The notes beneath the pieces were generated by a model that had not been told where the DNA came from, did not search any database, and worked only from the letters and a program-made list of their open reading frames with translations. The translations under genes and the position numbers were made by a program. A DNA stretch of 57,875 nucleotides, taken from contig JAJSAI010000014.1 in the NCBI GenBank assembly GCA_024274695.1, positions 1 to 57,875 of the forward strand, written 5' to 3'. Source of the DNA: an archaeon (GTDB taxonomy: Archaea > B1Sed10-29 > JAJSAI01). Positions 1 through 57,875 of the stretch are shown one piece after another (the stretch's first letter is position 1; each line of letters starts with the position of its first letter).

Positions 1-362
1 GCTGTGAACCCGTAGTCGCCGCGCACTACCTTTACCCAGGGGAGGATCGCGGTTAACAGTATCAGGGGGAGTGTCCCGAGGACGGTTCCCTGCCACAGGC
101 TCTTACTGGACAGGGAGACTCCTGTGAGTGTCAGGAAAAGGGTCCCGAGGCTGAGGTCGAGCATGATCACCTGGCGTAGGACAAGCGCTGTGCCCGCGTC
201 CTGTGCGGACTGCATCCACGCGTCAAGAACGACCCAGATGAGAACAGAGACAAGGCTGGCTAAAAAGAATTTTCTTGAGAGTATCTTCAGGTTACTTGAG
301 ATCCTTTTCATCATCAGCGCAAGGGGCAGTAGCGCCAGCGCGTGGAATATCAGGTGCATCAT
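1..362 (-). CDS. Membrane protein, N-terminal part only (gene continues past left edge)
   Basis: The reverse frame is open from ATG at 362 to base 1 ([26 protein letters not shown]...[11 protein letters not shown]...[10 protein letters not shown]...[12 protein letters not shown]). It is absent from the ORF track because no stop lies in the window. It has hydrophobic helices and a TATA-like box about 29 nt upstream. Preferred over the + ORF 124..393. Confidence 0.45.
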
Positions 363-386
363 CCAGGACAAAGAAGGACAGAAGGG

Positions 387-395
387 TTTTTAATA
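387..395. promoter_or_regulatory. TATA-like box TTTTTAATA in divergent intergenic region
   Basis: A/T-rich near-palindromic element about 29 nt from the minus-strand ATG at 362 and about 47 nt upstream of the rpl40e ATG at 438, which also has GGAGG at 424-428. Confidence 0.4.
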
Positions 396-437
396 CCTTT
401 CCACAGAAAAAAACTGGAGCTAAGGAGGTTACCGACA

Positions 438-587
438 ATGCCAATATTCCCTGAGGTCAAGGAAAGGCTCTTGAAGAAAAAGATATGCATGAAGTGTAGC
501 GCTAGGAATCCTTGGACTGCCAAGAAGTGCAGGAAGTGCGGTTCAACTGACCTGAGGCCCAAGAAGATGGGCAAGAAGATGAAGTGA
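438..587 (+). CDS. rpl40e: 50S ribosomal protein L40e
   Basis: 49 aa, [49 protein letters not shown]. Basic, with a CxxC...CxxC zinc ribbon typical of archaeal L40e. SD-like GGAGG lies 10 nt upstream. The ORF-track start at 342 is an upstream extension. Confidence 0.9.
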
Positions 588-588
588 G

Positions 589-1440
589 ATGAGGGAAAAA
601 CTCGTCTCAAGGGCTGAAAGAATTCTGGAAAGGGCAGGCTACCGTGTTCTCAAGTACTTTTCAGCCTGCTTTGATCTTGCGGCCTCTGGAAGGAAGCGCT
701 TGCTAGTTAAGGCGATTCTCAACGTGGACGGCTTCAGGCCAGGGCATGCTAGGGACCTTAAAAAACTGGCCGTGTGCGTGGACGCGGAGCCCATAGTCGT
801 GGGTGTTAAAACAAAAAGAGGCCTGCTGAAAAAGGGAGTGGTCTACGAACGGTTCGGGGTAATTGCCCTTTCTCCTGAGACTCTTGAAGGCTATGTGGCC
901 GGAGAATGCCCTCTGCCCTTTTACTCTAGGGGAAGGGAACTGGTGGAATTCGATCCAGTGAGACTGCGGCGCCTGCGCGAGTCAAGGGGCCTTTCCCTAT
1001 CAGGAATGGCTGCATTACTGGGGGTGTCCAAAGAGGCAGTTTACTTGTACGAGAGAGGGTCTCTGAAGATGAGGAGAGAGATCGCCGAGAGGATAGAAAA
1101 CGAGTTCGGCGAGAGCATAACCAAGAAGGTAGAGCTGAGGATAAGCGCTCCTGAAGAAGGCCTGGAAAAAAGACTGTCAACAGCCCTCGCGTCCCTTGAT
1201 TTCAGGGTTAGGGAGTTTGAGAGGACAGGGTTTGATGTTTTCGCGTATGATGAGTCTAACAGGGTGCTCATGACCGAAGGGATTCCAAGTTCTCCTGAGA
1301 AGATCATGAGCCTTTCAGACTTTTTTGACAGCAAGGTCGGGTTCGTGTCAGAACACGGGGAAGAAGACCTGCCTGTGCTATCCTGGGAAGAATTGTCCAG
1401 CGCAGGGTCAAAGAAAAAGCTCCTTTCCCTGCTCCGTTAG
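589..1440 (+). CDS. Archaeal HTH (XRE-type) transcriptional regulator, COG1395-like
   Basis: 283 aa. The central segment RLRRLRESRGLSLSGMAALLGVSKEAVYLYERG is a classic XRE helix-turn-helix flanked by the N- and C-domains seen in the archaeal 'putative HTH-type transcriptional regulatory protein' family. The start lies 1 nt after the rpl40e stop. Confidence 0.75.
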   Translation: MREKLVSRAERILERAGYRVLKYFSACFDLAASGRKRLLVKAILNVDGFRPGHARDLKKLAVCVDAEPIVVGVKTKRGLLKKGVVYERFGVIALSPETLEGYVAGECPLPFYSRGRELVEFDPVRLRRLRESRGLSLSGMAALLGVSKEAVYLYERGSLKMRREIAERIENEFGESITKKVELRISAPEEGLEKRLSTALASLDFRVREFERTGFDVFAYDESNRVLMTEGIPSSPEKIMSLSDFFDSKVGFVSEHGEEDLPVLSWEELSSAGSKKKLLSLLR

Positions 1441-1457
1441 GATTTTTGAGGGAAAAG

Positions 1458-1544
1458 TGGTGCGAGGGAGGGGATTTGAACCCCCGATGGGACTAACCCA
1501 CAAGGCCCTCAACCTTGCGCTATACCAGGCTAAGCAACCCTCGC
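1458..1544 (-). tRNA. tRNA-Leu (anticodon GAG), CCA encoded
   Basis: Reverse strand reads GCGAGGGTTGCTTAGCCTGGTATAGCGCAAGGTTGAGGGCCTTGTGGGTTAGTCCCATCGGGGGTTCAAATCCCCTCCCTCGCACCA. It has a 7-bp acceptor stem, anticodon loop TTGAGGG, a long variable arm and a GTTCAAATC T-loop. Confidence 0.9.
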
Positions 1545-1604
1545 TCCCCTGTTTAATTCTTTTTGAGCGATCGGTTAAAAAACCTTTTGTTCGGAACAAG
1601 ATAC

Positions 1605-2501
1605 ATGATGATCGGACTTCCCCTGAACACTGGCCTTGGAAAAGAGCTTGGGAAAAAGGGAACGAGCTCGGACGTCACGCTGTACAACCGCAGGTCCGGA
1701 GAGAAGGTGCTTAACGTGGTAGAGGCTTCCTCGTACCCTGAGAAGATAACGTCCATGCTCTTGTCGGTAAGCCTGTCAGAGTTTCTGGTGTTTCACGTGA
1801 GGCTAGATGGGCTTGACAAGAACTTTGCAGAGGCTGTTCTGGCTGCTGACGCTCTCGAGAAGAAGGAGGGTACTGTGTTCTTGGACGGGGTTGTTGAAGA
1901 ACAGGTGAAGCCCCTGGTCTCGGGGACTGTTGTCGAGCGCTATGAGTTCTTCTCAGGCTCTCCCGCGGACCTGCTCGCGAGACTGCTGTCCCTGGAGTCC
2001 TCCAGGAGTTCTGCCGGCCCGGCGAGAGTGCTCGTGGACCACTCCTTTCAGGTCAGGGGAGTTGGCACGGTGGTGTTGGGTGTTGTGCTGTCCGGGGAGG
2101 TTAAAAAGTACGATTCTCTCACCGCGCACCCTCTGGAAAAAGAGGTTACTGTGAAGTCCATTCAGGTGATGGACGAGGACCTGGATTCTGCCCGGGCGGG
2201 AGACAGGGTTGGCCTTGCCCTGAAAGGAGTCACCCCAGAGGAAGTGTCGCGGGGCACTGTGATAGGTGACGCGGAGACTGTAGCCGAGCTTTCTGCAGCA
2301 ATAGAGTACAACAGGTACTCCCAGGACACTGCCCTGGAAAGGAGTATGCTATTCGCCGGCGCGTCCAAGACCGAGTTCAGGGCAGGAGGAGAAAGGCTTC
2401 TGCTCGGGAAAAAGATCCCGGTCTGGAAGGGCCAGAACATGGTGGTTTACGACCAAAGCAAGAGGCCCACGGTAAGAGGGCGGCTGCGGGTTCCAGGATG
2501 A
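1605..2501 (+). CDS. EF-Tu/SelB-like protein with beta-barrel domain 2 and a degenerate G domain
   Basis: ARVLVDHSFQVRGVGTVVLGVVLSGEVKKYDSL...AGDRVGLALKGV...RGTVI matches the translation-GTPase domain 2 pattern. The N-terminus is MMIGLPLNTGLGKELGKKGTSSDVTLYN and has no GxxxxGK[ST] P-loop. Start moved to ATG 1605 so the gene clears the tRNA promoter region. Confidence 0.65.
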   Translation: MMIGLPLNTGLGKELGKKGTSSDVTLYNRRSGEKVLNVVEASSYPEKITSMLLSVSLSEFLVFHVRLDGLDKNFAEAVLAADALEKKEGTVFLDGVVEEQVKPLVSGTVVERYEFFSGSPADLLARLLSLESSRSSAGPARVLVDHSFQVRGVGTVVLGVVLSGEVKKYDSLTAHPLEKEVTVKSIQVMDEDLDSARAGDRVGLALKGVTPEEVSRGTVIGDAETVAELSAAIEYNRYSQDTALERSMLFAGASKTEFRAGGERLLLGKKIPVWKGQNMVVYDQSKRPTVRGRLRVPG

Positions 2502-2531
2502 CAGATAAATTAAAATATTCCTCTTCTGTTC

Positions 2532-3206
2532 TTGTATACCATGGTGTTCGAGCTTAACGGAGTAAAAGTCCGCTGGCACGGTCACGCCACGTTCTCGTTT
2601 GAGTGGAACGGCGGGGTCCTGTACACGGATCCTTTTGTCCTTCCCGCCGACCCCCTGAAGGCAGACGTTGTCCTGGTGACCCACTCCCACTACGACCACT
2701 GCGACCCTGACAAGATAAGGGCGGTTTCAAAGCCCGGCGCCAGGATAGTTTGCCCTGGAGACTGCAGGGAAAAGCTCTCCTCCTTTGACTTGGTCGTGCT
2801 GGAGCCAGGCAAGGAAGCGATAGTGTCAGGAGTCAGGGTGGCTGCTGTCCCCGCCTACAACACTAACAAGTTCAGGGCTCCTGGGGATGTCTTCCACCCG
2901 AAGGAGAACAAGTGGAACGGTTACGTTTTCGAGATAAACGGGACGAGGTTCTACCACGCGGGCGACACTGACGTGATCCCTGAGATGGAGAACCTGAAGG
3001 GAAAGGTTGACGTGGCAATGCTTCCCGTGGGCGGCACTTACACAATGACCCTGCAGGAGGCTGTTGAAGCAGTAAATATAATAAACCCAGAATACTTTAT
3101 CCCAATGCACTATAACCATCTTCCCGGGCTGGAGGTGTCCGAGGAAGAAATAAGGAAGGCATGTGAAGGAATGAGTTCACAGCTCGTGATAATGGAGGTG
3201 GAATGA
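2532..3206 (+). CDS. Metallo-beta-lactamase-fold metal-dependent hydrolase (UPF0173-like)
   Basis: VRWHGHATFSFE...VLYTDPF...ADVVLVTHSHYDHCD contains the HxHxDH motif, followed by HAGDT and a later PMHY. An alternative start at 2541 would be leaderless behind the AAATTAAAATATT box at 2507-2519. Confidence 0.8.
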   Translation: MYTMVFELNGVKVRWHGHATFSFEWNGGVLYTDPFVLPADPLKADVVLVTHSHYDHCDPDKIRAVSKPGARIVCPGDCREKLSSFDLVVLEPGKEAIVSGVRVAAVPAYNTNKFRAPGDVFHPKENKWNGYVFEINGTRFYHAGDTDVIPEMENLKGKVDVAMLPVGGTYTMTLQEAVEAVNIINPEYFIPMHYNHLPGLEVSEEEIRKACEGMSSQLVIMEVE

Positions 3207-3207
3207 G

Positions 3208-3417
3208 ATGAAAGAGTTCGAGGAAATAAAAGAAGGGCTCGTGCAGGCCAACGAAAAACTCAGGAACGTGAACCCTGACGAGCTGGACGAAAAGCTCTTG
3301 GCCAGCGTGGTGGACCAGCTGATAGACCTGGTGAAGGACCTTACAGAAAGAGTGGACCTGCTGTCCGAAAGGGTAGAAGTCCTCAGCGAGAAGGTCAAGG
3401 TCGAGAGCGCCCAGTAA
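3208..3417 (+). CDS. Small acidic coiled-coil protein, hypothetical
   Basis: 69 aa with heptad-like Leu/Val spacing. The start lies 1 nt after the upstream stop (TGAGATG), and an oligo-T tract follows the stop. Confidence 0.55.
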   Translation: MKEFEEIKEGLVQANEKLRNVNPDELDEKLLASVVDQLIDLVKDLTERVDLLSERVEVLSEKVKVESAQ

Positions 3418-3431
3418 AGCGAAAACCAACC

Positions 3432-3442
3432 TTTTCTTTTTT
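3432..3442 (+). terminator. Oligo-T tract (TTTTCTTTTTT), possible archaeal terminator
   Basis: A T-run lies directly downstream of the 3208..3417 stop. Archaeal termination typically uses oligo-T. Confidence 0.3.
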
Positions 3443-3456
3443 GGAGGTATTCTCCT

Positions 3457-4257
3457 GTGAAGAGGAGGAAGAGAAAAAAGGTGGGCGTAAGACCTAGGGC
3501 AGTTCTTGTGTACGGCGGGCTTCTGGCAGGAGTGGTCACTGCACTACTCATCTGCCAGGCTCTTCTTCCCGCGCTGCCTGAAGTGTACTCGTACGTTCCG
3601 GGCAACGCTTCCCTTGTGACCGCGGTTAATGACGCTGGCCTGCTCTCAAAAATGGCGGGGGACGACCAGCTGAGTATAGGGCTTCAGGACGCCGGCCTGG
3701 TGCGCACGATAAACTTCGGGTACAACGGGAGCCTGTTCTCCCTGATAGAACTCAGGTCCGCGGATTCAAACCTTTTTACCGGATGTACTGCGGTCGGGGC
3801 CCAGATGTACGATTGTTCTGGGATCGTGGGAGACTGGTACGTTTACAGGTTGGGCCAGAACCTTCTGCTTGGGGCGGACTCAAGAGAAGCGCTGGAGAGC
3901 ATGGTTAAACTCTATCCTCTGAGAAAACCCTTCAGCCCCCCGCATCCTGAGATAATGAAAATGCCCCTGGCAGTGTACGTTAACCTCTCACTTGGGAAGG
4001 GCTCCTCCTGGGCTTCGTCAGACGAAAACTTTACCCTGCTTATGATAGGGATGTCAGAGCAGGGGCTAAAAATCCTGGTGGGGTGCAGGGACGTTAGCAC
4101 CGCTGAGTATTACGAGAAGCACTACGAGGAGATAACCTCTCCTGTTGAGAACACTATTCTTGACGTGGGGCGCGCGAACGTGCGCAGGGAAGGAAAGCTG
4201 GTCATGATAGAATACGAGGGGAACTTCAGCCAGTACCTCTCGAATGCCTTTCAATAA
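3457..4257 (+). CDS. N-terminally anchored hypothetical protein
   Basis: GTG start with GGAGGT 8 nt upstream. The basic N-terminus MKRRKRKKVGVRPR is followed by one TM helix (AVLVYGGLLAGVVTALLICQALL) and a soluble domain of about 215 aa. Confidence 0.6.
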   Translation: MKRRKRKKVGVRPRAVLVYGGLLAGVVTALLICQALLPALPEVYSYVPGNASLVTAVNDAGLLSKMAGDDQLSIGLQDAGLVRTINFGYNGSLFSLIELRSADSNLFTGCTAVGAQMYDCSGIVGDWYVYRLGQNLLLGADSREALESMVKLYPLRKPFSPPHPEIMKMPLAVYVNLSLGKGSSWASSDENFTLLMIGMSEQGLKILVGCRDVSTAEYYEKHYEEITSPVENTILDVGRANVRREGKLVMIEYEGNFSQYLSNAFQ

Positions 4258-5443
4258 ACCTCGTTATCCTCTGGAACCCTTCGTCTATCCTCTCCTCTGT
4301 TTCTGAAACGAACGTGAGCCTCACGTGCCCTATGCCCTGCTTTCCGAAAAATCTCCCGGGTATCACCACGACCTTTTCCTCCTCCAGGAGCGCGTCCGCG
4401 AACTGCACGTCGTCCATTCCCATTCTTGAAAGGTACTGCCTCATGTCCGGGAAGAAGTAGAACGCTCCATTAGGGACCGAGTACCCTGCTTCGGGAAGGT
4501 ACTTGTCAATGCACTCATGCATTTTTTCCTTCCTCCTCTTGTAGGTTGGGATCACTACCTTGGACAGGTACTCTCTTTTTATTCTTCCCTTGTTCTCCAG
4601 AAACTTTCTCACCGCGTACTGGACTGTTCTGCCTGGGGCCAGTGATGTGGACTGTTTTATCTCGCTTATCTTCCTGACTACCTCCTTGGGGCCGTAGAAG
4701 TACCGTATCCTCAGCCCGGGAATGCTGGCAGTTTTGGAGAACGAGCAGCAGGTTATCGTTTTTTCTTCAGCCCCGTAGTGCCGCGAGTTCACGAACTTTC
4801 CTTCAAAGACTATGTGCTTGTATATGTCGTCCGTTATGAGCCACAGGTCGTGGTCTTCAGCCATGTCCGTCAGGAACTTCATGCTCTCGTCATTGTACAG
4901 CGTGCCGGTGGGGTTGTCAGGAGATGCTATCATTATTGCCTTGGTTTTCTTGCTGATAGCTTCCTTGAACTTCTCCTGGTCTATCTGGAACCCGATCTCC
5001 CAGCTTGACGGGACCATAACCTCTTTGGCGCCCGTCAGTTTTATGGGCTCCCTGTACCCGAGGTAGCTTGGGTCAGGGGTTATGATCTCGTCCCCGGGGT
5101 CCAGCAAGGTCTGTAGGGTCACGTACAAGGCCTCTGTTCCCCCTACAGAGAGGCATATTGCTTCTGGGGGGATGTCAATACCCTCCCATTATTTCAGGTC
5201 CTCTGAAATGGCCTGCCTTGTTTTTGGCAGTCCTATCGTGCTACAGTATGACGTGGACTTCTGAGGCTCTCTTTCCATTCTCTCGCACATTGCCTGCAGG
5301 ATCTCTTTCGGGGGAGCAAGACTGGGGGCTCCTCCGCCGAAACTGATGATGTCGGGATCAAAACCTGCTTTTTCTATGAGCGCGGCTATTCTTCTTATCG
5401 GGGACGCTTGGTACTCTTTAGCCCTTCTTGCGATTCCGGGCAC
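4226..5443 (-). pseudogene. Class I/II PLP-dependent aminotransferase interrupted by one in-frame TAA (5189-5191)
   Basis: ORFs 5189..5443 and 4226..5128 are in the same frame. The read-through is ...KTRQAISEDLK*WEGIDIPPEAICLSVGGTEALYVTLQTLLDPGDEIITPDPSY...SFSKTASIPGLRIRY (PLP-lysine motif). Apart from the stop this is an intact aminotransferase. Confidence 0.75.
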
Positions 5444-7709
5444 GCTTGCTCACCTCTTTTTCTATCTTGTGCACAAGCACCTTTGTCCTTTCCACGGCGT
5501 CAGGGTTTACTGAGATGGAGTCTATCCCCTGTTTCACGAGGAACTCTGTGAACTCGGGATAATTGCTTGGAGCCTGCCCGCAGATGCTCACTGTCTTGCC
5601 CTTCTTGTGCGCTTCTTTTATCAGGTGCTTGATGGCTCTTTTCACGGCCTCGTTCCTCTCATCAAACAAGCCCATTCTCCCGAGGATCTGGGAGTCTCTG
5701 TCCACGCCGAGTATCAGCTGGGTCAGGTCGTTTGATCCTATGGAGAACCCGTCGCACAGTTCCGCGAACTTGTCCGCCAAGAAAATGTTGCTGGGCACTT
5801 CGGCCATGAGCCATAGCTTGAAGTCTTTTCCCGGCCTCAGGTCCTCTTCTTCCATTATCTGCCTAACCCTTTCCACTTCATGCAGGGTTCTTGGGAACGG
5901 GAGCATCACGTGCACGTTCTTCCATCTCTTGAGGACCTTCTTTAGTGCTTTTAGCTCCAGCCTGAAGGCTGGCTCGTACTCGGGGGAGATGTACCGTGAG
6001 CATCCTCTCCAGCCGAGCATGGGGTTTTCTTCCGCGGGCTCGTACTTTTCCCCTCCCTTGAGTTCCCTGTACTCGTTCGTCTTGAAGTCAGACAGCCTGA
6101 GCACCACTGGCCTCGGGTGAAACGCTCTGGCCACTGTGCTTATCCCCTTCGCGAGCTTGTCTATGAACTCTTTCTCCCTGCCCTGTTCTATGAGCGAGAG
6201 GGGATGTTCTTTGACGTATGTGGCGAGTATGAACTCTTCTCTCATCAGCCCGACCCCGTCACAAGGTTTTTTGGCGATCTCTTTTGCTATCTCCGGGACT
6301 CCCAGGTTGACGTACACTTTCGTCCTTGTTCTCGGCACATTGGTGATCTTCTTTTCTTTTTCCTTCACGTGAACGATTCCTTCCAGCACTATTCCTTTTC
6401 CTCCGTCGACCGTGACCAGCTGGCCTTCCTTGAGTTTTTTGGTGGCATTCCCTGTTCCCACCACGCAGGGTATTCCCAGCTCCCTGCTGACTATCGCGGC
6501 ATGGCTTGTTACTCCTCCTGAGTCTGTCACTATCGCGCTCGCTTTCCTCATGGCCGGGACCATGTCCGGGCTGGTCATCCATGCCACGAGAACGTCTCCT
6601 TTTCTCACTTTTCCAACGTCCTTCACGCTCTTGACTATCCTCACTTTCCCGGCACCGATTCCGGGGCTGGCGGCAAGCCCCTTAAGAAGTACTTTTCCTT
6701 TGATCTCTTCTTCTGCTTTTCCTTTTTTCATTGACCAGACTGTTTCAGGCCTGCTCTGGAGGATCATGATCTTGTTCGTTCTCCTGTCAACAGCCCACTC
6801 TATGTCCTGGGGGTGGCCGTAGTGCTTTTCCAGCCTTATCCCGTACTCTGCCAGTTTTTTCACCTGCGCGTCAGAAAGAACGGGCTTGTTGACCATGTGC
6901 TCTGGGACCTTTTTTTCAACAACTCCTCCCCCAGGTTTTCTCACGAGCATTACCCTTTTTTCTGCCACGTGTTTTTCAACTATCCTAAGGTCCCTTTTCC
7001 TCACGAAGAAGTCGTCAGGGGTTACTTTCCCTTGTACGATGTACTCCCCGAGGCCCCACGATCCTTCTATGAGCACTTTTGTAGTGTCTCCGTTCCTGAC
7101 GTCAAGGGTGAACATGACTCCGGAGCAGAGTGAGTCAACCATTAGCTGCACGCCGGCTGACAGGTACACTTTAGAGTGCTCGAAGCCCTTTTGTATCCTG
7201 TAAAAGATGGCCCGGTCCGTGAAAAGGCTTGCGTAGCACTCCTGCACTTTCTTGACAACGTTTTTTCCACCCACCACGTTCAGGTAGGTTTCCTGCTGTC
7301 CCGCGAAGCTCGCTCCGGGAAGATCCTCTGCCGTGGCGCTGGACCGTACTGACACGTACGCTCTTTTCACTCCCACCTTTTTTGAGAGTGTCTCGTACGC
7401 TTTGAGTATCTCCTTCTCAAGGTCTTCGGGCATTTTCGCGTTTAGTATGAGTTCCCGCACCTTTTTCCCAACAGCCCTTAGTGCTCTGGTGTCGTTCGGG
7501 TCCTTGATCTTGTCCAGCTCTTTCTGTATTCTCGGCCACAGCATGTTATACCTTAGGAAGTGTCTGTAGGCGTCCGCGGTCACTGCAAAGCCTGTTGGCA
7601 CTGGCACTTTCGCCTTGTTGAGCATTTCACCAAGATTAGCGTTCTTTCCCCCGACCTTGGGCAGGTCTTTCCTGGTTATCCTCTCGAATGGAATAACATA
7701 CTCTGGCAT
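5418..7709 (-). CDS. ppsA: Phosphoenolpyruvate synthase (pyruvate, water dikinase)
   Basis: 763 aa. N-terminal ATP-grasp region (VGGKNANLGEM), phosphohistidine swivel motif GGVTSHAAIVSRELGIPCVVG, and a C-terminal PEP-utilizer TIM barrel (GSNDLTQLILGVDRDS). Confidence 0.9.
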   Translation of the reverse strand: MPEYVIPFERITRKDLPKVGGKNANLGEMLNKAKVPVPTGFAVTADAYRHFLRYNMLWPRIQKELDKIKDPNDTRALRAVGKKVRELILNAKMPEDLEKEILKAYETLSKKVGVKRAYVSVRSSATAEDLPGASFAGQQETYLNVVGGKNVVKKVQECYASLFTDRAIFYRIQKGFEHSKVYLSAGVQLMVDSLCSGVMFTLDVRNGDTTKVLIEGSWGLGEYIVQGKVTPDDFFVRKRDLRIVEKHVAEKRVMLVRKPGGGVVEKKVPEHMVNKPVLSDAQVKKLAEYGIRLEKHYGHPQDIEWAVDRRTNKIMILQSRPETVWSMKKGKAEEEIKGKVLLKGLAASPGIGAGKVRIVKSVKDVGKVRKGDVLVAWMTSPDMVPAMRKASAIVTDSGGVTSHAAIVSRELGIPCVVGTGNATKKLKEGQLVTVDGGKGIVLEGIVHVKEKEKKITNVPRTRTKVYVNLGVPEIAKEIAKKPCDGVGLMREEFILATYVKEHPLSLIEQGREKEFIDKLAKGISTVARAFHPRPVVLRLSDFKTNEYRELKGGEKYEPAEENPMLGWRGCSRYISPEYEPAFRLELKALKKVLKRWKNVHVMLPFPRTLHEVERVRQIMEEEDLRPGKDFKLWLMAEVPSNIFLADKFAELCDGFSIGSNDLTQLILGVDRDSQILGRMGLFDERNEAVKRAIKHLIKEAHKKGKTVSICGQAPSNYPEFTEFLVKQGIDSISVNPDAVERTKVLVHKIEKEVSKRARNRKKG

Positions 7710-7730
7710 GCATAAGAGAACGCGTGAGCT

Positions 7731-7740
7731 GAATTAAAAA
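7731..7740 (-). promoter_or_regulatory. TATA box (TTTTTAATTC on minus strand) for leaderless ppsA
   Basis: Centred about 27 nt upstream of the ppsA ATG (7709). It overlaps the stop codon of the upstream gene. Confidence 0.45.
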
Positions 7741-8831
7741 CTTTCTTTTTCGAGCACGCAGAACTCTCTTACCACGACCCTGAGCACTCCAGGCTCTCTT
7801 TCCTCGTCAAGGATTGTGCGTTTCATCCATCTCTTCCTCAGGCCCTTCGGGACGGCCTGCCAGAGGTTCTTGACCCTGAATCCCCTGTGCCTTAACGCCT
7901 GCCTGACGAGCCTTCCTCTCCGGGTCCTTATGGCGGGCAGTACTATCGCTATCGTGCCCTTGTCGTCCATGGCCTTCCACGCCGAGTCCAGGAAAGCAGA
8001 GTATGTCCTGTGAAGGTATTTTTGTATCCCTTCAGCGTCCTGCCTTGTTATGGGCTCTCTTAGGGGAGGCCCTAACTCGGGCTCAGTCGCTATTGACATG
8101 ACTCCTGAAAACTTTTCGTGAACCCTTCTCGCGTTACACTGTTCAACCCGGAAGCTCGCGTTGCTCTTGTACTTTCTTTTAGCCCACTCCAGGTTCGCCC
8201 GCGTTGCCTCAACGGCTTTCCTGTTGCTGTCGCTCGCCATAATGTCCTGGACTCCGTTCACCACTGCTTCCACGGGGATCGTCCCGCTCCCGCAGAAGGG
8301 GTCTAGGACGTTTTCAGTGGCCATGCTCAGGTTCACGAGTATCATTGCCCTGCTGGGGGAGATCGTAAGCCCTAGGCGCACGGGCCTCTTCATGTCCCTC
8401 CTGGCCTGCTCGAAGGGGTTGTTGACCGCAACGGTCCTGCCCAGGTACAGTCTGCCCGTGCCCTGGATGACTGCCTCTTCTTCTATTCTTTTTTTGAGCA
8501 GGTCTGCTGGAGAATACGCGCCTCCCTTCGGGGCCTGCCACTTTTTCTTGAACTCTGCGAGGAAGGTGTTGTCAGCGTGAAGGCTTCCTGGAACTCCCCT
8601 GCCGGGAATGCGGCCGAGTTGCCTGGGGCTTATGACCTCTTCTATCTCGCATACTTTTACCGTGCCCCCAAGCTCGTCAATGCGGTCTCCTATGCTTGTT
8701 TCTGACTCCACTATTAGTGCGTACTCTGAGACGTCCCTGACCCTGAAGTCTATTCCTCTTTTGTCCAGCCAGGACAGTGCTTCTGCTATGCTCAGGCCAG
8801 GGTTTTTCCCGGTAACCAGCGCCTGGATCAT
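7734..8831 (-). CDS. THUMP-like domain plus class I SAM-dependent RNA (guanine-N2) methyltransferase, Trm11/TrmG10-like
   Basis: The SAM-binding motif VLDPFCGSGTIPVEA is typical of the UPF0020/Trm11 family, and the N-terminal region is THUMP-like. ATG at 8831; the ORF-track start at 8834 is a TTG one codon upstream. Confidence 0.7.
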   Translation of the reverse strand: MIQALVTGKNPGLSIAEALSWLDKRGIDFRVRDVSEYALIVESETSIGDRIDELGGTVKVCEIEEVISPRQLGRIPGRGVPGSLHADNTFLAEFKKKWQAPKGGAYSPADLLKKRIEEEAVIQGTGRLYLGRTVAVNNPFEQARRDMKRPVRLGLTISPSRAMILVNLSMATENVLDPFCGSGTIPVEAVVNGVQDIMASDSNRKAVEATRANLEWAKRKYKSNASFRVEQCNARRVHEKFSGVMSIATEPELGPPLREPITRQDAEGIQKYLHRTYSAFLDSAWKAMDDKGTIAIVLPAIRTRRGRLVRQALRHRGFRVKNLWQAVPKGLRKRWMKRTILDEEREPGVLRVVVREFCVLEKESF

Positions 8832-8855
8832 CAAACTAGTACAACGCTGGAAAGG

Positions 8856-8864
8856 TTTTTAAAA
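8856..8864. promoter_or_regulatory. Palindromic TATA element TTTTTAAAA, apparently bidirectional
   Basis: About 29 nt from the minus-strand ATG at 8831 (leaderless) and about 50 nt upstream of the plus-strand ATG at 8910, which has GGGAGG at 8894-8899. Confidence 0.45.
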
Positions 8865-8909
8865 CAGGGCTTCGGACAAAACAAGAGAACTTTTTGGGAG
8901 GTTTGAACG

Positions 8910-9125
8910 ATGCCTGAATACAAGGTGATTAGTGTTGAAGAGTACAAGTATGGGAACAACAAGTTTGTTGAGGTCAGCAGGAAGACTGTTGACGATCAGG
9001 AGTTCATATTCATCAGCAGGGGCTTCTACAATCCTGCTGGAGAGAAGAGGTACAAGGGTGGAATGGGCTTTCCTGACGACCCTGGCCTGAAAGAGTTTCT
9101 CTCAGAGAAGATAAAAACCATTTGA
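8910..9125 (+). CDS. Small conserved-looking protein, possible PC4/YdbC-like ssDNA-binding fold
   Basis: 71 aa. NNKFVEVSRKTVDDQEFIFISRGFYNPAGEKRYKGGMGFPDD resembles the PC4 pattern (strand, strand, Y, GE, basic residues, G). This is weak pattern resemblance only. Confidence 0.5.
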   Translation: MPEYKVISVEEYKYGNNKFVEVSRKTVDDQEFIFISRGFYNPAGEKRYKGGMGFPDDPGLKEFLSEKIKTI

Positions 9126-9133
9126 GCAGGTTC

Positions 9134-9910
9134 TCACAGCTCGTAGCTGTCGAGGATCCTTTCCTCTTTTTCTCCTTTTATGACAACCTTGACTTGCACG
9201 TGGTCCCTGATGCCCGAGGCTATTACTCTTGGTTTGAGGAGGTTGTCTATCTGGAATATTCCCGCTGAGTTGTTAAGCACGACCGTGATCTTCACAGGCT
9301 TTTTCCTTCCTTTTTCTATTCTTACCTCGTCAACGGCCATCGCGGACACGGAGTGTATGTCCTTCTTTCCCTTTTCAAAGGGTATTCTCGCCCTGCCTTT
9401 TTCCATGTCCAGAGCGTCTGCTATCAGGAACACCCCTGCCTCCAGGGTGAAGGGAGACGGGTTACTATCATGGAACGTGATCGCGTGCAGGACTTCAGAC
9501 TTTATTATTGTCTTTTCCTTTTCATCGTACTCTCCCGTAAGAAGCCTGTCCAGGATCGGAAGAGCGAGAAAAGCTCCGATAAGGTCATGGTCCCTCCTGT
9601 GGACTGCCATTCCTATATCGTGTAGCACGCAGGCGAGGAACAGGACAACTTCAGCGTCATCTCCTGACATCCCATGGTCCTTGACCATGCCTGGAACAAG
9701 CCCGTGACCCATCAGGATCCTAAACATTTTCAGGCCTATGTTCGCTACTATCTTCACGTGCACCGGGCCGTGGTCGTTGTAGCCCATCCTGTCTATGGAC
9801 ATCACGTTGGAGGCGTTGAGCAAGGCCAGAAGCTCTTGGTCCCTGTTCACTCTGTCAACGATCCTGGCGAGCTTGTCATTGCCTTCCACGGGAACGGTTA
9901 TCCTGGTCAT
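9134..9910 (-). CDS. HD-domain metal-dependent phosphohydrolase
   Basis: HGPVHVKIV...ACVLHDIGMAVHRRDHD contains the H...HD...D signature. Start moved to MTRITVPVEG (9910), which forms an ATGA overlap with the nth stop. The ORF-track start at 9946 would overlap nth by 40 nt. Confidence 0.75.
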   Translation of the reverse strand: MTRITVPVEGNDKLARIVDRVNRDQELLALLNASNVMSIDRMGYNDHGPVHVKIVANIGLKMFRILMGHGLVPGMVKDHGMSGDDAEVVLFLACVLHDIGMAVHRRDHDLIGAFLALPILDRLLTGEYDEKEKTIIKSEVLHAITFHDSNPSPFTLEAGVFLIADALDMEKGRARIPFEKGKKDIHSVSAMAVDEVRIEKGRKKPVKITVVLNNSAGIFQIDNLLKPRVIASGIRDHVQVKVVIKGEKEERILDSYEL

Positions 9911-10566
9911 GTTTTCCACTCTCCTCTCTTGTTGTAGTAGTCGCACACCCTTTTAAGCCTGCACTTTTGGCACAGGGGTCTGTTCGTCCTGCAGACCTCT
10001 TTCCCGAAGAGCACGAGCCCCACGTTGACTATCCACCTGTCCTCTTCAGGGGTCAGGGACTCAAGAATCCGGCGCGTTTCCTCGTACCCTGCTTTCCTGG
10101 GGACGAGCCCAAACCGTTTTGACACCACGCTCACGTGAACGTCCACGGGAATGAACGGCCTGCCGAAACCGTAGCACAGCACCACGTCAGCTGTTTTCGG
10201 CCCGACTCCCGGGAGGGTCATTAGGGCGTTCCGGTCTTCTGGAACACGGCCGCGGTGTTTTTCCACAATCTCCCTTGCAAGGGAGACTATCTTCCTTGCC
10301 TTCTGCTTGTAGAACCCGACAGGGTATATCAGTTTCTGAACTTTCTCAGGGTCTGCCTTCGCCAGTTTTTGGGGCGTGGGATACTCTGAGAACAGTCTCC
10401 TGCTCGCTTCCTCAGTGACTTCGTCTTTGGTCCGCTGGGAGAGCACGCATGAAACGAGCGTCTGAAACCTTGTCCTGTGATTGCTCATGTAGTGTTCTCT
10501 TGCTTTTGTAGCGTACTCTTCCTTCAGGAATTTTAGGAGCGCGCGCATTTTCTCCTCGGGACCCAT
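9907..10566 (-). CDS. nth: Endonuclease III (DNA glycosylase/AP lyase)
   Basis: LVSCVLSQRTKDEVT, the HhH-GPD element LPGVGPKTADVVL, and the C-terminal 4Fe-4S loop CRTNRPLCQKCRLKRVC. ATG at 10566; the ORF track uses the TTG at 10569. Confidence 0.9.
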   Translation of the reverse strand: MGPEEKMRALLKFLKEEYATKAREHYMSNHRTRFQTLVSCVLSQRTKDEVTEEASRRLFSEYPTPQKLAKADPEKVQKLIYPVGFYKQKARKIVSLAREIVEKHRGRVPEDRNALMTLPGVGPKTADVVLCYGFGRPFIPVDVHVSVVSKRFGLVPRKAGYEETRRILESLTPEEDRWIVNVGLVLFGKEVCRTNRPLCQKCRLKRVCDYYNKRGEWKT

Positions 10567-10567
10567 C

Positions 10568-10597
10568 AATTTTTATTCTCTCCTGGACTATAAAAAC
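10568..10597. promoter_or_regulatory. Two crossed TATA boxes (AATTTTTATTC 10568-10578; CTATAAAAAC 10588-10597) serving divergent leaderless genes
   Basis: The left box lies about 28 nt upstream of the plus-strand ATG at 10601. The right box (GTTTTTATAG on the minus strand) lies about 27 nt upstream of the nth ATG at 10566. Confidence 0.45.
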
Positions 10598-10600
10598 TGG

Positions 10601-11110
10601 ATGAGTGGTGGGGCAAGGCGCAAGCTGAGAGTGGCAAGATGGGAGAAAGAGTACAAGATCCCATGGTACAAGAAATGGTACTATAACTGGTTAGTGAAGC
10701 GTGCTACTTCTGAGGAGACGGGGCGGAAACTAGCGGAAACGATGATAAAACGGCATTCTAGGGCAAAACAAAAGCAGGCCAAGGCGCTGGCCTCCGGGAG
10801 TAAGGAGACTGCTAGGAGGTACGGGCGTAAGGCCATGGAAGTGGACAAGGAAGCAGAGTACGTCAAGAGACAGCTCAAGGAAGAGGCTGAGTCTATAAGG
10901 GGGCGGTTTTTGGCTGATGTGCTTGACCTTGCAGTCAGGCTTAATGACAAGGAGGCTGACAGACTGGCTTCAGAACTTGTGAAGGTTATCCAGGATGAGG
11001 AAGCTGGGAGAATTCCAGCGGAAGAGGCTGACAGGAGGATAGCAGAGCTTTCGGAGAAACTGGTTGAGAGAGCCTCTGTTGTCTACGCTAAGAAGAAAGG
11101 GAGGTCATGA
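10601..11110 (+). CDS. Hypothetical basic/acidic helical protein
   Basis: 169 aa with a Trp/Tyr/Lys-rich N-terminus (WEKEYKIPWYKKWYYNWLVKR) followed by a charged helical region. No recognisable family. Confidence 0.55.
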   Translation: MSGGARRKLRVARWEKEYKIPWYKKWYYNWLVKRATSEETGRKLAETMIKRHSRAKQKQAKALASGSKETARRYGRKAMEVDKEAEYVKRQLKEEAESIRGRFLADVLDLAVRLNDKEADRLASELVKVIQDEEAGRIPAEEADRRIAELSEKLVERASVVYAKKKGRS

Positions 11111-11696
11111 ACCCTTTCCCGTGTTCTCCGCTTTCTTTTATCCACGCGAGCCAGCACAGGAACACCGGATCTTTCCCTTCTGTCTTCCGAATGAGCTCGA
11201 GATCGTTCTCCGCCCGCATCCCGTACTCTTTCTCCAGGAATCGTTTCACGATCTTGTCCGGCATTAGAGTGTTGACTCCTCCCATCATCCGAAGGTACTG
11301 CCACGTGTTCAGCCCAACTCCCTTCACCCTGCCGATAGGGTCTTCCTTCCATTCTTCCAGCCTCGCGCTCTTCGCCCAGTTCCTGATCCTCTCCCTGTCC
11401 GTTTCCCCGTACCCGAGCAGGATCCGGCTCACGCTCTTGGCAACGTGCCAGCTCCTTTTGTTCTTCCACACGCTGTACAATGGCCTCGCGCGCGAGAGCT
11501 CTTCCAAGTCAAGCTCCGGTTTTCTTTCAGCGATTTTTCTCACCGCTGGCACCACTGTCCCGAAGTAGCTGAGGCCCACGCTGGTGAACGCGGCGTCCAA
11601 GACCATCAGCGCCACGCTCCCGCCCCACCGCCTTGTTTCAAGGCACTCGCGAGCCAGCGCGCGAGCCTCTTGCTCAGGAATCATGGTCCTTTCCAC
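11088..11696 (-). CDS. Hypothetical protein with possible helix-hairpin-helix element
   Basis: 202 aa. RVKGVGLNTWQYLRMMGGVNTLMPD resembles an HhH motif. Family not recognised. Confidence 0.55.
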   Translation of the reverse strand: MERTMIPEQEARALARECLETRRWGGSVALMVLDAAFTSVGLSYFGTVVPAVRKIAERKPELDLEELSRARPLYSVWKNKRSWHVAKSVSRILLGYGETDRERIRNWAKSARLEEWKEDPIGRVKGVGLNTWQYLRMMGGVNTLMPDKIVKRFLEKEYGMRAENDLELIRKTEGKDPVFLCWLAWIKESGEHGKGFMTSLSS

Positions 11697-12408
11697 CCTC
11701 CTGGGAGAAGAACTTGATTGTCTCCCTTACTACCCAGCGAGCAGTTCTGTCCTCTAAGTCGTGCCCTCCAGAAGTTATTTTCAGGAAGGCATTATTTCCT
11801 TTTGTCATTTTCTTGGCGTTTTCGATCGTGTTCCATTCATCATCTTTGGCTTGGAACAATACCCATGGAATGCTAACCTTCCGAGCCAGTTCGATCAAGT
11901 CATAGGACTTCCAGTCACGCCACAATTGAGGAGTGTATTCCCCGTATGATCGCTTGTAAGTTCTGCCCTCTTTCACCGCACGGTAAAATTTTCCTCCGAA
12001 TCCTTTTTCTGGAAGGATGGCTGGGTTGACGCATGCCATCCTCTTTATTTTCGAGCCCTCTGCTGCTGCAACTATCGCTGCGCACGCTCCAAAGCTTTTC
12101 GCGAACAAGAAGGACTCTCCAAATTCTTTTAAGAGGATTCTGAGGTCTTCCACTCTCGTGCTCAGGTTAGACTCTTCAAACGGTAAGTCTGAAGGCCTGT
12201 TTCCCCTGAACCAGAATCTGACAGTCCTGTATCCCGCGGCCTGTAACGCGTCATCAGCGTGCTCAAACAGGAACAAGTCAGCACCACCTCCTGGGAAACC
12301 ATTGATCCCATAACACATTATGACCGTTTTCCGATTCCAGTATTTTGGCGTGCTGACTACTCCAACGAGCTTGTCCCCCTTGACGTTGAGCTTGAAGACC
12401 TTCCTCAT
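11674..12408 (-). CDS. Alpha/beta-fold hydrolase
   Basis: 244 aa. Nucleophile-elbow-like FAKSFGACAA, followed by a late D and GGHD pattern (QAKDDEW...TSGGHDLED). Confidence 0.7.
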   Translation of the reverse strand: MRKVFKLNVKGDKLVGVVSTPKYWNRKTVIMCYGINGFPGGGADLFLFEHADDALQAAGYRTVRFWFRGNRPSDLPFEESNLSTRVEDLRILLKEFGESFLFAKSFGACAAIVAAAEGSKIKRMACVNPAILPEKGFGGKFYRAVKEGRTYKRSYGEYTPQLWRDWKSYDLIELARKVSIPWVLFQAKDDEWNTIENAKKMTKGNNAFLKITSGGHDLEDRTARWVVRETIKFFSQEGGKDHDS

Positions 12409-13022
12409 AATTTCACCCTCTGGACACCTATTAGTCCTACAATTTCCCGAATCTTCGTTATTCTCGGTCTGAACTCAGGATGCTCGTTTTCAGGGTCGAA
12501 CAGGACCCCTGTCATGCCAAGCTCCTGCGTTGGGATCACATCTAAATGAAGTTTGTCTCCCACCATTACTGTTTCTTCTGGACTAACGCAAAGTGCTTGC
12601 GGGCAGTGCAAGAGCGCCCTCGGGTCCGGCTTGAGCACTCCCCGCTCGTAGCTCAGGAACACGCAGTCAAACCGTTTCCTCAGCCCCCACCTTCTGTCAA
12701 GCGCTTGAAAAGCGGTCTGGAAGGTGTTCGAGCACAACCCGAGTTTTATCCCCTTTTCCCGGAGGAGTTCAAGCGTCTCAAGCGCTCCTGGCACTGGTTT
12801 CGCGGTTCCAGCGGCTTGTTCTATTTCCTCGGCAAGTTCTTTGGGATCAGTTTCTATCCCGAATTTTTTTGCCAGCCGTTCTGCCGTTTGCTGGCTGGTC
12901 AGCGGTTCTTTCATTATCAAGTTCCCTATCTTTCCTTTGATTCCGTACTTGTCCCTCAGGGCCTTCCACCCGTCGTGCCAGAACAGAGTTCCCCACAAGT
13001 CGAACACAGCGAGCCTTATCAT
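12405..13022 (-). CDS. HAD-superfamily hydrolase (haloacid dehalogenase-like subfamily)
   Basis: Start at MIRLAVFDLWGTLF (motif I DxWGT), CSNT (motif II) and VGDKLHLDV (motif IV). The ORF-track start at 13091 would run into the tRNA-Arg gene. Confidence 0.8.
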   Translation of the reverse strand: MIRLAVFDLWGTLFWHDGWKALRDKYGIKGKIGNLIMKEPLTSQQTAERLAKKFGIETDPKELAEEIEQAAGTAKPVPGALETLELLREKGIKLGLCSNTFQTAFQALDRRWGLRKRFDCVFLSYERGVLKPDPRALLHCPQALCVSPEETVMVGDKLHLDVIPTQELGMTGVLFDPENEHPEFRPRITKIREIVGLIGVQRVKL

Positions 13023-13044
13023 TATTCTGCCCCCGGAACGTTCT

Positions 13045-13229
13045 TGGCGGGCCCGAGGGGATTCGAACCCCTGACCACCAGGTCTCTCCACAGCCCCTTG
13101 TCTGGGATGTGTAAAAGGGAAGACGCCTTGTTTTGTTTTTGGATGTTAAGGGAAAGGGGTAATAGGGGAAAACCGTAGGTTGTCCCCATTCCGAAGCCTG
13201 GCGCTCTATCCAAGCTGAGCTACGGGCCC
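13045..13229 (-). tRNA. tRNA-Arg (anticodon UCG) with an intron of about 107 nt at the canonical 37/38 position; CCA encoded
   Basis: Exon 1 (13229..13191) reads GGGCCCGTAGCTCAGCTTGGATAGAGCGCCAGGCTTCGG. Exon 2 (13083..13045) reads ACCTGGTGGTCAGGGGTTCGAATCCCCTCGGGCCCGCCA. Joined, they give a perfect cloverleaf: 7-bp acceptor stem, CCAGG/CCTGG anticodon stem, loop CTTCGGA. The intron spans 13190..13084. Confidence 0.75.
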
Positions 13230-13241
13230 ATTTTCAGTTAT

Positions 13242-14423
13242 TCATTTTCCCAGTTTTAGTCTCTTGTGTTCTGCGGCTGGTTTTTCCTTGTACGCTCTTC
13301 CTTTTTGCAGCACCTCTTGTGCTTCTTCCTCTATTTTAGCTTTTTCCTCAACCGTTTTTTTCTCCCGTTCTTCTGGTGTCAGTTCTTTTGGCATTTTTGC
13401 CTTGTACTCTGGTTTTTCTTTCTTCCCTCCTGGGAGTATTTTGGAGAATATCCAGTAGAAGGGTGTTATGATCGCCCCGTATATTGTGACTGCGGTGAAC
13501 GCTAGTATCCCGTACAGGAAGGGCAGGAACTTGAGCAGGCTCTTGAAGAACGGTGTGTTGTACACTATCTTGTCGAACACTTCACCTATTTTTCCTGTGC
13601 TTTCGTTCAGGCGGGATACTATCGCCTGGTACGTTTTGTCCACCATCTGGTCTATCCTCTGGGGGTCCGATTGGGCCTGGTACTGCTCGTCTATTATTCT
13701 TTGTATGTTCTCCCATGCTGTGTTGGTAGCGTTGTCCACGAGTTCTGTTCTTTGGGCTTCAGTCATCATGTTCCACAGGCTACCGTAGGTGTCCTGGTAC
13801 TCTTTCTCTATCTTGGCCCTCAGGTCTTCCTTGCTTGTTATACCCTGGACGGACAGCACCATGCTCTGTATGTCTTCTCTGCTCAGCTTCTGCTCTTCTA
13901 TCATGCTCCTAACATCATCCTTGCTCAGGAAACTGGTGACGTTCTGGGCGAACCCTTGAGCGAAGGACTTCATTTCCTGCTTGAACTCTTCCTCGTAGGC
14001 TGGCTGGTCAGCGGAGACTATTGTCACGCCCGCGATGAACAGCCCTATCGCGAGGGAGTAAACGAGAGCTTTCGTTCCCGGCCTGAACTTGGTTAGCACG
14101 AGGCCGAGGAGCAGGAATCCTCCTAGGAACAGTGCTTCTGTTTTGTCTGGGATTATGATGAGGGAGTACACGAAAAGCACTATTCCTGGAATGCTCACGT
14201 ATAAGAGACTTTTTTCTTCTGACTTCTTTATGCTGGCAAGAGCAAGCCCTGCTGCGGCCGCAGAGGACACCAGGAGTATAATATTCTGGGGGTTGAGGAG
14301 TCCTTTGACCGTACTCGCTTCCATCATGCTCTTTATTGAGAACCCTGTCATGCTGTAGCACGTGAGGGAGACTATTCCTCCCACGAGAATAATCACGGCC
14401 ATTGTCTCTTTGGTTATCTTCAT
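13242..14423 (-). CDS. Polytopic membrane protein with a central coiled-coil and a Lys/Glu-rich tail, hypothetical
   Basis: 393 aa. About 5 N-terminal TM helices, a helical soluble segment of about 150 aa, 2 more TM helices and a charged tail (KKEKPEYKAKMPKE...). Confidence 0.65.
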   Translation of the reverse strand: MKITKETMAVIILVGGIVSLTCYSMTGFSIKSMMEASTVKGLLNPQNIILLVSSAAAAGLALASIKKSEEKSLLYVSIPGIVLFVYSLIIIPDKTEALFLGGFLLLGLVLTKFRPGTKALVYSLAIGLFIAGVTIVSADQPAYEEEFKQEMKSFAQGFAQNVTSFLSKDDVRSMIEEQKLSREDIQSMVLSVQGITSKEDLRAKIEKEYQDTYGSLWNMMTEAQRTELVDNATNTAWENIQRIIDEQYQAQSDPQRIDQMVDKTYQAIVSRLNESTGKIGEVFDKIVYNTPFFKSLLKFLPFLYGILAFTAVTIYGAIITPFYWIFSKILPGGKKEKPEYKAKMPKELTPEEREKKTVEEKAKIEEEAQEVLQKGRAYKEKPAAEHKRLKLGK

Positions 14424-14429
14424 TCCAGG

Positions 14430-15320
14430 TCACCTTGTTATGACCTTACAAGAGTCTTTTTCTATTATAATAGTATGCTCTGCCTGCGAGACGAGCGATC
14501 CTCTCACGTCGTGGAGTACTGGGTATGGTCTGAGCGCGCCTGTTTCCACAAGCTCTTTTAAGCCTATTCTTATCTGAAATCCTGTCATGCCCTTCCCGTA
14601 AAGCCATCTCTCGGCGAAGGGAAGTGTTTTGTACTCTTTTGCCACTGTTTCCATTATCCTTCTAGCGTGCCTTCCTCTCACTGGGACGACCGCCTGGAGC
14701 ATGAACACTTCTGTTACCGCACCTTCTTTCACGATTCCCTCTCCTGTGCTCGCGAAGGGTTCTATTGCCACGGCCATTCCCTCTTCCAGTTTTCGGTTGT
14801 CGTTGGTTTTCACGTTCGGGATTGACAGCCCCGCGTGTAGCACGTATCTCCCGAGAAGGTGTCCTGTCAGGTTGGAGACGGGCTTGAACCCCTTTTCGGT
14901 TATTGTTTTTCCTATAATCTCTCCCAGTTCTCCTACGCTCACTCCTGCTTTCGCCGCGGCTATCGCGTTCTCTAGGGCTAGTCTGCTGGCTTCCACCAGC
15001 CCTTGGTTTTCTTGGGAGAGGTCTACCGTGATCGCGGTGTCCGCGATGTACCCGTCAACATGCACCCCCACATCAACTTTTACAACGTCCTTTTCTCCTA
15101 TCACGAGGTCATCATCATGAGAGGGGGTGTAGTGCGCGGCGTTCTCGTTGACCGAGATGTTCACAGGAAAGGCTATTCCTGCTCCCGAGTCTGTGATCAT
15201 CTTTTCCAGTTCTTCTGCTATCTCGAGCGCTTTTTTTCCTGGCCTGACCAGTTGCCTGCCCTTCTCTCTCACTCTTGCGGCGATCTTGCCCGCCTGCAGG
15301 TACTTTTCTATTTCATCCAT
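14430..15320 (-). CDS. map: Methionine aminopeptidase, type 2 (archaeal)
   Basis: Start at MDEIEKYLQAGKIAARV. Motifs present: AFPVNISVNENAAHYTP, VVKVDVGVHVDGYIADTA, GHLLGRYVLHAG, AIEPFAS, QAEHTIII. The ORF-track N-terminal extension to 15470 overlaps polB and is rejected. Confidence 0.9.
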   Translation of the reverse strand: MDEIEKYLQAGKIAARVREKGRQLVRPGKKALEIAEELEKMITDSGAGIAFPVNISVNENAAHYTPSHDDDLVIGEKDVVKVDVGVHVDGYIADTAITVDLSQENQGLVEASRLALENAIAAAKAGVSVGELGEIIGKTITEKGFKPVSNLTGHLLGRYVLHAGLSIPNVKTNDNRKLEEGMAVAIEPFASTGEGIVKEGAVTEVFMLQAVVPVRGRHARRIMETVAKEYKTLPFAERWLYGKGMTGFQIRIGLKELVETGALRPYPVLHDVRGSLVSQAEHTIIIEKDSCKVITR

Positions 15321-17650
15321 TTTCCCAGCCCCGTTTGTTTTCCTTCTCCGAGGAGGTCTTCTTCTTTCACCCCCAGCTCGGCAAGTATCTTCATGCTCGC
15401 GGGAAGTATCTGGTGGTTTATGTAGTACTCTGCATCCGGTTTCCTGTTTCCAACGAGCTGGACCGGCCACGCCCTGTCGCTTATGCTCCCTGCTCCTTTC
15501 ACTATCACGTACTCCAGCACTGTCCCGGGCCTTACTCTGTATCCTGCTCTTTCAAGTTTTTCCGCGGCTTTCACGTGCGGTCCTATCTGCTCGTAGTCTT
15601 TTATTCTTCTGGTGATCTGCGTGTAGATCACAAGGTCCTCAAGTTTTACCTTTCCTGCCTTCAGGTCTTTTATTACTTTCTTCACGTACCTGACCGCCTC
15701 CTGAGGATCCCCGTGCTCCAGGACTTCTGCGATCACCCTCTCCTGGGTCTCTCTTGCTATTTTCGCCCAGTCCCTGCGCACGAGCTCGAACCCTTTTATC
15801 TCGACGGTCCCGTCTTCTCTGATGAGCGCGTACTTTTTCTTGGCAGCCTCTTTTTCTCCTCTCTTGGTCACGAACAGGCCTCTACGGTAGTATCCCTCGT
15901 ACTCCAGCTCCATGTCCGGGGGGAGCTCCTTGTTTATTTCTTGCACGAACCTTTTCGCGTCCTCCACTGTCTTGTTACCGAGCTTGAGGAACAGGCTGTC
16001 TGTGTCAGCGTAAAGGACCTTGAATCCTTTTTCTTCCGCCTTTTTTATGGTCTCCTGGATGTACTTCCTGCCGAGGGCTGTCACGCTCTCGGCGCATTCC
16101 CTTGAGTAGAACCTTGCCCTCGGGTATCCCATGTACCCGTAGCACGCGTTAGCGATTATCTTCAGGCCCCACTGTTTGAAGTGAAGCATTTTGTACTCGT
16201 CAGACCCTGGATCCAGTTTTTTCATCCTTTCCTTGACCTTCTTTCTCGTGTACACCAGGTCCTTGAGCACTGTTGGTATGAGCCCTGGTGGCTTTTTCCT
16301 GAACCTGTGTCCGAGGGGGGTCTCGTAGCAGTCCTCGCACTCTTCTCCTTCGCGGACGAGGGTGTGGCTGTCTATGTTGAAGGACATGATTATGCTTGGG
16401 TACAGGCTCCTGAAGTCGCAGACGACTATGTTCTCGTGCAGTCCCTTTTCAGGAAGTTTCACGAACGCTCCTTTTATGGGCCTCATCATCCTGGCCTTTA
16501 CTTCTCTTTCCTTTGGTATTGGGGGGATGAGCTCGTTCCGTTTCACTGCCTCCCGGATTATCATCCACTCTACCATCTGGCTGCTTGTCATCCATGTCAC
16601 GTCGTACAACGGGAGGCCTAAGATCCTGCTCAGCTCCGCGTACAAGGGTAGGATCTCTTCTCCCAGCTTGTACGCTGCCAGGGCGTCCTGTCTGTTGTAC
16701 TCCTTAAGGAGTTCGAGGTCTTTTCCTCCCTTGTCCCAGTACTCGTGTATTCTGGCGCAGTCTATGTCCAGTTTTTCTTTCCCGAAGAACTCCTTGTATA
16801 TTGACTCAAGGTCGTTCTTCGGAAGCCTGAGGGCTCCTATTCCCGTGAGGAAGGCGACTCCCCTGTACGTGTCAAGATGGACTCTTCCGTTTATCCTGCT
16901 CCTCCTTCCCAGACCACTCTTGCTCACCCCAGGCTCTGTCCCGTCCCGGCCCAGGGTGAGCTTTATTTTCAGTTTTTTGGCCCTCTCCTTCAGGTAAGGG
17001 AGGTCAAAGTCGTTGGAATTGTACCCTGTCAGGACGTCGTAGTCATTCTCGTTAACCTTTTTTATGAAGTCGTTGAACATGTCCTCTTCTTTTCTGTCCT
17101 TCCAGGTGATCACTTCGGACCCTTTCTCATCAGCGACTCCTATCATGAGCACAGGGTCTTTTTTCGGGTCAGAAGCTCCTTTTGGGTTGTACGTTTCTAT
17201 GTCGAAGGCCATCTGCTTGAGTCTTATGGGCTCCTGATCTGCTTTTTTGAAGTCCTGCAGGATCCCGTCCTTTATCTTGAACTGGTAGTAGTTTGACGCG
17301 TAAAGGCCGTTGTCTATCAGAAAACGGTAGATGAACTTGATCCTGGCCTCGAACGTTTCCGCGGTCTCTTTTATTTCGTTCCTTATCTTTATCACTTTTC
17401 CAGGATCATCTACCGTGACCTTCCACAGTTTCACTGGCCTGCCGTAGTACTTTTTTTCCACGGGAACGACTTTCTCCACACCATCCATTTTCTCAAGCTC
17501 TTCTTTTTTCACGCCGTCCCTGAGCACGTAAAAGTAGGGATCGTGCTCTGCAAGCACTCTGCTGACCTTGCCGTTCTCTTTTATCCACAGGGCGATCCGC
17601 TTGCCCTGGTCGTGTTCCACGTCCAGGATGAACCCTCTTATCCTGCTCAC
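15308..17650 (-). CDS. polB: DNA polymerase, family B
   Basis: 780 aa, GTG start. Exo motifs FDIETYNP and YNSNDFDLPYL; pol motifs DFRSLYPSII, KIIANACYGYMGY and YADTDSLF. Contiguous, with no intein. Confidence 0.95.
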   Translation of the reverse strand: MSRIRGFILDVEHDQGKRIALWIKENGKVSRVLAEHDPYFYVLRDGVKKEELEKMDGVEKVVPVEKKYYGRPVKLWKVTVDDPGKVIKIRNEIKETAETFEARIKFIYRFLIDNGLYASNYYQFKIKDGILQDFKKADQEPIRLKQMAFDIETYNPKGASDPKKDPVLMIGVADEKGSEVITWKDRKEEDMFNDFIKKVNENDYDVLTGYNSNDFDLPYLKERAKKLKIKLTLGRDGTEPGVSKSGLGRRSRINGRVHLDTYRGVAFLTGIGALRLPKNDLESIYKEFFGKEKLDIDCARIHEYWDKGGKDLELLKEYNRQDALAAYKLGEEILPLYAELSRILGLPLYDVTWMTSSQMVEWMIIREAVKRNELIPPIPKEREVKARMMRPIKGAFVKLPEKGLHENIVVCDFRSLYPSIIMSFNIDSHTLVREGEECEDCYETPLGHRFRKKPPGLIPTVLKDLVYTRKKVKERMKKLDPGSDEYKMLHFKQWGLKIIANACYGYMGYPRARFYSRECAESVTALGRKYIQETIKKAEEKGFKVLYADTDSLFLKLGNKTVEDAKRFVQEINKELPPDMELEYEGYYRRGLFVTKRGEKEAAKKKYALIREDGTVEIKGFELVRRDWAKIARETQERVIAEVLEHGDPQEAVRYVKKVIKDLKAGKVKLEDLVIYTQITRRIKDYEQIGPHVKAAEKLERAGYRVRPGTVLEYVIVKGAGSISDRAWPVQLVGNRKPDAEYYINHQILPASMKILAELGVKEEDLLGEGKQTGLGKWMK

Positions 17651-17711
17651 CCAAAATGTTTATATGCTCTTAGATGTTCTAATCTGTTAAAAAGGTTTCC
17701 AGGGTGGACTA

Positions 17712-18194
17712 ATGGCAAGACCTGAAATGGTTTCTTCCGCGGGGCTGCTGGCAGAAATACACGCTCTAGACTCCAAGATAAGGGTGCTCGCCCAGAGGTT
17801 GTCAATAATAGAAAAGAACGAGCAGGTCATAGGGAAGACGCTCATATCCCACAACAGGAAGCTTAAGGAGCTTGAGTCCGCGATCGCAAAGCTAGAGGCA
17901 GCCCAGGAGAAGCCTGCCCAGTCAGAGGAGGTTTCCAAGCTCAAGGAGATTGTCCAGGAGCTTGAGAAGAAGGTGAAAGAGCTTGAGCCTGTGGTCCAGG
18001 AGAACAAGAAGGCAGACGATGCCATCCGCACCCAGATGAAGGAACTCAAGTACGTTGTGGACATGATAAACCCTGTGGCTTACGTGACCGCTGATGACGT
18101 GGAGGACATTGTGGAGGAAAAACTGAGGGAGTACCTGTCGGGCAAGAGGTCCAGGAGAACTGGCCTGGACGAGTTTGAGAAAGAGTTCCTCTGA
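17712..18194 (+). CDS. Coiled-coil protein, hypothetical
   Basis: 160 aa, with heptad-rich sequence LDSKIRVLAQRLSIIEKNEQ...LKELESAIAKLEAAQEK...VQELEKKVKELE. Confidence 0.6.
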   Translation: MARPEMVSSAGLLAEIHALDSKIRVLAQRLSIIEKNEQVIGKTLISHNRKLKELESAIAKLEAAQEKPAQSEEVSKLKEIVQELEKKVKELEPVVQENKKADDAIRTQMKELKYVVDMINPVAYVTADDVEDIVEEKLREYLSGKRSRRTGLDEFEKEFL

Positions 18195-18201
18195 CCCTTT
18201 T

Positions 18202-19035
18202 TCACTCCTCTTTTACTATGTCGAAGACGACCTGAACCTTTCCTGGAGAAAAGGGTCTTACGACCCTCTTGAACGCGATCCTGTACTTTGACCCTGTTTC
18301 CTCTGCCTTCCTGCGGATTATTTCCTCTGCTCTGGTGAAAGGGTCTTTCCTGTCGCCGATATAATAAAAGTGGATCACCCCTCCTTTTTTCACGTGCCTG
18401 AACGCAAGGTCAAGGAAATCTTCTCCTGTTTTGGGCAGGGGCATGATTATCCTGTCCATCTTCTCAGGAATCTTTTCAGCCTCTTCTCTCACGTTCCCGA
18501 GTATCGGGATCATCCTGCCCTCAACCCTGTTCAAGCGCACGTTCTCCTTCATCCACTTTACTGCTTCAGGGTTCAGTTCTATTGCGTATATCTTCACGTT
18601 AGGAACTCTCTTGAGTATCACGAGCCCGAAGGGCCCTACTCCAGCAAACCAGTATCCTATGACCTCTCCTGGCTTCACTTGCTTGGCTATCCTTTCCCTC
18701 TCGTAGCTTAGCCTGGGAGTAAAGTACACCTTGCTCACGTCAAGCCTGATCCTGGCCCCTGACTCCCTGTACTCCGTGACCGTTCTGTTCTCTCCCGCTA
18801 TCACTTTCACAGGCCTTATCCTGTAAACTCCCTCGTGTATTCCTGCTCTCTTGCACACTGTTTTGACGCTCTTGTGCACCTCAAGAATGGCTTCTCCTAT
18901 TTCTTTTTCCCTGTGCTCGAGTTCTTCTGGGACTTCTATTATCGCGATGTCCCCGATTATGTCAAAGCTAGTCACAGCCTTCTCGGCCTCTTCCTTGGGC
19001 AGTTTTTTCATGAGCACTTCACGCAGGCTCGTCAT
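18202..19035 (-). CDS. trm5: tRNA (guanine37-N1)-methyltransferase Trm5 / Taw2 family (Met-10+ like)
   Basis: FDIIGDIAIIEVP, VYFTPRLSYERERI, WFAGVGPFGLV, AIELNPEAVKWMKENVRLNRV, DRIIMPLP. The start at 19035 forms an ATGA overlap with the nreA stop. Confidence 0.85.
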   Translation of the reverse strand: MTSLREVLMKKLPKEEAEKAVTSFDIIGDIAIIEVPEELEHREKEIGEAILEVHKSVKTVCKRAGIHEGVYRIRPVKVIAGENRTVTEYRESGARIRLDVSKVYFTPRLSYERERIAKQVKPGEVIGYWFAGVGPFGLVILKRVPNVKIYAIELNPEAVKWMKENVRLNRVEGRMIPILGNVREEAEKIPEKMDRIIMPLPKTGEDFLDLAFRHVKKGGVIHFYYIGDRKDPFTRAEEIIRRKAEETGSKYRIAFKRVVRPFSPGKVQVVFDIVKEE

Positions 19036-20252
19036 GACAACCACTTCGTCAGCCTTGGTTGGGTCACTTGTTCTTTCAGGATCATGCTGTTATTAAACCA
19101 TGCCTCGAACCTGACAGGTGATCTTTCGGTAATAACATTCTTTAACGCGCGCAGGCCAGACACTTTCTCCGGATCTCCTGAGAGCACTTTCCTCACGCCC
19201 TCCCTAACCTGCCACACTCCCACTGGAACAGTATAGCCGGGGCCGATGTGCCTGAGGACAAGTACTCCAGCGCTCCTGCGTATCCTGCACAGTTTTTCGT
19301 AGACCGCGAGCCTTGCCGCGAAATAGCTTCCTCCGATCTCGGGATACTCCCTTAACCCTTTCCTGTCCTCTCTTGCCCCTGCTATCACCAGGCCTGCCGC
19401 CGGGTTCCACACGCTCTTCCCCGACCATGCTTCCAGCATCTCGAACCCAACGCCTTCGGGGAAGAACACGATCACGTAGTTGTTATCGTACTGCGATCCT
19501 GAAAACACGAGGATCTGGTTCACTGGAGGGTATTCTCTCGTCCTTTTCATGAGTTCTTCAGATATCATGGAATCAGAGGCGGTGATACTCCACCTGGTGG
19601 GCACCATCTTCCTTTTCTTACCGAGCCCGAGCATTCCAGCGCTCAGAACCTGGCTGACCCTGGAGACAGGGACTCCTTTCTCGTACAGGCTCACGAGCGC
19701 GTCCCTCGCCCGCAGGTCCGTGTCAGACCAGATTTTTTCTATCCTGTGATCTGTCTTGATTCCGTAAACGCTTACTCTCCTGGCCCTGGCCGCGGGTGAC
19801 ATGACCTCTGACCCTGGATCAAGCGACAGCCTGGGCTCTTTCTCGAGCTCTGCTTCCGCGTCAGGGGGAGCGCGTGAGAGTACTGTCTCCTGGACTACTT
19901 CAGTAATCCGCCCGGGCTTTTTCACGTTCGCCCTGGCTTCTGTCCTGACCAGGGAAAACCTCATTCTGACGATCTCCTGCAAGGGCAGGCTCGCCCATGA
20001 TTCTGGGGAATCCAGTTTTCCCACTCCTTCTGCAAGAGGCGAGATCATGGGCCCAGCGTACACTCTAGGGTACCCGTGCCTGCCCACGAACACGCTGGGA
20101 GGGCTGGCTCCCTGCAGTTCCCTCGTGCTGACGACCTTTTCCACCTTCAGCCCGGCATAGTACTTCATGAGCAGCGGGCACTCTCGCCTGCCGCAGAGCA
20201 TTCTCGCGCCCTTGCACTTCACGCACAGTCCTGCCGGGAATCCTATGTTCAC
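19032..20252 (-). CDS. nreA: Archaeal Nre-family DNA repair protein
   Basis: 406 aa. The N-terminal Cys cluster LCVKCKGARMLCGRRECPLL is characteristic of NreA/NreB (DUF650/DUF651 architecture). Confidence 0.75.
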   Translation of the reverse strand: MNIGFPAGLCVKCKGARMLCGRRECPLLMKYYAGLKVEKVVSTRELQGASPPSVFVGRHGYPRVYAGPMISPLAEGVGKLDSPESWASLPLQEIVRMRFSLVRTEARANVKKPGRITEVVQETVLSRAPPDAEAELEKEPRLSLDPGSEVMSPAARARRVSVYGIKTDHRIEKIWSDTDLRARDALVSLYEKGVPVSRVSQVLSAGMLGLGKKRKMVPTRWSITASDSMISEELMKRTREYPPVNQILVFSGSQYDNNYVIVFFPEGVGFEMLEAWSGKSVWNPAAGLVIAGAREDRKGLREYPEIGGSYFAARLAVYEKLCRIRRSAGVLVLRHIGPGYTVPVGVWQVREGVRKVLSGDPEKVSGLRALKNVITERSPVRFEAWFNNSMILKEQVTQPRLTKWLS

Positions 20253-20325
20253 GCTCTTACTCTGTAATCCCCGTGATTTAATGCTTGCGGAGCTGTTTTA
20301 AACCCCTCTTGGTAGTATACATCCT

Positions 20326-21105
20326 ATGGGCTTTCTAGAAGACTATTTTATCAATCCTGTACTGCACGGGACGGGATACAATCCTGTGAACACGCTCGTA
20401 TACGCGGTCCTGCTCGTGGCCAGCCTGCCGCTGGTGGCCAGGCTCATGAAAAGGTTGGGGATGCGTGCCGATGAGAGGACCTGGGCCTCGCTCCTGCCTT
20501 TCGTGGTCCTCGGAGGCTTGCTAAGGGCAATGCAGGACCACGGCATGTTCTCGTTCTTGGGTGGCGCAGAGTACGCGCTCTTCGTGACTCCCGGGATCTA
20601 CCTTACTGTGTTTTTGCTCGCGCTAGCGAGCATTCTCTTAGAAAAAAAGGTTGGGATTCCGACAGCCTGGGAGGGAATTTTCCTGCTCGCGTTTTTCGGG
20701 TCATGGTACGCGTTCGTCATCCGCAGGATAACGCCGCTGGCGTGGGTGCTGGGGGTGGCCGTTCTCGCGTTCATCCCCGCGTACTTTGTCCTGTCAAGGT
20801 ACTCCTGGAGAACTCTCCCCCGCGTTTCCAGCATGCCAGTGCTCGCGCACGTGCTGGACGCCAGCGCGAGCTGGACAGCTATTTCTGTGGTGGGCGGCTA
20901 CTTCGAGCAGCATGTTCTCCCAAGCGCTCTCTTTTCTCCTGGAACGTTCTGGATGTTTATTCCCCTGAAGCTCGTAGTCGCGGCCCTGGCGGTCCTGCTG
21001 GTGGACAAGTACTCGGACGGGTACGACGCGTGGGTGCTCAAGTTCGCCCTGCTGGTCCTCGGGCTCGGGCCGGGAGTCAGGGACACACTCACCATGCTGG
21101 CGTGA
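20326..21105 (+). CDS. DUF63-like archaeal polytopic membrane protein
   Basis: 259 aa. N-terminus MGFLEDYFINPVLHGTGYNPVNTLVYAVLL followed by about 7 TM helices, as I recall for the DUF63 family. Confidence 0.65.
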   Translation: MGFLEDYFINPVLHGTGYNPVNTLVYAVLLVASLPLVARLMKRLGMRADERTWASLLPFVVLGGLLRAMQDHGMFSFLGGAEYALFVTPGIYLTVFLLALASILLEKKVGIPTAWEGIFLLAFFGSWYAFVIRRITPLAWVLGVAVLAFIPAYFVLSRYSWRTLPRVSSMPVLAHVLDASASWTAISVVGGYFEQHVLPSALFSPGTFWMFIPLKLVVAALAVLLVDKYSDGYDAWVLKFALLVLGLGPGVRDTLTMLA

Positions 21106-21148
21106 ACCGCAATCAATAAAAACGCGTGTTGGGAGAATATTTTTGGGA

Positions 21149-21225
21149 GCGCCGTTAGTCTAGCCAGGTTAGGACATGGGCTTCCCAAGCCTATGGCCCG
21201 GGTTCGAATCCCGGACGGCGCACCA
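21149..21225 (+). tRNA. tRNA-Gly (anticodon CCC), CCA encoded
   Basis: GCGCCGTTAGTCTAGCCAGGTTAGGACATGGGCTTCCCAAGCCTATGGCCCGGGTTCGAATCCCGGACGGCGCACCA. Acceptor stem GCGCCGT/ACGGCGC, anticodon loop TTCCCAA. Confidence 0.9.
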
Positions 21226-21254
21226 GCAAGCGTGCGAAACCATAATCCCCCTCT

Positions 21255-21341
21255 GCAGGGATTGCTTAGCCTGGTATAGCGCTAGGTTCAGGGCCTAGTG
21301 GGTTAGTCCCATCGGGGGTTCGAATCCCCCTCCCTGCACCA
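21255..21341 (+). tRNA. tRNA-Leu (anticodon CAG), CCA encoded
   Basis: GCAGGGATTGCTTAGCCTGGTATAGCGCTAGGTTCAGGGCCTAGTGGGTTAGTCCCATCGGGGGTTCGAATCCCCCTCCCTGCACCA. It has a long variable arm and anticodon loop TTCAGGG. Confidence 0.9.
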
Positions 21342-21345
21342 TTCC

Positions 21346-21352
21346 TTTTTTT
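21346..21352 (+). terminator. Oligo-T (T7) directly after tRNA-Leu
   Basis: TTTTTTT begins 5 nt after the CCA end. The adjoining TTTTTTATTCTTATC could also act as a TATA box for the next gene. Confidence 0.35.
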
Positions 21353-21361
21353 ATTCTTATC

Positions 21362-22225
21362 ATGTGTCTTCTTGTTGGGGTGTTCTTGTTGAAGGTCATT
21401 TTCGGCCCTGTTTTTCTTGAGCACGATAATCCTGCGCATCCGGAGAACAAGGGCAGGCTCTCGCTGATCCTGGAGGAGTTGGGAGAGTGGGATGTTGTTG
21501 ATCCTGAGGACGGAGAACAGTATCTTGGACTATGTCATTCTGAGGAGTATGTTCAGAGGATCAGGAGCCTGGCTGGCTCTGGTTTTCTGACTCCTGACAC
21601 CTACTATAACGAGCATACTTTTAGGGCAGCGTGTTATGCTGTTGGCGCGGCTGTTCAGGCCGCCCGGCTTAACGCGTTCGCGCTCGTCAGACCTCCTGGG
21701 CACCACGCGCTCAGGGAAAGGGGAGGTGGTTTCTGCATTTTTAACAGCATGGCAGTAGCAGCCAAAGTATTGTCAGGCGAGGGAAAAAGGATCGCGATCC
21801 TGGATATTGACTGTCATCATGGGAACGGCACGCAGGAGCTGGTCAAGGACGACAGGAACATTTTGTATTGCTCCCTGCATCAGAGCCCGTTGTACCCCGG
21901 CACAGGACTGCGGGATGAGGGTAATGCGTTGAACGCTCCCCTCCCTGCAGGCTCTGGGGATAAAGAGGGAATAAGGGTTTCGGAAGAAAAGTTTTTCCCT
22001 GCAATAGAAGACTTTAATCCTGACGTGGTGGGGGTATCAGCTGGTTTTGATGCTTACTACAAGGACAAGAGGCCCGAGCTCGGGAACGACTTGAACTTCA
22101 CGCTTGAGTTCTACGAGAGGGTCGCAGAATTCTTAAGGTCTTATGATAGGTTCCTGGTCCTAGAAGGAGGGTATGATCCGGTCAGTATCCTGGAGTGCTC
22201 CAAGGTTTTCCTGGAGGGACTGTGA
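21362..22225 (+). CDS. Histone deacetylase-family (acetoin utilisation / acetylpolyamine amidohydrolase-like) protein
   Basis: RPPGHHA, DIDCHHGNGTQ, LEGGYDP. The true start may be the in-frame GTG at 21380 or TTG at 21389 (giving MKVIFGPVFLEHD), about 27-35 nt after the TATA-like tract, i.e. leaderless. Confidence 0.85.
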   Translation: MCLLVGVFLLKVIFGPVFLEHDNPAHPENKGRLSLILEELGEWDVVDPEDGEQYLGLCHSEEYVQRIRSLAGSGFLTPDTYYNEHTFRAACYAVGAAVQAARLNAFALVRPPGHHALRERGGGFCIFNSMAVAAKVLSGEGKRIAILDIDCHHGNGTQELVKDDRNILYCSLHQSPLYPGTGLRDEGNALNAPLPAGSGDKEGIRVSEEKFFPAIEDFNPDVVGVSAGFDAYYKDKRPELGNDLNFTLEFYERVAEFLRSYDRFLVLEGGYDPVSILECSKVFLEGL

Positions 22226-22227
22226 GC

Positions 22228-23703
22228 TCACGCGCTCAGGGTGTCCCTGAGTATGGCCCTGTATGGTCTGGAGTGGGCTTCTTTCACCGCGATCTCGTTT
22301 TCTTTCACGAACTCTATTTTCATGCTGGCGTTGTTGATCACGGTCTGGTCTACTCCTGCCTCGTCCTCTAGTCCTATGCATGTGCCGACCCCGTAGTTCG
22401 GGCTGTCCAGAAGAATATTCTTCATCTCCAGCCCGAGAGGCGTTTGGGCGAGGTACTCCTCTCCTTTCTTCAGGAACAAGAGTGTCTTGAGTTCTCTGCT
22501 GGCGAGTTCTGCCTTGTACTTCTCGTACAGGGATTTCAGGATGGAGAACGCTATCGCTCTTTTGATGTGGGGAGGGTAGCCTGACACGTCTATCCTGGCT
22601 ATTGACCCCACTCTCTTCAGGTAGGGTGACACGAGGATGTTCAGGTCAAGCTTTCCTCCGAACGTGTTAGGGAACGCTTTGTGCAGTACCCTGATGAGTC
22701 TTATGGCCTGGTACGCGTAGAATTTCTTGGCTTCAGGAGTGTTGGCTAGTATTTCCTCCTCCAGTCCCTTTAGCGAAGAGTACTCTTCTGAGTGCGTTTC
22801 TATTGCCCTGTCCAGGATCTTGCCCGCTTCTTCCCCAGGCCCCTTCTCGTTCCTGGGGAGTTCAAGGACTTCCCTGAACTGGTCCCTGTTAAGCAGGTTT
22901 ATGTTCACGTAAACCTGGCCTACTCTCAGGGTGTTCACGGGCATTCCGATAGGCTGCAGGTGCGGGAACTCTTGCTGGTTGAAGTTTTTGTTAGGCGCGT
23001 TCATTCCAATGAACTCCTTGTTATCATCAAGCACTATGGCGGTTATTCCTGTGAGCACACAGTTCTCCATGATAACGTGGAACGCGTTCCTTACCTGGTC
23101 CTTGTTCCCTATCACCACCGTGCTCGAGAAAGACTGGATGTTCTCTTCAGCCAGTTCTCCTGTTATCCTCTTGCCCAAGAGTGCTTTGGCCATGGCCCTT
23201 ATTTCTCCTGCTTTTGGTGCTTCTACTGCTTTTCTTATGAGCATGCTGGGGAGCAGGAAGGGTTCAGAGAACAGTCTCGTGGTGTACTCTTCCAGGGCAT
23301 TGCGTAGTGGCACTACCCTTATGTCATAGGCGGCGCTTTCTTCCATGAGCCTTTCGTGCATTTCCTCTATTCTCTTGAAGAACTTGTCCAGGACAATGCT
23401 CATGTTCTCCCCGACTTTCACGTACCTCGGGCCGGGGGAGAGGATCAGGTACTTTCCCTTGAAGGTGGGGTAGTGCTTTTCCAGGAGTATCGCGTTCCCG
23501 GGAAGTTTTTCCGCCAGGGTTGAAGCGTTCCCTTCCACCACGTAGATCTTGTACAGTATCAGTAGGTATCCTCTCACAGTTCCCTCTCTCTTGTCTTCGA
23601 TAACGCTCAGCGCGAGCTTGTCAGGGTTCTCGTAAAAGTAGGTGTTGTACCCGGTCCACTTGCCGGAGAATATTTCTTTCCAGGGCCCGTGAGAGAGTTC
23701 CAT
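22228..23703 (-). CDS. Hypothetical 491-aa protein, possibly an inactivated HerA/FtsK-like P-loop fold
   Basis: The segment LLGKRITGELAEENIQSFSSTVVIGNKDQVRNAFHVIMENCVLTGITAIVLDDNKEF has HerA-like spacing, but GNKDQVRN sits where GxxGSGKS is expected. This is resemblance by eye only. Confidence 0.6.
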   Translation of the reverse strand: MELSHGPWKEIFSGKWTGYNTYFYENPDKLALSVIEDKREGTVRGYLLILYKIYVVEGNASTLAEKLPGNAILLEKHYPTFKGKYLILSPGPRYVKVGENMSIVLDKFFKRIEEMHERLMEESAAYDIRVVPLRNALEEYTTRLFSEPFLLPSMLIRKAVEAPKAGEIRAMAKALLGKRITGELAEENIQSFSSTVVIGNKDQVRNAFHVIMENCVLTGITAIVLDDNKEFIGMNAPNKNFNQQEFPHLQPIGMPVNTLRVGQVYVNINLLNRDQFREVLELPRNEKGPGEEAGKILDRAIETHSEEYSSLKGLEEEILANTPEAKKFYAYQAIRLIRVLHKAFPNTFGGKLDLNILVSPYLKRVGSIARIDVSGYPPHIKRAIAFSILKSLYEKYKAELASRELKTLLFLKKGEEYLAQTPLGLEMKNILLDSPNYGVGTCIGLEDEAGVDQTVINNASMKIEFVKENEIAVKEAHSRPYRAILRDTLSA

Positions 23704-23733
23704 GCCATCCCCCTGAATATTAGTTTGGCTTGA

Positions 23734-23752
23734 TTTATAAAAGTTTTATAAA
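23734..23752. promoter_or_regulatory. Back-to-back TATA boxes TTTATAAAAGTTTTATAAA for divergent genes
   Basis: The left box is about 31-35 nt from the minus-strand ATG at 23703. The right box is about 27-33 nt upstream of the plus-strand GTG 23779 / ATG 23785. Confidence 0.45.
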
Positions 23753-23778
23753 CCAGGCTGCCTTTTTTTATCTCGGGT

Positions 23779-24315
23779 GTGCGGATGGACGAGTCAAAGC
23801 TTGCCAGGATAGCTGACATCGTAAGGTCAATGAACGAGGCTGGAATGACCTTGAACGAGATAAGGTCCCAGCTTCAGGGAATGGGGCTGACAGAGGATGA
23901 AATAGAACAGGTCCTGTCCGCCGCGAAGGCACAGCCTTCCTCTGCAGAAATCCATGAGGAGATAAAAAAGGTCAGGGAAAAGATAGAGACGGGCGAGCAC
24001 CTGAAGCCAGTGGTAGAAGTAGTGGAAGAGGCGGGGGCTGAGGCAAGAGAGGCAAGGGAAAAGGTAGAACAAGTGGCTAAAGCGGTTGAGGAAACAAAGC
24101 AGGCCGTGACCCAGGAGATAAAAGAGCCGGTACAGAAAATAGTTGAAGAGCAGAAAGAGCTTCACAGGGAAATAAAAACGATCGCGGGCCTTGGGGAAGA
24201 GGTGCAAACGCTAAGGGACATGCTGATAGACATTAACGCGAACATCAAGGCCCTGAACCAGATAATGCAAAAGATTCTGGAGACGAACAGGAAACTGTTA
24301 CAGCAAAAGAAATAG
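23779..24315 (+). CDS. Acidic coiled-coil protein, hypothetical
   Basis: 178 aa. A small N-terminal helical module (MTLNEIRSQLQGMGLTEDEIEQVL) is followed by an E/K-rich coiled coil. The start could be the ATG at 23785. Confidence 0.6.
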   Translation: MRMDESKLARIADIVRSMNEAGMTLNEIRSQLQGMGLTEDEIEQVLSAAKAQPSSAEIHEEIKKVREKIETGEHLKPVVEVVEEAGAEAREAREKVEQVAKAVEETKQAVTQEIKEPVQKIVEEQKELHREIKTIAGLGEEVQTLRDMLIDINANIKALNQIMQKILETNRKLLQQKK

Positions 24316-24317
24316 TT

Positions 24318-24569
24318 TTATTTTTCTTTTTTCTTCCCGTGCAGGAACAGTCCTCCGAACAAGAACGTTTTCCAGTCAAAGCCTTCCTTCGCTTCCTCTC
24401 CTTCTTTTATTTTTTTCCTGAGACCGGGGCGGACTATGTTTTCTGGACTCATGAGCTCTTCTTTCCGTGTGGTGAGCATTGGAAGAAGTCCCAGTTCTTC
24501 TGGTGTTGGAACATGGTCCTTTGGGGGCATTGACTGTATGAGCACGTGCTTCTTCTTTTTCTTGCTCAC
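24318..24569 (-). CDS. Small Lys-rich protein, last gene of the tiny-protein array
   Basis: 83 aa, MSKKKKKHVLIQSMPP...FDWKTFLFGGLFLHGKKKEK. ATGA-type 4-nt overlap with the upstream gene. Confidence 0.5.
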   Translation of the reverse strand: MSKKKKKHVLIQSMPPKDHVPTPEELGLLPMLTTRKEELMSPENIVRPGLRKKIKEGEEAKEGFDWKTFLFGGLFLHGKKKEK

Positions 24570-24913
24570 TTTTTATCCTCCTCAAGCGCTTTCCTGACCA
24601 CGTTGACCCCTGCGCTTATGACTCCGGTGACCGCGCTCACAACATCATCCGCCCAGTCCTTGTCAGGACCGCTCTTTTCCTTGTACGAGAGTTCTATCTT
24701 GTCAGGTATCCTGTAAGGCGCTCCTCTTTTCGATTCTATCACTATCGGCTCCAGTTCTTCGTACCCCTTGCTTTTTTTCCCAGAGGCCTTTTTCTCTGGG
24801 AGTAGAGCGTAAACCCCGCACGCGAAGAGCGCGAACAACCCGAGCTTTTCGTATCCTGAAGACGCTAGCACGTACCAGAAGAAAAGCCCCATCAGGAACG
24901 CCCAGAGTCTCAC
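24566..24913 (-). CDS. Small 2-TM membrane protein, paralog 1 of 3
   Basis: 115 aa. TM hairpin, then LLPEKKASGKKSKG, then EPIVIESKRGAPYRIPDKIELSYKEK, then an amphipathic tail. Same architecture as the next two genes. Confidence 0.6.
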   Translation of the reverse strand: MRLWAFLMGLFFWYVLASSGYEKLGLFALFACGVYALLPEKKASGKKSKGYEELEPIVIESKRGAPYRIPDKIELSYKEKSGPDKDWADDVVSAVTGVISAGVNVVRKALEEDKK

Positions 24914-24931
24914 GGTCTTCCCACCATCCTT

Positions 24932-25276
24932 TTACTCGAACAGCCAGTTGAAGAACTTAACGAGCCCCTTGCCTATGGCTCCTATCCCTTTGGGGATGTT
25001 GCTGACGCCCCTGTAGGGCCCGTAGTCGCTTTTCTTGTACGTTATCTTGAGCTTCGGGGGGTACAAGTAGGGGGGTTCTCCCTCGTCCTCGTAAATGACA
25101 GGGTGAAGGATAACTTCTTCTTCCTCTTTTTTCTTTCCTCCCGCTTTCTTCTTCTCCGGCCAGACTGCTCCTGCCACGAGCAGCAGTACTCCTGCCCAGA
25201 ACAGTATCCCGTACCCTGGAAGGTACAGGGCAGTCAGGCAAAATACTATTCCAAGAGCAATTGCCCCAGTTCTCAT
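24932..25276 (-). CDS. Small 2-TM membrane protein, paralog 2 of 3
   Basis: Start at MRTGAIALGIVF (ATGA overlap with the upstream stop). ...VWPEKKKAGGKKKEEEE...HPVIYEDEGEPPYLYPPKLKITYKK... The ORF-track start at 25351 is an overlap artefact. Confidence 0.6.
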   Translation of the reverse strand: MRTGAIALGIVFCLTALYLPGYGILFWAGVLLLVAGAVWPEKKKAGGKKKEEEEVILHPVIYEDEGEPPYLYPPKLKITYKKSDYGPYRGVSNIPKGIGAIGKGLVKFFNWLFE

Positions 25277-25608
25277 GATAACAGCCAGTCCACAAACCTT
25301 TTGGTCAGGTTTCCTACAAGATTTCCAGTTGTTTTGCCCGCCTCCTTCCATCTGGTCGGAGGCTTTCCGGGCTCTGTTATTGTTATTTCTTCAGGGTAAA
25401 TGGACTCTGGTCCTTCGTACTTTCTTTTTACGATTATGGGCTGCACTTTCACCCTGGCCCCAGACCCTTTAGATTTTTTGGCAGGCTCTCTTGACACGAG
25501 CACCAGGATGGCTGCTGCTATTACTGCCGGGACGAGCACGCTCTCAACGTAGATGCCTGCGAGCACGAGCACCATGGCAAGGGCGAGCGTGCTTGCTCTC
25601 ATGTTCAT
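25273..25608 (-). CDS. Small 2-TM membrane protein, paralog 3 of 3
   Basis: 111 aa. TM hairpin, then SREPAKKSKGSG, then QPIIVKRKYEGPESIYPEEITITEPGK, then an amphipathic tail. ATGA overlap with the upstream gene. Confidence 0.6.
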   Translation of the reverse strand: MNMRASTLALAMVLVLAGIYVESVLVPAVIAAAILVLVSREPAKKSKGSGARVKVQPIIVKRKYEGPESIYPEEITITEPGKPPTRWKEAGKTTGNLVGNLTKRFVDWLLS

Positions 25609-25895
25609 CCTCCCAGGAGCCTCATGAGCTCAGGGGAGTAGTACTCTCCCCCTCCTTTCTCGCTCTTGGCCGCGCCGTACAATATTATTCCGGCTAGTAT
25701 TCCCAGGAAGATCCACCAGTACTTGGAGTACCCGAAGTAGACCATCGCGAGCACTAGCACTCCTATGACCGTTATTGGAACGCTTCTGGCGAGCACGATC
25801 AGGACAATGAACGTCAGGTAAAACAGGGTTTCCAGCCCCTGCTGTAGCGCGAGGAAGGACACGAGCAACAGTATTATCAGGCTCATGGGGTCCAT
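25605..25895 (-). CDS. Small 3-TM membrane protein, hypothetical
   Basis: 96 aa, almost entirely hydrophobic, with the tail AAKSEKGGGEYYSPELMRLLGG. Confidence 0.55.
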   Translation of the reverse strand: MDPMSLIILLLVSFLALQQGLETLFYLTFIVLIVLARSVPITVIGVLVLAMVYFGYSKYWWIFLGILAGIILYGAAKSEKGGGEYYSPELMRLLGG

Positions 25896-25904
25896 GATAT
25901 CATC

Positions 25905-26129
25905 TCACTTGAACGCTTCTCCGAACTTTTCAAGGAAAGGGTATCCGAAGAAGAATATCAGGATTATTATCACGAGCTCGGGGTGAGAGTAGAAGGTGAG
26001 GTATCCTACTATAGCTGCGAGAATGATCCCCAAGGCCTTTGATTTTGTCAGGTCAGTCCCCCACTTTACTAGGTACACGAAGAATATGAGCGTGAAAGCC
26101 AGCCTCAGGTCAGTCCAAAGGTCCGCCAT
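25905..26129 (-). CDS. Small 2-TM membrane protein, hypothetical
   Basis: 74 aa. On the minus strand it is preceded by a TATA-like CCTTTTTATACC and GGAGG elements within 26130-26198. Confidence 0.55.
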   Translation of the reverse strand: MADLWTDLRLAFTLIFFVYLVKWGTDLTKSKALGIILAAIVGYLTFYSHPELVIIILIFFFGYPFLEKFGEAFK

Positions 26130-26198
26130 CCTTTTTTCCTCCTTTCCTCCTAAAGAAAAAGGGAGAACAGGGTATAAAAAGGTTGGTTTCAGAGGTGC

Positions 26199-27002
26199 CT
26201 AGATTATTCTCTTGAAGTCCTCCCATTTCCTGCCGACCTCTTTTTCCACGACTGGCTTCAGGTTTTTCCACACCCTAAGGAATGCCTTTTTCCTTCTTTC
26301 TAGTTCTTGCTTGCTCAGCTCCTTCACTATCATCATTTCCCTCAGATTCTTTTCAAACCCTCTTGGTTTGTATTCCAGTCTTCTCGCGCACCATAACCTC
26401 CAAGGGTCCGCGGGCACGTGGGTTTTGTTCAGCGCGAAAAGCGTTTGAAGGAGCATGTCAATCCCGTAACAAAAGCAATGGTGTGCTGCCAGAATATCTC
26501 CTCTGCGCACCCATTTTTCAGGCACATTAACGCAGAAGTAGTGGCTTTGCTCGAGGCCTTCCATCAAAAGCCATTTCCTCTCTTTTTCGGAGAGCACTGT
26601 CTTCTTTTTTATGAGCCGTTCGATCTTTTTCTGGGGATCGTATAATATCCTGTGCTGGGAGTACGCCCATTTCCTTTCAGGGTCCCAGCGTTCTTTCAGT
26701 GCTTTCTCGTACTCTACTATAGTCCAGTCTATTTTTACTTCTCTTACCCCGTATTTTCTGGAGTCTGGCTCGCTTAGGGGAACCCATACCTCTCCTTCTC
26801 TAGCGAGCCCGATCCGGGCGCCCTTGCTGACGAAGATCGTCATGTCAATGTCGGAGAACTTGTCGGCATAACCCCTCCCAAGACTACCCAGGCAAACTAT
26901 TCCCAGGACTCCCTTTTTCTTTTTCAGTCTCTCCGCGTACTCGCGCGCTACTTTTTCGTGCAGTTCTATTATGTTCTTGCCCCTGAGTCCCTGGGTCTTC
27001 AT
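26199..27002 (-). CDS. Pol-beta-superfamily nucleotidyltransferase, KNTase-like (NTase domain plus helical C-domain)
   Basis: The GS-x9-13-DxD signature LGSLGRGYADKFSDIDMTIFV, followed by a helical domain of about 150 aa. 267 aa. Confidence 0.7.
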   Translation of the reverse strand: MKTQGLRGKNIIELHEKVAREYAERLKKKKGVLGIVCLGSLGRGYADKFSDIDMTIFVSKGARIGLAREGEVWVPLSEPDSRKYGVREVKIDWTIVEYEKALKERWDPERKWAYSQHRILYDPQKKIERLIKKKTVLSEKERKWLLMEGLEQSHYFCVNVPEKWVRRGDILAAHHCFCYGIDMLLQTLFALNKTHVPADPWRLWCARRLEYKPRGFEKNLREMMIVKELSKQELERRKKAFLRVWKNLKPVVEKEVGRKWEDFKRII

Positions 27003-27015
27003 GATCGCCCTGTCT

Positions 27016-27369
27016 TCAGAATTTCTTGAACCGGGGGCTTGCCCAGAAGCCCTGCAGTCCGAAGATTATCATTCCCGAGAGCATGTAGGCCATGATGATG
27101 TAGGTGGTCCACACTCCTGCTGTTACCGGCAGGAGCCTTATACCAAAAATGTAAAAGAGGATCGCTGTTATGAGGTAGGTGGTGAGCCTGGTTCCTATCA
27201 CCATTCTCACGAAACTGTAGATCATGACCAGGATGTAGAACTGGAAGAGTATCCTGAATATGGGGATTGTTAGGATGGCGACGGTCATTCCCCCGATTAT
27301 CACCAGGAAGATGAGGGCCAGGATTATGAACGGGAGTATGAAAAAGCCCCTGCTTTTTTCCAGGATCAT
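27016..27369 (-). CDS. Polytopic (about 4 TM) small membrane protein, hypothetical
   Basis: 117 aa. 4-nt overlap with the upstream gene. Confidence 0.55.
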   Translation of the reverse strand: MILEKSRGFFILPFIILALIFLVIIGGMTVAILTIPIFRILFQFYILVMIYSFVRMVIGTRLTTYLITAILFYIFGIRLLPVTAGVWTTYIIMAYMLSGMIIFGLQGFWASPRFKKF

Positions 27370-27749
27370 CTTAGCAACGCCCTCCTCCTGCTCGCCGCTG
27401 ACTTGGCCGTGTCAGGAGGCAGGTCCCCTCCTCCTGCGCTGGCCATCGGTCCCGCGATAGACAGGTCGTACAATACCATGGTGAACCCAAAGGCTATGGC
27501 GAAGTACACTATCATCAGGGGTCCGAACAAGTGCCAGTACTGGAAGAGCATCAGGTACCCTAGTATGAGCACTAACGCGGTGATTATCGGGCCTCCTTCG
27601 AACCTGCTCCTGACGAAGGAGATCACGAACAAGAGCACGATTATCTTGAACCCGAACCACATCAAGTCCCAGTCGCTCTTCACTCCGGCCAGTGTCAAGA
27701 ACCTGTCCAGTATCCCCAGTACAGCCAGGACCGTCACGTTACTGATCAT
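27366..27749 (-). CDS. Polytopic (about 4 TM) small membrane protein, hypothetical
   Basis: 127 aa with an Arg-rich C-terminus (AASRRRALLR). Confidence 0.55.
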   Translation of the reverse strand: MISNVTVLAVLGILDRFLTLAGVKSDWDLMWFGFKIIVLLFVISFVRSRFEGGPIITALVLILGYLMLFQYWHLFGPLMIVYFAIAFGFTMVLYDLSIAGPMASAGGGDLPPDTAKSAASRRRALLR

Positions 27750-27797
27750 GCGGTAGAACAGAAGAACCCGAGGATTATAAAAGTTACTGGGGAAATG

Positions 27798-28766
27798 TCA
27801 TGTGGAAGATTTTACCAGAGAGCCGCTCTCGTCACAATAGTACGTGGACGTGGTTTTGCCCAGTTCAGTGTCAAGAGCGGTTAGCGTTACCTTGTCCTTC
27901 CAGCCTGTTATCTTGAACTCCTCTCCTCCATGCTTTTTGAAGAAGGCTTCCATCTCATACCATACTATATCATGGTGCTCGGGTTTAGGCACGTACACTC
28001 CGCTCTCGTCTGTGACCCACGTGAAGCCAGCGAACTTTTTTACCGCGTGGGCGGTCACCTTAAGCTCTGACAGGCCATTCGGTCCGCTGGGACAGTGTTT
28101 CCCTTCAAGCCCTCCTCCGAGCTCTTCCCTTATTCCCTCCGCCCATTCGGCCCACGCCCTGACTGGATCCGGAGTGCAGACCGTAATATCGTTCTCTGGT
28201 AGTACGCCTATCTTCTCGTACCCGTCAGGAGTCGGTATCTTCATCCAAACGTCTTTCCTTATGTCGTCGAACTGGCTGGAGTCTAGGGTGATGCACACTC
28301 GTCCGTCAGGGTGTTCCTCCTTGAAGAGGTCCTTTGAAACGCTGTGAATAGCATTGCTTATCTCCGTGTCATCAGGGGTTTCCGGCTCGCTCCCCTTGAA
28401 CACGAACGTCTTCCGCGTGGCGTCCACTGCGTTCACGACCGCTTCTGATGTCATCAGGCTAATCTCTTTTGAAACCCGCGCCTCCAGGGCGCCGAGTATG
28501 TCACTCTTTCCTTCCAGAGGGCTCTCCTCTATCTCCATTACTCGGGCCTTGACCGCGTTCTGTGTTTCCGCCTCCACGTTCGCCTTGACCACCTTGATGT
28601 TAATGTAGTCAGTTGAGGTTATCGAGCTTCCGGCCAGCGCTCTGGACGTCCGGAGGTCATTTTCTGCCATCATGCTGGCCGCGAGAATAGCCAGGATCAC
28701 CATGGTGGTGCCAACCAAAGGGGTGAATAAAGAAAAGCCCCTGTTCCTTTTCCGTGCGAAGGACAT
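27798..28766 (-). CDS. Class-III-signal (type IV pilin-like) secreted protein, 322 aa
   Basis: The N-terminus MSFARKRNRG|FSLFTPLVGTTMVILAILAASMM has a basic leader, a Gly, then a hydrophobic helix. Its ATG overlaps the giant gene's stop (TAATG). Confidence 0.65.
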   Translation of the reverse strand: MSFARKRNRGFSLFTPLVGTTMVILAILAASMMAENDLRTSRALAGSSITSTDYINIKVVKANVEAETQNAVKARVMEIEESPLEGKSDILGALEARVSKEISLMTSEAVVNAVDATRKTFVFKGSEPETPDDTEISNAIHSVSKDLFKEEHPDGRVCITLDSSQFDDIRKDVWMKIPTPDGYEKIGVLPENDITVCTPDPVRAWAEWAEGIREELGGGLEGKHCPSGPNGLSELKVTAHAVKKFAGFTWVTDESGVYVPKPEHHDIVWYEMEAFFKKHGGEEFKITGWKDKVTLTALDTELGKTTSTYYCDESGSLVKSST

Positions 28767-31700
28767 TAGTCTTCACTCTCTGACTGAGCGCTTACATACT
28801 CCTGGTAATGCTCGTAGTCAGCATTAGGCCCTTTTGTCACGCACCAACCCTCTTTAGTTGCAAGACCCCCTTCACAGTACAAGCATGAGCCTTTAGAGTT
28901 TTGCGCCAGGCATGTCCAGCTACAATAGCCGTTTGCCTTGTTCACGCACAGGGCTTCATCTGGACACTTAAGAGTTACTTTCTCAGTATCGCACAGCTTC
29001 CAGTTGGATAACCCGTGGCAGATGACCTTGTATCCGCAGTTTTCTCCAGATCCCGATTCTGAAGGGCCCTTCTTTTCCGCACCAGTCACAGTATAATAAC
29101 TACCCCATGGAGATATTGTGTAGGTTATGGTCCCCCCTGAATCTTCAGAACCCATGATCACGTTTACTCTCAGGTTTCCGAGGCCAATGGGTAGAGATAT
29201 AGTGGTACCATCTGAGGGGAAGGAGCCTCCCTTGATCTTTAGGTGAATGTACGGAACAAACCCTTTCGGGCTGAACTTTAGAGTTTCGGTGGAGGACCAG
29301 ATTGTTTTGGTTTCTACACCTACTGTGATCTCAGTGCCCTCTGCTTGCAAGGGAATAATATCTATCTCATCTGCGAACACGTTGAGTGGAACATAACAAT
29401 CTAGTGCAATATGCTTTTTATCCTCGCCAGTGTATCTCATGTTACCGCAAAAGGCAGCGCACTTTCCGTAGAATACTCTTTTATCATTCTCTCCAGCAGG
29501 ACTGGGAGCATCTTTTACTACAAGGTTCTTGTTGGAGATCTTGATCAGTTTTCTTCCTGCAGTCATACCATTTATTGTGTCAAGGGTGTTCTGTTGAATG
29601 CCTTTCATTGTGGTAGGGGTGGATGGGATCTCGCATGCTTGGATTCCAGGGGCTGATGAGAGATACAGTGCTATCGTCTTATGTTCGCTGGTCGTGGTAT
29701 AGTACAAAACTTTCGCAAGCGTCTTATAGTCTCCTTCCTTGAATTCCATTATCACCTTCCCGAGGTCGTTGTCCGCAACGGTGGTTATGCTGTTGTCCTG
29801 GCCGCTGCCGAGCCGTTCGCTCAGCAGGCTGGATATCTTACTTTCCTTGCCTTGGGGTATTGACAGGTACACGTGGTTTGCTGTCTCCCAGTATACCGCA
29901 GTGTCTTCTGGCAGGGTCCAGCCAGCCTTCTCGCTGACAGCGGCCTTGAAGTTCAGTATCTCCGAGTACTCTCCAACCTGTTCTGGGGTGAAGTCTGACG
30001 GTCTCCCGATAATAATGTACGGCCAGGAGACTTCCTCAGGAGAGCTCCTGTAGACTACTCTCACCTGGTCTTCTCCGACTTCTTCCCCTTCCTCCACAAC
30101 ATCCTTGCCGGTTTTCTCGTGGATTATGTTCCTTATCTGGGCCTTCTCGTCTTCTGACAGGCTTGTTCCCAGCAAGTTGAGCACTTCGTAGTCTGTTCTG
30201 GAGGTTATCCACTTCCCGTCACGTATTTCCAGAACCTCATTTCCTTTGGAGAAGCGGATTATGTTATCAATGAACTCTTTCACGCTGTCCAGCGTTGGCC
30301 CGACAATATGCAGGTAGTTGTTCTTGTCAAGGTACGCGAGCCCTGCCGCCGGGAACCTGTTCTCGAGCTCGGGCACGTTCTCCCAGAGGTCCTGGCACGC
30401 CTGCTGTGTTTCGTCGAAGCATGTTTCTATTATCAGGTTGTGAGTGTACTCCTCGTCTCCCAGGACGCTCCTGGAGTAGGATACGCTGTAGCCTTCTTTT
30501 TCTCCAACGCCCCACAGAGCGTTCATGAGCTTGTGGACCTCTTCCTCTATTGACTTCCCTGTCGTTATCACCACCCGGGTCTGGTATACGGACGGCCGCT
30601 TCTCCGCAATGCTGCTGGCGTCCGCAGGTATGAACGCGAGGAAGTTCTCAAGCTTTTCCTTCGGATTCATGTCCGAGAGTTTTCCTGTCTCGTAGTACCT
30701 TAGTTTTTTAGTGGTCCCTTCCGCGGTCTGGTAGTTCGTGGTCTTCACGGTCCCGTATCCTATCTCAGGCCAGAAGTCTGTGAACACTTCGTCGTCTAAT
30801 CCTAATGTGTTCACCGCGATGTACATTTCGTCTTTGTTGAGTTTGTAGTACACGCTCCTGAACGCCTGGTTCGGTGTTTTGGCTCCCGTGAGTATCTGGG
30901 CGAGGGTCGCGAAAGCGTCAGGGTCAAAAGTTTCCCCTTTCTTCAGGGTCTTTGAGAAGTCTGCTGAGATAACTTCAACTCCTCCCGCGGGGGCTGCTGC
31001 TTCTTCTTGTACTGTGGCCTTGTACTCTATGGGGACTTTCTTGGTGATCCCGTTCTTTTCTGCAGTGAACTCTCCTTTCACGTCAATGTTCGTGTTTGTT
31101 GACGGGAACGGCGCGTACAATGTTATGCTCGCGCTGAACGTTATCTGGGACTCGTCTGACTCTACCTTTACGTTCTCCGCGCTGCATCTCCACGCTCCGG
31201 ACGCGAGGCAGTCCGCGGTTCCCTCGTCAGAGGACACTTCCGCTTTGAGCACGCTGGCTCCTGACACGCTCACGCCATCGCACCTGTTGTTGAGGATGAT
31301 GCTGACGTCGTTCTTTTGGCTTATTATCAGGGTATTGTCTTCAGAGTCCAGCCGGTCTGGGTAGCAGGCTTTGATCTTCATTGGCACGGTCACTGGCTTG
31401 TCAAAGTAGGGTTGTCCCGCGATCCTCTCGTCAGACTCTATAATCATTTGAGCGTTCTGGTCCTGGTCTAAGAGTTCCTTCCAGGGGAAGTCCCTTCTTT
31501 CGTTAGATAGCAGGCACAGCCCCAGGTCCAGTTTTATCCCGTTTTCCGAGTCTGTTATCCCTCCCTCCACGCTCTTGTCCAGGGTGCAGACGGTTTCTCC
31601 TGCCTGGGTGATTTCAATTCTCTTGATGTACTTGGATGTTAGGATTGTGTTCGTGTTGAGGTCCTTGAGCGGCACTGTCACTTCTGGAGTGAACTCGTCA

Positions 31701-34700
31701 ATGTCTATTTCTTCCGGCGACTGGACTTTCATGAACCCGCCTACTGGCGCGGACATGCTGGCGAGGGAGTGTTCTTCTGATCCTGTCGTTACTTTCAGCT
31801 CGTACCCCATCTTGCCGTAGAACGTGGCCTTGACAGGGATGCTGATGCTCGCCTGCTGGAACTTGTCTCCGGCTATCTCCAGAACAACGTCCTCCGGGCT
31901 ATTTCCTTGGGCTGGCTCGCAGGCGGTAGCCTCAGGAGACACTGAACAGGACGCTGCGCTTCTGCTGACCGCATTCTCTTCTCCAGAGTATTCCAGGGAG
32001 ATCTTGTCCGGCACGAGTGGGACATCTCCTTTTTTAATCAAGCTGATGTCCAGCGTGGCTTCTTCTCCTATCTTGAGCGCGCAGGCGCCCGGCTGGCTGG
32101 GGTTGCAGATGTTCCCGTCCTCGTCTGTCATGCTCGTGCTCCAGCACAAGGGCACTTCTTCTGAGCACTTGTAGTCCTTGGTCCACGGGGATATTGGCAC
32201 GGTGACATCCAGGCTCCTGCCGCCGACGCTCACGTTCAGGGTGTCTGTTTCGGGTATGAACCCGTAGAGTCCCAGGTTGATCACGAGACTGTCCCCGTAC
32301 GCGATTCCCTTGTAGTCTTTGACGGTAGCCTGGCGGTAGGTCCCCTGGCCGTTACTGTAGTCCGTCCCAAGAGTGTACTCAAGTTTTGCTCCGCGTTCTT
32401 CTCCTGAGTGGAGAACTGCTTTTGCAGAATCTCCTGCTCCCTTAACAAGCCTGAAGTAACCTTCCTGCGTGCTGATTCTCACTGTGTCCGAGAGTGTGTC
32501 CGTGCCGTAGTAGGATAGCACTATCTGGTATTTTCCTGTCCTGCCCTCTTCTAAGCGTATGTTGGCAGGTTCTTTTGCTTCCCACTCCATTTCAACAGCA
32601 GGTGCTTCAGAGTAAGTTATGTGGTCTGCGGTGTACTTTGTGCGCTCTGTGCACTTGTACGTTTTTTCGACCTCGCATCCCATGCTTTCAAGGTATTCTG
32701 GCAGGGAGTCGTAGCAGGAGAAAGCCAACATTACCTGTTTTCCTGGGCAAGAGAGAGAATAGTAGTGCCCCTCTTTTGTTGTTTTTGTCAGGGACTTTGG
32801 CTTGTTGAGTACTATCGTCTGCCCTCCGTTCTTCTCCTGTGCCAGCTTCAGCGTCCCGTCACACTTTATCATGAGCGCGATTTTCCCTTTCTCGTCTGGC
32901 GTCACCTTCCCCACGTCATTGAAAGAAAGAACCCCGTCTTCTGCGGTCAGCGTTTTCTGTTCTCTGAATTCAAGGGTTATCCGAGCTTCTTTCGTTATTT
33001 CCAGCGTGTCATCCTTCCATTCCACTTTTTTGTCCTGGTAGGAGTAAGAGTACCATTTTTTGACCGTGCCTATTCTCACTGTCGCTTTTCCAGCACAGCT
33101 CCCGCTTATTTCAAGCTTATTCAGGCTGAAGCTGGTCTTGGATGGGGAGTCTGTCACTATCACCACAGGGTTTGATAAGGTGTTCTTGTACTCTTTCTCC
33201 ACGGGGCTTCCTGTTCCGGAAGTCTTGTATTCTCCTGAGCCCTTCAGCCTATACACTTCCAGGCACACCTTCTGGTCTTCCGAGCAGGTTTCTGGCCTGG
33301 GTGCTTTCTCAACGTTCAGGTAGACCCTGTCTATGATGTTCTCTCCGTTGCCCAGGGTTATTGAGAGTTTTCCCTTGCCGTTGTAGTACCCTTTCCCGAC
33401 GGCGACTGCTACCACGTCCCCGGAGTATATTATGTGGTAGTTCCACTTCTGCTTGTTCTCTGTGTACGCGACAACGTTGTCGTTTCCTGTGGCGGTGTCA
33501 ACGTCAAAGTGCGTGCCGCTGCTGGACTCCTCTTTTATTGTTATTGTCTTACCCTCCAGTTCAGTGTCTGCTCCGGGCATTTGTTTGACCAGGTATGTCA
33601 GGGTGAATGGCTTCATGAACCCGACGTCGGGGATCTTTTTCCAGTAGTAGTCTTTCCCGTCTACTGTTATTGTAGCGTATTCCATTATTCCCGCGTTCTG
33701 GTTGCACACCATGGTTCCCTTTTCCCAGTCTTCTTCGGTGTACTCCTCTTCCGGCTTGCACTGGGTCTTGTCCGTGGTGATGATGACCTGCTTTTGGCTG
33801 TCGCCAGAGCCGGGCTTGACGTGGATGTACTGGTGGTACGCTCCCTTCTGGGCGGGGGTGAGCGCGTGGAGTTTCATGGTGATCGTCAGACTCTTGAAGG
33901 GCCTTAGCCCGTAGTCTGATTCAGTAGCGCCCGGGCAGTATCTTGAGATAATGTACTTGTTCCCTGTTCTCGTCACGGCGTGCGCGGTGGTTTCTCCTTC
34001 GCACTTGTACTTCACCTCGTTTACCCTGAGCAGGTTGCCTTCTCCTGAAACGCTCAGGCTGATGTCCTTGTTGTACGTTTCTGGTTTTTCGTTCACTACG
34101 GTCACGACAGCGGTCGCGTCCTCTCCTGGGGACAGTTGTACTGGGCTGGACAGTGGTCTGTTCTCAGAGTCGAACAGTGACCATATCACAGTGAGCCCTT
34201 CTCCTGGCAGGTACGTGCCCTCCCCGTTGTATGCTGTGATCTTAAATTCTTTTTCTCCTTCTCCCGGGTCTCTGACTGTCACCTGCGGCTTTTGCCATGA
34301 CCCGTGGTACCTGATGACGAGCTCCTTGCTCTCGCTTCCTTTCCAGTGCCTCACGTACACGGGGATCCTGACCTGTTTGACCGCGCTCTCCTGAGGCTGT
34401 GAATCAATTATCCTGATCTTGTTATCTCCAGCGTCGTACTCGTACTCTTGTTCTGCCTGGACAGAGATCATCTCGTCAGGAAGCTTTAGTTCTATGCTCG
34501 TGTTCTTGTACTCCTGCAGCAGCCCGTACGAGACCACAAGATAGTACCATTTTCCTGCGGTCAGTTTGTCCTGCGTTTCTCCGGAGGAGAACTCAAGGCC
34601 CATGACGTTCACTGATGCGTTGGGTCTTGTCAGGGTGATGTTGAGGGTCTTGTCAGTGTCCATTACCACTCCTGGGAGCATGGTGTAGTACGTTTCCTTT

Positions 34701-36466
34701 GTTTCAGGATCAACGTACTTTGCGTCCACGTCCACGACGGTGTCCTTTCTTATGAGCCCTTCAAAAAAGGCTACTCCTGCAGCGTTGGTCTCCTGTTCAG
34801 TCCGGTCGAGCCATTTTGATTCCACGGAGACCTTCGCTCCTTTCACCCTTTCTCCGGACGGGCTGGACACTACCACCATAATGTTTACTTTCTCTGACTC
34901 CATCCTGACCTGAAGGTACGCTTGCTTTCCTGCTTCTACGGTCACTGTGGTTTCGGAAGAGCATGGGGTCATGCTCTTTCCTTTGACTGCTTCCACGCAG
35001 TAGTCTCCTGGCTCCACCCACGGGAACACCGCGTGGCCGTAGGAGTCGGTCGTCTGGTCTGGAGCAGCCCATTCTTCTGGCTTGTTGTTCTCGAGCCTGT
35101 AGAGCTTTAGGTCCACTCCGTCAGCATAGGACCCGTCCTCGTAGAACACGTCCACCGCCAGGCTACCGTAGTCGTTGGGGTTCAGGCGTGTGAGCTCCAC
35201 AACGTTCTCTCCGCCCACTGTAACGTTAGCCTCTTTCACCTCGTACAAGTACTTGTAGAACATTGCGGTGTACTCTTCTCCTTTCTTCAGCCCCACCGTG
35301 CTCCTGCCGTTCGCGTTGGTCTCTGCTTCCAAGAACTTTACCCTGTTCCTGTCGAACACCTTGTAGTGCACGTTGGGCAGCGCGGCCACTTCGCCTGCTT
35401 TTTTGGTGATGAAAGTGGTGCTTTCAGCGTCTTCAAGGGTCACGTTCAGGGACAGGCTTCTAACGCTCTCGTTCAGCTCGTACGTTAGGTTGCTCTTGTA
35501 GTACAGGTAGTCCTCGCTCAGGACCCCTATCCTGAAAGGAGAGTACAGGGGGTAGTCCATGCACGCTGTCCCGTCCCTCGTGCGCGCGACCTTCTTGGTG
35601 CTCCCGCTGTGCGCGTCGTACAATTCCACTGAGACAGCGTATGGGACCACCTTCTGGTCAGGAGAGTAAACGGTAACGCACACGCTTCCCATTTCCTTCG
35701 GGGTCCTCTCCTGCTTCTCTAGTTTCAGGCATTCTGTGGACTGGCCTGCTCTCGTGAGATCCTCCCACGTGACGCCCTTAAGGTAGTACTCGTCCGCCCC
35801 GTATACTGCCCTGAAGGAGTACGTGTGGTCCTTCACGGCGGTGAGCGTGCACGAGGTCCCAGTGCATTCCCCTGTTTTTACCTTGTAACCGTACCCTGAG
35901 TACTCAGTGTAAGTGACGTTGGGGAGGAAAACCTTTCCTTCAGAGTCCTGGACGCAGAAGGTCACCTGCGATGCAGCGGGCTTGATGCCCTGACAGTTCA
36001 GCGTTATCGTGTAAGGTTGGGCCTGCTGCCCCTGCACGGTTATTTCTTCTTCCGCGTCCTCGCAGTTCTCTACTTCTGCAACTTTGACAGTGTACGTTCC
36101 AGGAAGAACGTTAAGAGAAAGCAGTCCGTCAGCGTCAGTGTACCCTCCGTCAACAGGATTGTCCTCTTGGTCGAATAACTGCACTTTCGCGTTGGGTATG
36201 CTGGCCCCCGTATTGCTCACGACGCTTATGGATATTGGCACGGGCTGGGGGCCTGCTCCTCCAAGGCCTCCTACTATTCCGGCAGTAAAGTATACTACCA
36301 GCATTAGCACGGCGGCAAAAACGGGCAGTGAAGGGATCCCGTGCTTTTCTATCGGGTCAACAAGCTTGTACACTGGGACTCCTTTTCCGTCCATCCAGTC
36401 AAGCAGGTCGAACCAGCGGTCTTCAACCGCGTAATAAGCATTGAGCAGGGTGTCTGCAAAACCCAT
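28766..36466 (-). CDS. Giant (2566 aa) N-terminally anchored surface protein with repeated beta-sandwich domains and a Cys-rich C-terminal module
   Basis: Uninterrupted 7.7-kb ORF. A cytoplasmic N-region of about 46 aa is followed by a TM helix (LPVFAAVLMLVVYFTAGIVGG). At least 5 CarboxypepD_reg/PEGA-like repeats follow (e.g. IPNAKVQLFDQEDNPVDGGYTDADGLLSLNVLPGTYTVKV). The last ~100 aa contain 12 Cys. Confidence 0.85.
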   Translation of the reverse strand: MGFADTLLNAYYAVEDRWFDLLDWMDGKGVPVYKLVDPIEKHGIPSLPVFAAVLMLVVYFTAGIVGGLGGAGPQPVPISISVVSNTGASIPNAKVQLFDQEDNPVDGGYTDADGLLSLNVLPGTYTVKVAEVENCEDAEEEITVQGQQAQPYTITLNCQGIKPAASQVTFCVQDSEGKVFLPNVTYTEYSGYGYKVKTGECTGTSCTLTAVKDHTYSFRAVYGADEYYLKGVTWEDLTRAGQSTECLKLEKQERTPKEMGSVCVTVYSPDQKVVPYAVSVELYDAHSGSTKKVARTRDGTACMDYPLYSPFRIGVLSEDYLYYKSNLTYELNESVRSLSLNVTLEDAESTTFITKKAGEVAALPNVHYKVFDRNRVKFLEAETNANGRSTVGLKKGEEYTAMFYKYLYEVKEANVTVGGENVVELTRLNPNDYGSLAVDVFYEDGSYADGVDLKLYRLENNKPEEWAAPDQTTDSYGHAVFPWVEPGDYCVEAVKGKSMTPCSSETTVTVEAGKQAYLQVRMESEKVNIMVVVSSPSGERVKGAKVSVESKWLDRTEQETNAAGVAFFEGLIRKDTVVDVDAKYVDPETKETYYTMLPGVVMDTDKTLNITLTRPNASVNVMGLEFSSGETQDKLTAGKWYYLVVSYGLLQEYKNTSIELKLPDEMISVQAEQEYEYDAGDNKIRIIDSQPQESAVKQVRIPVYVRHWKGSESKELVIRYHGSWQKPQVTVRDPGEGEKEFKITAYNGEGTYLPGEGLTVIWSLFDSENRPLSSPVQLSPGEDATAVVTVVNEKPETYNKDISLSVSGEGNLLRVNEVKYKCEGETTAHAVTRTGNKYIISRYCPGATESDYGLRPFKSLTITMKLHALTPAQKGAYHQYIHVKPGSGDSQKQVIITTDKTQCKPEEEYTEEDWEKGTMVCNQNAGIMEYATITVDGKDYYWKKIPDVGFMKPFTLTYLVKQMPGADTELEGKTITIKEESSSGTHFDVDTATGNDNVVAYTENKQKWNYHIIYSGDVVAVAVGKGYYNGKGKLSITLGNGENIIDRVYLNVEKAPRPETCSEDQKVCLEVYRLKGSGEYKTSGTGSPVEKEYKNTLSNPVVIVTDSPSKTSFSLNKLEISGSCAGKATVRIGTVKKWYSYSYQDKKVEWKDDTLEITKEARITLEFREQKTLTAEDGVLSFNDVGKVTPDEKGKIALMIKCDGTLKLAQEKNGGQTIVLNKPKSLTKTTKEGHYYSLSCPGKQVMLAFSCYDSLPEYLESMGCEVEKTYKCTERTKYTADHITYSEAPAVEMEWEAKEPANIRLEEGRTGKYQIVLSYYGTDTLSDTVRISTQEGYFRLVKGAGDSAKAVLHSGEERGAKLEYTLGTDYSNGQGTYRQATVKDYKGIAYGDSLVINLGLYGFIPETDTLNVSVGGRSLDVTVPISPWTKDYKCSEEVPLCWSTSMTDEDGNICNPSQPGACALKIGEEATLDISLIKKGDVPLVPDKISLEYSGEENAVSRSAASCSVSPEATACEPAQGNSPEDVVLEIAGDKFQQASISIPVKATFYGKMGYELKVTTGSEEHSLASMSAPVGGFMKVQSPEEIDIDEFTPEVTVPLKDLNTNTILTSKYIKRIEITQAGETVCTLDKSVEGGITDSENGIKLDLGLCLLSNERRDFPWKELLDQDQNAQMIIESDERIAGQPYFDKPVTVPMKIKACYPDRLDSEDNTLIISQKNDVSIILNNRCDGVSVSGASVLKAEVSSDEGTADCLASGAWRCSAENVKVESDESQITFSASITLYAPFPSTNTNIDVKGEFTAEKNGITKKVPIEYKATVQEEAAAPAGGVEVISADFSKTLKKGETFDPDAFATLAQILTGAKTPNQAFRSVYYKLNKDEMYIAVNTLGLDDEVFTDFWPEIGYGTVKTTNYQTAEGTTKKLRYYETGKLSDMNPKEKLENFLAFIPADASSIAEKRPSVYQTRVVITTGKSIEEEVHKLMNALWGVGEKEGYSVSYSRSVLGDEEYTHNLIIETCFDETQQACQDLWENVPELENRFPAAGLAYLDKNNYLHIVGPTLDSVKEFIDNIIRFSKGNEVLEIRDGKWITSRTDYEVLNLLGTSLSEDEKAQIRNIIHEKTGKDVVEEGEEVGEDQVRVVYRSSPEEVSWPYIIIGRPSDFTPEQVGEYSEILNFKAAVSEKAGWTLPEDTAVYWETANHVYLSIPQGKESKISSLLSERLGSGQDNSITTVADNDLGKVIMEFKEGDYKTLAKVLYYTTTSEHKTIALYLSSAPGIQACEIPSTPTTMKGIQQNTLDTINGMTAGRKLIKISNKNLVVKDAPSPAGENDKRVFYGKCAAFCGNMRYTGEDKKHIALDCYVPLNVFADEIDIIPLQAEGTEITVGVETKTIWSSTETLKFSPKGFVPYIHLKIKGGSFPSDGTTISLPIGLGNLRVNVIMGSEDSGGTITYTISPWGSYYTVTGAEKKGPSESGSGENCGYKVICHGLSNWKLCDTEKVTLKCPDEALCVNKANGYCSWTCLAQNSKGSCLYCEGGLATKEGWCVTKGPNADYEHYQEYVSAQSESED

Positions 36467-36500
36467 AAGATCACCGCTCTAAAGGAAATAAAGGGGGAAG

Positions 36501-36513
36501 AATATTTATATTA
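36501..36513 (-). promoter_or_regulatory. TATA-like AATATAAATATT upstream of the giant gene
   Basis: About 40 nt upstream of the ATG at 36466, with the SD-like GGTGATC 3 nt before the ATG. It overlaps the stop of the archaeosortase-like gene. Confidence 0.35.
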
Positions 36514-37050
36514 CTTTCCTAACCCTTTCCACGCTTTCGCAAGCCCCCGGAACACTCTTCCTCCCAGCACGTACCATGCGTAGTAGTATCCTGCGATCGT
36601 GCCCAGCAAGGTGGCCCTGAAGAACAGGTCGTGAACAAGGTCCGCTGTTCCTAGCCCGTGGGAAAAGGCAGACCATAACACGATCCAGATCCTGACAGGA
36701 TTTACGACCGCCACCAGCAGTAGCCCCAGCAGCACTCCCGCGAGCCTGTTCCTCCTGCTCCTGTCAGGGGTCGCGAGCACCGCGGCGACCACTACCGCGA
36801 TCTCCACGTTACCCGCGCACAAGTCGTTCACTTCTGCTCTCAGCCCGCCAGCGGTCACCACGGGATCTTCTCCTGAGAGGACGCACGAGCTAGGCACTCC
36901 GACACTGTTGAGTAGGCTGCTGGCAGCGCACGCTGAGAAGGCTTTTAAAGGGTAAAGGCCTGTTATTCCCAGAAACGCCCACACGGCTGCCGCGATGGCA
37001 AGCACTCTCGCCGTGAAAACGGCAGCGTCCCGGAGCTCTCGCGATCGCAT
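36511..37050 (-). CDS. Minimal exosortase/archaeosortase-family protein (ArtE-like size, 179 aa)
   Basis: About 5 TM helices. Family-type motifs: DLC(78)AGN, then VVN(117)PVR(120)IWIV 42 residues later, then DLVH(140)DLFF. C-to-R spacing and context match the conserved Cys/Arg core of the family. Confidence 0.65.
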   Translation of the reverse strand: MRSRELRDAAVFTARVLAIAAAVWAFLGITGLYPLKAFSACAASSLLNSVGVPSSCVLSGEDPVVTAGGLRAEVNDLCAGNVEIAVVVAAVLATPDRSRRNRLAGVLLGLLLVAVVNPVRIWIVLWSAFSHGLGTADLVHDLFFRATLLGTIAGYYYAWYVLGGRVFRGLAKAWKGLGK

Positions 37051-37083
37051 GACAAGAGAAAGGGGTCTTGGAGGTTAAAAAGA

Positions 37084-39363
37084 GTGGTGGAGTACACCAT
37101 CAGGACAGAAGGAGGGAAAAGATACCTTGTAATAAACTACAAGGGCAGGCCAATAGGCCCTAGTGTCGTGGACTACCCCCAGTGCATGAAAGAAGTGATA
37201 GAACTTCTTGAGAAGACTGACGCGGATTACGTGGTCCTGTCAGACGTTTACGAGATAACCTATGATGAAGAACAGACCAAGATGCTCAAGGAAATTGCTG
37301 ACGTTGCGAAACTCTTTTTCAAGCAGGGGGTCTGGAACCCCAGCAAGCTCGTTAACAACAAGGCCTGCGAGGACATGATCCCGAGCAGGTACAACACGGT
37401 CCTCTCAATAGCCCAGGGACTCCTGAAGCAGGACCCGATAAAAGCGTACGTGACTCTGATTAACGTGATAAAAAGAGAAGAGTCTTCCCTTGAGACCCTG
37501 CGGTCTCCCAGGAGGGAGTGCACCGAACACTACCTCAGAACCTTGTACGCCATGAGGGACGAGCTTGAGAAAACGACACTGATCAAAAAGTTTGTTGAGC
37601 TCGCGAGCAAGACAGGAATAAAAAAGATAACAAGAGAGGTCTACCGGCCGTTTTTTGAGGCCCAGATAAAGCCTGCTTTTGTTTCCAGTAGGGTCTTCTT
37701 CTACACTCCTCCTGAGGTCGTGCTGGTTGACCAGTACCAGGTGGCTGATGCGACCGTTAGTATTTACCAGCATCCTGAGAGGATAAACCTGTTGTACTAC
37801 CTGAACCCTCCTGAGTACTCCCTCACGCCCGAAAAGTACTTCCTGCTGTCCAAGACAAGAGAGATAGTCTCCACGTATCATCCGAAGGGAATAAGGTTCA
37901 TGAGCCCGAGGGAGGTCAAGGAATACTTCACCAGCGTGTACGAGACCACCATCCGGGACCTGGCGGACAGGCACAAGATCACGATAACGCCCGAGGAAAT
38001 AGAACAGCTTGCAAGGATCGTCACCAGGTACACTGTGGGGTACGGCATGATGGAGCTCCTGCTGTCCGACAGGAAGCTGACGGACGTGTACATGGACGCT
38101 CCCCTCGGCACGAAACCAGTTTACGTGGTGCACGGGGAGTACGGCACGTGCGAGACAAACGTGCTGTTCACAGAAGAAGAGGCCAAGGGAATAATTTCAA
38201 GGTTCAGGGCACAGTCAGGAAGGCCTTTTGACGAGGCCCACCCCGTGCTGGACTATGACATTCCTGACCTACAGACAAGGGTCGCGGTGATAGGCCCTCC
38301 GCTGTCCCCTGACGGGGTGGCGTTCGCCCTCAGGCTCCACAAGCTAACCCCCTGGACCCTCCCCCAGTTCATTGACGTGAAAATGCTTAACGCGGACACC
38401 GCAGGGCTATTGTCCTTTCTTATAGAAGCCCAGGCGAGCACGCTCGTGAACGGGTCAAGGGGCTCTGGTAAGACCAGCCTGCTGATGAGCCTCATGCTCG
38501 AGCTCCTGCCCTCCCTGAGGATAATCGTGCAAGAAGACACTCTAGAGATCCCTGTCCCTTACATGAAAAGGATAGGGTATAACATACAGCGGCTGAAAAC
38601 ACAGTCCGCGATAGCCGTGAGCAGGACCAGTGCTGAAGTGCCTCCTGAGGAAGCCCTGAGGACCGCGCTCAGGCTGGGGGACTCCGTGCTCGTGATAGGA
38701 GAGGTCAGGTCGAACGAGGCGAAGGTCTTGTACGAGGCAATGAGGGTGGGGGCCATCGGGAACGTGGTCATGGGAACCATCCACGGAGAAAACGCTTACT
38801 CTGTCTGGGACAGGATCGTGAACGACCTCGGGGTCCCTAACACGAGCTTCAAGGCCACTGACGTGATAGTCACGGCCGCGCCCATCCGGTTCGGAGGCTC
38901 TCTGAAGAGGCACAGGAGAGTGATAGAAATAACAGAGGTCAAGAAGCACTGGTACGAGGACCCTGAAAAAGAAGGCGGCCTGCTCACGCTCCTGAAGTTC
39001 GACGCCAAGAGGGACACACAGTATTACGTGAAAGAAGCTTTCGAGGAATCAGAGCTGTTGAAGAGAATAGAGGAAAGGTGGGGTGTTGACCGGGAGTTCC
39101 TGATGAACGAGATAAGGGCAAGGGCCCAGGCGAAACAGTTCCTCGTGGACCAGAAAAGAAAGCACAACATCCCTGACCTGCTAGAGGGAGAGTACACCGT
39201 GCCGGCCAACAACATGTACAGGATAATACAAGAGAGGCAGAGGACAGAGCTCGGCAGCGTGGACCACAAGAAACTCCTGCAAGAATGGAAGAAGTGGGTG
39301 CTCGAGGCCCAGGTCAAGCCTCTCATAAGGGTGAGCAAGAGTGCCGAGAAAAAGAAGGCATAA
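37084..39363 (+). CDS. Type IV pilus/archaellum-family assembly ATPase (FlaI/PilB/VirB11 superfamily), 759 aa
   Basis: Walker A NGSRGSGKTSLL, IIVQEDTLEI, VLVIGEVRSNEAKVLYEAMRVGAIGNVVMGTIHGENA (Asp and His boxes). It has a long N-terminal extension. GTG start with GGAGG 9 nt upstream. Confidence 0.85.
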   Translation: MVEYTIRTEGGKRYLVINYKGRPIGPSVVDYPQCMKEVIELLEKTDADYVVLSDVYEITYDEEQTKMLKEIADVAKLFFKQGVWNPSKLVNNKACEDMIPSRYNTVLSIAQGLLKQDPIKAYVTLINVIKREESSLETLRSPRRECTEHYLRTLYAMRDELEKTTLIKKFVELASKTGIKKITREVYRPFFEAQIKPAFVSSRVFFYTPPEVVLVDQYQVADATVSIYQHPERINLLYYLNPPEYSLTPEKYFLLSKTREIVSTYHPKGIRFMSPREVKEYFTSVYETTIRDLADRHKITITPEEIEQLARIVTRYTVGYGMMELLLSDRKLTDVYMDAPLGTKPVYVVHGEYGTCETNVLFTEEEAKGIISRFRAQSGRPFDEAHPVLDYDIPDLQTRVAVIGPPLSPDGVAFALRLHKLTPWTLPQFIDVKMLNADTAGLLSFLIEAQASTLVNGSRGSGKTSLLMSLMLELLPSLRIIVQEDTLEIPVPYMKRIGYNIQRLKTQSAIAVSRTSAEVPPEEALRTALRLGDSVLVIGEVRSNEAKVLYEAMRVGAIGNVVMGTIHGENAYSVWDRIVNDLGVPNTSFKATDVIVTAAPIRFGGSLKRHRRVIEITEVKKHWYEDPEKEGGLLTLLKFDAKRDTQYYVKEAFEESELLKRIEERWGVDREFLMNEIRARAQAKQFLVDQKRKHNIPDLLEGEYTVPANNMYRIIQERQRTELGSVDHKKLLQEWKKWVLEAQVKPLIRVSKSAEKKKA

Positions 39364-41413
39364 GAAAAAAGAGAGGATAGTCTCGCCAAAACAGTACGCT
39401 GAAGCCTACGGGAGCCTGCTCCAGGGGGGACAGGAGAAAAGGACTACTGGAATCAAAGAACCCCTGTACGTGCGGTTCGCCAGATTCGCTGGAAGGATTA
39501 TCAGAGCACCTAACAAGTTCCAGAAAATAGAGTACCAGGCGGCCCTGGACTTCTTGGGGTGGGACCTGGAGCCAAGGGACGTGAACGCTGCAGGCTCTCT
39601 AGCCCTCGTCCTGTCCCTGCTGGCAGTAGTCCCCGCGGCAGGCATTCTCTTGTACATGACCTTCGTAACCTACGAGCTTTCGTACACAATGCTCTTCTAC
39701 ACGCTCGGTCCGCTGGTGCTCGTCCCGTTCCTGGTCAGCTTCTACGTTCAGAACTACATTCTCTTCGCGGCCAAGAAGGAAAGGATGCTGGCAACATCCA
39801 GCATTTCCGACGTGGTCAACTACCTCACCATGAGCATGAAGCTCTCTCCCAACCTGGAGAGGGCGATATCCTTCGCGGCAGAGCACGCCACGGGAAAGAT
39901 CGCAGAAGAGCTCAAACAGCTTGACTGGGAGATCAGGACAGGAGTGCACGCGAGCGCTGAAGAGGCTCTGGACAAGCTCGCGTACAAGTGGGGAGCGTAC
40001 TCCGACGAGTTCAAGCACGCGCTAATGCTGATCAGGTCAAGCACGATAGAAGTGGACGAGGCCAAGAGGAGCCTGATCCTGGACAAGGCTGTCTCGGACA
40101 CCCTGGAAGGAATAAAAGAGAACATGAACGCGTACGCAGGAGAAATGAGGCAGCCCAGCATATACTTGTACTACATGGGAGTCCTTCTTCCCCTCCTGCT
40201 CATAATCCTTCTTCCGATAGGGAGCATAATGGCCAGGCTCCCGTTCTCTAGAACCCCTTTCATAATACTCTTCTACAACATCCTTGTCCCACTCGCCGTC
40301 TTCGTGTTCGCAAGGAACATAATAGGCAAAAGGCCTCCTGTCTACACTGCTCCCGAGATCCCGGACGACTTTCCCGGCCTACCTAAAAAGGGCAGGATAA
40401 GAATAGGGAAGTCAGAGGTTCCGGCAGTGCTCCTGGGGCTGGTGGCAGCCCTCGCGATCATAGGACTGTTCTCGCTCTTCCTGGACCCCGTGCTCAACCC
40501 GTACCCTCCTGAGTGGAACGTTCAAGCGCGGGAGAACTGGTACCCCCTGTTCAGCCTGACGGGGGTGTTCCTGGGAGGGGCTGTGTTCTCAAGCATTGTC
40601 CTGTACTCCCTCTCGCACGCCAAGCGTAAAGCCCAGAAGGAAATAATGGGCATGGAGAACGAGTTCCAGGACTCTGTCTACCTGCTCGCGAGCAGGCTGG
40701 GGGAGAACAGGCCCGTGGAAGAAGCGGTGGAGTATACCGCCAGTTTTCTGGGAGACACTCCCCTGGGCAGGTTCTACCAGAGGACCGCGGACAACATACG
40801 CAACTTGGGAATGACCCTGGACGCCGCGTTCTTTGACCCAGTCTACGGTTCGCTGAAAACCGTTCCGAGCAGGCTCATCCGAGGAGCTGTCAGGGTCATG
40901 GTTGACGCCATGAGCCTCGGAGTACAGCAGGCTGCAAGGGCCCTCATCTCCTTGTCCCTGCAGATCAGGGACTCCCAGAAGGTCAGGGAAAGGATAGTAG
41001 GGATACTGAAGGAAATCACGGGCATGATGCGGTCAATAGTCCTGTTCATAGGCCCCATAGTTCTGGGAATAACCACCTCCCTGCAGGGGATCGTGGTCAG
41101 CACGCTCAAGAGAGTGAGCGAGACAGGGCTCGCGGGAGGAACAGCTTCAATTCCGGGAGTCAACCTGCCCATGGTCTCCTTCGGCAGCCCAGAAGCCCTC
41201 GCGGGAACTCCTGGCCCGATGCTTTTCATGATAATAATGGCTGTTTTCATGGTAGAACTAACAGTCCTGCTGGTGTACTTCATAACAAGGGTGGAGGAAG
41301 GGGAGAACAATACAGTGCTCTACCACGAGCTCGCCAAGACCCTGCCGATAGCCCTCGCCCTGTTCTTCCTTTCGGCCTGGTTCTCCCAGTCTCTCACAGG
41401 GGCAGTGATCTGA
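39341..41413 (+). CDS. Polytopic pilus platform protein (FlaJ/TadC/GspF-like, two T2SSF-type helical domains)
   Basis: 690 aa. Two cytoplasmic helical domains (LERAISFAAEHATGKIAEELKQLDWEIRTG... and VEEAVEYTASFLGDTPLGRFYQRTADNIRNLG...) are separated by TM clusters. 23-nt overlap with the ATPase gene. Confidence 0.8.
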   Translation: MPRKRRHKKKERIVSPKQYAEAYGSLLQGGQEKRTTGIKEPLYVRFARFAGRIIRAPNKFQKIEYQAALDFLGWDLEPRDVNAAGSLALVLSLLAVVPAAGILLYMTFVTYELSYTMLFYTLGPLVLVPFLVSFYVQNYILFAAKKERMLATSSISDVVNYLTMSMKLSPNLERAISFAAEHATGKIAEELKQLDWEIRTGVHASAEEALDKLAYKWGAYSDEFKHALMLIRSSTIEVDEAKRSLILDKAVSDTLEGIKENMNAYAGEMRQPSIYLYYMGVLLPLLLIILLPIGSIMARLPFSRTPFIILFYNILVPLAVFVFARNIIGKRPPVYTAPEIPDDFPGLPKKGRIRIGKSEVPAVLLGLVAALAIIGLFSLFLDPVLNPYPPEWNVQARENWYPLFSLTGVFLGGAVFSSIVLYSLSHAKRKAQKEIMGMENEFQDSVYLLASRLGENRPVEEAVEYTASFLGDTPLGRFYQRTADNIRNLGMTLDAAFFDPVYGSLKTVPSRLIRGAVRVMVDAMSLGVQQAARALISLSLQIRDSQKVRERIVGILKEITGMMRSIVLFIGPIVLGITTSLQGIVVSTLKRVSETGLAGGTASIPGVNLPMVSFGSPEALAGTPGPMLFMIIMAVFMVELTVLLVYFITRVEEGENNTVLYHELAKTLPIALALFFLSAWFSQSLTGAVI

Positions 41414-41414
41414 C

Positions 41415-41813
41415 ATGCTGGGCAGGGGGCAAGAGTTCGCGGTAATGAAGCTCGTGCTCGCGGTAGCGTTCGCCGCGGCACTCCTGGTCATAGTCACATT
41501 GTATGCTGGAAGCATACAGCCCTCTCCCAGCGCGGCAGAAGACATCCAGGGCCTCCTGTCACAGGCCATGAGCGCGAGAGGCCAGTGCTTCCACAGGACG
41601 GTCACGTACCTTCCCAGCGAAAGGTATCCCTCCAGCGCTTTCACTCCCAGCACGGTGGAGTTCAAGATCAGCGCCAGGTACTCCCAAATTTTTACTGGAG
41701 GGAATGCTCTGGAAGTGAAAGATTACAGGGTGACCGTGGAAACAAGCGCGTCATGCGACACGGCAGGCCAGTGCACTGTCTGCGTGGGAGAGCCCGACTG
41801 CTCCTGCCCGTAA
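41415..41813 (+). CDS. Pilin-like protein (class III signal, Gln at +1)
   Basis: MLGRG|QEFAVMKLVLAVAFAAALLVIVTLY. The start lies 1 nt after the platform gene's stop. Confidence 0.7.
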   Translation: MLGRGQEFAVMKLVLAVAFAAALLVIVTLYAGSIQPSPSAAEDIQGLLSQAMSARGQCFHRTVTYLPSERYPSSAFTPSTVEFKISARYSQIFTGGNALEVKDYRVTVETSASCDTAGQCTVCVGEPDCSCP

Positions 41814-41829
41814 CACCGGGACAGAAACC

Positions 41830-41837
41830 TTTTAAAA
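41830..41837 (+). promoter_or_regulatory. Internal TATA box TTTTAAAA ahead of pilin gene 41869
   Basis: About 35 nt upstream of the start, in the only sizeable gap of the pilin cluster. Confidence 0.35.
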
Positions 41838-41868
41838 CCACACGCGCCTTTCTCTCTTCGGGTGATGC

Positions 41869-42291
41869 GTGATGAGGAAAGGACAGGCTTTCAGCACATT
41901 CCAGCTCATGATCGCGGCCGTGGTCGCGATAGCCATTCTCGGAATACTCCTCGCCATAATAGGAGGGATCTCCCCCCAGGTCTCCAGCCCCAAGCACGCG
42001 ATAGAAAACGCGCTCAGGGAAGCGTACTCTTCCCCTAAGATAGTGAAGTCATCCCCTCAGAAGGTCAGGTTCACTGAGGGGGATAGGTATCCTGGGACCG
42101 CGTTCTCAGAAGTGGTGGGAGGGTCCACTGTACTGTTCAAGTGCGGGAGTATAACAGGTTGTAGTGTGGAAGACAATGGTGAGACCCTTGCAGTCACATC
42201 CACCTTCGACGCCAAGATCTTCGCCACGTGTGATGGTGGAGAGTGCTGTGTTGGGGTCGGAACAGCAATAACGAGCGTGAGCGACTGCTAG
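41869..42291 (+). CDS. Pilin-like protein (class III signal, Gln at +1)
   Basis: MMRKG|QAFSTFQLMIAAVVAIAILGILLAII, 140 aa, with its own TATA-like box. Confidence 0.75.
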   Translation: MMRKGQAFSTFQLMIAAVVAIAILGILLAIIGGISPQVSSPKHAIENALREAYSSPKIVKSSPQKVRFTEGDRYPGTAFSEVVGGSTVLFKCGSITGCSVEDNGETLAVTSTFDAKIFATCDGGECCVGVGTAITSVSDC

Positions 42292-42323
42292 GTCAGCGAG
42301 GCCAGCTCGTGAGATGATCTCGG

Positions 42324-42467
42324 ATGCGCAGGGGGCAGAACTGGACTCCGATTTACCTGGTGATAATAATAGCCATAGCAGTCATCCTGCTGTTCACTAT
42401 AGTAAAGCCGATGTTCACGCAGGCGGGACAGTACGTGCAGTCCACCCTGCCCTCCGTCTTGTTCTGA
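42324..42467 (+). CDS. Mini-pilin, 47 aa (not in the supplied ORF track)
   Basis: Hand translation: MRRG|QNWTPIYLVIIIAIAVILLFTIVKPMFTQAGQYVQSTLPSVLF, stop TGA at 42465-42467. It has the same basic-G-Q plus hydrophobic helix signature as its neighbours. Confidence 0.55.
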   Translation: MRRGQNWTPIYLVIIIAIAVILLFTIVKPMFTQAGQYVQSTLPSVLF

Positions 42468-42481
42468 TCCTCTGAAAAACC

Positions 42482-42490
42482 CTTTTATAC
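42482..42490 (+). promoter_or_regulatory. TATA box CTTTTATAC about 26 nt upstream of pilin ATG 42512 (leaderless)
   Basis: The spacing is the same as at other leaderless genes in this window. Confidence 0.4.
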
Positions 42491-42511
42491 TCTCCCGGCT
42501 TTTTTCTTAGC

Positions 42512-43126
42512 ATGAGCAGGAAGGGCCAGGAGGCCGCGCCAATAGAACTCATGATAGGCGTTACCGTGCTCGCGTTCGTGCTCGTGATCGCGTACTACGT
42601 TTACTCTAACGCCGCGGCCTCTCAGTGCGTGGAAAAAATAAGGGCAAGCTCTGCCCAGCTCGCGAGAACAATAGAGGAGGTGGCCCAACAGGGCCCGGGG
42701 ACAACCAGGTACGTTACAGTCGGGTTCTCGTGCCAGAGTCAGAACGTTAAGGTTTCATACATAACGATAGCGGAAGGGCCTGACCAGACGTGCCAGAGAA
42801 TGGCCGGCGCGAGCAGGTGCTACATGCTCTACGTTATAGGAGACGAGTCAGGCCAGCTTACCGTCATACACTCGGAGCTGTTGAGGAACGTTGGAGAAAG
42901 CGTGGGGATAAAGTACAAGGTAGGGGGCGAGGAGACAAAAATGAAGTGCGATTACAACAGCTTGGTCGCCTACCTGAAGGACGGTAGCGGGTGCGACGCC
43001 GGCGCCTTCATCAAGGCAGGAGAGTACTCGTTCAGGATAACCAAACAAAAGGGAGGACCGGGGGACGAGAAAGAATACTACGTGGTCATAGAAAACCTTC
43101 TCGCTCCTGAGGAGGGAACCTCATGA
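42512..43126 (+). CDS. Pilin-like protein (class III signal, Gln at +1), 204 aa
   Basis: MSRKG|QEAAPIELMIGVTVLAFVLVIAYYVY, with a Cys-containing globular domain. Confidence 0.75.
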   Translation: MSRKGQEAAPIELMIGVTVLAFVLVIAYYVYSNAAASQCVEKIRASSAQLARTIEEVAQQGPGTTRYVTVGFSCQSQNVKVSYITIAEGPDQTCQRMAGASRCYMLYVIGDESGQLTVIHSELLRNVGESVGIKYKVGGEETKMKCDYNSLVAYLKDGSGCDAGAFIKAGEYSFRITKQKGGPGDEKEYYVVIENLLAPEEGTS

Positions 43127-43662
43127 GCCGCGGGCTGGCAATGTGGACCATGTCAAAAATAGTCATGCTGATATTCCTGTTCACGGTCATGGGGTCAATG
43201 CTGTACTACCAGGAGTGGATGAGGCAGACGAGCAGGATAAACCAGGCGCAGTCCGTGGCCATGGAAATAAGAGAAGGGTTCAACAGGATACTGCTCCCGG
43301 AGTCACTGGAATCCAGGGCAGCGGTTCCCATACCGTACAGGATAGCGGGACAAGAGTACTACTTTATGATAAGCACGGCTACCACGAGCTCGGGCCAGAA
43401 GATATTGTATATTGTCCTGGCCTACGGGTCTCATGATAATGGTTTCTTCGGCCCCTGGGATGCTGCGGCATCGCTCATAGTATCCCCTGAGACAGAATTC
43501 TCTAACGGCGAGACAGGAAAGTCCTTGGAAGACTCTCCTGTGCAGGGCAGTTCTTTAACCTACAGGTTCATAATGATTGACAAGGTAATAGACCCTGCTG
43601 GGCACGCTGCTGTCACGGTGCAAGCGTGCGAGAGACTGGACGTTAACGGTGAATGCGCTTGA
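43123..43662 (+). CDS. Pilus-associated N-terminally anchored protein (atypical class III-like signal)
   Basis: MSRG|LAMWTMSKIVMLIFLFTVMGSMLYY. ATGA overlap with the preceding pilin gene. Confidence 0.6.
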   Translation: MSRGLAMWTMSKIVMLIFLFTVMGSMLYYQEWMRQTSRINQAQSVAMEIREGFNRILLPESLESRAAVPIPYRIAGQEYYFMISTATTSSGQKILYIVLAYGSHDNGFFGPWDAAASLIVSPETEFSNGETGKSLEDSPVQGSSLTYRFIMIDKVIDPAGHAAVTVQACERLDVNGECA

Positions 43663-44081
43663 TCGGGAAGGGGTTCATCGGTCCGGTGGGAGACGACATC
43701 CCAACGATCTTGATTATTGTAATGGCTATCACTCTTTTCTTCGCGGGATTTGGCTACGCTCTTCAACTGTACTCTGAAAAGAACGAGAGGCTCATGATGC
43801 TCAAGGCCTCGCTTGACATAAGCAGGGCTCTCCTGAGGTCTACGGTACTGCCAGAGAACCCCATGGATCCCAAGTACTCCGGGCACAAGCAGGCGAGCCT
43901 GCTGGCGCAGTCGTACGGGGTGAAGTTCAGCGCGGTTTACAAGGAGGAAAACTTTGACCCTGCTGCCGACTGCCACGTCCCGCCAGGCCGGGACGTGACC
44001 GTGATGTCCTTCCTGACCGCCAGGAAGGATGCTGACGGGAACATAGTACTGGACACTCTCAGGGTGTGCGTGTGGAAGTGA
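43653..44081 (+). CDS. Pilus-associated N-terminally anchored protein
   Basis: MRLIGKG|FIGPVGDDIPTILIIVMAITLFFAGFGYAL. 10-nt overlap with the upstream gene. Confidence 0.6.
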   Translation: MRLIGKGFIGPVGDDIPTILIIVMAITLFFAGFGYALQLYSEKNERLMMLKASLDISRALLRSTVLPENPMDPKYSGHKQASLLAQSYGVKFSAVYKEENFDPAADCHVPPGRDVTVMSFLTARKDADGNIVLDTLRVCVWK

Positions 44082-44088
44082 TCACAGG

Positions 44089-44598
44089 ATGAGGAAGGGC
44101 CAGTCCGGAGTGATGGACGCCATGATGTTCATGATAATCACTTCAGGAGCGGTCGGCATGCTCCTGTTCGTTTCAGGACTGTACGCTGAGAGCACTAACC
44201 AGCAGGTCCTCTCCTCGTACTCCTACGAGTACGCTGGCAATGCGCTCGTGGCCCTGCACTACGCGCGGGATGATAAGGGAGACTGGTTCTGGAGAAAGCT
44301 TGCGGAGAAATACGACTCAGAGCATCCTGACGAGCTTGAAGAGTATCTTGAGGGAGACGCTGGGAATGTTGTGGAAAAAGTCAGGCTGTCTTCCCCTTCT
44401 CCGCAGACGTACCTGTGCGTGCTTGACAGTTCTGTCAATCCCCTGAAGGCAATGTGCTACAGCATGACCCCTGATGATGTCGGAGTGCTTCAGACAGACT
44501 ACGATAACCCTAACCCCTGCGGTCCCGGCATGCAGTCCTATTCTTACGCTGTTCCCCTGGACGGGGTCAAGTCAGTCTCAGTAATACTATGCTACTAG
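44089..44598 (+). CDS. Pilin-like protein (class III signal, Gln at +1), 169 aa
   Basis: MRKG|QSGVMDAMMFMIITSGAVGMLLFVSGLY. Last gene of the plus-strand operon. Its 3' end overlaps the convergent giant gene by 4 nt. Confidence 0.75.
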   Translation: MRKGQSGVMDAMMFMIITSGAVGMLLFVSGLYAESTNQQVLSSYSYEYAGNALVALHYARDDKGDWFWRKLAEKYDSEHPDELEEYLEGDAGNVVEKVRLSSPSPQTYLCVLDSSVNPLKAMCYSMTPDDVGVLQTDYDNPNPCGPGMQSYSYAVPLDGVKSVSVILCY

Positions 44599-47500
44599 TC
44601 CTCTCTTCTTCTCGCGTACTCCCTGGCCATGGCAAGAGAGACTACTATCAGTGCCACGAACACGAGTCCAGCCGTTCCAGGCGGGATGCTCGGCAGGGCT
44701 AGGAACGGCTGCTCTTGCCTGGTCCCCCTCTTCTCAGGAGGCTTGGCGCTTGGCGCTCCCCACGGCGGCTTGCCCGGCTTCATGAACGCGGCCCCGTTGG
44801 CTCCCTGGCTCACGAACTGCGGGTTGAGCGGGAAGTAAAAGTCGTTCGTCAGACTCACTTTCCCGTCCTGGAAAGAGTAGCCTCCGTTAGGCCCGTTCAA
44901 GAGCATGAGCGGCAGCTTGTTTATTGGGTTGCCGTTAGCGTCGGTGATCACCAGCTGCGGGTTGCCCTGCGGGTCAGTGGTCATGACCGCATAGCCCTGG
45001 TTCCCGTTAGGCAGGACTATCTGGTATCCTGGCATGTCATTGTACGGGGTCTGGTTAACCCATCCCTGGACAGGATACTGGTCCGTGACAAGGTTCCCCT
45101 GGTCATCGTAGTACGAGTACGTGATGTTGGACTGTCCAGTATTAGGATCTGTCACGATCCCGAACATGTTGTTGTCGTCCCCGATGCCGTCCGTGATGCA
45201 CATCGTCTCGGCCTTGTCTTTCCACTGCCGTGCTTCTGGACTGTCCGGGCTCTTGAACTCCCACACGAACTTGAACCCTGGAGTGCCGTCAGGGAGCGTG
45301 CAGTTCTCTATCCTGGGAGCTCCTGCGAACGGCCCGTATTCACTGTCAAGACTGTGCTGCATTCCAGCCAGGTATCCTGTCAGGAACATGTGGTAGACTC
45401 CCGTGAAGTCGTATGCCTCGTCTCCCATTTCCTGTTTTACTCCCGGTCTTATGAATCCTCTGGTGTACACTATCGCTCCGTCGGATCCTAAGGCGAACCT
45501 GCAGAACTCGTCGCCCTTGCTGTCCTTTAGTATTATCGTTCCCTGCTTGTCGTTCTTGAACTCCAGGACGCCGTCCGGAACCGTTGCCACTCCTAAGAAC
45601 CTTGCCTTGCACTCTTTCGGAGGAGCTCCCTTGATGAACCTGAACTTGATCTCGTTCTCGGCAGTGGGCCAGATTATCGCGCGCTCGGTCTGCACGTAGT
45701 CCATGGCCCCCATGGCGTCCCGCAGTTGTTCCTTTACATAACCGTCGTCCTTCACGTTCTTGAGGGCGAGCATGTCGTCAGACATGAGCTTTTCTTTCAG
45801 GCAGTTCCCGTCCGGCGTGTCAGTCGTCTCTATTCCGTCAGGATACAGTTTGAGGATGGTGTCCGCCTGGTCCGCCTTCTTTATTTCTATTACTTTTGAG
45901 GCCATGTAAGCGTACCCGTTGTCCATGTCTATACCAAGGGACAGGAACAGCGGGTTCGGCTCTTCTAGTATTGGGTTGCCTTTCTCGTCAAGCAGGAAGT
46001 AGCCTCCTGCCATCATGCACTTGTACGCTCCGGTCCGCGGGTCCTGGTGGCAGAAGGATATCGGGCAGTCTGGGTCTAAAAGCCACCTGACGTTGGCCCT
46101 CTGGAAGTACGCGTCGTACACCCTGTCCGCGATCAGGTGCATTTCTCCTGGCGCTGTCACCACGTAATCGTGGAGCACCTGGGTCTGGACCTGGTTCGGG
46201 TCGGCCCAGCTCCTGATAATCTGGCCTGCTTCAGGGGACACTCCCTCCAGCCAGTTCACTACCGTGGAAATGGTCTGGCCCGCTTCTTTGGGCAGGTCCT
46301 TGAAGTCCTCTGCTATATCCTCTCCTTCCAGGACCCGCGCCAGGCTCGCTATCTCCACGTCTGTTTCCAGGCAGGTGCTCATGTCCTTTAACGCCTTCTC
46401 CTGGGCTTCTATGGCCTTCATTTCAATGTACGCGTTGGTAAGGTCCGCGACGAGGTCTATCCCCACTCCTACAGCAAAGCCAGCTGGTCCTGCCGCCGCG
46501 AACAGTTCTGGGAGGATGTTGGTGAACGTGGCAACACCCAAGGAGGCTGCCGCCGCCCACTTCCAGTACGTGATGTCCCCTTTCCTGTCGCCGAGCACCT
46601 TGGAGCACATCTGGTTCTCGTGCGAGAACGCGTACTTGACGTTCACCAGCGTTCCCTGCCTCATGTCCTGGCCTGTGAGCGTGGCGACCTGCATGAGCCT
46701 TCTTGCGGTGAAAGAGTATACTAACAGTTTTATGAAAAGCTCTCTCTGCGTGAAGCTGGGCACAGGGATGATGGCCGCGGGTATTGCCGCGTAGAATCCT
46801 CCTTCCAGCACCGCTTTTGAGAAAAGGTAAGTTGTTCCCGCGAAGGTCCCGAACGCGCTTTGGACCAGGTCAGGGGCTAAGGGCTTGTCCACCGCGCTCG
46901 CTATGTCCGCGTTCTTGGTGTACCAGTATATTCCCGTGTACATCCCGTCTTTCAGGTTGGTCCAGCCTGCCGGGTCCTCGTATATCGTGTAACCTGTCAC
47001 GTCATTATAGTCTGAGAAGAAGTAGAACTTTCCTGCCAGGGAAAGGATCATGTTCTTGTTGTTCACTTCAAGCTTCTGGTGGGGGTTGACCTGGTCAACT
47101 ATGTAAACGTGCTTCCCAAGACTCTTTCCCTTGGCAAGGGCCTGTGACGGGAAGTTAGGAGCGTCCGGAGTGTACTTCGTGCTCAGCATTCCCACAAGGC
47201 CTCCGACCAAGGAGAACCCTGCTTGTCTTGCCACGTTCTGGTTGATCCAGGTGGTGTGTATCTCTGTTTCCGCGTATACTGGAGCGCTGATGTTCTCCCT
47301 CAACTCCCTGCTCAGACTGATCTTTGTCACCTGTGATGGGAAGTACGGCTGTTGGAAGTACTCGTTGTACCTGCTCACGGCAATGTAAGAGAGGGTCATC
47401 CCAACATGGCTTAATCTTGTGAAAACTGTGAGGAATGAGATCACGCGCCCCCCGACCGCTGCGAAGATTACTTTTGCGGCGTCCCATTTCGGAACTCCCT

Positions 47501-49400
47501 TCAGGCTCCTGTACACGAGAAGGGGTCCTGCGGTCCCCGCAAGGTATCCTTCTGCGTTCTCAAGTCTTCTCATCTCGTCTTTGGCGTCCTGCAGGTTCTC
47601 TAGTTTTGACCCGTACTTGGCGTTGAAGGATTCCAGAGCGCTCTTGAATCCCTTTTTGGCCTTGCTGAGCTCGTTCATGTTCTCAGAATACGTTTTCAGC
47701 AGGGCCCTAACATCGCTCGGAGCATCTATCTCGTCCAGGTTCTTGACTATGACGTCCACTCCTGTGATTTTTCCTGAATCGTCCGTTATTATCCTGATAA
47801 TCTTTCTGTTCTCTAGTTCTTTAAGTTCGTCCAGGTGGCCTTCCAGGCTTTCCAGAGTCTTCTTAACGGCTCCTTCTTTTTTGGTAACCTCCTTTCCCGC
47901 GTCAAGCACTTTCTCCAGGGCCTCTTTTTTCTTTGAAACGTATCCTCCGATGGGGAAGGACCCTCTTCTGATCCCTCCGAGCACTGCTGATGTTATCCTG
48001 TCCCTGAGCGTGAGCGTGCCTAGATCATCTATGTTTATTGCTATCTTCTGCCCTTCAACTTCTTTTACTATCTGAAGCACACCGTTGTCTCCCTGGAGTA
48101 TCTTGTACCCGTCCCCGAGGTCAGTGTCCGCGGCGGCCTCAAACACTTTCCCTGTGCCCCTGTCGAGCACGTACGTTTTTCCCCCCTTGCTTACGCGCAC
48201 GAACCTTTCTTCAGCAGGCAGTCTCCGCGCGCCTTCCTGGAGGCTGTCCGCGATGTCTATCTGTGCCTCCAGCACTGCCTTGATGTTCTTGTTCCTGCCT
48301 GAAACCTCCCGGTACCAGTCTTTAAGATCATACCACCATCCGAGGGCCTTGCCTTTTATTCCCTTGCGCGCGGTTTTTTCACTGAGTTCTAGAGCCTCCT
48401 CGGCAGCATCGTCTCCTATTCCGGACGAGGGGTTGGCGAGCATTTCTGTTACCGCCGCAATAGAGTACACGGTGTCAAACTCGTTCCAGGCTGTGGCAAG
48501 CCAGCCTATGAACTGCATCAGGTGAACCGGCACGAGTATGTCCAGCTTGTCAGGCCCGAGAAGGTTTATTTCAATGTTGTTGCTCCTGATCCTGTTCGGG
48601 GGCTTGGACGCGTCCTCAAGGTCCCTTCCAACTACAGATGACACCTTGTTGGTCAGTTCCCTCACCACGAGCCTTTTCTCGTCCTCGCTTAGCACGGTCA
48701 CGTCCTTTTCCACATCATCAAGATCATACTCTTTTGAGACCTTGAGTATTGCGGACCTGACCCATGACCTCACCTTCTCGTCAGAATTGACAGCATCCCG
48801 GAACGCTTGCGTGTTATTGTTGTAAAGCGCGTTAACAAGGGACGTTATGATCGGCGCTCTCTCGGCAGTGTCAATAGTCCCGCTGAAGTCAATCCCTTTC
48901 CCGCAGTCCTCGTCCACGGTACAGTATATTGTTTCGTCTGTCCTGAGCGCGTACGAGACAAGCCCGTCAACTATAACGTTCTTCAGCTGGCACGCTTCCG
49001 CAGGGCTTTCCACCTGTTTTTTCTGCACGTTGTACAGCAGGAGCTTGCCTCTCTCGGTCATGATGAACTTGTCCTTCACTCTCTCTGCCCCGGGAACGTC
49101 AGAGAGGCCCTGTTCCTCCATTCTCTCCTGCTGCATTCCCAGGACAGGGTTCCCGAAAGCGTCCAGTTGGGGGAAGCTCGTGCGTATCTTTGTTTTCAGC
49201 CGCTGGTACTCTGAATAGTTTAGCTTGTCAATCCATACGTTTTCGCAGCCTCCCAGCCGGGCTCCTTCCTTAACGTCATTGTTCCTCCAGTCCCACACGG
49301 TGGCCATTTCAGAATCCTGGCAGCACTGGGTCAGAGGATAGAACGAGGGCATTATGAGCGTTACCGCGAGTAAAAACGTCAGGAGACCGCGTTTGTTCAT
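44595..49400 (-). CDS. Giant (1601 aa) secreted protein with an N-terminal signal peptide and a sortase-type C-terminal tripartite signal
   Basis: N-terminus MNKRGLLTFLLAVTLIMPSF. C-terminus ...LPSIPPGTAGLVFVALIVVSLAMAREYARRRED (motif, TM helix, Arg-rich tail). It has a central coiled coil, Gly/Ala-rich hydrophobic segments, and an N/G/Q/P-rich region before the tail. Confidence 0.85.
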   Translation of the reverse strand: MNKRGLLTFLLAVTLIMPSFYPLTQCCQDSEMATVWDWRNNDVKEGARLGGCENVWIDKLNYSEYQRLKTKIRTSFPQLDAFGNPVLGMQQERMEEQGLSDVPGAERVKDKFIMTERGKLLLYNVQKKQVESPAEACQLKNVIVDGLVSYALRTDETIYCTVDEDCGKGIDFSGTIDTAERAPIITSLVNALYNNNTQAFRDAVNSDEKVRSWVRSAILKVSKEYDLDDVEKDVTVLSEDEKRLVVRELTNKVSSVVGRDLEDASKPPNRIRSNNIEINLLGPDKLDILVPVHLMQFIGWLATAWNEFDTVYSIAAVTEMLANPSSGIGDDAAEEALELSEKTARKGIKGKALGWWYDLKDWYREVSGRNKNIKAVLEAQIDIADSLQEGARRLPAEERFVRVSKGGKTYVLDRGTGKVFEAAADTDLGDGYKILQGDNGVLQIVKEVEGQKIAINIDDLGTLTLRDRITSAVLGGIRRGSFPIGGYVSKKKEALEKVLDAGKEVTKKEGAVKKTLESLEGHLDELKELENRKIIRIITDDSGKITGVDVIVKNLDEIDAPSDVRALLKTYSENMNELSKAKKGFKSALESFNAKYGSKLENLQDAKDEMRRLENAEGYLAGTAGPLLVYRSLKGVPKWDAAKVIFAAVGGRVISFLTVFTRLSHVGMTLSYIAVSRYNEYFQQPYFPSQVTKISLSRELRENISAPVYAETEIHTTWINQNVARQAGFSLVGGLVGMLSTKYTPDAPNFPSQALAKGKSLGKHVYIVDQVNPHQKLEVNNKNMILSLAGKFYFFSDYNDVTGYTIYEDPAGWTNLKDGMYTGIYWYTKNADIASAVDKPLAPDLVQSAFGTFAGTTYLFSKAVLEGGFYAAIPAAIIPVPSFTQRELFIKLLVYSFTARRLMQVATLTGQDMRQGTLVNVKYAFSHENQMCSKVLGDRKGDITYWKWAAAASLGVATFTNILPELFAAAGPAGFAVGVGIDLVADLTNAYIEMKAIEAQEKALKDMSTCLETDVEIASLARVLEGEDIAEDFKDLPKEAGQTISTVVNWLEGVSPEAGQIIRSWADPNQVQTQVLHDYVVTAPGEMHLIADRVYDAYFQRANVRWLLDPDCPISFCHQDPRTGAYKCMMAGGYFLLDEKGNPILEEPNPLFLSLGIDMDNGYAYMASKVIEIKKADQADTILKLYPDGIETTDTPDGNCLKEKLMSDDMLALKNVKDDGYVKEQLRDAMGAMDYVQTERAIIWPTAENEIKFRFIKGAPPKECKARFLGVATVPDGVLEFKNDKQGTIILKDSKGDEFCRFALGSDGAIVYTRGFIRPGVKQEMGDEAYDFTGVYHMFLTGYLAGMQHSLDSEYGPFAGAPRIENCTLPDGTPGFKFVWEFKSPDSPEARQWKDKAETMCITDGIGDDNNMFGIVTDPNTGQSNITYSYYDDQGNLVTDQYPVQGWVNQTPYNDMPGYQIVLPNGNQGYAVMTTDPQGNPQLVITDANGNPINKLPLMLLNGPNGGYSFQDGKVSLTNDFYFPLNPQFVSQGANGAAFMKPGKPPWGAPSAKPPEKRGTRQEQPFLALPSIPPGTAGLVFVALIVVSLAMAREYARRRED

Positions 49401-50230
49401 TTTCTCCTCCTCCTTGATCTTGCTACAGCAAGGCCTATTATCACGGCCGCCGCGATTCCCACCACCACCGCGGCGGTGGTCTCAGGGTTTTCTGCCACGG
49501 CCGTTTCTACGGGGCCCTTCTCCTCTTTTTCCAGTTTGTAGAAGGACGCTGCTATCGCGAGCCCCTTCTTGTCCATTTCTCCGTCAAAGTAAATCTTCTC
49601 GCCTATTAGATCGTAGTAAACCGCGTACCCTTCTTCAGGACTGCCTTCAACCTGGAACCCTGAAAAATTGCCGAACTCTTTCGGGTCTATGAGAAGGAAT
49701 ACTGGGGTGCCCTTCTTTAGGGTGACGGGGACCTTTTCCAGGCTAACGTTCTTAGGATAGGCTACCACGAACCTTCTCACGCTGATGTTCGTGTCCTCGT
49801 CAAGGACTCCTGTGGCCATGCACACGTCAACAGCGTCCCCGCACGCCGTGCACTCCGCCTCGCACTTGGACAGCTTCTCGTAGTCGTCAAGGTAGTCCAG
49901 GCACCGGTAGACTGTTCTCGCGCACCCCGGGTCGCAGGTCGTGTTGGAGTAGCACACGATCCCGTTCGTTATGACCACTGGAACTTCTGTTACAGTGGCC
50001 GAGAGCCAGCAGACCTTCCTCCCGAGCTCGTCGGTGTCACAGTCCTTCGTGGCCTCCTCGAAGGCCGCGGGGTTGGTCCACCTCCCGTACTGGTCCACGG
50101 TCCAGTTTTCTCCTATCATAGACTCGGGAATACAGATCTTGCCGGCACTGCTTTCCCTGCACACCTGTGAGAGACCCTGTGCTAGCAGGATCAGGACAAG
50201 CACCAGCCAAAGCTTCCTTGACATTCTCAT
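49397..50230 (-). CDS. Cys-rich secreted protein (277 aa) with a sortase-type C-terminal signal
   Basis: Start at MRMSRKLWLVLVLILLAQG (ATGA overlap with the upstream stop). 16 Cys in the mature part. C-terminus ...ENPETTAAVVVGIAAAVIIGLAVARSRRRRK. ATGA overlap with the 1601-aa gene. Confidence 0.75.
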   Translation of the reverse strand: MRMSRKLWLVLVLILLAQGLSQVCRESSAGKICIPESMIGENWTVDQYGRWTNPAAFEEATKDCDTDELGRKVCWLSATVTEVPVVITNGIVCYSNTTCDPGCARTVYRCLDYLDDYEKLSKCEAECTACGDAVDVCMATGVLDEDTNISVRRFVVAYPKNVSLEKVPVTLKKGTPVFLLIDPKEFGNFSGFQVEGSPEEGYAVYYDLIGEKIYFDGEMDKKGLAIAASFYKLEKEEKGPVETAVAENPETTAAVVVGIAAAVIIGLAVARSRRRRK

Positions 50231-50718
50231 ACCCCCAGGTGCACTGCCAGCCAGAGCGCGCATGCTCCTGCCAGTAGTACTATAGTGTTGAACGTGATTA
50301 ATATTACGAACAGTTCCAGTTCCTCGGGCACTTTCATTATTCTCCGCATCCTCTCTCTAAAACTTTCAGCAGGCTTTTTCAGCACGAGCCCCAGCAGGAA
50401 TCCTGCGAGGACCGTCTGCCCAAGCTTGTCCGCGGCAACCCATCCTCCCTGGGCCGCTGGCACGAGGGCCAGGAATCCTGCGATCATAGCGCACGCTATG
50501 CCCAGGCTAGCAATGTAAGCAGACAGGCCCTCAGAGTTTTTCAGAAGGCTCCTCCTCGCTCTTACTGCCACGACAGAGAATGGCCATGCGACCAGCGTGA
50601 TGATCAGTGAGAGCAGCAGCAGGTCCAGAACATCCCATGCGAAGAAGGCGTTGAGGAGAGCGTAGGAGATCGCGAAAAAAGGGTTCACAGTGAACGTCTG
50701 CCAGAAGAAACTGTCCAT
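50227..50718 (-). CDS. Polytopic membrane protein (about 5 TM), first gene of the convergent operon
   Basis: 163 aa, hydrophobic throughout. No family recognised. Confidence 0.6.
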   Translation of the reverse strand: MDSFFWQTFTVNPFFAISYALLNAFFAWDVLDLLLLSLIITLVAWPFSVVAVRARRSLLKNSEGLSAYIASLGIACAMIAGFLALVPAAQGGWVAADKLGQTVLAGFLLGLVLKKPAESFRERMRRIMKVPEELELFVILITFNTIVLLAGACALWLAVHLGV

Positions 50719-50766
50719 ACGAGAACCAAAAGGTTTTTAGTGTTTAAAAAAGTATCGTGTTACCGG

Positions 50767-51348
50767 ATGGCAGAAGACGAGATAGACGAGGAAGTGATGG
50801 AGCTCATACGAAAGGCCAGGCAGAGGAGAAAAGGGATACTGCCAGAGCCAGAACCAGAGCAGCCTGAGCCTGAAAAGAAGGAAGAACAGGAAGAGCCTGC
50901 CCGCACGGCAGGCTACCGCAGGAGATACCTTGAGAGACTGAAGCGCAGGCAAAAAAGAGAAGGGGCTAGGGAAACGGCTCCCGAGTACTCTCCTCCCTCG
51001 GTTCCTGAAACCGGCCAGACAGAAGAAAAGACTTCCGTTCCTTCAGAGGAGCTGGTATACTCTCCTCCTGTCCTGCCCGCAGAGATAGAGGAAGAGCTGA
51101 AGCTCCCGGAAAAAGAAGAAACGCTTGACTTGATGAAACAATTAGAGGAACTGGAGGTTCCTGAAAAGAAGGCGTGCGCCACGTGCGGGGCTATCAACAG
51201 CAAGAAGTACTACTGCCCGTACTGCGGGAAACAGTTCTGCACGTCATGCGGAAAGGTTCTCGAAAAAACGGAGGGCAGGACCGTTTACGAGTGTCCTAAC
51301 TGCCACAAGAGGGTCGTGATAGAGGAAGAGCGGGAAAATCAGGAGTGA
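50767..51348 (+). CDS. Zinc-ribbon protein with an acidic Pro/Glu-rich N-terminal half
   Basis: C-terminal CATCG...CPYCGKQFCTSCG...CPNCH contains four CxxC pairs. ATG at 50767 lies about 20 nt after GTTTAAAAAAGT (50741-50752). The ORF-track start at 50740 is a GTG inside that TATA-like box. Confidence 0.65.
   Translation: MAEDEIDEEVMELIRKARQRRKGILPEPEPEQPEPEKKEEQEEPARTAGYRRRYLERLKRRQKREGARETAPEYSPPSVPETGQTEEKTSVPSEELVYSPPVLPAEIEEELKLPEKEETLDLMKQLEELEVPEKKACATCGAINSKKYYCPYCGKQFCTSCGKVLEKTEGRTVYECPNCHKRVVIEEERENQE
50842..50874 (+). repeat. Imperfect CCNGAR hexamer repeat encoding PEPEPEQPEPE
   Basis: ccagagccagaaccagagcagcctgagcctgaa, a low-complexity coding repeat. Confidence 0.5.
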
Positions 51349-51352
51349 CTGC

Positions 51353-51892
51353 TCACAGCTCTTTTGTCACGTAGGGGAACGCGAACAGGTTCTCGCTCAC
51401 GTGCAAGGGGGGTCTTACGATGTCCGCTCTCAGTCTCCCCTCCTCGTCCACTGCTTCTGGCTTGTAATGGAGCCTGACCACCCTCCCGATTATTAGCACG
51501 TGGTCTCCCTCTTTCTTTGCGCTCTCCAGGTAGCATTCCATGCTCGCCGCGCATTCCGCGAGAAGGGGTGGGGCTACTTTCTCGGCGGGCGCGGTCTGGA
51601 GCCCTGCCTTCTCTATCTTGGACACGTCAGGATCATGCTTTCCGCCCGCTATCCACACCTTTTCAAGCATCTTTTCTGTTGGGATGTTGACCACGAACTC
51701 CTTTTTCCGGGTGATGTTCCAGTAGGAGTGCTTGTTAGGGCCTACCGCGAGCATGAGCAGGGGAGGGTCAAAAGAAACAGGGGCCACGAAAGAGAACGCT
51801 GCCACGTCAGCCCTTCCCTTCTCGTCCACGGTGGTCACGAGGACCACTGGCCTGGGCGCCAGCAGCTTGTAATAGTTCTTAGGGTCGGTCAA
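51353..51892 (-). CDS. Flavin reductase-like (FMN-binding split-barrel) protein
   Basis: LLAPRPVVLVTTVDEKGRADVAAFSFVAPVSFDPPLLMLAVGPNKHSYWNI matches the flavin reductase domain pattern. Confidence 0.8.
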   Translation of the reverse strand: MTDPKNYYKLLAPRPVVLVTTVDEKGRADVAAFSFVAPVSFDPPLLMLAVGPNKHSYWNITRKKEFVVNIPTEKMLEKVWIAGGKHDPDVSKIEKAGLQTAPAEKVAPPLLAECAASMECYLESAKKEGDHVLIIGRVVRLHYKPEAVDEEGRLRADIVRPPLHVSENLFAFPYVTKEL

Positions 51893-51899
51893 GACAGGA

Positions 51900-52274
51900 T
51901 CACCCCAGGATGGCGTGTTCTTTTATCTCAACCTCCATTCCCTTGCCAAGGCCCTTGTCCCTGACGCTCTGGACCTGCACCTCGTCAAGATACCTCACCT
52001 GGATCCTGGCGGTCAAGAGCTCTTTCTCGTCAAATTCCCTTGGAACCGTTCTCCAGTAACCTGTTTTCACTGACAGGACCTGGGCCAGTACTCCTCTTGT
52101 GCCTTTTACCACGTCCTGCTTGCTGAGGTTGGTTATGAACAGCATTTCTCCCTTCTTTATCCTGGTGGCTGTCGTGATGTGGTCAGCGCACACTAGCTCA
52201 AACGTTTTTATCCCGTGCCTCATGAGATCCTCTATCTCACTCCAGTCTATGGCAGTTATCGCGTAGACCATCAC
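51900..52274 (-). CDS. Hypothetical 124-aa protein (possibly a PUA/ASCH-like small beta-barrel)
   Basis: Compact soluble ORF tightly spaced between neighbours. Family not recognised. Confidence 0.5.
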   Translation of the reverse strand: MMVYAITAIDWSEIEDLMRHGIKTFELVCADHITTATRIKKGEMLFITNLSKQDVVKGTRGVLAQVLSVKTGYWRTVPREFDEKELLTARIQVRYLDEVQVQSVRDKGLGKGMEVEIKEHAILG

Positions 52275-52277
52275 GCA

Positions 52278-53015
52278 TCACCCGTACATGCTCGGATACA
52301 CCTGTTTCTCGGCGTTAGTGTACCCTTTCCTCCCCTTTTCTATTTGCGCGAGCATTGTCTTGACCTTCTCCTTTATTTTTTCAGCCTCTTTCCTCAGGTC
52401 CTTCACGTCAACCTGGACGCCGGTTATCCTGGAGAACACTTCAAGCAGGTCAGCGGCAGCCCCGGGGTCAGGGATGTTCTGCATGGTGGGCACCAGGAGC
52501 CCCATCCCCTCTACGCCCTCGTTGGCGCACATCGCGAGCAGGATCCCGGAGACTCCTGCTGTTACCCCTTCTTCCACGGGCGCTATTCCCAGGTTCTGGA
52601 ACGTTTTCAGTATCTTAGGGTTGGACGCTATCCCGTAGGCCTTCTTCGGCTGTGGCACGAGAGAGGTTATCCCCGCGAAGGAGATGATCCTCTTCACCCC
52701 CTGTTTTTTCGCCAGGTCTATGACCTCCCGGGCTAGAGGGTATACTGACTTGCTTGGTATGACGAACTCGGAGAGTATGACGCACAGTTTGGTTTTCTTG
52801 TCAGCGTAAACCCTCACGGGAAAAGACGGCCGTCCCTTTATTATGACCGAAACCGGAGCGAACTCATCGCTCTCCACGTACCCTACTTCTTCCATCCCGA
52901 GCTTGTCCACCAGGTGGCCTGCGGCTATTGTGGCCACCCATCCTATTCCAGGAAACCCTTCTATCAGGGTGTACCCCTTGAGGCTTGTTCTCTTGTTAAA
53001 CTTTATCCTTAGCAT
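52278..53015 (-). CDS. PAC2-family proteasome assembly chaperone (PbaA/PbaB-like)
   Basis: LKGYTLIEGFPGIGWVATIAAGHLVDKLGMEEVGYVESDEF matches the PAC2 N-terminal pattern. 245 aa. Confidence 0.8.
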   Translation of the reverse strand: MLRIKFNKRTSLKGYTLIEGFPGIGWVATIAAGHLVDKLGMEEVGYVESDEFAPVSVIIKGRPSFPVRVYADKKTKLCVILSEFVIPSKSVYPLAREVIDLAKKQGVKRIISFAGITSLVPQPKKAYGIASNPKILKTFQNLGIAPVEEGVTAGVSGILLAMCANEGVEGMGLLVPTMQNIPDPGAAADLLEVFSRITGVQVDVKDLRKEAEKIKEKVKTMLAQIEKGRKGYTNAEKQVYPSMYG

Positions 53016-53118
53016 CAGGGAATAACAAGAGGGTACTGGTTTAAAATAGTTGTCTTCCGCCGCCCAGAGAAAGTTATTTAAGTGACGGGAAGGTTAAACC
53101 CCACAGTACTCTGAAAAG

Positions 53119-53886
53119 GTGAAAGTGATGGAGAAAAAGGTTTTTCTTGCCGTAGGAGTTCTCGTGGCAAGCGTTCTCCTCGCGGGATGCGTGGGAGAAC
53201 AGGCCAGCGGGGGCCAGTCATACTCGGGCATGACCCCGGAGCAGGTGATAAGCCACCTGGACTCTAAGATAGCTGAACTGAACAAAACAGGCCAATTCTA
53301 TTTCAAGGGAAGCATGGGCTTCAAGGGCACCAAAGGATACTATGAAGTGTGGGCGGACACCAAGGCAGAGAAGCTGAAGATGAAGGTGTCTGTTCCAGGG
53401 GAAGGGAGCATGACCATGCTGTACTCGGACAAGACCCTTTACATGTACGACGTGACGGGCACCGCGAAAGCGTCTGTGATGGGCGACGTGGACTGCTTGT
53501 ACTACTCAGTTCCAGAGGAAGATTCCGGAATGGAGAACGTGTCCAAGTACGCCACGACCACCTTAAAGTCAAAGGGGGCGGAGTTCAAGGGATTCAAGGA
53601 CTGCACGATCAACGGCCAGCCGCGCACGTGCGCTGAGGTACACTACATTGACGATAATGGGGATGACGTTACCGCCTGGTACACCATGGAAGAAGGGTAT
53701 CCTGTGAAAGTGATTACGAGGAGAGGCTCTGAAACGACCGTTAACATGATCAACGAGTTCAAGACATCAGTCCCGTCAGGAGTTTTTGAGGCTCCTAAGA
53801 ACTGTGTCTCCATGCAGGAGCTGCTGGTCAAGGCGATGAACAAGTCAGCCCAGGAGCCTACGACCGCGGTCACTCCCTCGGCATAA
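53119..53886 (+). CDS. Putative lipoprotein (lipobox LLAGC), possibly a LolA-like fold
   Basis: MKVMEKKVFLAVGVLVASVLLAG|CVGEQ, then a beta-rich domain (YYEVWADTKAEKLKMKVSVPGEGSMTMLYSDKTLYMYD). Confidence 0.65.
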   Translation: MKVMEKKVFLAVGVLVASVLLAGCVGEQASGGQSYSGMTPEQVISHLDSKIAELNKTGQFYFKGSMGFKGTKGYYEVWADTKAEKLKMKVSVPGEGSMTMLYSDKTLYMYDVTGTAKASVMGDVDCLYYSVPEEDSGMENVSKYATTTLKSKGAEFKGFKDCTINGQPRTCAEVHYIDDNGDDVTAWYTMEEGYPVKVITRRGSETTVNMINEFKTSVPSGVFEAPKNCVSMQELLVKAMNKSAQEPTTAVTPSA

Positions 53887-53904
53887 ACCCCTCTTTCCTT
53901 CTTC

Positions 53905-54684
53905 TCATGCTATGCTGGACCCGAGCGAGAGCGCGTACACCGCGCTCGCGGCGGGAACAATCACGGAAGCGTAAAATACTATCCTGTCCCTCTTGTTCTC
54001 CGCGAGGGCAAGGAAAACAGACACTATAAGGCCCATGAGGGGCACGTAGTACTGGTTGGCGGTCAGGACAGCATCCTGCAGCCCACTGTCGTCAGGCCCG
54101 GTTCCCAGCACGCCGGTCCCGGGAAGGTCAAGGGACCTGACCACAGAGAAAGAGGTTCCCAAGAGCCACGGGATCAACAGCCCTGCCGAGATAACCAGGG
54201 TATACTTTTCCACGAGCAGTGACGCGTTCCCCTCTTTTTCAAGCGCTCTCTTGTTCATTCCCTCTTCGGCCAGTGTCCTCATGGCCCTCGCGACCCCCTC
54301 TCCCTTCCGGTAGCACGCGAGCAGCAGCCACACTTCCTCCCGGAGCAGGGGGTTCTCCTCAGCCATTTCCTCAAGCGCCTTTTCCACAGGAGCTCCCCTG
54401 CTTATCTCCCTGCACGCTCTCATAAGGCGGGCGTGGAACGGAGAGTCCCCTCTGGCCGCTTCCCTTAACGCTTTCTCAAAGGGAAGAAATCCCACCAGGA
54501 CCGAAAAGTGGTACATCACTTCAGGCGCGCTCTCCTTCTCCCTGCGCTTCCTCTTTTCCCTGCTGTACTCGGGGAACATCACCGCCTCTGCCACGGGGAT
54601 AGTGATCATAGGAGCGTAAACAGGCCCTGCCAGGACAGTTCCTGCGATCCACGCGCACGCGACCAGCACGACTCCGGAGATCAT
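53905..54684 (-). CDS. TadC/GspF-domain membrane protein (second secretion locus)
   Basis: Start at MISGVVLVACAW, immediately after the upstream stop. Helical domain FEKALREAARGDSPFHARLMRACREISRGAPVEKALEEMAEE is flanked by TM helices. Confidence 0.7.
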   Translation of the reverse strand: MISGVVLVACAWIAGTVLAGPVYAPMITIPVAEAVMFPEYSREKRKRREKESAPEVMYHFSVLVGFLPFEKALREAARGDSPFHARLMRACREISRGAPVEKALEEMAEENPLLREEVWLLLACYRKGEGVARAMRTLAEEGMNKRALEKEGNASLLVEKYTLVISAGLLIPWLLGTSFSVVRSLDLPGTGVLGTGPDDSGLQDAVLTANQYYVPLMGLIVSVFLALAENKRDRIVFYASVIVPAASAVYALSLGSSIA

Positions 54685-55469
54685 GCCGCAGGCCTCCTTG
54701 ACAGCAAAAGCAGCATAACCGTGGCGCTCGCGGCAGGAAACCCTGCCAGGATGACTCCAACAGCCTGGACCGGGCCCAGTCCCACGTTCATGAAAGAGGA
54801 GCCTATGGTGACAAATGACTCGAACATGCACGGCAGAACCGCGGAGCACATTATAAAGAAAAGAGAGTACATGACCGCTTTGCTGTTATACTCCCTGATC
54901 CTGTTCCTCTGCTCCACGAGAACGCTCCTCGCGAAAGAGGAAAGGTTCTCTGTTGACCCCGTGTAGTAGGTTCTCTCAAGCTCTGAGCACGCTCTAGAGA
55001 ACGTTGGGCAGGGAGAAAGTATCCTCTCCTTCTCCAGTGCAGAGTGCGCGCTTTCCCCTGCCTCCATCCTGTCAGCTGCCCTGGCAAGCCTTTCCCCAGC
55101 AGGGCCTCCTGCGCCCTTGAGTGCCTTCTCAAACCCTTCTCCCGCCTCCAGGAGCGCGTACACGAGCAGGAGCGCCCACGGTACCGAGGAGTAAACCTTT
55201 CTGGCGATAAAACGCCTTTTGCAGAAAGGCCATAATCCCAGCACCATGATCCCCGCCCCGGCAAGACCCCAGACGCCGAAGAACAGGCAGGAAGAAAAGG
55301 AGGTCCACGCGGACAAGAACACCAGGCCCGCGAGCAGTCCAGAATACTCTTCAACGGTCCACCCTGCCTGGACGAGGGGCAGGCGCGCTCTGTCCAGCAC
55401 GCCGAGTAAAGGCCGTCCTGCGGGCTCAAACCCTCTTGCCAAGCACAAGAGCAGTCGCTCTAGAAGCAT
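54681..55469 (-). CDS. TadB/GspF-domain membrane protein (second secretion locus)
   Basis: GFEKALKGAGGPAGERLARAADRMEAGESAHSALEKE is flanked by TM helices. The start is uncertain: ATG at 55469 or TTG at 55442. The ORF-track start at 55601 overlaps the ATPase by 176 nt. Confidence 0.65.
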   Translation of the reverse strand: MLLERLLLCLARGFEPAGRPLLGVLDRARLPLVQAGWTVEEYSGLLAGLVFLSAWTSFSSCLFFGVWGLAGAGIMVLGLWPFCKRRFIARKVYSSVPWALLLVYALLEAGEGFEKALKGAGGPAGERLARAADRMEAGESAHSALEKERILSPCPTFSRACSELERTYYTGSTENLSSFARSVLVEQRNRIREYNSKAVMYSLFFIMCSAVLPCMFESFVTIGSSFMNVGLGPVQAVGVILAGFPAASATVMLLLLSRRPAA

Positions 55470-57105
55470 ACTCCCTGAAACCCTCCTCGCATGACTCAAG
55501 AAACCTTTTCTTGTCAGGGCATACCCTGCCCCCGGACACCTTCTCCAGGCCCCCTTTCTTCCAGAGGAACACTGGCTCGAGTCCATCTTGCCCCATGACA
55601 CTCGCGTGGGTTACCCTTCTAACCTCGCGCCCAGAGGAGTAGTCTGTCCACCTGTTCTGGCACACTATGACGTCAAATCCGGTCAGGAACGCCTTCCCGA
55701 CCCCGAGGCTTTCAAGCCTTTGTACCGTCTGTTCTGGGCTTCTCGCGTGGAACGTGGCGAAGCAGCTTTTGCCCTGGCCAGCCAGCATCGTGTCAACCAG
55801 CGCGCTGACCTCCTCCCTTTTCCTGACCTCTCCCACGACCACCCTGTCCGGCCGCATTCTCATGGTGTCAGCCACGAGACTGCTCATGCTGGTCCCCTGG
55901 TCTTCTGAGCACACCATCCTCACCACGTGCTCGTGAGGCGCGACTATCTCAGGAGTCTCCTCCACGATCACTATCCTCTCGTTCAGCGGGACGAGGCACA
56001 GGAGAGCGTTCAGGGTAGTTGTTTTCCCTGACCCTGTGCTGCCGCACACCAGGACATTCCGTCCTTCTAAGATCTTTTCCCAAAGCCAGGCTAGCAGTTC
56101 AGGAGTGCACGTTCCGTTCCGGATAAGGGAGCCTGGAGTGAGAGGCTCTTTCCGGAACTTCCGTATAGTGAGCACTGTTCCTCCAGCGCTCACGGGCGGT
56201 TGCACGGCGTGAATCCTGCCCAGGGGGATGTCCGCGTTTATCCTCGGCGTCTTAGCGGATAACCTCCTGCCGAGGCCCCTCGCCATCTTGTTGGCTATCT
56301 GAACGATCTTCTGGTCGGACGTGAAGCGCACGTTCGTGTCAGGCCACCCGTGTTCTGAGTGGTACACCCTTACGGGGCTTCCGGGGCCTGTCACTGTCAC
56401 TTCCTCCACAAGAGGGTCCTGCAGGAACTCTGACAGGACAGAATACCCTCTGAGCTCTTTCTCCATCTCCTGGACCAGGAACTCTCTTGTGCCTGGAGAG
56501 AGGATAACTCTCTGCCTTTCACAGTATTCTTCAAGCTCTTCCTCTGGCTCGAACCTGGGCTTTCCAAGAGAATGTTTCAGCAGACCGTGAAGAACCTTTG
56601 CCTCTTCTATCCACGGTGGCCTTCTTTTGGTCACGTACCACTTTTTTCCTTCCTCGTCCTCGCATATCATGGCGCGGTCGTTTTCCCATTCCACCCTCGC
56701 GGGCAGGATCTTTCTTTTCTCGTACCCGAGAAGAGAGTCCACTATCTTCTTCTCCGAATCGTTCAGCACCATCTCAATCGCGGAATAAGGGCATGAAGAA
56801 ACGCACGCCGGAAACCCTCTTGAGTAGCACAGGTCGCACTTGACTGCCTTTCTTCCCTTTATTAGCACGGCCTGGAACGGGCAGGCGCGGGCGCAAGCTC
56901 CGCACCCGTCGCACTCTTCAGCAAGTATCACAGGAAAACCGTTTGACAGGACGACAGCGTTTTTCGGGCAGGCGGTCACGCACTCCAGGCTGCAGTGGTC
57001 TGGATCGCACCTTAGCAGTGCCTTCATTTCCTCTGCTCCATCCGCTTTCTCGCAGGCGCACGCCCCGCACCCGACGCACGCGCTCTTCATGATATGCAGG
57101 CGCAT
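55426..57105 (-). CDS. CpaF/TadA/VirB11-type secretion ATPase fused to an N-terminal double 4Fe-4S ferredoxin-type domain
   Basis: Four Cys clusters (CVGCGACAC, CSLECVTACP, CDGCGACARACP, CDLC...CVSSCP) are followed by Walker A VCGSTGSGKTTTL, IVIVEETPEI and VVVGEVRKREE...ATFHARS. An alternative leaderless start at 57090 (MKSACVGC) lies 28 nt after GTTTTATAGT. Confidence 0.85.
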   Translation of the reverse strand: MRLHIMKSACVGCGACACEKADGAEEMKALLRCDPDHCSLECVTACPKNAVVLSNGFPVILAEECDGCGACARACPFQAVLIKGRKAVKCDLCYSRGFPACVSSCPYSAIEMVLNDSEKKIVDSLLGYEKRKILPARVEWENDRAMICEDEEGKKWYVTKRRPPWIEEAKVLHGLLKHSLGKPRFEPEEELEEYCERQRVILSPGTREFLVQEMEKELRGYSVLSEFLQDPLVEEVTVTGPGSPVRVYHSEHGWPDTNVRFTSDQKIVQIANKMARGLGRRLSAKTPRINADIPLGRIHAVQPPVSAGGTVLTIRKFRKEPLTPGSLIRNGTCTPELLAWLWEKILEGRNVLVCGSTGSGKTTTLNALLCLVPLNERIVIVEETPEIVAPHEHVVRMVCSEDQGTSMSSLVADTMRMRPDRVVVGEVRKREEVSALVDTMLAGQGKSCFATFHARSPEQTVQRLESLGVGKAFLTGFDVIVCQNRWTDYSSGREVRRVTHASVMGQDGLEPVFLWKKGGLEKVSGGRVCPDKKRFLESCEEGFREYASRATALVLGKRV

Positions 57106-57142
57106 CGCATGATACTATAAAACGAGTGGGAAAAGTATGTTG

Positions 57143-57472
57143 TCACACGGGCTCGGGTTTCAACCGGATTTTTTCCCCTGGCTTCAGGCCTTCGGCTTTC
57201 CCCACGGGCATTTCCACCAGGAACTTGGCCTGCTTTTTTGGGATCACGAGGGGTCTGAATGGTTTCACTCTGTCCACCTGGATGACCCTGTACTCCTCGT
57301 CAAGCCACACCGCGTCAAAAGGAAAGAAGACGAAAAAAGAGTGGATGCTGTTCCGGAGTTTTCCCTTCTTGTCGAACACGAACAGAAGGGGTCTTTCGTG
57401 TTTTTTCCTGAACATGAGTCCTCTGAACTTCTTCCAGGGCGTGTCACACAACTCGTAGTCGCGCAGGATCAT
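57143..57472 (-). CDS. DUF192 (UPF0127) family protein
   Basis: CDTPWKKFRGLMFRKK...LLFVFDKK...FFVFFPFDAVWLDEEYRVIQV matches the DUF192 pattern (GLMxR, F.F, .D..). Confidence 0.75.
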   Translation of the reverse strand: MILRDYELCDTPWKKFRGLMFRKKHERPLLFVFDKKGKLRNSIHSFFVFFPFDAVWLDEEYRVIQVDRVKPFRPLVIPKKQAKFLVEMPVGKAEGLKPGEKIRLKPEPV

Positions 57473-57479
57473 CTTCTCA

Positions 57480-57875
57480 TCACTTCCAGCACACGCTCAC
57501 GTTCCTGGAAAGTCTCTTGAAATCGTTCTCCAGGATAATGCTCACGGTGGTGGTGTTAGTGCAGTCTGTGGTGCAGTTGTAGAACGCGTCACAGTAGGCC
57601 GCCAGGGGCCCGGAAGAATATGAGATGTTAATGTCAAGCGCTTTTGAGGACGCGTACCACTCTGCGTACTTGCTGAAGTCTGAGATCCTGGCTGTGTTCG
57701 CTGGGTCCATTCTGACAACGTACGCCATTTCCCTGCTGATCTCCTGGAACACTGATTCTGCGGTCCCGGTTTCCTCCACGTTCTGCTCTGCTCTGTGGAA
57801 GTAGCTCACGTACGCTGCAGCAACCCCCGCGACCACGATTATCATCAGGTACGCTGCGATTATGTAGAACTGGCC
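57480..57875 (-). CDS. Pilin-like protein, N-terminus runs off the right edge
   Basis: The frame stays open upstream of the listed Met to the window edge, giving ...GQFYIIAAYLMIIVVAGVAAAYVSYF. This is a G|Q plus hydrophobic helix as in the other pilins. The C-terminal domain is Cys-containing. Confidence 0.6.
   Translation of the reverse strand, partial: GQFYIIAAYLMIIVVAGVAAAYVSYFHRAEQNVEETGTAESVFQEISREMAYVVRMDPANTARISDFSKYAEWYASSKALDINISYSSGPLAAYCDAFYNCTTDCTNTTTVSIILENDFKRLSRNVSVCWK

What the first reader, a model, noticed from the sequence alone, without database searches (positions are those of the whole stretch)
24318..50718. 26-kb surface island combining a mini-archaeosortase, two giant proteins, a type IV pilus machine and an array of tiny membrane proteins: candidate undescribed adhesion or cell-contact system
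Between 24.3 and 50.7 kb nearly every gene encodes a membrane or secreted product, and none is housekeeping. A divergent node at 37051-37083 separates two operons. The minus-strand operon runs: archaeosortase-like gene, 2566-aa anchored giant, class-III-signal protein, two polytopic membrane proteins, NTase, six tiny membrane or basic proteins. The plus-strand operon runs: FlaI-like ATPase, FlaJ-like platform, seven pilin-like genes. The plus operon converges, with a 4-nt overlap at 44595-44598, on a third operon: membrane protein, Cys-rich secreted protein, 1601-aa secreted giant. Many junctions within these operons are ATGA or TAATG stop/start overlaps, which argues for co-translation. The last two proteins of the third operon carry sortase-type C-terminal signals that could be substrates of the sortase-like enzyme encoded about 8 kb away. 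To my knowledge, a single locus uniting pilus assembly, sortase-type anchoring and giant adhesin-like cargo has not been described in archaea. My inference is that it builds one adhesive or cell-cell contact apparatus.
Basis: partly seen in the sequence, partly recalled or inferred. Interest (0 to 1): 0.85.

Follow-up and report, generated by a model that had tools for sequence, protein, structure and literature searches.

The report
Pilus locus with its own archaeosortase
This is a real gene cluster, conserved in tiny (DPANN) archaea of the Micrarchaeota and Iainarchaeia groups, that joins a type IV pilus machine to a dedicated mini-archaeosortase and giant surface proteins; the pairing appears undescribed and is a good candidate for the unknown attachment apparatus of these cells.

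Summary
Window 24.3-50.7 kb is a block of membrane and secreted genes set in housekeeping DNA of a DPANN archaeon.

- **Enzyme:** The 179-aa gene is a genuine exosortase/archaeosortase-family enzyme. It passes TIGR04178, and Cys78, Arg120 and His140 are invariant in 85 relatives.
- **Co-localisation:** It lies within 8-10 kb of the FlaI/TadA-like ATPase in 41 of 50 assessable Micrarchaeota/Iainarchaeia loci. It is absent from all 47 loci of other DPANN lineages that carry the same ATPase-platform pair.
- **Candidate substrate:** The 1601-aa giant family ends, in 12 of 12 genomes, with [LV]P-x-x-P, a membrane helix and a basic tail. This matches no curated sorting-signal class.
- **Extra finds:** A conserved 47-aa mini-pilin at 42324-42467, three in-frame fusions of the sortase to class III signal proteins, and tandem arrays of the N-anchored giant family.
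- **Corrections:** The nucleotidyltransferase is an insertion. The 288-aa protein lacks the conserved motif. There are probably more than three transcription units. The giant family is multi-copy.

Best reading: one Epd/Tad-like pilus system whose dedicated archaeosortase processes the 1601-aa giant for surface display. Adhesion or host contact is inferred, not shown.

I found no prior description of this pairing. I rate it a new variant of known kinds, with interest about 0.62.

The parts
36511..37050 (-). Mini-archaeosortase (179 aa): new subfamily of the exosortase/archaeosortase family, with four predicted membrane helices and an outer beta-hairpin loop
   Evidence: TIGR04178 at 34.9 bits, above the cutoff of 23. 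All named Xrt/Art subfamily models score far below their cutoffs. C78, E83, N117, R120, H140 and F144 are invariant in 85 relatives. AF2 model has pLDDT 96.5. 308 clusters found in 1.84 billion representatives.
37084..39363 (+). Type IV filament assembly ATPase (759 aa, FlaI/TadA/PilB-like) with a long N-terminal extension
   Evidence: PF00437 at 66.6 bits. FlaI model 142.9 bits and TadA model 125.4 bits, both below their equivalog cutoffs. Walker A residues G457-S465, E484/D485 and H567 are invariant. More than 1000 homologs.
39341..41413 (+). Platform protein (690 aa, FlaJ/TadC/PilC-like, 8 predicted membrane helices)
   Evidence: Weak PF00482 match at 20.5 bits, below the 25.2 cutoff. It follows the ATPase in nearly all related loci, including other DPANN lineages.
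41415..42291 (+). Two paralogous Cys-rich minor pilins (132 and 140 aa; 41415-41813 and 41869-42291)
   Evidence: Class III signals RGQ and KGQ followed by a hydrophobic helix. The family is conserved in Micrarchaeota/Iainarchaeia loci.
42324..42467 (+). Mini-pilin (47-aa precursor, about 43 aa mature); candidate major filament subunit
   Evidence: Sequence MRRGQNWTPIYL...KPMF. Conserved at the same position in 16 or more distinct loci. No Pfam family matches.
42512..44598 (+). Four further minor pilin-like genes (204, 179, 142 and 169 aa)
   Evidence: Class III signals. All four families are syntenic across loci.
27798..28766 (-). Large class III signal protein (322 aa here, about 690 aa in Iainarchaeia); candidate pilus-associated adhesin or tip protein
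   Evidence: Conserved N-terminus [KR]G|F[SA][LV]FTP[LM][VI]G. Usually the gene next to the sortase. Fused in frame to the sortase in L010 and P0178.
28766..36466 (-). N-anchored giant (2566 aa): conserved 45-aa N-terminal module, one membrane helix, then Ig-like/prealbumin-like domains and a variable C-terminal part
   Evidence: CarboxypepD_reg at 59.4 bits. Homologs add Big_1, SpaA, MG3/MG4 and SdrD_B. N-terminal module aligned in A9. Multi-copy family, often in tandem arrays.
44595..49400 (-). Secreted giant (1601 aa), the probable dedicated archaeosortase substrate; no recognisable domains
   Evidence: Sec-type signal peptide. The family is conserved along its whole length. No Pfam or PDB sequence match.
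44598..44708 (-). C-terminal tripartite sorting signal of the 1601-aa giant: ALPSIPPG, a membrane helix, then REYARRRED
   Evidence: [LV]PxxP + membrane helix + basic tail in 12 of 12 genomes. The motif pattern hit only this family among 3,717 reading frames. Only sub-threshold hits to curated CTERM models.
27016..27749 (-). Two small polytopic membrane proteins (117 and 127 aa), lineage-specific accessories
   Evidence: 3 and 4 predicted membrane helices. Syntenic downstream of the giant in L002-L004, L019 and L039 only.
24318..26129 (-). Six tiny membrane or basic proteins. The 139 (probably 114), 111 and 115-aa proteins are paralogs.
   Evidence: Homologs of the 74, 96, 111 and 139-aa proteins occur only in the closer Micrarchaeota loci.
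49397..50718 (-). Cys-rich secreted protein (288 aa, C-terminal membrane helix and basic tail, no conserved motif) and a 163-aa membrane protein; variable accessories
   Evidence: No sequence homologs in related loci. Positional analogs of 199-216 aa occur in L002, L004 and L034.
26199..27002 (-). Nucleotidyltransferase (267 aa): an insertion, not part of the system
   Evidence: PF01909. Its neighbours are adjacent to each other in L002-L004 and L019.

Best explanation
The island is one conserved surface-structure system of Micrarchaeota and Iainarchaeia.

**Pilus module.** It is an Epd/Tad-like type IV pilus machine made of:
- a FlaI/TadA-like ATPase;
- a fused TadB/C-like platform protein;
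- a mini-pilin of about 43 aa, the candidate major subunit;
- six minor pilins;
- a large class III signal protein, possibly at the pilus tip.

**Added parts.** In this lineage the machine has acquired a dedicated mini-archaeosortase and giant surface proteins.

**Proposed mechanism.**
1. The 1601-aa giant is exported by Sec and held by its C-terminal helix.
2. The archaeosortase has Cys78 and His140 at the outer membrane face and Arg120 in the third helix. It cleaves at the [LV]PxxP motif that abuts the helix. By analogy with ArtA, it transfers the protein to a lipid or another acceptor.
3. The 2566-aa giant is held by its N-terminal helix and projects a stalk of Ig-like domains.
4. The pilus and the giants together form an adhesive or host-contact surface.

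**Shown versus inferred.** Shown: family memberships, conserved catalytic residues, the conserved sorting signal, synteny, and the fusions. Inferred: the cleavage, the acceptor, co-assembly with the pilus, and the adhesion or host-contact role.
For: - **Enzyme family.** TIGR04178 is passed. The Cys/Arg/His signature is invariant in 13 and in 85 relatives. The AF2 model is confident, pLDDT 96.5.
- **Topology.** The basic residues in the N-terminus, the 96-102 loop and the C-terminus place C78 and H140 at the outer face (sequence; inference).
- **Synteny from the ATPase side.** The sortase lies in 17 of 17 first-scan loci that have upstream DNA. Overall it lies in 41 of 50 assessable Micrarchaeota/Iainarchaeia loci and 0 of 47 other-DPANN loci.
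- **Synteny from the sortase side.** 10 of 11 loci hold the ATPase.
- **Core gene set.** Iterated profiles recover it across loci.
- **Sorting signal.** [LV]PxxP + membrane helix + basic tail in 12 of 12 genomes, and specific to this family among 3,717 frames. This fits Haft's criteria for a dedicated one-to-one system with enzyme and target in nearby genes (bioRxiv 10.1101/2023.06.07.544157).
- **Fusions.** The sortase is fused in frame to class III signal proteins in three records.
- **Pilus features.** Conserved mini-pilin. The giant family has Ig-like adhesin-type domains.
- **Vertical inheritance.** The chromosomal neighbours (flavin reductase, PAC2, the second pilus module) are shared with Iainarchaeia loci, and GC content matches the flanks.
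- **Evolutionary rate.** Against the closest relative, the ATPase is 86% identical, the mini-pilin about 83%, and the giants and the large class III protein 25-36%. This fits exposed, fast-evolving surface parts.
Against: - No expression, proteomic or imaging data exist for this organism.
- Nine assessable Micrarchaeota/Iainarchaeia ATPase loci lack the sortase within 8-10 kb (L032, L033, L036, L043, L052, L060, L061, L065, L066).
- The 1601-aa giant family was detected in only about a third of sortase-bearing loci, partly because the flanks are short.
- The sortase is co-directional and often fused with the large class III protein, not with the 1601-aa giant. The true partner could therefore be different.
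- No prepilin peptidase is encoded in the window.
- The platform protein's T2SSF match is below threshold.
- The giants have no diagnostic adhesin domain beyond Ig-like folds, and the 1601-aa giant is an orphan.
- It is not established that all Iainarchaeia are symbionts (own knowledge).
Confidence: 0.6

Rival explanations
1. **Secretion machine rather than pilus.** The mini-pilin and minor pilins form a short pseudopilus, as in type II secretion. It pushes the sortase-processed, lipid-modified 1601-aa giant, and perhaps other giants, through the S-layer to the cell surface.
For: There is a precedent for a C-terminal sorting enzyme feeding a type IV filament machine. In Vibrio cholerae, rhombosortase-processed GlyGly-CTERM proteins need the type II secretion system to reach the surface (PMC6219818; Haft 2023). 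The locus is dominated by minor-pilin-like genes, and the only small pilin is essentially a bare helix. Micrarchaeota have an S-layer that large proteins must cross (bioRxiv 10.1101/2021.04.28.441871).
Against: No archaeal type II secretion-like function is known (own knowledge). Clade 1 archaeal pilus loci also have five or more minor pilins yet make pili (PMC4858521). Thin pilus-like filaments were seen on a cultivated Micrarchaeon (PMC11329633). There is no evidence that the giant needs the ATPase.
Confidence: 0.17
2. **The sortase acts on the pilus proteins, not the 1601-aa giant.** It would work on, or together with, the large class III signal protein or the pilins. One version is ligation of a surface protein to a pilin, as Gram-positive pilus sortases do. 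Under this reading the 1601-aa giant is simply anchored by its membrane helix.
For: The sortase gene is usually immediately upstream of the large class III protein. It is fused in frame to such proteins in L010, P0178 and P0244. The sortase and the class III protein sit in one operon, while the 1601-aa giant sits in a convergent one. The mini-pilin has an invariant KPMF motif with a Lys that could act as a nucleophile (speculation).
Against: The pilins and the large class III protein have no C-terminal tripartite signal. Class III signals are cut at the cytoplasmic face, whereas the sortase's Cys and His are predicted at the outer face (inference). The 1601-aa giant is the only family with a conserved motif next to a C-terminal helix. 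The fusions may be read-through gene calls.
Confidence: 0.13
3. **Neighbours without functional coupling.** Surface genes cluster for shared regulation or by history. The pilus, the sortase system and the giants work separately.
For: The ATPase-platform pair exists without any sortase in Woese-, Pace-, Aenigm-, Nanohalo- and Undinarchaeota. Nine Micrarchaeota/Iainarchaeia loci lack the sortase. One locus, L028, has the sortase and a giant but no ATPase in 6.9 kb. The N-anchored giants often lie elsewhere.
Against: The sortase is adjacent or near in 82% of loci, over ATPase identities of 48-86%, in two classes. This holds despite rearrangements such as inserted tRNA synthetase or other genes. 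The fusions also argue against it. So does the divergent arrangement with a 33-nt gap, where the promoters must overlap.
Confidence: 0.1

Closest known systems
Archaeosortase A / PGF-CTERM system of Haloferax volcanii, and the exosortase / PEP-CTERM systems
   Same: Same enzyme superfamily (TIGR04178), same conserved Cys/Arg/His, a polytopic membrane enzyme, and a substrate with a motif, a membrane helix and a basic tail at its C-terminus with the motif abutting the helix (PMC6098224; Haft 2023).
   Different: The enzyme is half the size (179 aa, about 4 helices). It passes none of the ArtA-E, pacearchaeosortase or Xrt subfamily models. The motif is [LV]PxxP, not PGF, PEF, PIP, VPXXXP or PEP. 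It appears to be a one-to-one dedicated system. It is embedded in a type IV pilus locus and found in DPANN rather than Euryarchaeota. Its activity is untested.
Clade 1 (EppA-dependent, Epd) archaeal type IV pili of Methanococci and Thermococci, and the related bacterial Tad/Flp pili
   Same: ATPase plus TadB/C-like platform, five or more minor pilins, large class III signal proteins, extra membrane proteins, Gln at +1 of several pilins, and a very small major-pilin candidate like Flp (PMC4858521). Micrarchaeon Mia14 was reported to have a clade-1-type system (PMC5498576).
   Different: The platform is a single 690-aa fused protein. The large proteins lack DUF2341. No EppA or FlaK peptidase lies in the window. 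The Makarova survey mentions no exosortase or archaeosortase in any archaeal pilus neighbourhood. Clade assignment by phylogeny was not done here.
[quoted passage not shown]
   Same: A C-terminal sorting enzyme works together with a type IV filament superfamily machine to place a protein on the cell surface (PMC6219818).
   Different: The enzyme family is unrelated (a rhomboid serine protease). It is bacterial and involves an outer membrane. The genes are not clustered with the secretion system in that case. This is an analogy only.
Gram-positive sortase-assembled pili with tip adhesins
   Same: A transpeptidase with a Cys/His/Arg triad is encoded in the pilus locus next to its adhesin and pilin substrates, which carry C-terminal motif + helix + basic signals (own knowledge; Haft 2023).
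   Different: The enzyme fold is unrelated. The filament there is a covalent polymer with no ATPase or platform, whereas here the filament machinery is type IV. Covalent attachment to the pilus is pure speculation here.
Giant surface proteins of other DPANN, such as the SPEARE proteins of Nanohaloarchaeum antarcticus
   Same: Very large, fast-evolving surface proteins in ultrasmall archaea, thought to mediate host contact (own knowledge; bioRxiv 10.1101/2023.02.24.529834, listed).
   Different: No sequence relationship was detected. The giants here have a distinctive conserved 45-aa N-terminal module (2566-aa family) or a sortase signal (1601-aa family), and they are linked to a pilus locus.

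Membership tests
Exosortase/archaeosortase superfamily (TIGR04178 / PF09721) | Match to the family signature model above its curated cutoff | tested here: met
   TIGR04178 scores 34.9 bits against a cutoff of 23. Pfam PF09721 scores 25.2 against 25.7, just below. Homologs carry a precomputed PF09721 hit. NCBI names relatives 'archaeosortase/exosortase family protein'.
Exosortase/archaeosortase superfamily (TIGR04178 / PF09721) | Conserved catalytic Cys, Arg and His | tested here: met
   C78, R120 and H140 (plus E83, N117, F144) are invariant in 13 locus-derived sequences and in 85 database relatives.
Exosortase/archaeosortase superfamily (TIGR04178 / PF09721) | Polytopic membrane protein with the active site at the outer face | tested here: inconclusive
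   Helices are predicted and the AF2 model has pLDDT 96.5. The outward orientation rests only on the positive-inside rule. No solved exosortase fold exists in the PDB for comparison: best Foldseek E-value 1.5.
Exosortase/archaeosortase superfamily (TIGR04178 / PF09721) | Co-occurring target with a C-terminal motif, membrane helix and basic cluster | tested here: met
   The 1601-aa family carries [LV]PxxP + helix + basic tail in 12 of 12 genomes, encoded in the same locus. A whole-genome phyletic profile was not possible.
Exosortase/archaeosortase superfamily (TIGR04178 / PF09721) | Endopeptidase or transpeptidase activity on the signal | not testable with these tools
   Needs biochemistry or proteomics.
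Named archaeosortase/exosortase subfamilies (ArtA-E, pacearchaeosortase, XrtA-Y) | Score above the subfamily model's cutoff | tested here: not met
   Best scores are XrtM 30.4 against 125, XrtX 30.0 against 170, ArtD 21.1 against 125, and pacearchaeosortase 16.1 against 80.
Curated C-terminal sorting signals (PGF-, PEF-, PIP-, VPXXXP-, PEP-, VPEID-, Loki-, Heimdall-CTERM, LPXTG) | C-terminal peptide matches the signal model above its cutoff | tested here: not met
   Nine C-terminal peptides were scanned. Hits were scattered and sub-threshold: VPEID 15 against 33, PEP-CTERM 13.4 against 16. One peptide touched the LPXTG cutoff, 16.0 against 15.9.
Type IV filament superfamily (type IV pili, archaellum, Tad, type II secretion) | PilB/FlaI/TadA-type secretion ATPase | tested here: met
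   PF00437 at 66.6 bits. FlaI and TadA models give E-values of 1e-41 and 3e-36. Walker A, Walker B and His box are invariant.
Type IV filament superfamily (type IV pili, archaellum, Tad, type II secretion) | PilC/FlaJ/TadC-type polytopic platform protein | tested here: inconclusive
   PF00482 scores 20.5 bits, below the 25.2 cutoff. The protein has 8 predicted helices and invariably follows the ATPase. Homologs carry weak or faint T2SSF hits.
Type IV filament superfamily (type IV pili, archaellum, Tad, type II secretion) | Subunits with class III signal peptides | tested here: met
   Eight genes have [KR]G|[QFL] followed by a hydrophobic helix. This is pattern-based, and no pilin Pfam model matches.
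Type IV filament superfamily (type IV pili, archaellum, Tad, type II secretion) | Prepilin peptidase (family A24: PibD, FlaK or EppA) | tested here: not met
   No A24 hit among the 53 window ORFs scanned against Pfam. It may be encoded outside the window, as in Mia14 (PMC5498576).
Clade 1 (Epd-type) archaeal type IV pili | Large class III proteins with DUF2341, a dedicated EppA, and an ATPase in clade 1 of the Makarova tree | tested here: not met
   No DUF2341 hit in the 322-aa class III protein or in the giants, and no EppA in the window. ATPase phylogeny was not done. The resemblance rests on gene content only (PMC4858521).

The most novel reading that the evidence does not exclude
The archaeosortase is an integral part of the pilus machine. 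In one version it couples the 1601-aa giant covalently to a pilus component or to the envelope at the pilus base. In the other it hands the lipid-modified giant to the type IV filament machine for export through the S-layer. Either way, the result would be a hybrid 'sortase plus type IV filament' host-contact organelle specific to Micrarchaeota and Iainarchaeia. It is a candidate for the unidentified pili or envelope complex seen by cryo-ET in a cultivated Micrarchaeon.
Probability: 0.2. Interest if true: 0.85.

Novelty: new variant of a known kind. Interest (0 to 1): 0.62.

Why it matters
**An open question becomes testable.** How DPANN archaea attach to other cells and communicate with them is unresolved. 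Cryo-ET of a cultivated Micrarchaeon shows thin pilus-like filaments and a large envelope complex whose proteins are unknown (PMC11329633). This locus gives a concrete, conserved parts list of 11 or more genes to test: ATPase, platform, mini-pilin, minor pilins, class III tip candidate, sortase and two giant families.

**Extends the archaeosortase family.** It places the family in DPANN. It defines a new subfamily and a new C-terminal sorting signal that could be turned into annotation models.

**First genomic link of this kind.** It is the first genomic link I could find between an exosortase-type enzyme and a type IV filament system. This echoes, by convergence, two bacterial arrangements: sortase-built pili and the rhombosortase/type II secretion pathway.

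**A tractable filament subunit.** The mini-pilin of about 43 aa would be among the smallest type IV filament subunits known, and it is an easy target for structural work.

Tried and rejected
**Searches and predictions that gave nothing**
- Alignment-based locus search with 13 sortase sequences failed because no conserved stretch was found. A 5-sequence alignment worked.
- A word-indexed homolog search with the 1601-aa giant returned only the query itself. With the sortase it returned only 5 proteins.
- PDB sequence searches with both giants found nothing below E = 0.5.
- Pfam scans of six 1601-aa family members found nothing.
- AF2 on the giant's last 560 residues, from a single sequence, gave pLDDT 38 and was unusable.
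- Foldseek of the confident sortase model against the PDB found no meaningful match.
- Pfam has no family for the mini-pilin.
- NCBIfam sorting-signal models do not fit the C-termini.
- Haft et al. 2012 (PMC3256604) is not held in the library.
- The A_DKE co-culture paper does not mention pili or sortases.

**Ideas considered and rejected**
- *Mobile or recently transferred island.* GC content equals the flanks, no integrase is present, the tRNAs lie 3 kb away, and the neighbouring genes are shared with Iainarchaeia.
- *The sortase replaces the prepilin peptidase.* The active site is predicted at the outer face, and Micrarchaeota have a FlaK-like peptidase elsewhere.
- *The 53-aa ORF at 42314-42475 is a gene.* The conserved frame is the 47-aa mini-pilin.
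- *The nucleotidyltransferase is a system component.* It is an insertion.
- *A different sortase type accompanies the ATPase in other DPANN.* Neither the profile nor a signature pattern found one in 47 loci.

Full report
**1. What is in the window**

The window is a chromosomal segment of a DPANN archaeon. The flanks carry housekeeping genes: PEP synthase, family B DNA polymerase, Nre, TYW2/Trm5, HDAC, PAC2 and tRNAs. The closest public relatives are Micrarchaeota MAGs, with ATPase identity up to 86%. Next come Iainarchaeia (Diapherotrites) MAGs at 48-67%. GC content in the island (50-56%) equals that of the flanks.

The junctions are as described:
- ATGA, GTGA and TAATG overlaps within the gene strings;
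- a 33-nt divergent gap at 37051-37083;
- a 4-nt convergent overlap at 44595-44598.

TATA-like boxes (TTTATA or TTTAAA) lie about 30 nt upstream of the 74-aa, 127-aa, 2566-aa, 140-aa and 204-aa genes. This suggests more than three transcription units (inference).

**2. Identities of the genes**

*The sortase-like gene (36511-37050).* It passes the curated exosortase/archaeosortase signature TIGR04178, 34.9 bits against a cutoff of 23. It fails every named subfamily model: XrtM, XrtX, ArtD, pacearchaeosortase and the rest. In alignments of 13 neighbourhood-derived homologs and of 85 database relatives, Cys78, Glu83, Asn117, Arg120, His140 and Phe144 are invariant. Cys, Arg and His form the catalytic signature of this family (PMC6098224; Haft 2023).

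An exhaustive profile search of 1.84 billion representative proteins found 308 clusters at E <= 1e-3. Nearly all of the 150 best hits listed are 100-290 aa long. Those that carry names are annotated 'archaeosortase/exosortase family protein' from Micrarchaeota or unclassified archaea. AlphaFold2 gives a confident model: pLDDT 96.5, with long helices and a small beta-sheet loop. No solved structure resembles it.

Basic residues cluster in the N-terminus, in loop 96-102 and in the C-terminus. That places Cys78 and His140 at the outer face of the membrane, where C-terminal sorting signals would be cut (inference from the sequence).

*The pilus module.*
- 37084-39363 is a FlaI/TadA/PilB-type ATPase.
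- 39341-41413 is a protein with 8 predicted helices and a sub-threshold T2SSF match. It always follows the ATPase.
- Six genes of 132-204 aa, plus the 322-aa gene, begin with class III signals.
- A seventh pilin was mis-framed by simple ORF listing. The 47-aa ORF at 42324-42467 reads MRRGQNWTPIYLVIIIAIAVILLFTIVKPMFTQAGQYVQSTLPSVLF. It is conserved at the same position in at least 16 distinct genomes. It is the best candidate for the major filament subunit. Its size recalls Flp pilins and the small clade 1 pilins (PMC4858521). No Pfam family matches it.

*The giants.*
- The 2566-aa protein has three parts: a conserved, acidic 45-aa N-terminal module; one membrane helix; and a region of about 1,100-1,400 residues. 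Across homologs, that region matches CarboxypepD_reg, SpaA, Big_1, MG3/MG4 and SdrD_B domains. These are the Ig-like or prealbumin-like folds typical of fibrillar adhesins and S-layer-like proteins.
- The 1601-aa protein has a Sec signal peptide and no recognisable domain.

**3. Is the co-localisation more than chance?**

*(a) From the ATPase.* In the first scan, all 17 loci with upstream DNA carry the sortase gene, divergently adjacent or within 3 kb. A profile scan returned more than 591 relatives, of which the best 80 were kept. Adding six contigs reached by exact look-up gives this count:

| Locus set | ATPase identity to window | Sortase within 8-10 kb |
|---|---|---|
| Assessable Micrarchaeota/Iainarchaeia loci | 48-86% | 41 of 50 |
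| Woese-, Pace-, Aenigm-, Nanohalo-, Undinarchaeota and other Nanoarchaeota loci | 39-43%, full length, platform gene retained | 0 of 47 |

The second row was checked with both the profile and a signature pattern. A single-copy gene in a genome of about 1 Mb would fall in such a stretch about 2% of the time.

*(b) From the sortase.* Ten of 11 loci hold the ATPase.

*(c) From the N-terminal 60 residues of the giant.* There are 227 matches, and the top 77 are all from Micrarchaeota or Iainarchaeia. The sortase is within 10 kb in 24 of them and the ATPase in 21. Many of the rest are second to fifth copies in tandem arrays of giants. These arrays often include a homolog of the 322-aa class III protein, and they push the sortase beyond the fetched flank.

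Iterated profiles define a core set: sortase, ATPase, platform, mini-pilin, the six minor pilin families, the large class III protein, the N-anchored giant and the 1601-aa giant. The small membrane proteins at 24.3-27.7 kb are conserved only in the closer Micrarchaeota. The nucleotidyltransferase is an insertion. The 288-aa and 163-aa proteins have only positional analogs.

**4. The candidate substrate**

In all 12 genomes where the C-terminus of a 1601-aa family member is available, it ends with h-h-A-x-[LV]-P-x-x-P-[EAPTG], then a membrane helix, then a basic tail. One of them (L041) has a spacer between the motif and the helix.

A pattern for this signal hit 12 of the 3,717 stop-terminated frames of at least 100 aa in the related loci held at that point (L001-L116) and the window. 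All 12 hits belong to this family.

The signal matches no curated CTERM model above threshold. In all but L041 the motif abuts the helix, as it does for signals cut by membrane-embedded enzymes. Enzyme and target are encoded nearby, which is Haft's criterion for a dedicated one-to-one system.

The 288-aa protein has a helix and a basic tail but no conserved motif.

**5. An unexpected link to the class III proteins**

The gene next to the sortase is usually the homolog of the 322-aa class III protein. In three independent records the sortase is fused in frame to a class III signal protein:
- L010: ...AWYLRKRIIRRVRKALRMSKG|FSVFTP...
- P0178: 1102 aa, sortase followed by a protein like the 322-aa one.
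- P0244: 282 aa, sortase followed by a 179-aa-type pilin.

The topology of such a fusion is coherent. The sortase C-terminus is inside the cell, followed by a basic linker, followed by the pilin helix. These records may be true fusions or read-through gene calls. Either way they show very tight coupling.

**6. Most likely mechanism**

The system is an Epd/Tad-like pilus machine that in the Micrarchaeota/Iainarchaeia lineage gained a dedicated archaeosortase and giant surface proteins. The sortase most likely removes the C-terminal helix of the 1601-aa giant at the [LV]PxxP motif. By analogy with ArtA, it then attaches the protein to a lipid or another acceptor. The N-anchored giants and the large class III protein would provide variable, fast-evolving adhesive surfaces. 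They are only 25-36% identical to the closest relative, against 86% for the ATPase.

The family assignments, the conservation, the signal, the synteny and the fusions are shown. The cleavage, the acceptor, the physical association with the pilus and the adhesion or host-contact role are inferred.

The rivals are:
- a type II secretion-like export role for the filament machine, with rhombosortase and type II secretion as precedent (PMC6219818);
- the sortase acting on or with pilus proteins;
- mere co-location without functional coupling.

**7. Comparison with what is known**

Type IV pilus loci in Micrarchaeota have been noted (Mia14; PMC5498576). So have giant DPANN surface proteins and archaeosortases, including a Pacearchaeota subfamily in NCBIfam. 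The comprehensive survey of archaeal type IV pilus neighbourhoods mentions no exosortase or archaeosortase.

Full-text searches combining archaeosortase or exosortase with DPANN, Micrarchaeota, Diapherotrites, Iainarchaeota or pilin found nothing specific. The library is not complete, so absence of a description is not proof.

I therefore rate this a new variant of known kinds: a new archaeosortase subfamily, a new sorting signal and a new system architecture.

**8. Verdict**

Interest is 0.62. A specialist would find the sortase-pilus pairing and the mini-pilin noteworthy rather than astonishing. It gives a concrete handle on the open question of the DPANN contact apparatus. Thin filaments and an unidentified envelope complex were seen in the cultivated Micrarchaeon ARM-1 (PMC11329633).

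Noticed in passing
window 53905-57105 (-): A second type IV filament module: a T2SSF-like 314-aa protein, a 306-aa membrane ORF, and a 559-aa T2SSE ATPase whose N-terminus carries a 2x[4Fe-4S] ferredoxin domain. The same trio sits directly next to the first system in an Iainarchaeum MAG (L020). A redox-cluster domain on a pilus ATPase is unusual.
   Followed up: partly
window 42324-42467 (+): Conserved 47-aa mini-pilin, about 43 aa when mature, with an invariant WTPIY...KPMF core and no Pfam family. It is hidden by a longer spurious ORF in another frame (42314-42475).
   Followed up: yes
L010:3-923 (-); proteins P0178 and P0244: In-frame fusions of the mini-archaeosortase to class III signal proteins, of the 322-aa type or the 179-aa pilin type, in three independent metagenomic records.
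   Followed up: partly
L020 3205-7122; proteins P0053, P0061, P0111, P0116: The orthologous pilus ATPase of several Iainarchaeia is interrupted by an intein (Intein_splicing plus LAGLIDADG_3), giving ORFs of about 1,260-1,305 aa.
   Followed up: no
window 26199-27002 (-): A nucleotidyltransferase (NTP_transf_2 with a DUF4037-like C-terminal part) is inserted between two small membrane genes that are adjacent in relatives. It could be a minimal defence or toxin-antitoxin-type element.
   Followed up: partly
window 13048-13229 (-): An Rfam tRNA match 182 nt long, presumably an intron-containing archaeal tRNA. ARAGORN did not call it.
   Followed up: no
L130, L135/L157, L166, L034 (related loci): The N-anchored giant family forms tandem arrays of 2-5 genes of 6-8 kb each, often with a class III protein of the 322-aa type. 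This looks like a set of alternative surface cassettes.
   Followed up: partly
window 24566-25608 (-): The 115-aa, 139-aa (probably 114-aa) and 111-aa proteins are paralogs. Each has a two-helix hairpin, a Lys-rich linker and a conserved P-[IV]-[IV]...P-Y/E...P motif. Their function is unknown.
   Followed up: partly
window 22228-23703 (-): A 491-aa cytoplasmic protein with no Pfam match lies at the left edge of the island, next to a 178-aa coiled-coil protein. I did not examine whether they belong to the system.
   Followed up: no

What the first reader, a model, noticed from the sequence alone, without database searches (positions are those of the whole stretch)
28766..36466. 2566-aa giant surface protein with unusual topology: cytoplasmic N-module plus single TM anchor, beta-sandwich repeats, and a 12-Cys terminal knob
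This is a single uninterrupted 7.7-kb ORF. It has no cleavable signal peptide. Instead, a 46-aa hydrophilic N-module (MGFADTLLNAYYAVEDRWFDLLDWMDGKGVPVYKLVDPIEKHG) precedes one TM helix, implying an N-in, C-out type II anchor. Residues about 80-600 (nt about 36229-34669) hold at least five CarboxypepD_reg/PEGA-like repeats. The remaining ~1900 aa have no family I can name. The last ~100 aa (nt about 28769-29100) contain 12 Cys, which suggests a disulfide-stabilised distal domain. That is where a ligand or host-binding tip would sit on a long stalk. The gene has its own TATA-like element and an SD-like GGTGATC.
Basis: partly seen in the sequence, partly recalled or inferred. Interest (0 to 1): 0.7.

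Follow-up and report, generated by a model that had tools for sequence, protein, structure and literature searches.

The report
Membrane-anchored giant surface protein of DPANN archaeon
This is a real 2566-residue gene from a tiny symbiotic (DPANN, Micrarchaeota-type) archaeon, most likely a membrane-anchored cell-surface fibre, and its 70-residue start belongs to an undescribed signature found on hundreds of similar giant proteins that usually sit next to a pilin-like gene.

Summary
The 7.7-kb ORF (28766..36466, minus strand) is real and intact. An independent metagenome holds a collinear 2810-aa homologue in the same gene order.

The N-terminus is not a one-off. A profile of residues 1-72 finds 852 protein clusters. 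The match is almost always at residues 1-70, and most complete-looking hits are 1500-3600 aa. The genomes that could be named are DPANN archaea (Micrarchaeota, Iainarchaeum). Neither Pfam nor NCBIfam has a model for this module.

AlphaFold (pLDDT 92.5) predicts two short helices, a near-invariant [IVL]PS[LF]P motif, one membrane helix and then a CnaB/transthyretin-like beta-sandwich. Charge bias, a 22-35-residue uncharged stretch, a single hydrophobic segment and paired cysteines all favour an uncleaved N-in/C-out anchor.

After 4-7 beta-sandwich units, about 1900 aa are lineage-specific. They could not be modelled.

The gene lies in a conserved ~28-kb locus. It also encodes a FlaI/TadA-like ATPase, a platform protein, six pilins, an archaeosortase-like enzyme and a second, C-terminally anchored giant. 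A pilin-like gene adjoins such giants in at least 16 of 30 loci.

Best reading: a fast-evolving host-contact or adhesion fibre. This is inferred, not shown.

The parts
28766..36466 (-). Giant gene, 2566 aa plus stop
   Evidence: ORF list and translation. A collinear homologue, P0002 (2810 aa), sits in a syntenic locus from another sample.
36338..36466 (-). N-module, residues 1-43. Predicted helices at 3-27 and 32-41. Near-invariant residues Y11, E15, D23, Y33, D37, E40.
   Evidence: A profile search finds 852 clusters, with the match at residues 1-70. AlphaFold pLDDT is 92.5. No Pfam or NCBIfam hit appears even at E<=10.
36323..36337 (-). IPSLP motif, residues 44-48, directly before the membrane helix. 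Family pattern is [IVL]P[ST][LFM]P.
   Evidence: IPSFP 53, IPSLP 32, IPTFP 10. P45 is 98% and P48 is 92% conserved.
36257..36331 (-). Single membrane helix, residues 46-70, then a Gly-rich linker
   Evidence: Hydropathy scan. AlphaFold helix 46-70. Family median uncharged stretch is 28 residues.
34508..36241 (-). Membrane-proximal stalk, residues 76-653: 4 solid and up to 3 marginal CnaB/transthyretin-like (CarboxypepD_reg) beta-sandwich units
   Evidence: Pfam. Family profile. AlphaFold plus Foldseek match CnaB2, the carboxypeptidase D TTL domain, SlaB, UafA and BcpA.
29057..34507 (-). Lineage-specific region, residues 654-2470. It has no nameable family. Cysteines occur mostly in close pairs. 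Residues about 1830-2270 look mixed alpha/beta.
   Evidence: No family or PDB hits. Beyond about residue 850 only P0002 is homologous, at 23-25% identity. A search with the last 786 aa found nothing. The AlphaFold model was unusable, pLDDT 32.7.
28841..29038 (-). C-terminal knob: 10 cysteines in 66 residues (2477-2542)
   Evidence: Cysteine positions. Cysteines align with the knob of P0002. A weak EGF-like hit has E=0.15.
28769..28840 (-). Acidic, Tyr-rich soluble tail, residues 2543-2566. It has no membrane segment and no basic cluster.
   Evidence: Translation.
36469..36510 (-). 44-bp intergenic leader holding TATAAATATT (36501-36510) and GGTGATC (36469-36475)
   Evidence: Direct reading. 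Presence only; function was not tested.
27798..28766 (-). Pilin-like partner, 322 aa. Its N-terminus is MSFARKRNRG/FSLFTPLVGTTMVILAILAASMMA. Its ATG overlaps the giant's TAA (TAATG).
   Evidence: A gene with the same N-terminus adjoins an N-module giant in at least 16 of 30 loci.
27016..27749 (-). Two small multi-pass membrane proteins (127 and 117 aa), conserved in the locus
   Evidence: They are 76% and 92% identical to their L001 counterparts.
36511..37050 (-). Archaeosortase/exosortase-family protein, 179 aa, directly upstream of the giant
   Evidence: TIGR04178 scores 34.9 bits against a cut-off of 23. Pfam Exosortase_EpsH gives E=1.3e-5. Cys, Arg and His motifs are invariant in 8 orthologues.
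37084..41413 (+). Divergently transcribed FlaI/TadA-like secretion ATPase (759 aa) and T2SSF/TadC-like platform protein (690 aa)
   Evidence: Orthologues occur in 8 loci that carry N-module giants.
41415..44598 (+). Six small pilin-like genes with class III-type N-termini (RKGQ/RGQ followed by a hydrophobic helix)
   Evidence: Translations. They are 46-74% identical to their L001 counterparts.
44595..50263 (-). Second giant (1601 aa; Sec-type signal; C-terminal LPSIPPGTAG, membrane helix, RRRED) and a 288-aa protein that also ends in a membrane helix plus RSRRRRK. These are the likely substrates of the archaeosortase-like enzyme.
   Evidence: A sub-threshold VPEID-CTERM hit has E=0.016.

Best explanation
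The gene encodes a giant cell-surface fibre of a DPANN (Micrarchaeota-type) archaeon.

**How it is built**
- It is held in the cytoplasmic membrane by one uncleaved N-terminal helix (type II, N-in/C-out).
- A conserved 43-residue two-helix module stays in the cytoplasm.
- Outside the cell, 4-7 rigid CnaB/transthyretin-like beta-sandwiches form a conserved membrane-proximal stalk.
- The stalk carries about 1900 residues of fast-evolving, disulfide-stabilised, lineage-specific domains. These end in a 10-cysteine knob.

**What it probably does**
- The distal part most likely contacts the surface of a host or neighbouring cell.
- It probably acts together with its co-translated pilin-like partner and with the type IV pilus-like machine encoded next to it.
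- The cytoplasmic module is most likely a docking or biogenesis handle specific to these giants.

**Shown versus inferred**
- Shown: gene integrity, domain layout, conservation of the N-module and its restriction to giant proteins, DPANN distribution, synteny, and the gradient of divergence.
- Inferred: topology, lack of cleavage, adhesion or host contact, and any role of the N-module.
For: **Integrity.** The homologue is collinear and the locus is syntenic.

**N-module family.**
- 852 clusters match; 87 of the top 152 are at least 1500 aa; the match is always N-terminal.
- The window and P0002 are 74% identical in the module against 36% in the next 1100 aa.

**Organism.** Of the 25 loci found by the genome scan, 24 come from Micrarchaeota, Iainarchaeum or unclassified archaeal genomes.

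**Topology.**
- Charge bias and a 22-35-residue uncharged stretch.
- One hydrophobic segment in 81 of 87 giants.
- AlphaFold predicts helix, helix, membrane helix, then beta-sandwich at pLDDT 92.5.
- Extracellular-type folds only: CarboxypepD_reg in 18 of 19 relatives, plus SpaA, Big_1, SdrD_B and Invasin_D3, with no recognised enzyme domain. Foldseek hits are adhesin or pilin stalk domains and SlaB.
- 50 cysteines, mostly paired.

**Fast-evolving surface role.** Machinery genes are 68-92% identical between the window and L001. The giant is 36% identical and its pilin-like partner 31%. Identity falls from 36% to 23% to undetectable along the protein.

**Link to pili.**
- The giant's stop overlaps the start of a pilin-like gene.
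- That gene pair recurs in at least 16 of 30 loci.
- An ATPase, platform protein and pilins lie in 8 loci.

**Literature.** DPANN type IV pilus islands with surface proteins, and large adhesin-like proteins in archaeal pilus loci, have been described (PMC6393860, PMC4858521, PMC5498576).
Against: - There is no experimental or predictor-based topology. DeepTMHMM and SignalP were not available.
- The N-module is net acidic (median -3). Acidic N-tails can be translocated, so charge alone does not exclude N-out.
- No binding domain, lectin or enzyme is recognisable in the distal 1900 aa, and that region could not be modelled. 'Adhesion' therefore rests on architecture, context and evolutionary rate.
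- The host and its surface are unknown.
- Most N-module giants in Iainarchaeum-type loci have no ATPase within the 10 kb upstream that was fetched. The tie to the pilus machine may be lineage-specific.
Confidence: 0.6

Rival explanations
1. It is a structural envelope component rather than a host adhesin. The N-anchored beta-sandwich stalk would act as a spacer or pillar, in the manner of Sulfolobus SlaB. It would hold or decorate the S-layer and define the pseudo-periplasm.
For: - Foldseek lists SlaB (8qox_B) among the hits for the first beta-sandwich.
- The stalk is the conserved part of the family.
- Genomes often carry two such giants in tandem.
Against: - The Micrarchaeota S-layer protein described so far is a different, ~101-kDa, very abundant protein with S-layer domains (bioRxiv 10.1101/2021.04.28.441871). 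No S-layer family hit was found here.
- A lattice component would be expected to be conserved. Here the distal three quarters are essentially unique to the lineage.
Confidence: 0.15
2. It is a giant modular pilin or pilus-tip adhesin. The N-module would be an unusually long class III leader. A prepilin peptidase would cut after G43 (…EKHG/IPSLP…). The freed hydrophobic helix would then be built into a filament by the neighbouring ATPase and platform, together with the pilin-like partner.
For: - The gene sits in a type IV pilus-like locus and is coupled to a pilin-like gene.
- The pair recurs widely.
- Gly is at -1 in 83 of 128 relatives, with K or R at -2 or -3 in most.
- A hydrophobic helix follows directly.
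Against: - The leader is 40+ residues and is the best-conserved part of the protein. Class III leaders are short and poorly conserved (own knowledge).
- Position -1 is Asn in 41 of 128 relatives. Known prepilin peptidases need a small residue there (own knowledge; not tested here).
- Prolines at +2 and +5 would break the start of a pilin helix.
- The true pilins of the locus use a different site (RKGQ, or RG/FSLF).
Confidence: 0.12
3. The N-terminal region is a long, atypical Sec signal. It would be removed after the membrane helix, in the Gly-rich linker, so the giant would be released or held only by partners.
For: Small residues (G, A) follow the helix in many relatives.
Against: - The uncharged stretch has a median of 28 residues (22-35), well above a cleavable signal core.
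- The linker has no conserved small-x-small site and varies in length.
- Strong conservation of a 43-residue pre-helix module is hard to explain for a peptide that is discarded.
Confidence: 0.06
4. The neighbouring archaeosortase-like enzyme processes the giant through its N-terminal '[IVL]PS[LF]P + membrane helix' signal. This would be an inverted or internal version of the usual C-terminal sorting signal.
For: - The enzyme gene lies directly upstream of the giant or of the partner-giant pair in 8 loci.
- Its catalytic Cys, Arg and His are intact.
- The second giant's C-terminal signal carries a similar LPS[IV]P motif before its helix.
- ArtA can process a tripartite signal that is not at the C-terminus (J Bacteriol 2017, title as listed in the reference list of PMC6098224).
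Against: - With N-in topology the motif faces the cytoplasm, while sortase-type active sites act on the outer face.
- No basic cluster follows the helix.
- The locus already has two conventional candidate substrates.
- Most N-module giants outside this lineage have no such enzyme gene in the 10 kb upstream that was fetched.
Confidence: 0.05
5. It is an assembly or gene-calling artefact, such as a chimeric or frameshift-fused ORF.
For: None was found. Read mapping could not be done.
Against: - The homologue from a different sample is collinear from Met1 to the C-terminal Cys knob and lies in the same gene order.
- Composition is even across the ORF.
- Giant size is the norm for the family.
Confidence: 0.02

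Closest known systems
Large adhesin-like and S-layer-like proteins encoded in archaeal type IV pilus loci, including DPANN pilus islands (Makarova, Koonin, Albers 2016, PMC4858521; Makarova, Wolf, Koonin 2019, PMC6393860)
   Same: - A giant secreted or membrane protein lies beside a FlaI/TadA-type ATPase, a TadC-like platform and several fast-evolving pilins.
- Cysteine-rich components are present.
- A role at the pilus or cell surface is proposed in both cases.
   Different: - The described large proteins carry DUF2341 (PilY-like), or a Sec signal, or a C-terminal anchor.
- This one has none of these. It has a conserved N-terminal cytoplasmic module plus signal anchor.
- Term searches of those two papers and the literature searches turned up no mention of it. 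Pfam and NCBIfam have no model for it.
Gram-positive stalk adhesins and sortase pilins built from CnaB/prealbumin-like domains (SdrD B repeats, UafA, BcpA, EbpB)
   Same: - Tandem beta-sandwich units of the same fold form a stalk that projects a distal binding region.
   Different: - Those proteins are anchored at the C-terminus by sortase to peptidoglycan and have cleaved N-terminal signals.
- This protein is anchored at the N-terminus by a membrane helix in an archaeon without a cell wall.
- Isopeptide bonds were not assessed.
Giant surface proteins of other DPANN archaea: SPEARE proteins of Nanohaloarchaeota (own knowledge, Hamm et al. 2019) and the large PKD/YVTN/CARDB surface proteins and LamG proteins of 'Ca. 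Mancarchaeum' Mia14 (PMC5498576)
   Same: - Very large, lineage-specific surface proteins take up a percent-scale share of a ~1-Mb genome.
- They are proposed to mediate host contact. Some are linked to type IV pilus loci.
   Different: - No protease, nuclease, LamG, PKD, YVTN or CARDB domain was detected here or in 18 relatives.
- The defining N-module is absent from those descriptions.
Extended signal peptide region (ESPR) of giant autotransporters and the YSIRK-G/S motif of Gram-positive surface proteins (own knowledge)
   Same: - A conserved N-terminal extension precedes the hydrophobic segment.
- It is found preferentially on very large surface proteins. This suggests a role in targeting or in pacing export.
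   Different: - There is no sequence relationship.
- ESPR and YSIRK belong to cleaved signal peptides in bacteria.
- This module is longer (about 43 aa), predicted to be helical, rich in invariant acidic and Tyr residues, and probably retained.
PilN/GspL-type bitopic pilus-machine proteins with a short conserved cytoplasmic N-peptide before one membrane helix (own knowledge)
   Same: - The layout is the same: a conserved cytoplasmic N-peptide, one helix and an external domain.
- Such N-peptides dock onto a cytoplasmic machine component.
   Different: - Those proteins are small (about 200 aa) and have no sequence similarity to this one.
- No partner for this module has been identified.

Membership tests
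CarboxypepD_reg / transthyretin-like (CnaB-like) beta-sandwich, PF13620 | The HMM score reaches Pfam's gathering threshold | tested here: met
   59.4 bits against a cut-off of 32.3, at residues 78-156. 18 of 19 relatives also match.
CarboxypepD_reg / transthyretin-like (CnaB-like) beta-sandwich, PF13620 | Seven-stranded beta-sandwich fold | tested here: met
   AlphaFold predicts 7 strands at 76-156 with pLDDT above 90. Foldseek matches CnaB2, the carboxypeptidase D/N/M TTL domain and SpyCatcher, with TM-score normalised to the target 0.7-0.76.
Type IV pilin-like proteins (class III signal peptide) | Short, basic, poorly conserved leader (usually under 30 aa) | tested here: not met
   The leader would be 43 aa, net acidic, and the best-conserved part of the protein.
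Type IV pilin-like proteins (class III signal peptide) | Small residue (G, A or S) at -1 and K or R at -2 or -3 across the family | tested here: inconclusive
   Position -1 is G in 83 and N in 41 of 128 relatives. Position -2 is R or K in 68. Position -3 is K in 50. The window protein has K-H-G.
Type IV pilin-like proteins (class III signal peptide) | Cleavage by a prepilin peptidase and assembly into a filament | not testable with these tools
   This needs proteomics or an in vitro cleavage assay.
Archaeosortase/exosortase substrates (PGF-CTERM, PEP-CTERM and relatives) | C-terminal tripartite signal: short motif, membrane helix, basic cluster | tested here: not met
   The giant ends in a soluble acidic tail, …YEHYQEYVSAQSESED. 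It was not among the two window ORFs with such a tail.
Archaeosortase/exosortase family (the neighbouring gene 36511..37050) | TIGR04178 signature above the cut-off, and conserved Cys, Arg and His | tested here: met
   34.9 bits against a cut-off of 23. LC[AV]G, N..R[IV] and H…FR are invariant in 8 orthologues. No named subfamily (ArtA-E, XrtX and others) reaches its cut-off.
Cleavable Sec (class I) signal peptide | Hydrophobic core of roughly 7-15 residues followed by a small-x-small cleavage site | tested here: not met
   The uncharged stretch has a median of 28 residues, range 22-35. No conserved site appears in the variable Gly-rich linker. No dedicated predictor was run.
Type II (N-in/C-out) signal-anchor membrane protein | Single N-terminal membrane helix whose more positive flank is on the N-side | tested here: met
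   One hydrophobic segment. K+R is 1.70 before against 0.58 after, and net charge is -0.46 against -1.54. The orientation itself was not shown experimentally.
SPEARE-type DPANN giants | Serine protease, adhesion and restriction-endonuclease domains | tested here: not met
   No protease or nuclease family was found in the giant or in 18 relatives.
Archaeal S-layer proteins (TIGR01564/TIGR01567-type domains, as in the Micrarchaeota SLP) | An S-layer domain is detectable by NCBIfam or Pfam | tested here: not met
   No such hit was found.

The most novel reading that the evidence does not exclude
The 43-residue N-module plus the [IVL]PS[LF]P motif would be a previously unrecognised, DPANN-wide sorting or assembly signal dedicated to giant surface proteins. 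It would be a cytoplasmic handle, with invariant Tyr, Glu and Asp residues, that docks each giant onto a pilin-like partner and a type IV pilus-type ATPase and platform. Alternatively, it would present the giant to the archaeosortase-like enzyme. Under either version these fibres would be inserted, positioned or extruded by a dedicated machine rather than by Sec alone. That would be a new way for the smallest archaea to build their host-contact apparatus.
Probability: 0.2. Interest if true: 0.8.

Novelty: new variant of a known kind. Interest (0 to 1): 0.55.

Why it matters
DPANN archaea live attached to other archaea, and the molecules that make this contact are almost unknown.

- **A searchable signature.** This finding gives a simple sequence signature: Y-x3-E-D-K-x5-L-D-x-L-x3-G-x-P-x-Y-x3-D-x2-E-x3-I-P-S-[LF]-P followed by a membrane helix. 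It picks out hundreds of giant candidate contact proteins in Micrarchaeota and Iainarchaeota.
- **A genetic link.** It ties these giants to a pilin-like partner gene. In one lineage it also ties them to a complete pilus-like locus with an archaeosortase-like enzyme.
- **Testable in culture.** Antibodies, cryo-ET labelling and proteomics could be aimed at family members in Micrarchaeota co-cultures (Ca. Micrarchaeum harzensis, Mia14, ARM-1), if they encode any. This was not checked.
- **Host range.** The conserved cytoplasmic module combined with a hypervariable exterior suggests a common biogenesis route that serves rapidly changing host-recognition tips. That bears on host range and on co-evolution between symbiont and host.

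Tried and rejected
- **AlphaFold of residues 1800-2566** with the only homologue as alignment gave pLDDT 32.7 and pTM 0.22. The model is unusable, so no fold search was run on it.
- **Homologue search with the last 786 aa** returned nothing at E<=0.01.
- **Third homologue search, with the N-module profile,** returned only 8 short fragments. The exhaustive profile search was the informative one.
- **phmmer of the whole protein against PDB** gave only chance-level hits, E about 0.6.
- **Self-BLAST** found no internal sequence repeats. The beta-sandwich units are too diverged and were seen only with a family profile.
It was repeated with 4 closer sequences.
- **Pfam and NCBIfam at E<=10** on the N-module and on the pilin-like N-terminus gave no family. 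The only hit was a meaningless N_methyl match at E=2.7.
- **Literature.** Seven papers were examined and five searches run. They contain general statements on DPANN surface proteins and pilus islands, but nothing on this N-module or on the giant-pilin pairing.
- **Polymorphic toxin with a C-terminal toxin domain** was considered and set aside, because no toxin or immunity family was detected.
- **Mobile element or provirus** was considered and set aside. The flanks carry PolB, Nre, TYW2 and PEP synthase, and the locus is syntenic across genomes.

Full report

The window holds one uninterrupted ORF at 28766..36466 on the minus strand, encoding 2566 aa. Nothing longer than 184 aa is open on other frames inside it. 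Base composition is even across it.

Pfam places a CarboxypepD_reg domain at residues 78-156, scoring 59.4 bits against a cut-off of 32.3. Related beta-sandwich families (bMG3, SdrD_B, SpaA, MG4) give weaker hits, all before residue 600. NCBIfam and a sequence search of the PDB add nothing.

I built a profile from the first domain and its relatives. It matches the protein at these positions:

| Residues | E-value | Strength |
|---|---|---|
| 79-156 | 1e-22 | solid |
| 361-422 | 5e-10 | solid |
| 438-522 | 4e-13 | solid |
| 531-591 | 2e-6 | solid |
| 173-205, 264-333, 609-653 | 0.21, 0.019, 0.079 | marginal |

That makes four solid and up to three marginal tandem units.

The hydropathy scan finds a single hydrophobic segment at about residues 42-72.

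The 44-bp leader contains TATAAATATT at 36501-36510, directly after the upstream stop codon. It also contains GGTGATC at 36469-36475, two bases before the ATG. Both elements are present; their function was not tested.

The C-terminal knob has 10 cysteines (2477-2542), not 12. The whole protein has 50, mostly in close pairs.

**2. Is the gene intact?**

The closest relative, P0002 (2810 aa), comes from a different metagenome. It aligns collinearly with the window protein:

| Window residues | P0002 residues | Identity |
|---|---|---|
| 1-1105 | 1-1096 | 36% |
| 1284-1651 | 1194-1564 | 25% |
| 1624-2269 | 1678-2395 | 23% |

Its C-terminal cysteine knob also aligns. It lies in the same gene order as the window protein. 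Mis-assembly or a frameshift fusion is therefore very unlikely, although reads could not be mapped.

**3. What the N-terminus really is**

All six homologues found first share the first ~70 residues. This holds even where the rest of the protein is unrelated.

I searched a profile of residues 1-72 against 1.84 billion representative proteins.
- 852 clusters match at E<=0.001, and 241 at E<=1e-10.
- The match is nearly always at residues 1-70.
- 87 of the best 152 hits are 1500-3597 aa long. Most of the short ones look like contig-end fragments.

A scan of one genome per species returned 25 loci. Their genomes are named as Candidatus Micrarchaeota, Candidatus Iainarchaeum or unclassified archaea, with one Chloroflexi bin as the exception. 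The nearest is a Micrarchaeota MAG. The window's flanks (archaeal Nre, PolB, TYW2) agree with an archaeal chromosome.

Neither Pfam nor NCBIfam has a model for the module, even at E<=10. Five literature searches and seven papers gave no description of it.

Conservation within the module:
- Y11, E15, D23, Y33, D37, E40, P45 and P48 are each 92-98% conserved.
- The motif [IVL]P[ST][LFM]P sits at about residue 41-48, directly before the membrane helix.

AlphaFold, run on a 45-sequence alignment, gives a confident model with pLDDT 92.5. It predicts helix 3-27, helix 32-41, a membrane helix at 46-70 and a seven-stranded sandwich at 76-156. Foldseek matches the sandwich to several known structures:
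- CnaB2;
- the transthyretin-like domain of carboxypeptidases D, N and M;
- UafA;
- the BcpA and EbpB pilins;
- the S-layer stalk protein SlaB.

**4. Topology and processing (inferred)**

Several family-wide features point to an uncleaved N-in/C-out signal anchor.
- The 15 residues before the motif hold 1.70 K+R on average, against 0.58 after the helix. Net charge is -0.46 against -1.54.
- The uncharged stretch has a median of 28 residues, range 22-35. That is typical of a stable anchor, not of a cleavable signal core.
- The linker after the helix is Gly-rich and variable, and shows no conserved cleavage site.
- 81 of 87 giants have exactly one hydrophobic segment.
- Every domain recognisable in 19 family members is an extracellular-type beta-sandwich: CarboxypepD_reg, SpaA, bMG3, Big_1, SdrD_B, PEGA or Invasin_D3.
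- 59 of 87 giants have an even cysteine count.

Cleavage by a prepilin peptidase after G43 looks unlikely for the family as a whole.
- One third of members have Asn at that position.
- The would-be leader is long and is the most conserved part of the protein. The window and P0002 are 74% identical there, against 36% in the next 1100 residues.

No dedicated topology predictor and no experiment was available, so this remains an inference.

**5. The rest of the protein**

Relatives share the stalk up to about residue 850. Beyond that, only P0002 is detectably related. A database search with the last 786 aa found nothing, and the AlphaFold model of that part is unusable at pLDDT 32.7.

The cysteine knob is shared with P0002, but it is rare in the family: 7 of 87 members.

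**6. Genomic context**

The gene is part of a conserved locus of about 28 kb, from about 22228 to about 50718.

| Window position (strand) | Product | Evidence |
|---|---|---|
| 36511..37050 (-) | Archaeosortase/exosortase-family protein, 179 aa, directly upstream. TIGR04178 is above its cut-off. Cys, Arg and His are invariant in 8 orthologues. | |
| 37084..39363 (+) | FlaI/TadA-like ATPase, divergently transcribed | |
| 39341..41413 (+) | T2SSF/TadC-like platform protein | |
| 41415..44598 (+) | Six small pilin genes with RKGQ-type class III N-termini | |
| 27798..28766 (-) | 322-aa protein with a pilin-type N-terminus (…KRNRG/FSLFTPLVGT…). Its ATG overlaps the giant's TAA. | |
| 27016..27749 (-) | Two small multi-pass membrane proteins | |
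| 24318..26129 (-) | A series of small membrane proteins | |

Comparison across loci:
- The same arrangement (ATPase, archaeosortase-like gene, pilin-like gene, N-module giant; the platform gene wherever the contig reaches it) recurs in L001 (L007 is the same record), L002, L003 (L004 carries the same locus), L008, L009, L011 and L012.
- A pilin-like gene starting KGF[ST]LFT[PA]L… lies beside an N-module giant in at least 16 of 30 loci. These include Iainarchaeum-type loci with no ATPase in the fetched flank.
- Several loci carry two N-module giants in tandem.

Between the window and L001, divergence differs sharply by gene class:

| Gene class | Identity |
|---|---|
| Machinery genes | 68-92% |
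| Pilins | 46-74% |
| Second giant | 42% |
| This giant | 36% |
| Pilin-like partner | 31% |

The giant and its partner are thus the fastest-evolving genes of the locus.

**7. The archaeosortase-like enzyme probably serves other proteins**

Only two ORFs in the window end in a motif, a membrane helix and a basic cluster.
- The second giant (44595..49400, 1601 aa) ends …LALPSIPPGTAG, membrane helix, REYARRRED.
- The 288-aa protein upstream of it (49397..50263) ends in a membrane helix plus RSRRRRK.

The tail of the second giant is conserved in two orthologues. It weakly resembles an exosortase sorting domain, VPEID-CTERM, at E=0.016.

The 2566-aa giant ends in a soluble acidic tail, so it fails the definition of a sortase-type substrate.

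The LPS[IV]P motif in that C-terminal signal resembles the [IVL]PS[LF]P motif in the N-module. I note this and cannot explain it. With N-in topology the N-module motif would face the cytoplasm.

**8. Most likely mechanism**

The protein is inserted as a type II membrane protein and keeps its N-module in the cytoplasm. Its beta-sandwich stalk projects a hypervariable, disulfide-stabilised distal region outward to contact other cells.

In an ultrasmall DPANN archaeon the likely target is the host surface. The strict conservation of the cytoplasmic module, its near-exclusive occurrence on giants and the recurrent pilin-like neighbour suggest that it is a docking or biogenesis handle. The partner is unknown.

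Rival readings are listed with their tests in the rivals section:
- an envelope pillar;
- a processed giant pilin;
- a cleaved signal;
- an N-terminal archaeosortase signal;
- an artefact.

**9. Comparison and novelty**

Large adhesin-like proteins in archaeal pilus loci, and giant surface proteins in DPANN, are known in general terms (PMC4858521, PMC6393860, PMC5498576). Tandem CnaB-like stalks are classic adhesin architecture.

Three things are not described, as far as these tools can show:
- the conserved N-terminal cytoplasmic module plus anchor that defines a large DPANN family of giants;
- its pairing with a pilin-like gene;
- in this lineage, its place in a locus that also holds an archaeosortase-like enzyme and a second, C-anchored giant.

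I rate it a new variant of a known kind, of moderate to good interest. The functional claims remain inferential.

Noticed in passing
window 44595..49400 (-), 49397..50263 (-), and 36511..37050 (-): A second giant (1601 aa) has a Sec-type signal and a conserved C-terminal tripartite signal: LPS[IV]P.G, a membrane helix and an Arg/Lys cluster. A 288-aa neighbour also ends in a membrane helix plus RSRRRRK. These are the only two such tails in the window. They are probably the substrates of the unclassified 179-aa archaeosortase-like enzyme, and may represent a new sorting-signal/sortase pair in Micrarchaeota.
   Followed up: partly
window 36323..36337 (-) compared with 44697..44711 (-) (C-terminal signal of the 1601-aa protein): The motif before the membrane helix is similar in both giants: IPSLP in the N-terminal anchor of one and LPSIP in the C-terminal sorting signal of the other. 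They are expected to lie on opposite faces of the membrane. This is unexplained and may be chance.
   Followed up: no
window 24318..25895 (-): Five small membrane proteins (83-139 aa) lie in a row. At least three are paralogues, with N-terminal membrane helices, a basic PEKK…GKK patch and a Pro/Tyr-rich tail. They are conserved in the syntenic loci (62-80% identical to L001). No family and no function is known for them.
   Followed up: partly
window 41415..44598 (+): Six pilin-like genes carry RKGQ/RGQ-type class III N-termini (Gln at +1, as in the EppA-dependent pilins of methanococci) and C-terminal cysteine pairs. No prepilin peptidase gene was recognised in the window.
   Followed up: partly
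window 22228..23703 (-): A 491-aa protein with no family hit is conserved at the edge of the locus in L001-L004 (73% identical to L001). It has no obvious membrane segment at either end. It may be a cytoplasmic component of the system.
   Followed up: no
L005 10001..25892; L006 10001..22957; L008 3274..10852; L011 3292..12019; L012 9983..20198: N-module giants often come in tandem pairs. The second copy carries a more diverged N-module. Such a pair takes up a percent-scale share of a ~1-Mb genome.
   Followed up: partly
window 39341..39400 (+): The platform (T2SSF-like) protein starts with a very basic N-terminus, PRKRRHKKKER. The giant's cytoplasmic N-module is acidic and has four near-invariant Asp/Glu residues. 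This makes them a possible docking pair, but it was not tested.
   Followed up: no
L029 (JAFCCG010000009.1, labelled Chloroflexi bacterium MAG): One weak N-module match (31% identity, E=1e-8) lies in a bin labelled as bacterial. It is probably a mis-binned archaeal contig.
   Followed up: no

Follow-up and report, generated by a model that had tools for sequence, protein, structure and literature searches.

Among the described members of the exosortase/archaeosortase family, ArtA of Haloferax volcanii requires Cys173, Arg214 and Arg253 for its activity, and its active site is listed as extracellular (PMC9263693). For the family as a whole, a catalytic triad formed by Cys, Arg and His is presumed (Haft 2023 preprint). 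The tripartite signals of target proteins are identified through a set of criteria that includes the motif, the TM helix and the basic cluster, and in the so-called dedicated systems the regular co-location of enzyme and target replaces the criterion of many targets per genome (Haft 2023). With regard to pili, ArtE is needed for the pilus-dependent natural transformation of Methanococcus maripaludis (PMC10133366). A 2016 census of archaeal pilus loci did not describe any sortase within a type IV pilus cluster, and no sortase described in pilus loci of DPANN or Micrarchaeota was found in our literature searches.

The window studied here, that is the whole stretch of DNA that was analysed (57,875 nucleotides, 57.9 kb), carries a small gene of predicted archaeosortase function that stands head-to-head with a secretion ATPase gene. 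In the following sections, its family assignment, its conserved association with a type IV pilus-like cluster and a candidate sorting signal encoded in the same cluster are presented. Definitions of the subfamilies were taken from the NCBIfam models and from later papers.

Organization of the gene cluster

The features of the cluster, in the order in which they lie in the window, are the following.

27366..27749, minus strand: polytopic membrane protein of 127 aa at the end of the sortase-side block, found in 12 loci

27798..28766, minus strand: pilin-like protein of 322 aa with the class III signal KRNRG↓FSLFTPLVGT, found in 26 loci

28766..36466, minus strand: giant protein of 2566 aa directly downstream of the sortase (translation, orthologs)

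36511..37050, minus strand: predicted mini-archaeosortase of 179 aa (TIGR04178 score, invariant residues, AlphaFold2 model, hydropathy and charge)

37051..37083, no strand: divergent intergenic spacer of 33 bp from the sortase start to the ATPase start (sequence read directly)

37084..39363, plus strand: secretion ATPase of the type IV pilus/archaellum type, 759 aa, with a long N-terminal extension (Pfam T2SSE, 66.6 bits)

39341..41413, plus strand: polytopic TadC/FlaJ-like platform protein of 690 aa (weak Pfam T2SSF match, 20.5 bits against a cutoff of 25.2)

41415..44598, plus strand: six small genes for pilin-like proteins with N-termini of class III ([KR]G↓hydrophobic) (translations)

44595..49400, minus strand: secreted protein of 1601 aa, candidate substrate (N-terminal Sec signal peptide, C-terminal tag, orthologs)

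49397..50718, minus strand: genes of a secreted protein of 288 aa and a polytopic membrane protein of 163 aa (translations)

The sortase ORF reads from ATG to TAA, and the opposite (plus) frame is riddled with stop codons. A TATA-like element, TTTTTAA, lies about 30 nt upstream of its ATG. The first-pass annotation had placed the gene at the head of an operon with the giant protein. Both genes do run in the same direction, the sortase gene lying 44 bp upstream of the 2566-aa gene; however, this 44-bp spacer contains a TATAAATA box and a GGTGAT ribosome-binding site, and for this reason the giant gene may have its own promoter. On the other side of the divergent spacer, the ATPase gave partial matches with NCBIfam models of the FlaI/TadA type, and no Pfam matches were obtained for the six pilin-like genes. 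The genes encoding the 288-aa and 163-aa proteins are located upstream of the 1601-aa gene and overlap it. They have positional counterparts in two related loci (L005 and L023), with a similarity that falls below jackhmmer detection. The remaining genes of the window are ordinary archaeal housekeeping genes, including those of PolB, Nre, TYW2 and PEP synthase.

Family assignment and conserved residues of the 179-aa protein

The 179-aa protein scored 34.9 bits (E=1.4e-8) with the exo_archaeo signature TIGR04178 of NCBIfam, the curated cutoff of which is 23, and 25.2 bits (E=1.3e-5) with Pfam PF09721, slightly short of the gathering score of 25.7. Precomputed PF09721 matches are present in its close homologs (P0002-P0005). 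The sortase-family signal is far above chance, and the protein is almost certainly a member of the exosortase/archaeosortase family, as the first-pass annotation had proposed and as the passing of the signature model bears out. The enzymes of this family are cysteine proteases or transpeptidases that act within the membrane.

A word-indexed search retrieved four relatives with 51-79% identity. An exhaustive profile (HMM) search of 1.84 billion cluster representatives gave 308 matches at E<=1e-3 and 166 at E<=1e-10, and among the 150 matches listed nearly all had 100-250 aa. The only match among 185,579 species genomes was a Candidatus Micrarchaeota MAG (68% identity). Two of the relatives carry the JGI name 'exosortase/archaeosortase family protein'. 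TIGR04178 matched all of the 122 relatives that were aligned, with no one named subfamily prevailing among them, and the ArtE model matched 29 of these 122, weakly.

Residue counting confirmed the positions of the motifs that had been noticed earlier: Cys78 in NDLCAGN, Asn117-Pro-Val-Arg120 in VVNPVRIWIV and His140 in DLVHDLFF. Arg120 lies 42 residues past Cys78, as had also been stated, and the corresponding spacing in ArtA is 41 (Cys173/Arg214, PMC9263693). In the alignment of the 122 relatives, which are 22-77% identical to the query, Cys78, Glu83, Asn117, Arg120, His140 and Phe144 are invariant; the first-pass annotation had made its assignment depend beforehand on the conservation of two of these, Cys78 and Arg120, among homologs. 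Arg145 is nearly invariant in the same alignment, and across the sortases of 19 syntenic loci it is invariant together with the six residues above. It is a possible counterpart of ArtA Arg253. The strict invariance of Cys78, Arg120 and His140, which correspond to the presumed triad of the family, together with that of Glu83, Asn117 and Phe144, at such identities argues for a predicted retention of catalysis.

With respect to the named subfamilies, none of the NCBIfam models came near its cutoff with the 179-aa sortase. The scores and cutoffs, in bits, were 30/170 for XrtX, 30.4/125 for XrtM, 22.2/86 for XrtH, 21.1/125 for ArtD and 16.1/80 for pacearchaeosortase. The models of ArtA (TIGR04125) and ArtE (TIGR04124) did not give any match even at E<=10, by which the ArtE-type identity that had been hinted at for this small protein was ruled out. 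It had been described as minimal as well. The length of 179 aa is correct, but it is not unusual, given that many named subfamily models span 150-190 positions (XrtM 150, ArtD 150, XrtS 155, XrtH 158, pacearchaeosortase 167, XrtX 168). Judged by all these scores, the sortase is a small lineage-specific archaeosortase outside all the named subfamilies, coming from an archaeon of the Micrarchaeota (DPANN).

Predicted fold and topology

AlphaFold2, run with a 122-row alignment, gave a model with a pLDDT of 96.3 and a pTM of 0.87. Its elements are helices at residues 2-30 and 33-49, a small beta-hairpin at 55-73, and helices at 81-92, 99-131 and 133-178. The hydropathy profile shows four membrane segments, with Lys and Arg clustered at the N-terminus, in the loop 93-102 and in the C-tail. 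Five TM helices had been counted earlier; hydropathy, the positive-inside rule and the AlphaFold2 model give instead four TM helices, one interfacial helix and the small beta-hairpin. From the K/R-rich N-terminus, loop 93-102 and C-tail, the topology is predicted to be N-in/C-in, in which case Cys78, Arg120 and His140 should be located at the outer leaflet. No solved structure resembling the sortase was found either by sequence in the PDB or by fold (Foldseek of the AlphaFold2 model against the PDB, best E=0.46), and neither sequence nor Foldseek searches found an exosortase-like structure in the PDB.

Conservation of the pilus context

The related loci were gathered in two ways. One was a set of close sortases, which led to one Micrarchaeota MAG, and the other was an alignment of four ATPase orthologs that led to 36 metagenomic loci; since every locus was retrieved by way of either the sortase or the ATPase, the co-occurrence counts that follow are biased. 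In the loci found via the sortase (L001, L005, L006 and L007), the sortase and ATPase genes abut divergently, and the contigs of relatives with ~33-35% identity (P0006, P0007 and P0012) show the same head-to-head pair together with TadC-like, pilin-like and giant genes. This head-to-head layout recurs in most of the related loci, where ATPase orthologs with 56-87% identity adjoin the sortase. In the search from the ATPase side, all the retrieved loci with DNA upstream of an ATPase of ~56% identity or more gave a match with a sortase HMM, in most cases directly adjoining the ATPase gene, and no such match was detected beside four more distant ATPases (L022, L024, L025 and L033).

Altogether, in ~15 lineages the sortase lies back-to-back with the ATPase or within a few kb of it, with sortase identities down to 23-38%, and about a dozen lineages retain the head-to-head adjacency itself with sortase identities as low as ~33-38%. 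Across the syntenic loci the identity of the sortase to the query goes from 63% down to 23%, and 18 of the 19 loci showing the entire pilin block have a sortase. In one distant locus (L045) a few kb holding unrelated genes separate the sortase from the ATPase, and a second paralog lies beside the gene of CDP-archaeol synthase.

The sortase belongs, as a conserved member, to a type IV pilus-like cluster. The other members are the ATPase, the TadC-like platform gene, which keeps its place after the ATPase in 27 loci, the six pilin-like genes, with orthologs in about 19-24 loci, an extra pilin-like protein and the giant surface protein; in the closer clade, the cluster also has a secreted protein of ~1,200-1,600 aa. 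The extra pilin-like protein, of 322 aa in the window, keeps its place near the sortase and the giant protein, and in a distant locus (L046) the sortase is followed by a protein whose class III N-terminus (RGFIAAPLLGT) is similar. Giant protein and sortase occur together in 28 loci, distant ones included, and the one pilus locus with complete flanks that has no sortase (L025) has no giant protein either.

Candidate sorting signal and its carrier

Candidate substrates had been expected beside the sortase. From the gene context a signal can in fact be proposed, but it is on the 1601-aa protein, the gene of which is 7.5 kb from the sortase and beyond the pilus genes, and not on the adjacent giant protein.

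44598..44699, minus strand: candidate tripartite sorting signal, residues 1568-1601 of the 1601-aa protein (alignment of 14 orthologous C-termini)

The C-terminus of the 1601-aa protein consists of the sequence FLALPSIPPG, which holds the motif ALPSIPPG, the TM helix TAGLVFVALIVVSLAMA and the basic tail REYARRRED. By means of jackhmmer, 15 orthologs of this protein were identified in related loci. The consensus of 14 C-termini is [IL][LI]-A-x-L-P-x-x-P-[DENS]-G followed by a TM helix and an R/K cluster, and it is preceded by a variable linker rich in Pro and Thr. The A, L, P and P residues are conserved in 13 of the 14 orthologs (L-S replaces L-P in L029), and all of them have the TM helix and the R/K tail. 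The N-termini of the family are of the Sec type. The features that Haft (2023) lists as criteria 1 and 3-6 are present, namely a C-terminal site, at least three near-invariant residues, a TM helix, a basic cluster and a signal peptide.

Within the 57.9-kb window and ~40 related slices, the 1601-aa ORF is the only one in which a C-terminal TM helix with its basic tail comes after a conserved motif. In each locus a single protein is tagged, and the window and the related slices examined did not yield any unrelated protein bearing the tag. All 16 loci with the 1601-aa family also carry the sortase, within ~8-12 kb, in a sampling that is biased by the retrieval through sortase or ATPase. In L026 and L034, which are more distant, the sortase is retained along with the pilus genes and the giant protein, and there is no 1601-aa ortholog within 10 kb. 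A protein search with the alignment of the 1601-aa family returned only the query. Known as it is from one protein family, the tag could owe its conservation partly to orthology rather than to recognition by the sortase.

Seven tails were scanned with the NCBIfam CTERM models (PGF, PEF, VPXXXP, PIP, PEP, Loki, Heimdall, MYXO, LPXTG and others), and none of these models covers the tag. The single match over a cutoff, with LPXTG_anchor, was marginal (16.1 against 15.9) and spans only the helix and the basic tail. A single-sequence structure model of the C-terminal 560 aa of the 1601-aa protein had a pLDDT of 38 and was unusable.

In the lineage of L006 and L029, a spacer of ~40 aa separates the motif from the helix in the target proteins, an arrangement that is atypical for the targets of deeply embedded sortases (Haft 2023 preprint). 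The sortases of this same lineage have an insertion of 9-11 aa in the extracellular hairpin before the Cys. The parallel between the insertion in the sortase and the spacer in the target corresponds to a single evolutionary event and is only suggestive.

Two other proteins of the cluster were considered and rejected as C-terminally tagged substrates. The 288-aa neighbour has a plain C-terminal TM helix and an RRRRK tail without the LPxxP motif, and its positional counterparts do not share any motif. The giant protein begins with a conserved domain of 45 aa, the last residues of which are G-I-P-S-L-P-V-F, and continues with one TM helix and Ig-like (CarboxypepD_reg) domains up to a C-terminus rich in Cys. 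It was rejected as a canonical C-terminal substrate because its only TM helix is N-terminal and there is no C-terminal anchor; neither the protein nor its ten complete orthologs show a C-terminal helix, a basic tail or a sorting signal. The sequence G-I-P-x-x-P directly before the TM helix is invariant in the giant proteins of all lineages and resembles the L-P-x-x-P of the C-terminal tag.

Taking these observations together, the tag is probably the dedicated signal of a new lineage-specific archaeosortase. For the 1601-aa protein itself being the substrate of the mini-sortase, which we infer from the pairing of the two genes and from the conserved tail, the case stands about evenly balanced.

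Proposed mechanism and alternative explanations

The reading that we favour, and that we regard as rather probable, is that the enzyme is a dedicated small archaeosortase of the pilus cluster, processing the tagged 1601-aa protein. After export by the Sec pathway, this protein would remain in the membrane by means of its C-terminal helix. The sortase would recognise A-x-L-P-x-x-P-[DE]-G abutting the helix on the outer side and would cleave at the motif via an acyl-enzyme formed on Cys78. By analogy with Haloferax ArtA, the cleaved protein might then be transferred to a lipid or to another acceptor. In this way, a helix-anchored precursor would be converted into a mature surface protein working with the pilus, and the two proteins would constitute a one-enzyme/one-target 'dedicated' pairing.

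Among the alternatives, the enzyme could be a general sortase of surface proteins with several targets scattered in the genome, as ArtA is, its position in the pilus cluster being a matter of co-regulation or history. Most of the characterised exosortase/archaeosortase systems consist of one enzyme with many targets, the sortases of L026 and L034 do not have a tagged protein nearby, and in L045 unrelated genes separate the sortase relative from the ATPase and a second paralog is found beside CDP-archaeol synthase. These data agree with a general role. However, some dozen lineages keep the head-to-head adjacency with the ATPase at sortase identities down to ~33-38%, and only one tagged protein appeared in 57.9 kb and ~40 related slices. 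In addition, DPANN genomes are small, and in them conserved synteny usually marks a functional module. For these reasons a general sortase seems unlikely.

It could also be considered that the giant protein is the real client of the sortase, which would read G-I-P-x-x-P before the N-terminal TM helix and process or release the N-terminal anchor, or that the giant and 1601-aa proteins are both clients via an [IL]-P-x-x-P-TM element common to them. No pair is linked more tightly than the sortase and the giant protein, which are co-directional neighbours in the 28 loci mentioned above; as L026 and L034 retain the giant protein and not the tagged one, its gene is the one most tightly coupled to the sortase, and L025 is without both. 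The invariance of G-I-P-x-x-P next to the TM helix and its similarity to the L-P-x-x-P of the tag point in the same direction. However, there is no basic cluster after the helix of the giant protein and no C-terminal signal. Furthermore, the helix is preceded by four K/R residues, and the 25 residues that follow it contain none. This distribution predicts an N-in/C-out orientation with the motif in the cytoplasm, opposite to the predicted outward position of Cys78, Arg120 and His140. A G↓IP sequence after K, R or H also fits a prepilin-peptidase (class III) site, such as the remaining pilin-like genes of the cluster encode, which would explain its conservation without any participation of the sortase. 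Finally, we know of no exosortase-family enzyme that acts on an N-terminal anchor, which counts against this explanation. A role of the giant protein as client is therefore, in our opinion, quite unlikely.

A further possibility, broader in scope and very doubtful, is that the sortase is a working part of a DPANN type IV pilus-like machine. It would covalently join the giant protein, that of 1,600 aa or, by way of their common [IL]-P-x-x-P-TM element, the two of them either to a pilin-like subunit or to a lipid situated at the pilus base. That the gene encodes a non-catalytic membrane subunit of the pilus machinery descended from a sortase, or is a spurious ORF, is hardly credible in view of the six strictly invariant residues at 22-77% identity, of the hundreds of homologs and of the pLDDT-96 model; loss of Cys, Arg or His in a substantial share of the syntenic orthologs was not observed in the 19 loci.

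Significance of the module

The proposed dedicated processing of the tagged 1601-aa protein by the mini-sortase would have consequences for the biology of these archaea. Micrarchaeota and other DPANN live attached to host cells, and pili and giant surface proteins are prime suspects for the contact. A sortase of the pilus cluster together with a tagged surface protein of 1,600 aa would represent a concrete maturation step in the anchoring of DPANN surface proteins. The cluster also supports independently, at the genomic level, a functional link of small archaeosortases with type IV pili, which had previously been hinted at only by the unexplained ArtE requirement in the transformation of M. 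maripaludis. The novelty resides in the conserved module of sortase, type IV pilus and giant protein in Micrarchaeota and in the candidate signal, the small size of the enzyme being ordinary. In terms of annotation, a candidate new sortase subfamily and a candidate new model of C-terminal signal, 'LPxxP-CTERM', are gained. Should the sortase turn out to be a part of the pilus machine, it would be a convergent archaeal counterpart of the Gram-positive pilus sortases, and the need for ArtE in the pilus-dependent DNA uptake of Methanococcus would be explained.

Comparison with known systems

The Gram-positive class C pilus sortases share with the system presented here a transpeptidase with Cys, His and Arg encoded in a pilus cluster with large adhesin-like proteins, as well as a signal, here a candidate one, composed of an L-P-x-x-P/G-like motif, a TM helix and a basic tail. 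However, their fold is unrelated and they polymerise the pilus, whereas here the pilus is of type IV. The likeness is one of analogy only and does not imply covalent assembly. In the dedicated system of JDVT-CTERM and the myxosortase MrtJ, there is likewise one tagged protein per locus near its putative enzyme (Haft). In contrast with the present case, MrtJ belongs to an unrelated enzyme family; here enzyme and candidate target are not adjacent but 7-10 kb apart, with pilus genes between them.

ArtA of H. volcanii, the enzyme of PGF-CTERM proteins, and the mini-sortase belong to the same signature family; both are polytopic, with an active site that in the mini-sortase is predicted to face outward as in ArtA, and their Cys and Arg are 41-42 residues apart. 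The targets of ArtA are, like the 1601-aa protein, Sec substrates with a tripartite arrangement of motif, TM helix and basic C-terminus. Nevertheless, the TIGR04125 model does not match the mini-sortase and the candidate motif is A-x-L-P-x-x-P, without PGF; PGF-CTERM did not match any of the candidate tails scanned. In size, ArtA has ~300 aa against the 179 aa of the mini-sortase. Many proteins are targets of ArtA, the S-layer protein among them, and its gene lies outside pilus loci, whereas that of the mini-sortase lies within one. ArtE (TIGR04124) of methanogens is similar to the mini-sortase in being small and in its link to a type IV pilus process, and does not have an established signal. 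They differ in that the ArtE model does not match the mini-sortase and in their lineages, Methanococcales in one case and DPANN in the other.

Finally, pacearchaeosortase (NF033505), XrtX (NF046081), XrtM (TIGR04300) and ArtD (TIGR04175) are close to the mini-sortase in length (150-170 model positions) and share its conserved core. The scores of the mini-sortase with their models are far under the cutoffs and their CTERM models do not fit the tail of the 1601-aa protein. By its sequence, the mini-sortase looks like one more clade-restricted enzyme of the kind of these small families, possibly with a signal of its own.

N-terminal domain of the giant proteins and sortase-giant gene spacer

All giant proteins adjoining the sortase share an N-terminal domain of about 45 aa (YYxxEDxWFxLLDW...[IV]PxYKxxDPxExxG), which is closed by an invariant G-I-P-x-x-P and followed by a single TM helix. 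Related loci, retrieved via the sortase or the pilus ATPase, are designated by L numbers.

Window 36341-36466 (gene 28766-36466), minus strand: conserved giant-protein N-terminus; also L001 10573-, L011 -8537, L026 -7552 and L034 -6225
Window 36467-36510: 44-bp spacer from sortase stop to giant gene start

This domain could be a conserved class III (prepilin) leader of unusual length and, if so, the giant protein would be a modular pilin. The G-I-P-x-x-P motif resembles the L-P-x-x-P of the C-terminal tag. Within the spacer, TATAAATA directly follows the sortase stop codon, and GGTGAT, a ribosome-binding site, precedes the giant gene ATG by 3 nt; because of these two sequence elements, the giant gene may be transcribed independently of the sortase.

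Tagged proteins

No confident domain match was found for the 1601-aa tagged protein (window 44595-49400, minus strand). A weak match to MACPF_D3 (E=0.0037) was obtained, its internal segments 642-660 and 966-984 are weakly hydrophobic, and its C-terminal 500 residues, approximately, are strongly conserved and contain Cys. Conceivably, this protein could have a membrane-active function in contact with the host. Tagged partners were also observed in the L006/L029 lineage.

L006 10001-10594; L029 9323-10000: sortases
L006 1-2276; L029 17811-22097: 1,400-aa tagged partners

In these sortases, the extracellular hairpin preceding the catalytic Cys is enlarged by an insertion of 9-11 aa. In their partners, an acidic spacer of about 40 aa separates the L-P-S-T-P motif from the TM helix, and a second element, [IL]-P-x-[NG]-K, lies directly at the helix.

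Pilus genes

In several lineages the pilus cluster is flanked by a protein with a C-terminal double CxxC zinc-ribbon (C-P-x-C-G...C-x-x-C...C-P-x-C), which is also present in L025, a locus without sortase. Pilus ATPase orthologs of more distant lineages (L033, L034 and L045) have about 1,260 aa vs about 760, and the added length of that of L045 matches intein and LAGLIDADG in Pfam. Moreover, the window contains a second type IV pilus-like gene pair (53905-57105, minus strand).

Window 50740-51348, plus strand; L005 19036-19977; L025 6457-7908; L026 18605-19438; L034 20975-21457: zinc-ribbon protein
L033 1114-4890; L034 9974-13795; L045 2206-5979: long pilus ATPase orthologs
Window 55426-57105, minus strand: T2SSE ATPase, 559 aa, with N-terminal 4Fe-4S ferredoxin domain
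Window 53905-54849, minus strand: T2SSF platform protein

The fusion of a ferredoxin to a pilus ATPase is unusual.

Sortase paralogs

The genome of a distant relative (L045, NCBI GCA_037444945.1) encodes two mini-sortase paralogs separated by 3 kb, one of which is directly adjoined by a CDP-archaeol synthase (CarS) gene.

L045 10001-10573 and 13626-14697: mini-sortase paralogs

Lipid anchoring dependent on ArtA requires the lipid-synthesis partners PssA/PssD, and the pairing of sortase and CarS in L045 recalls these partners of the ArtA system.
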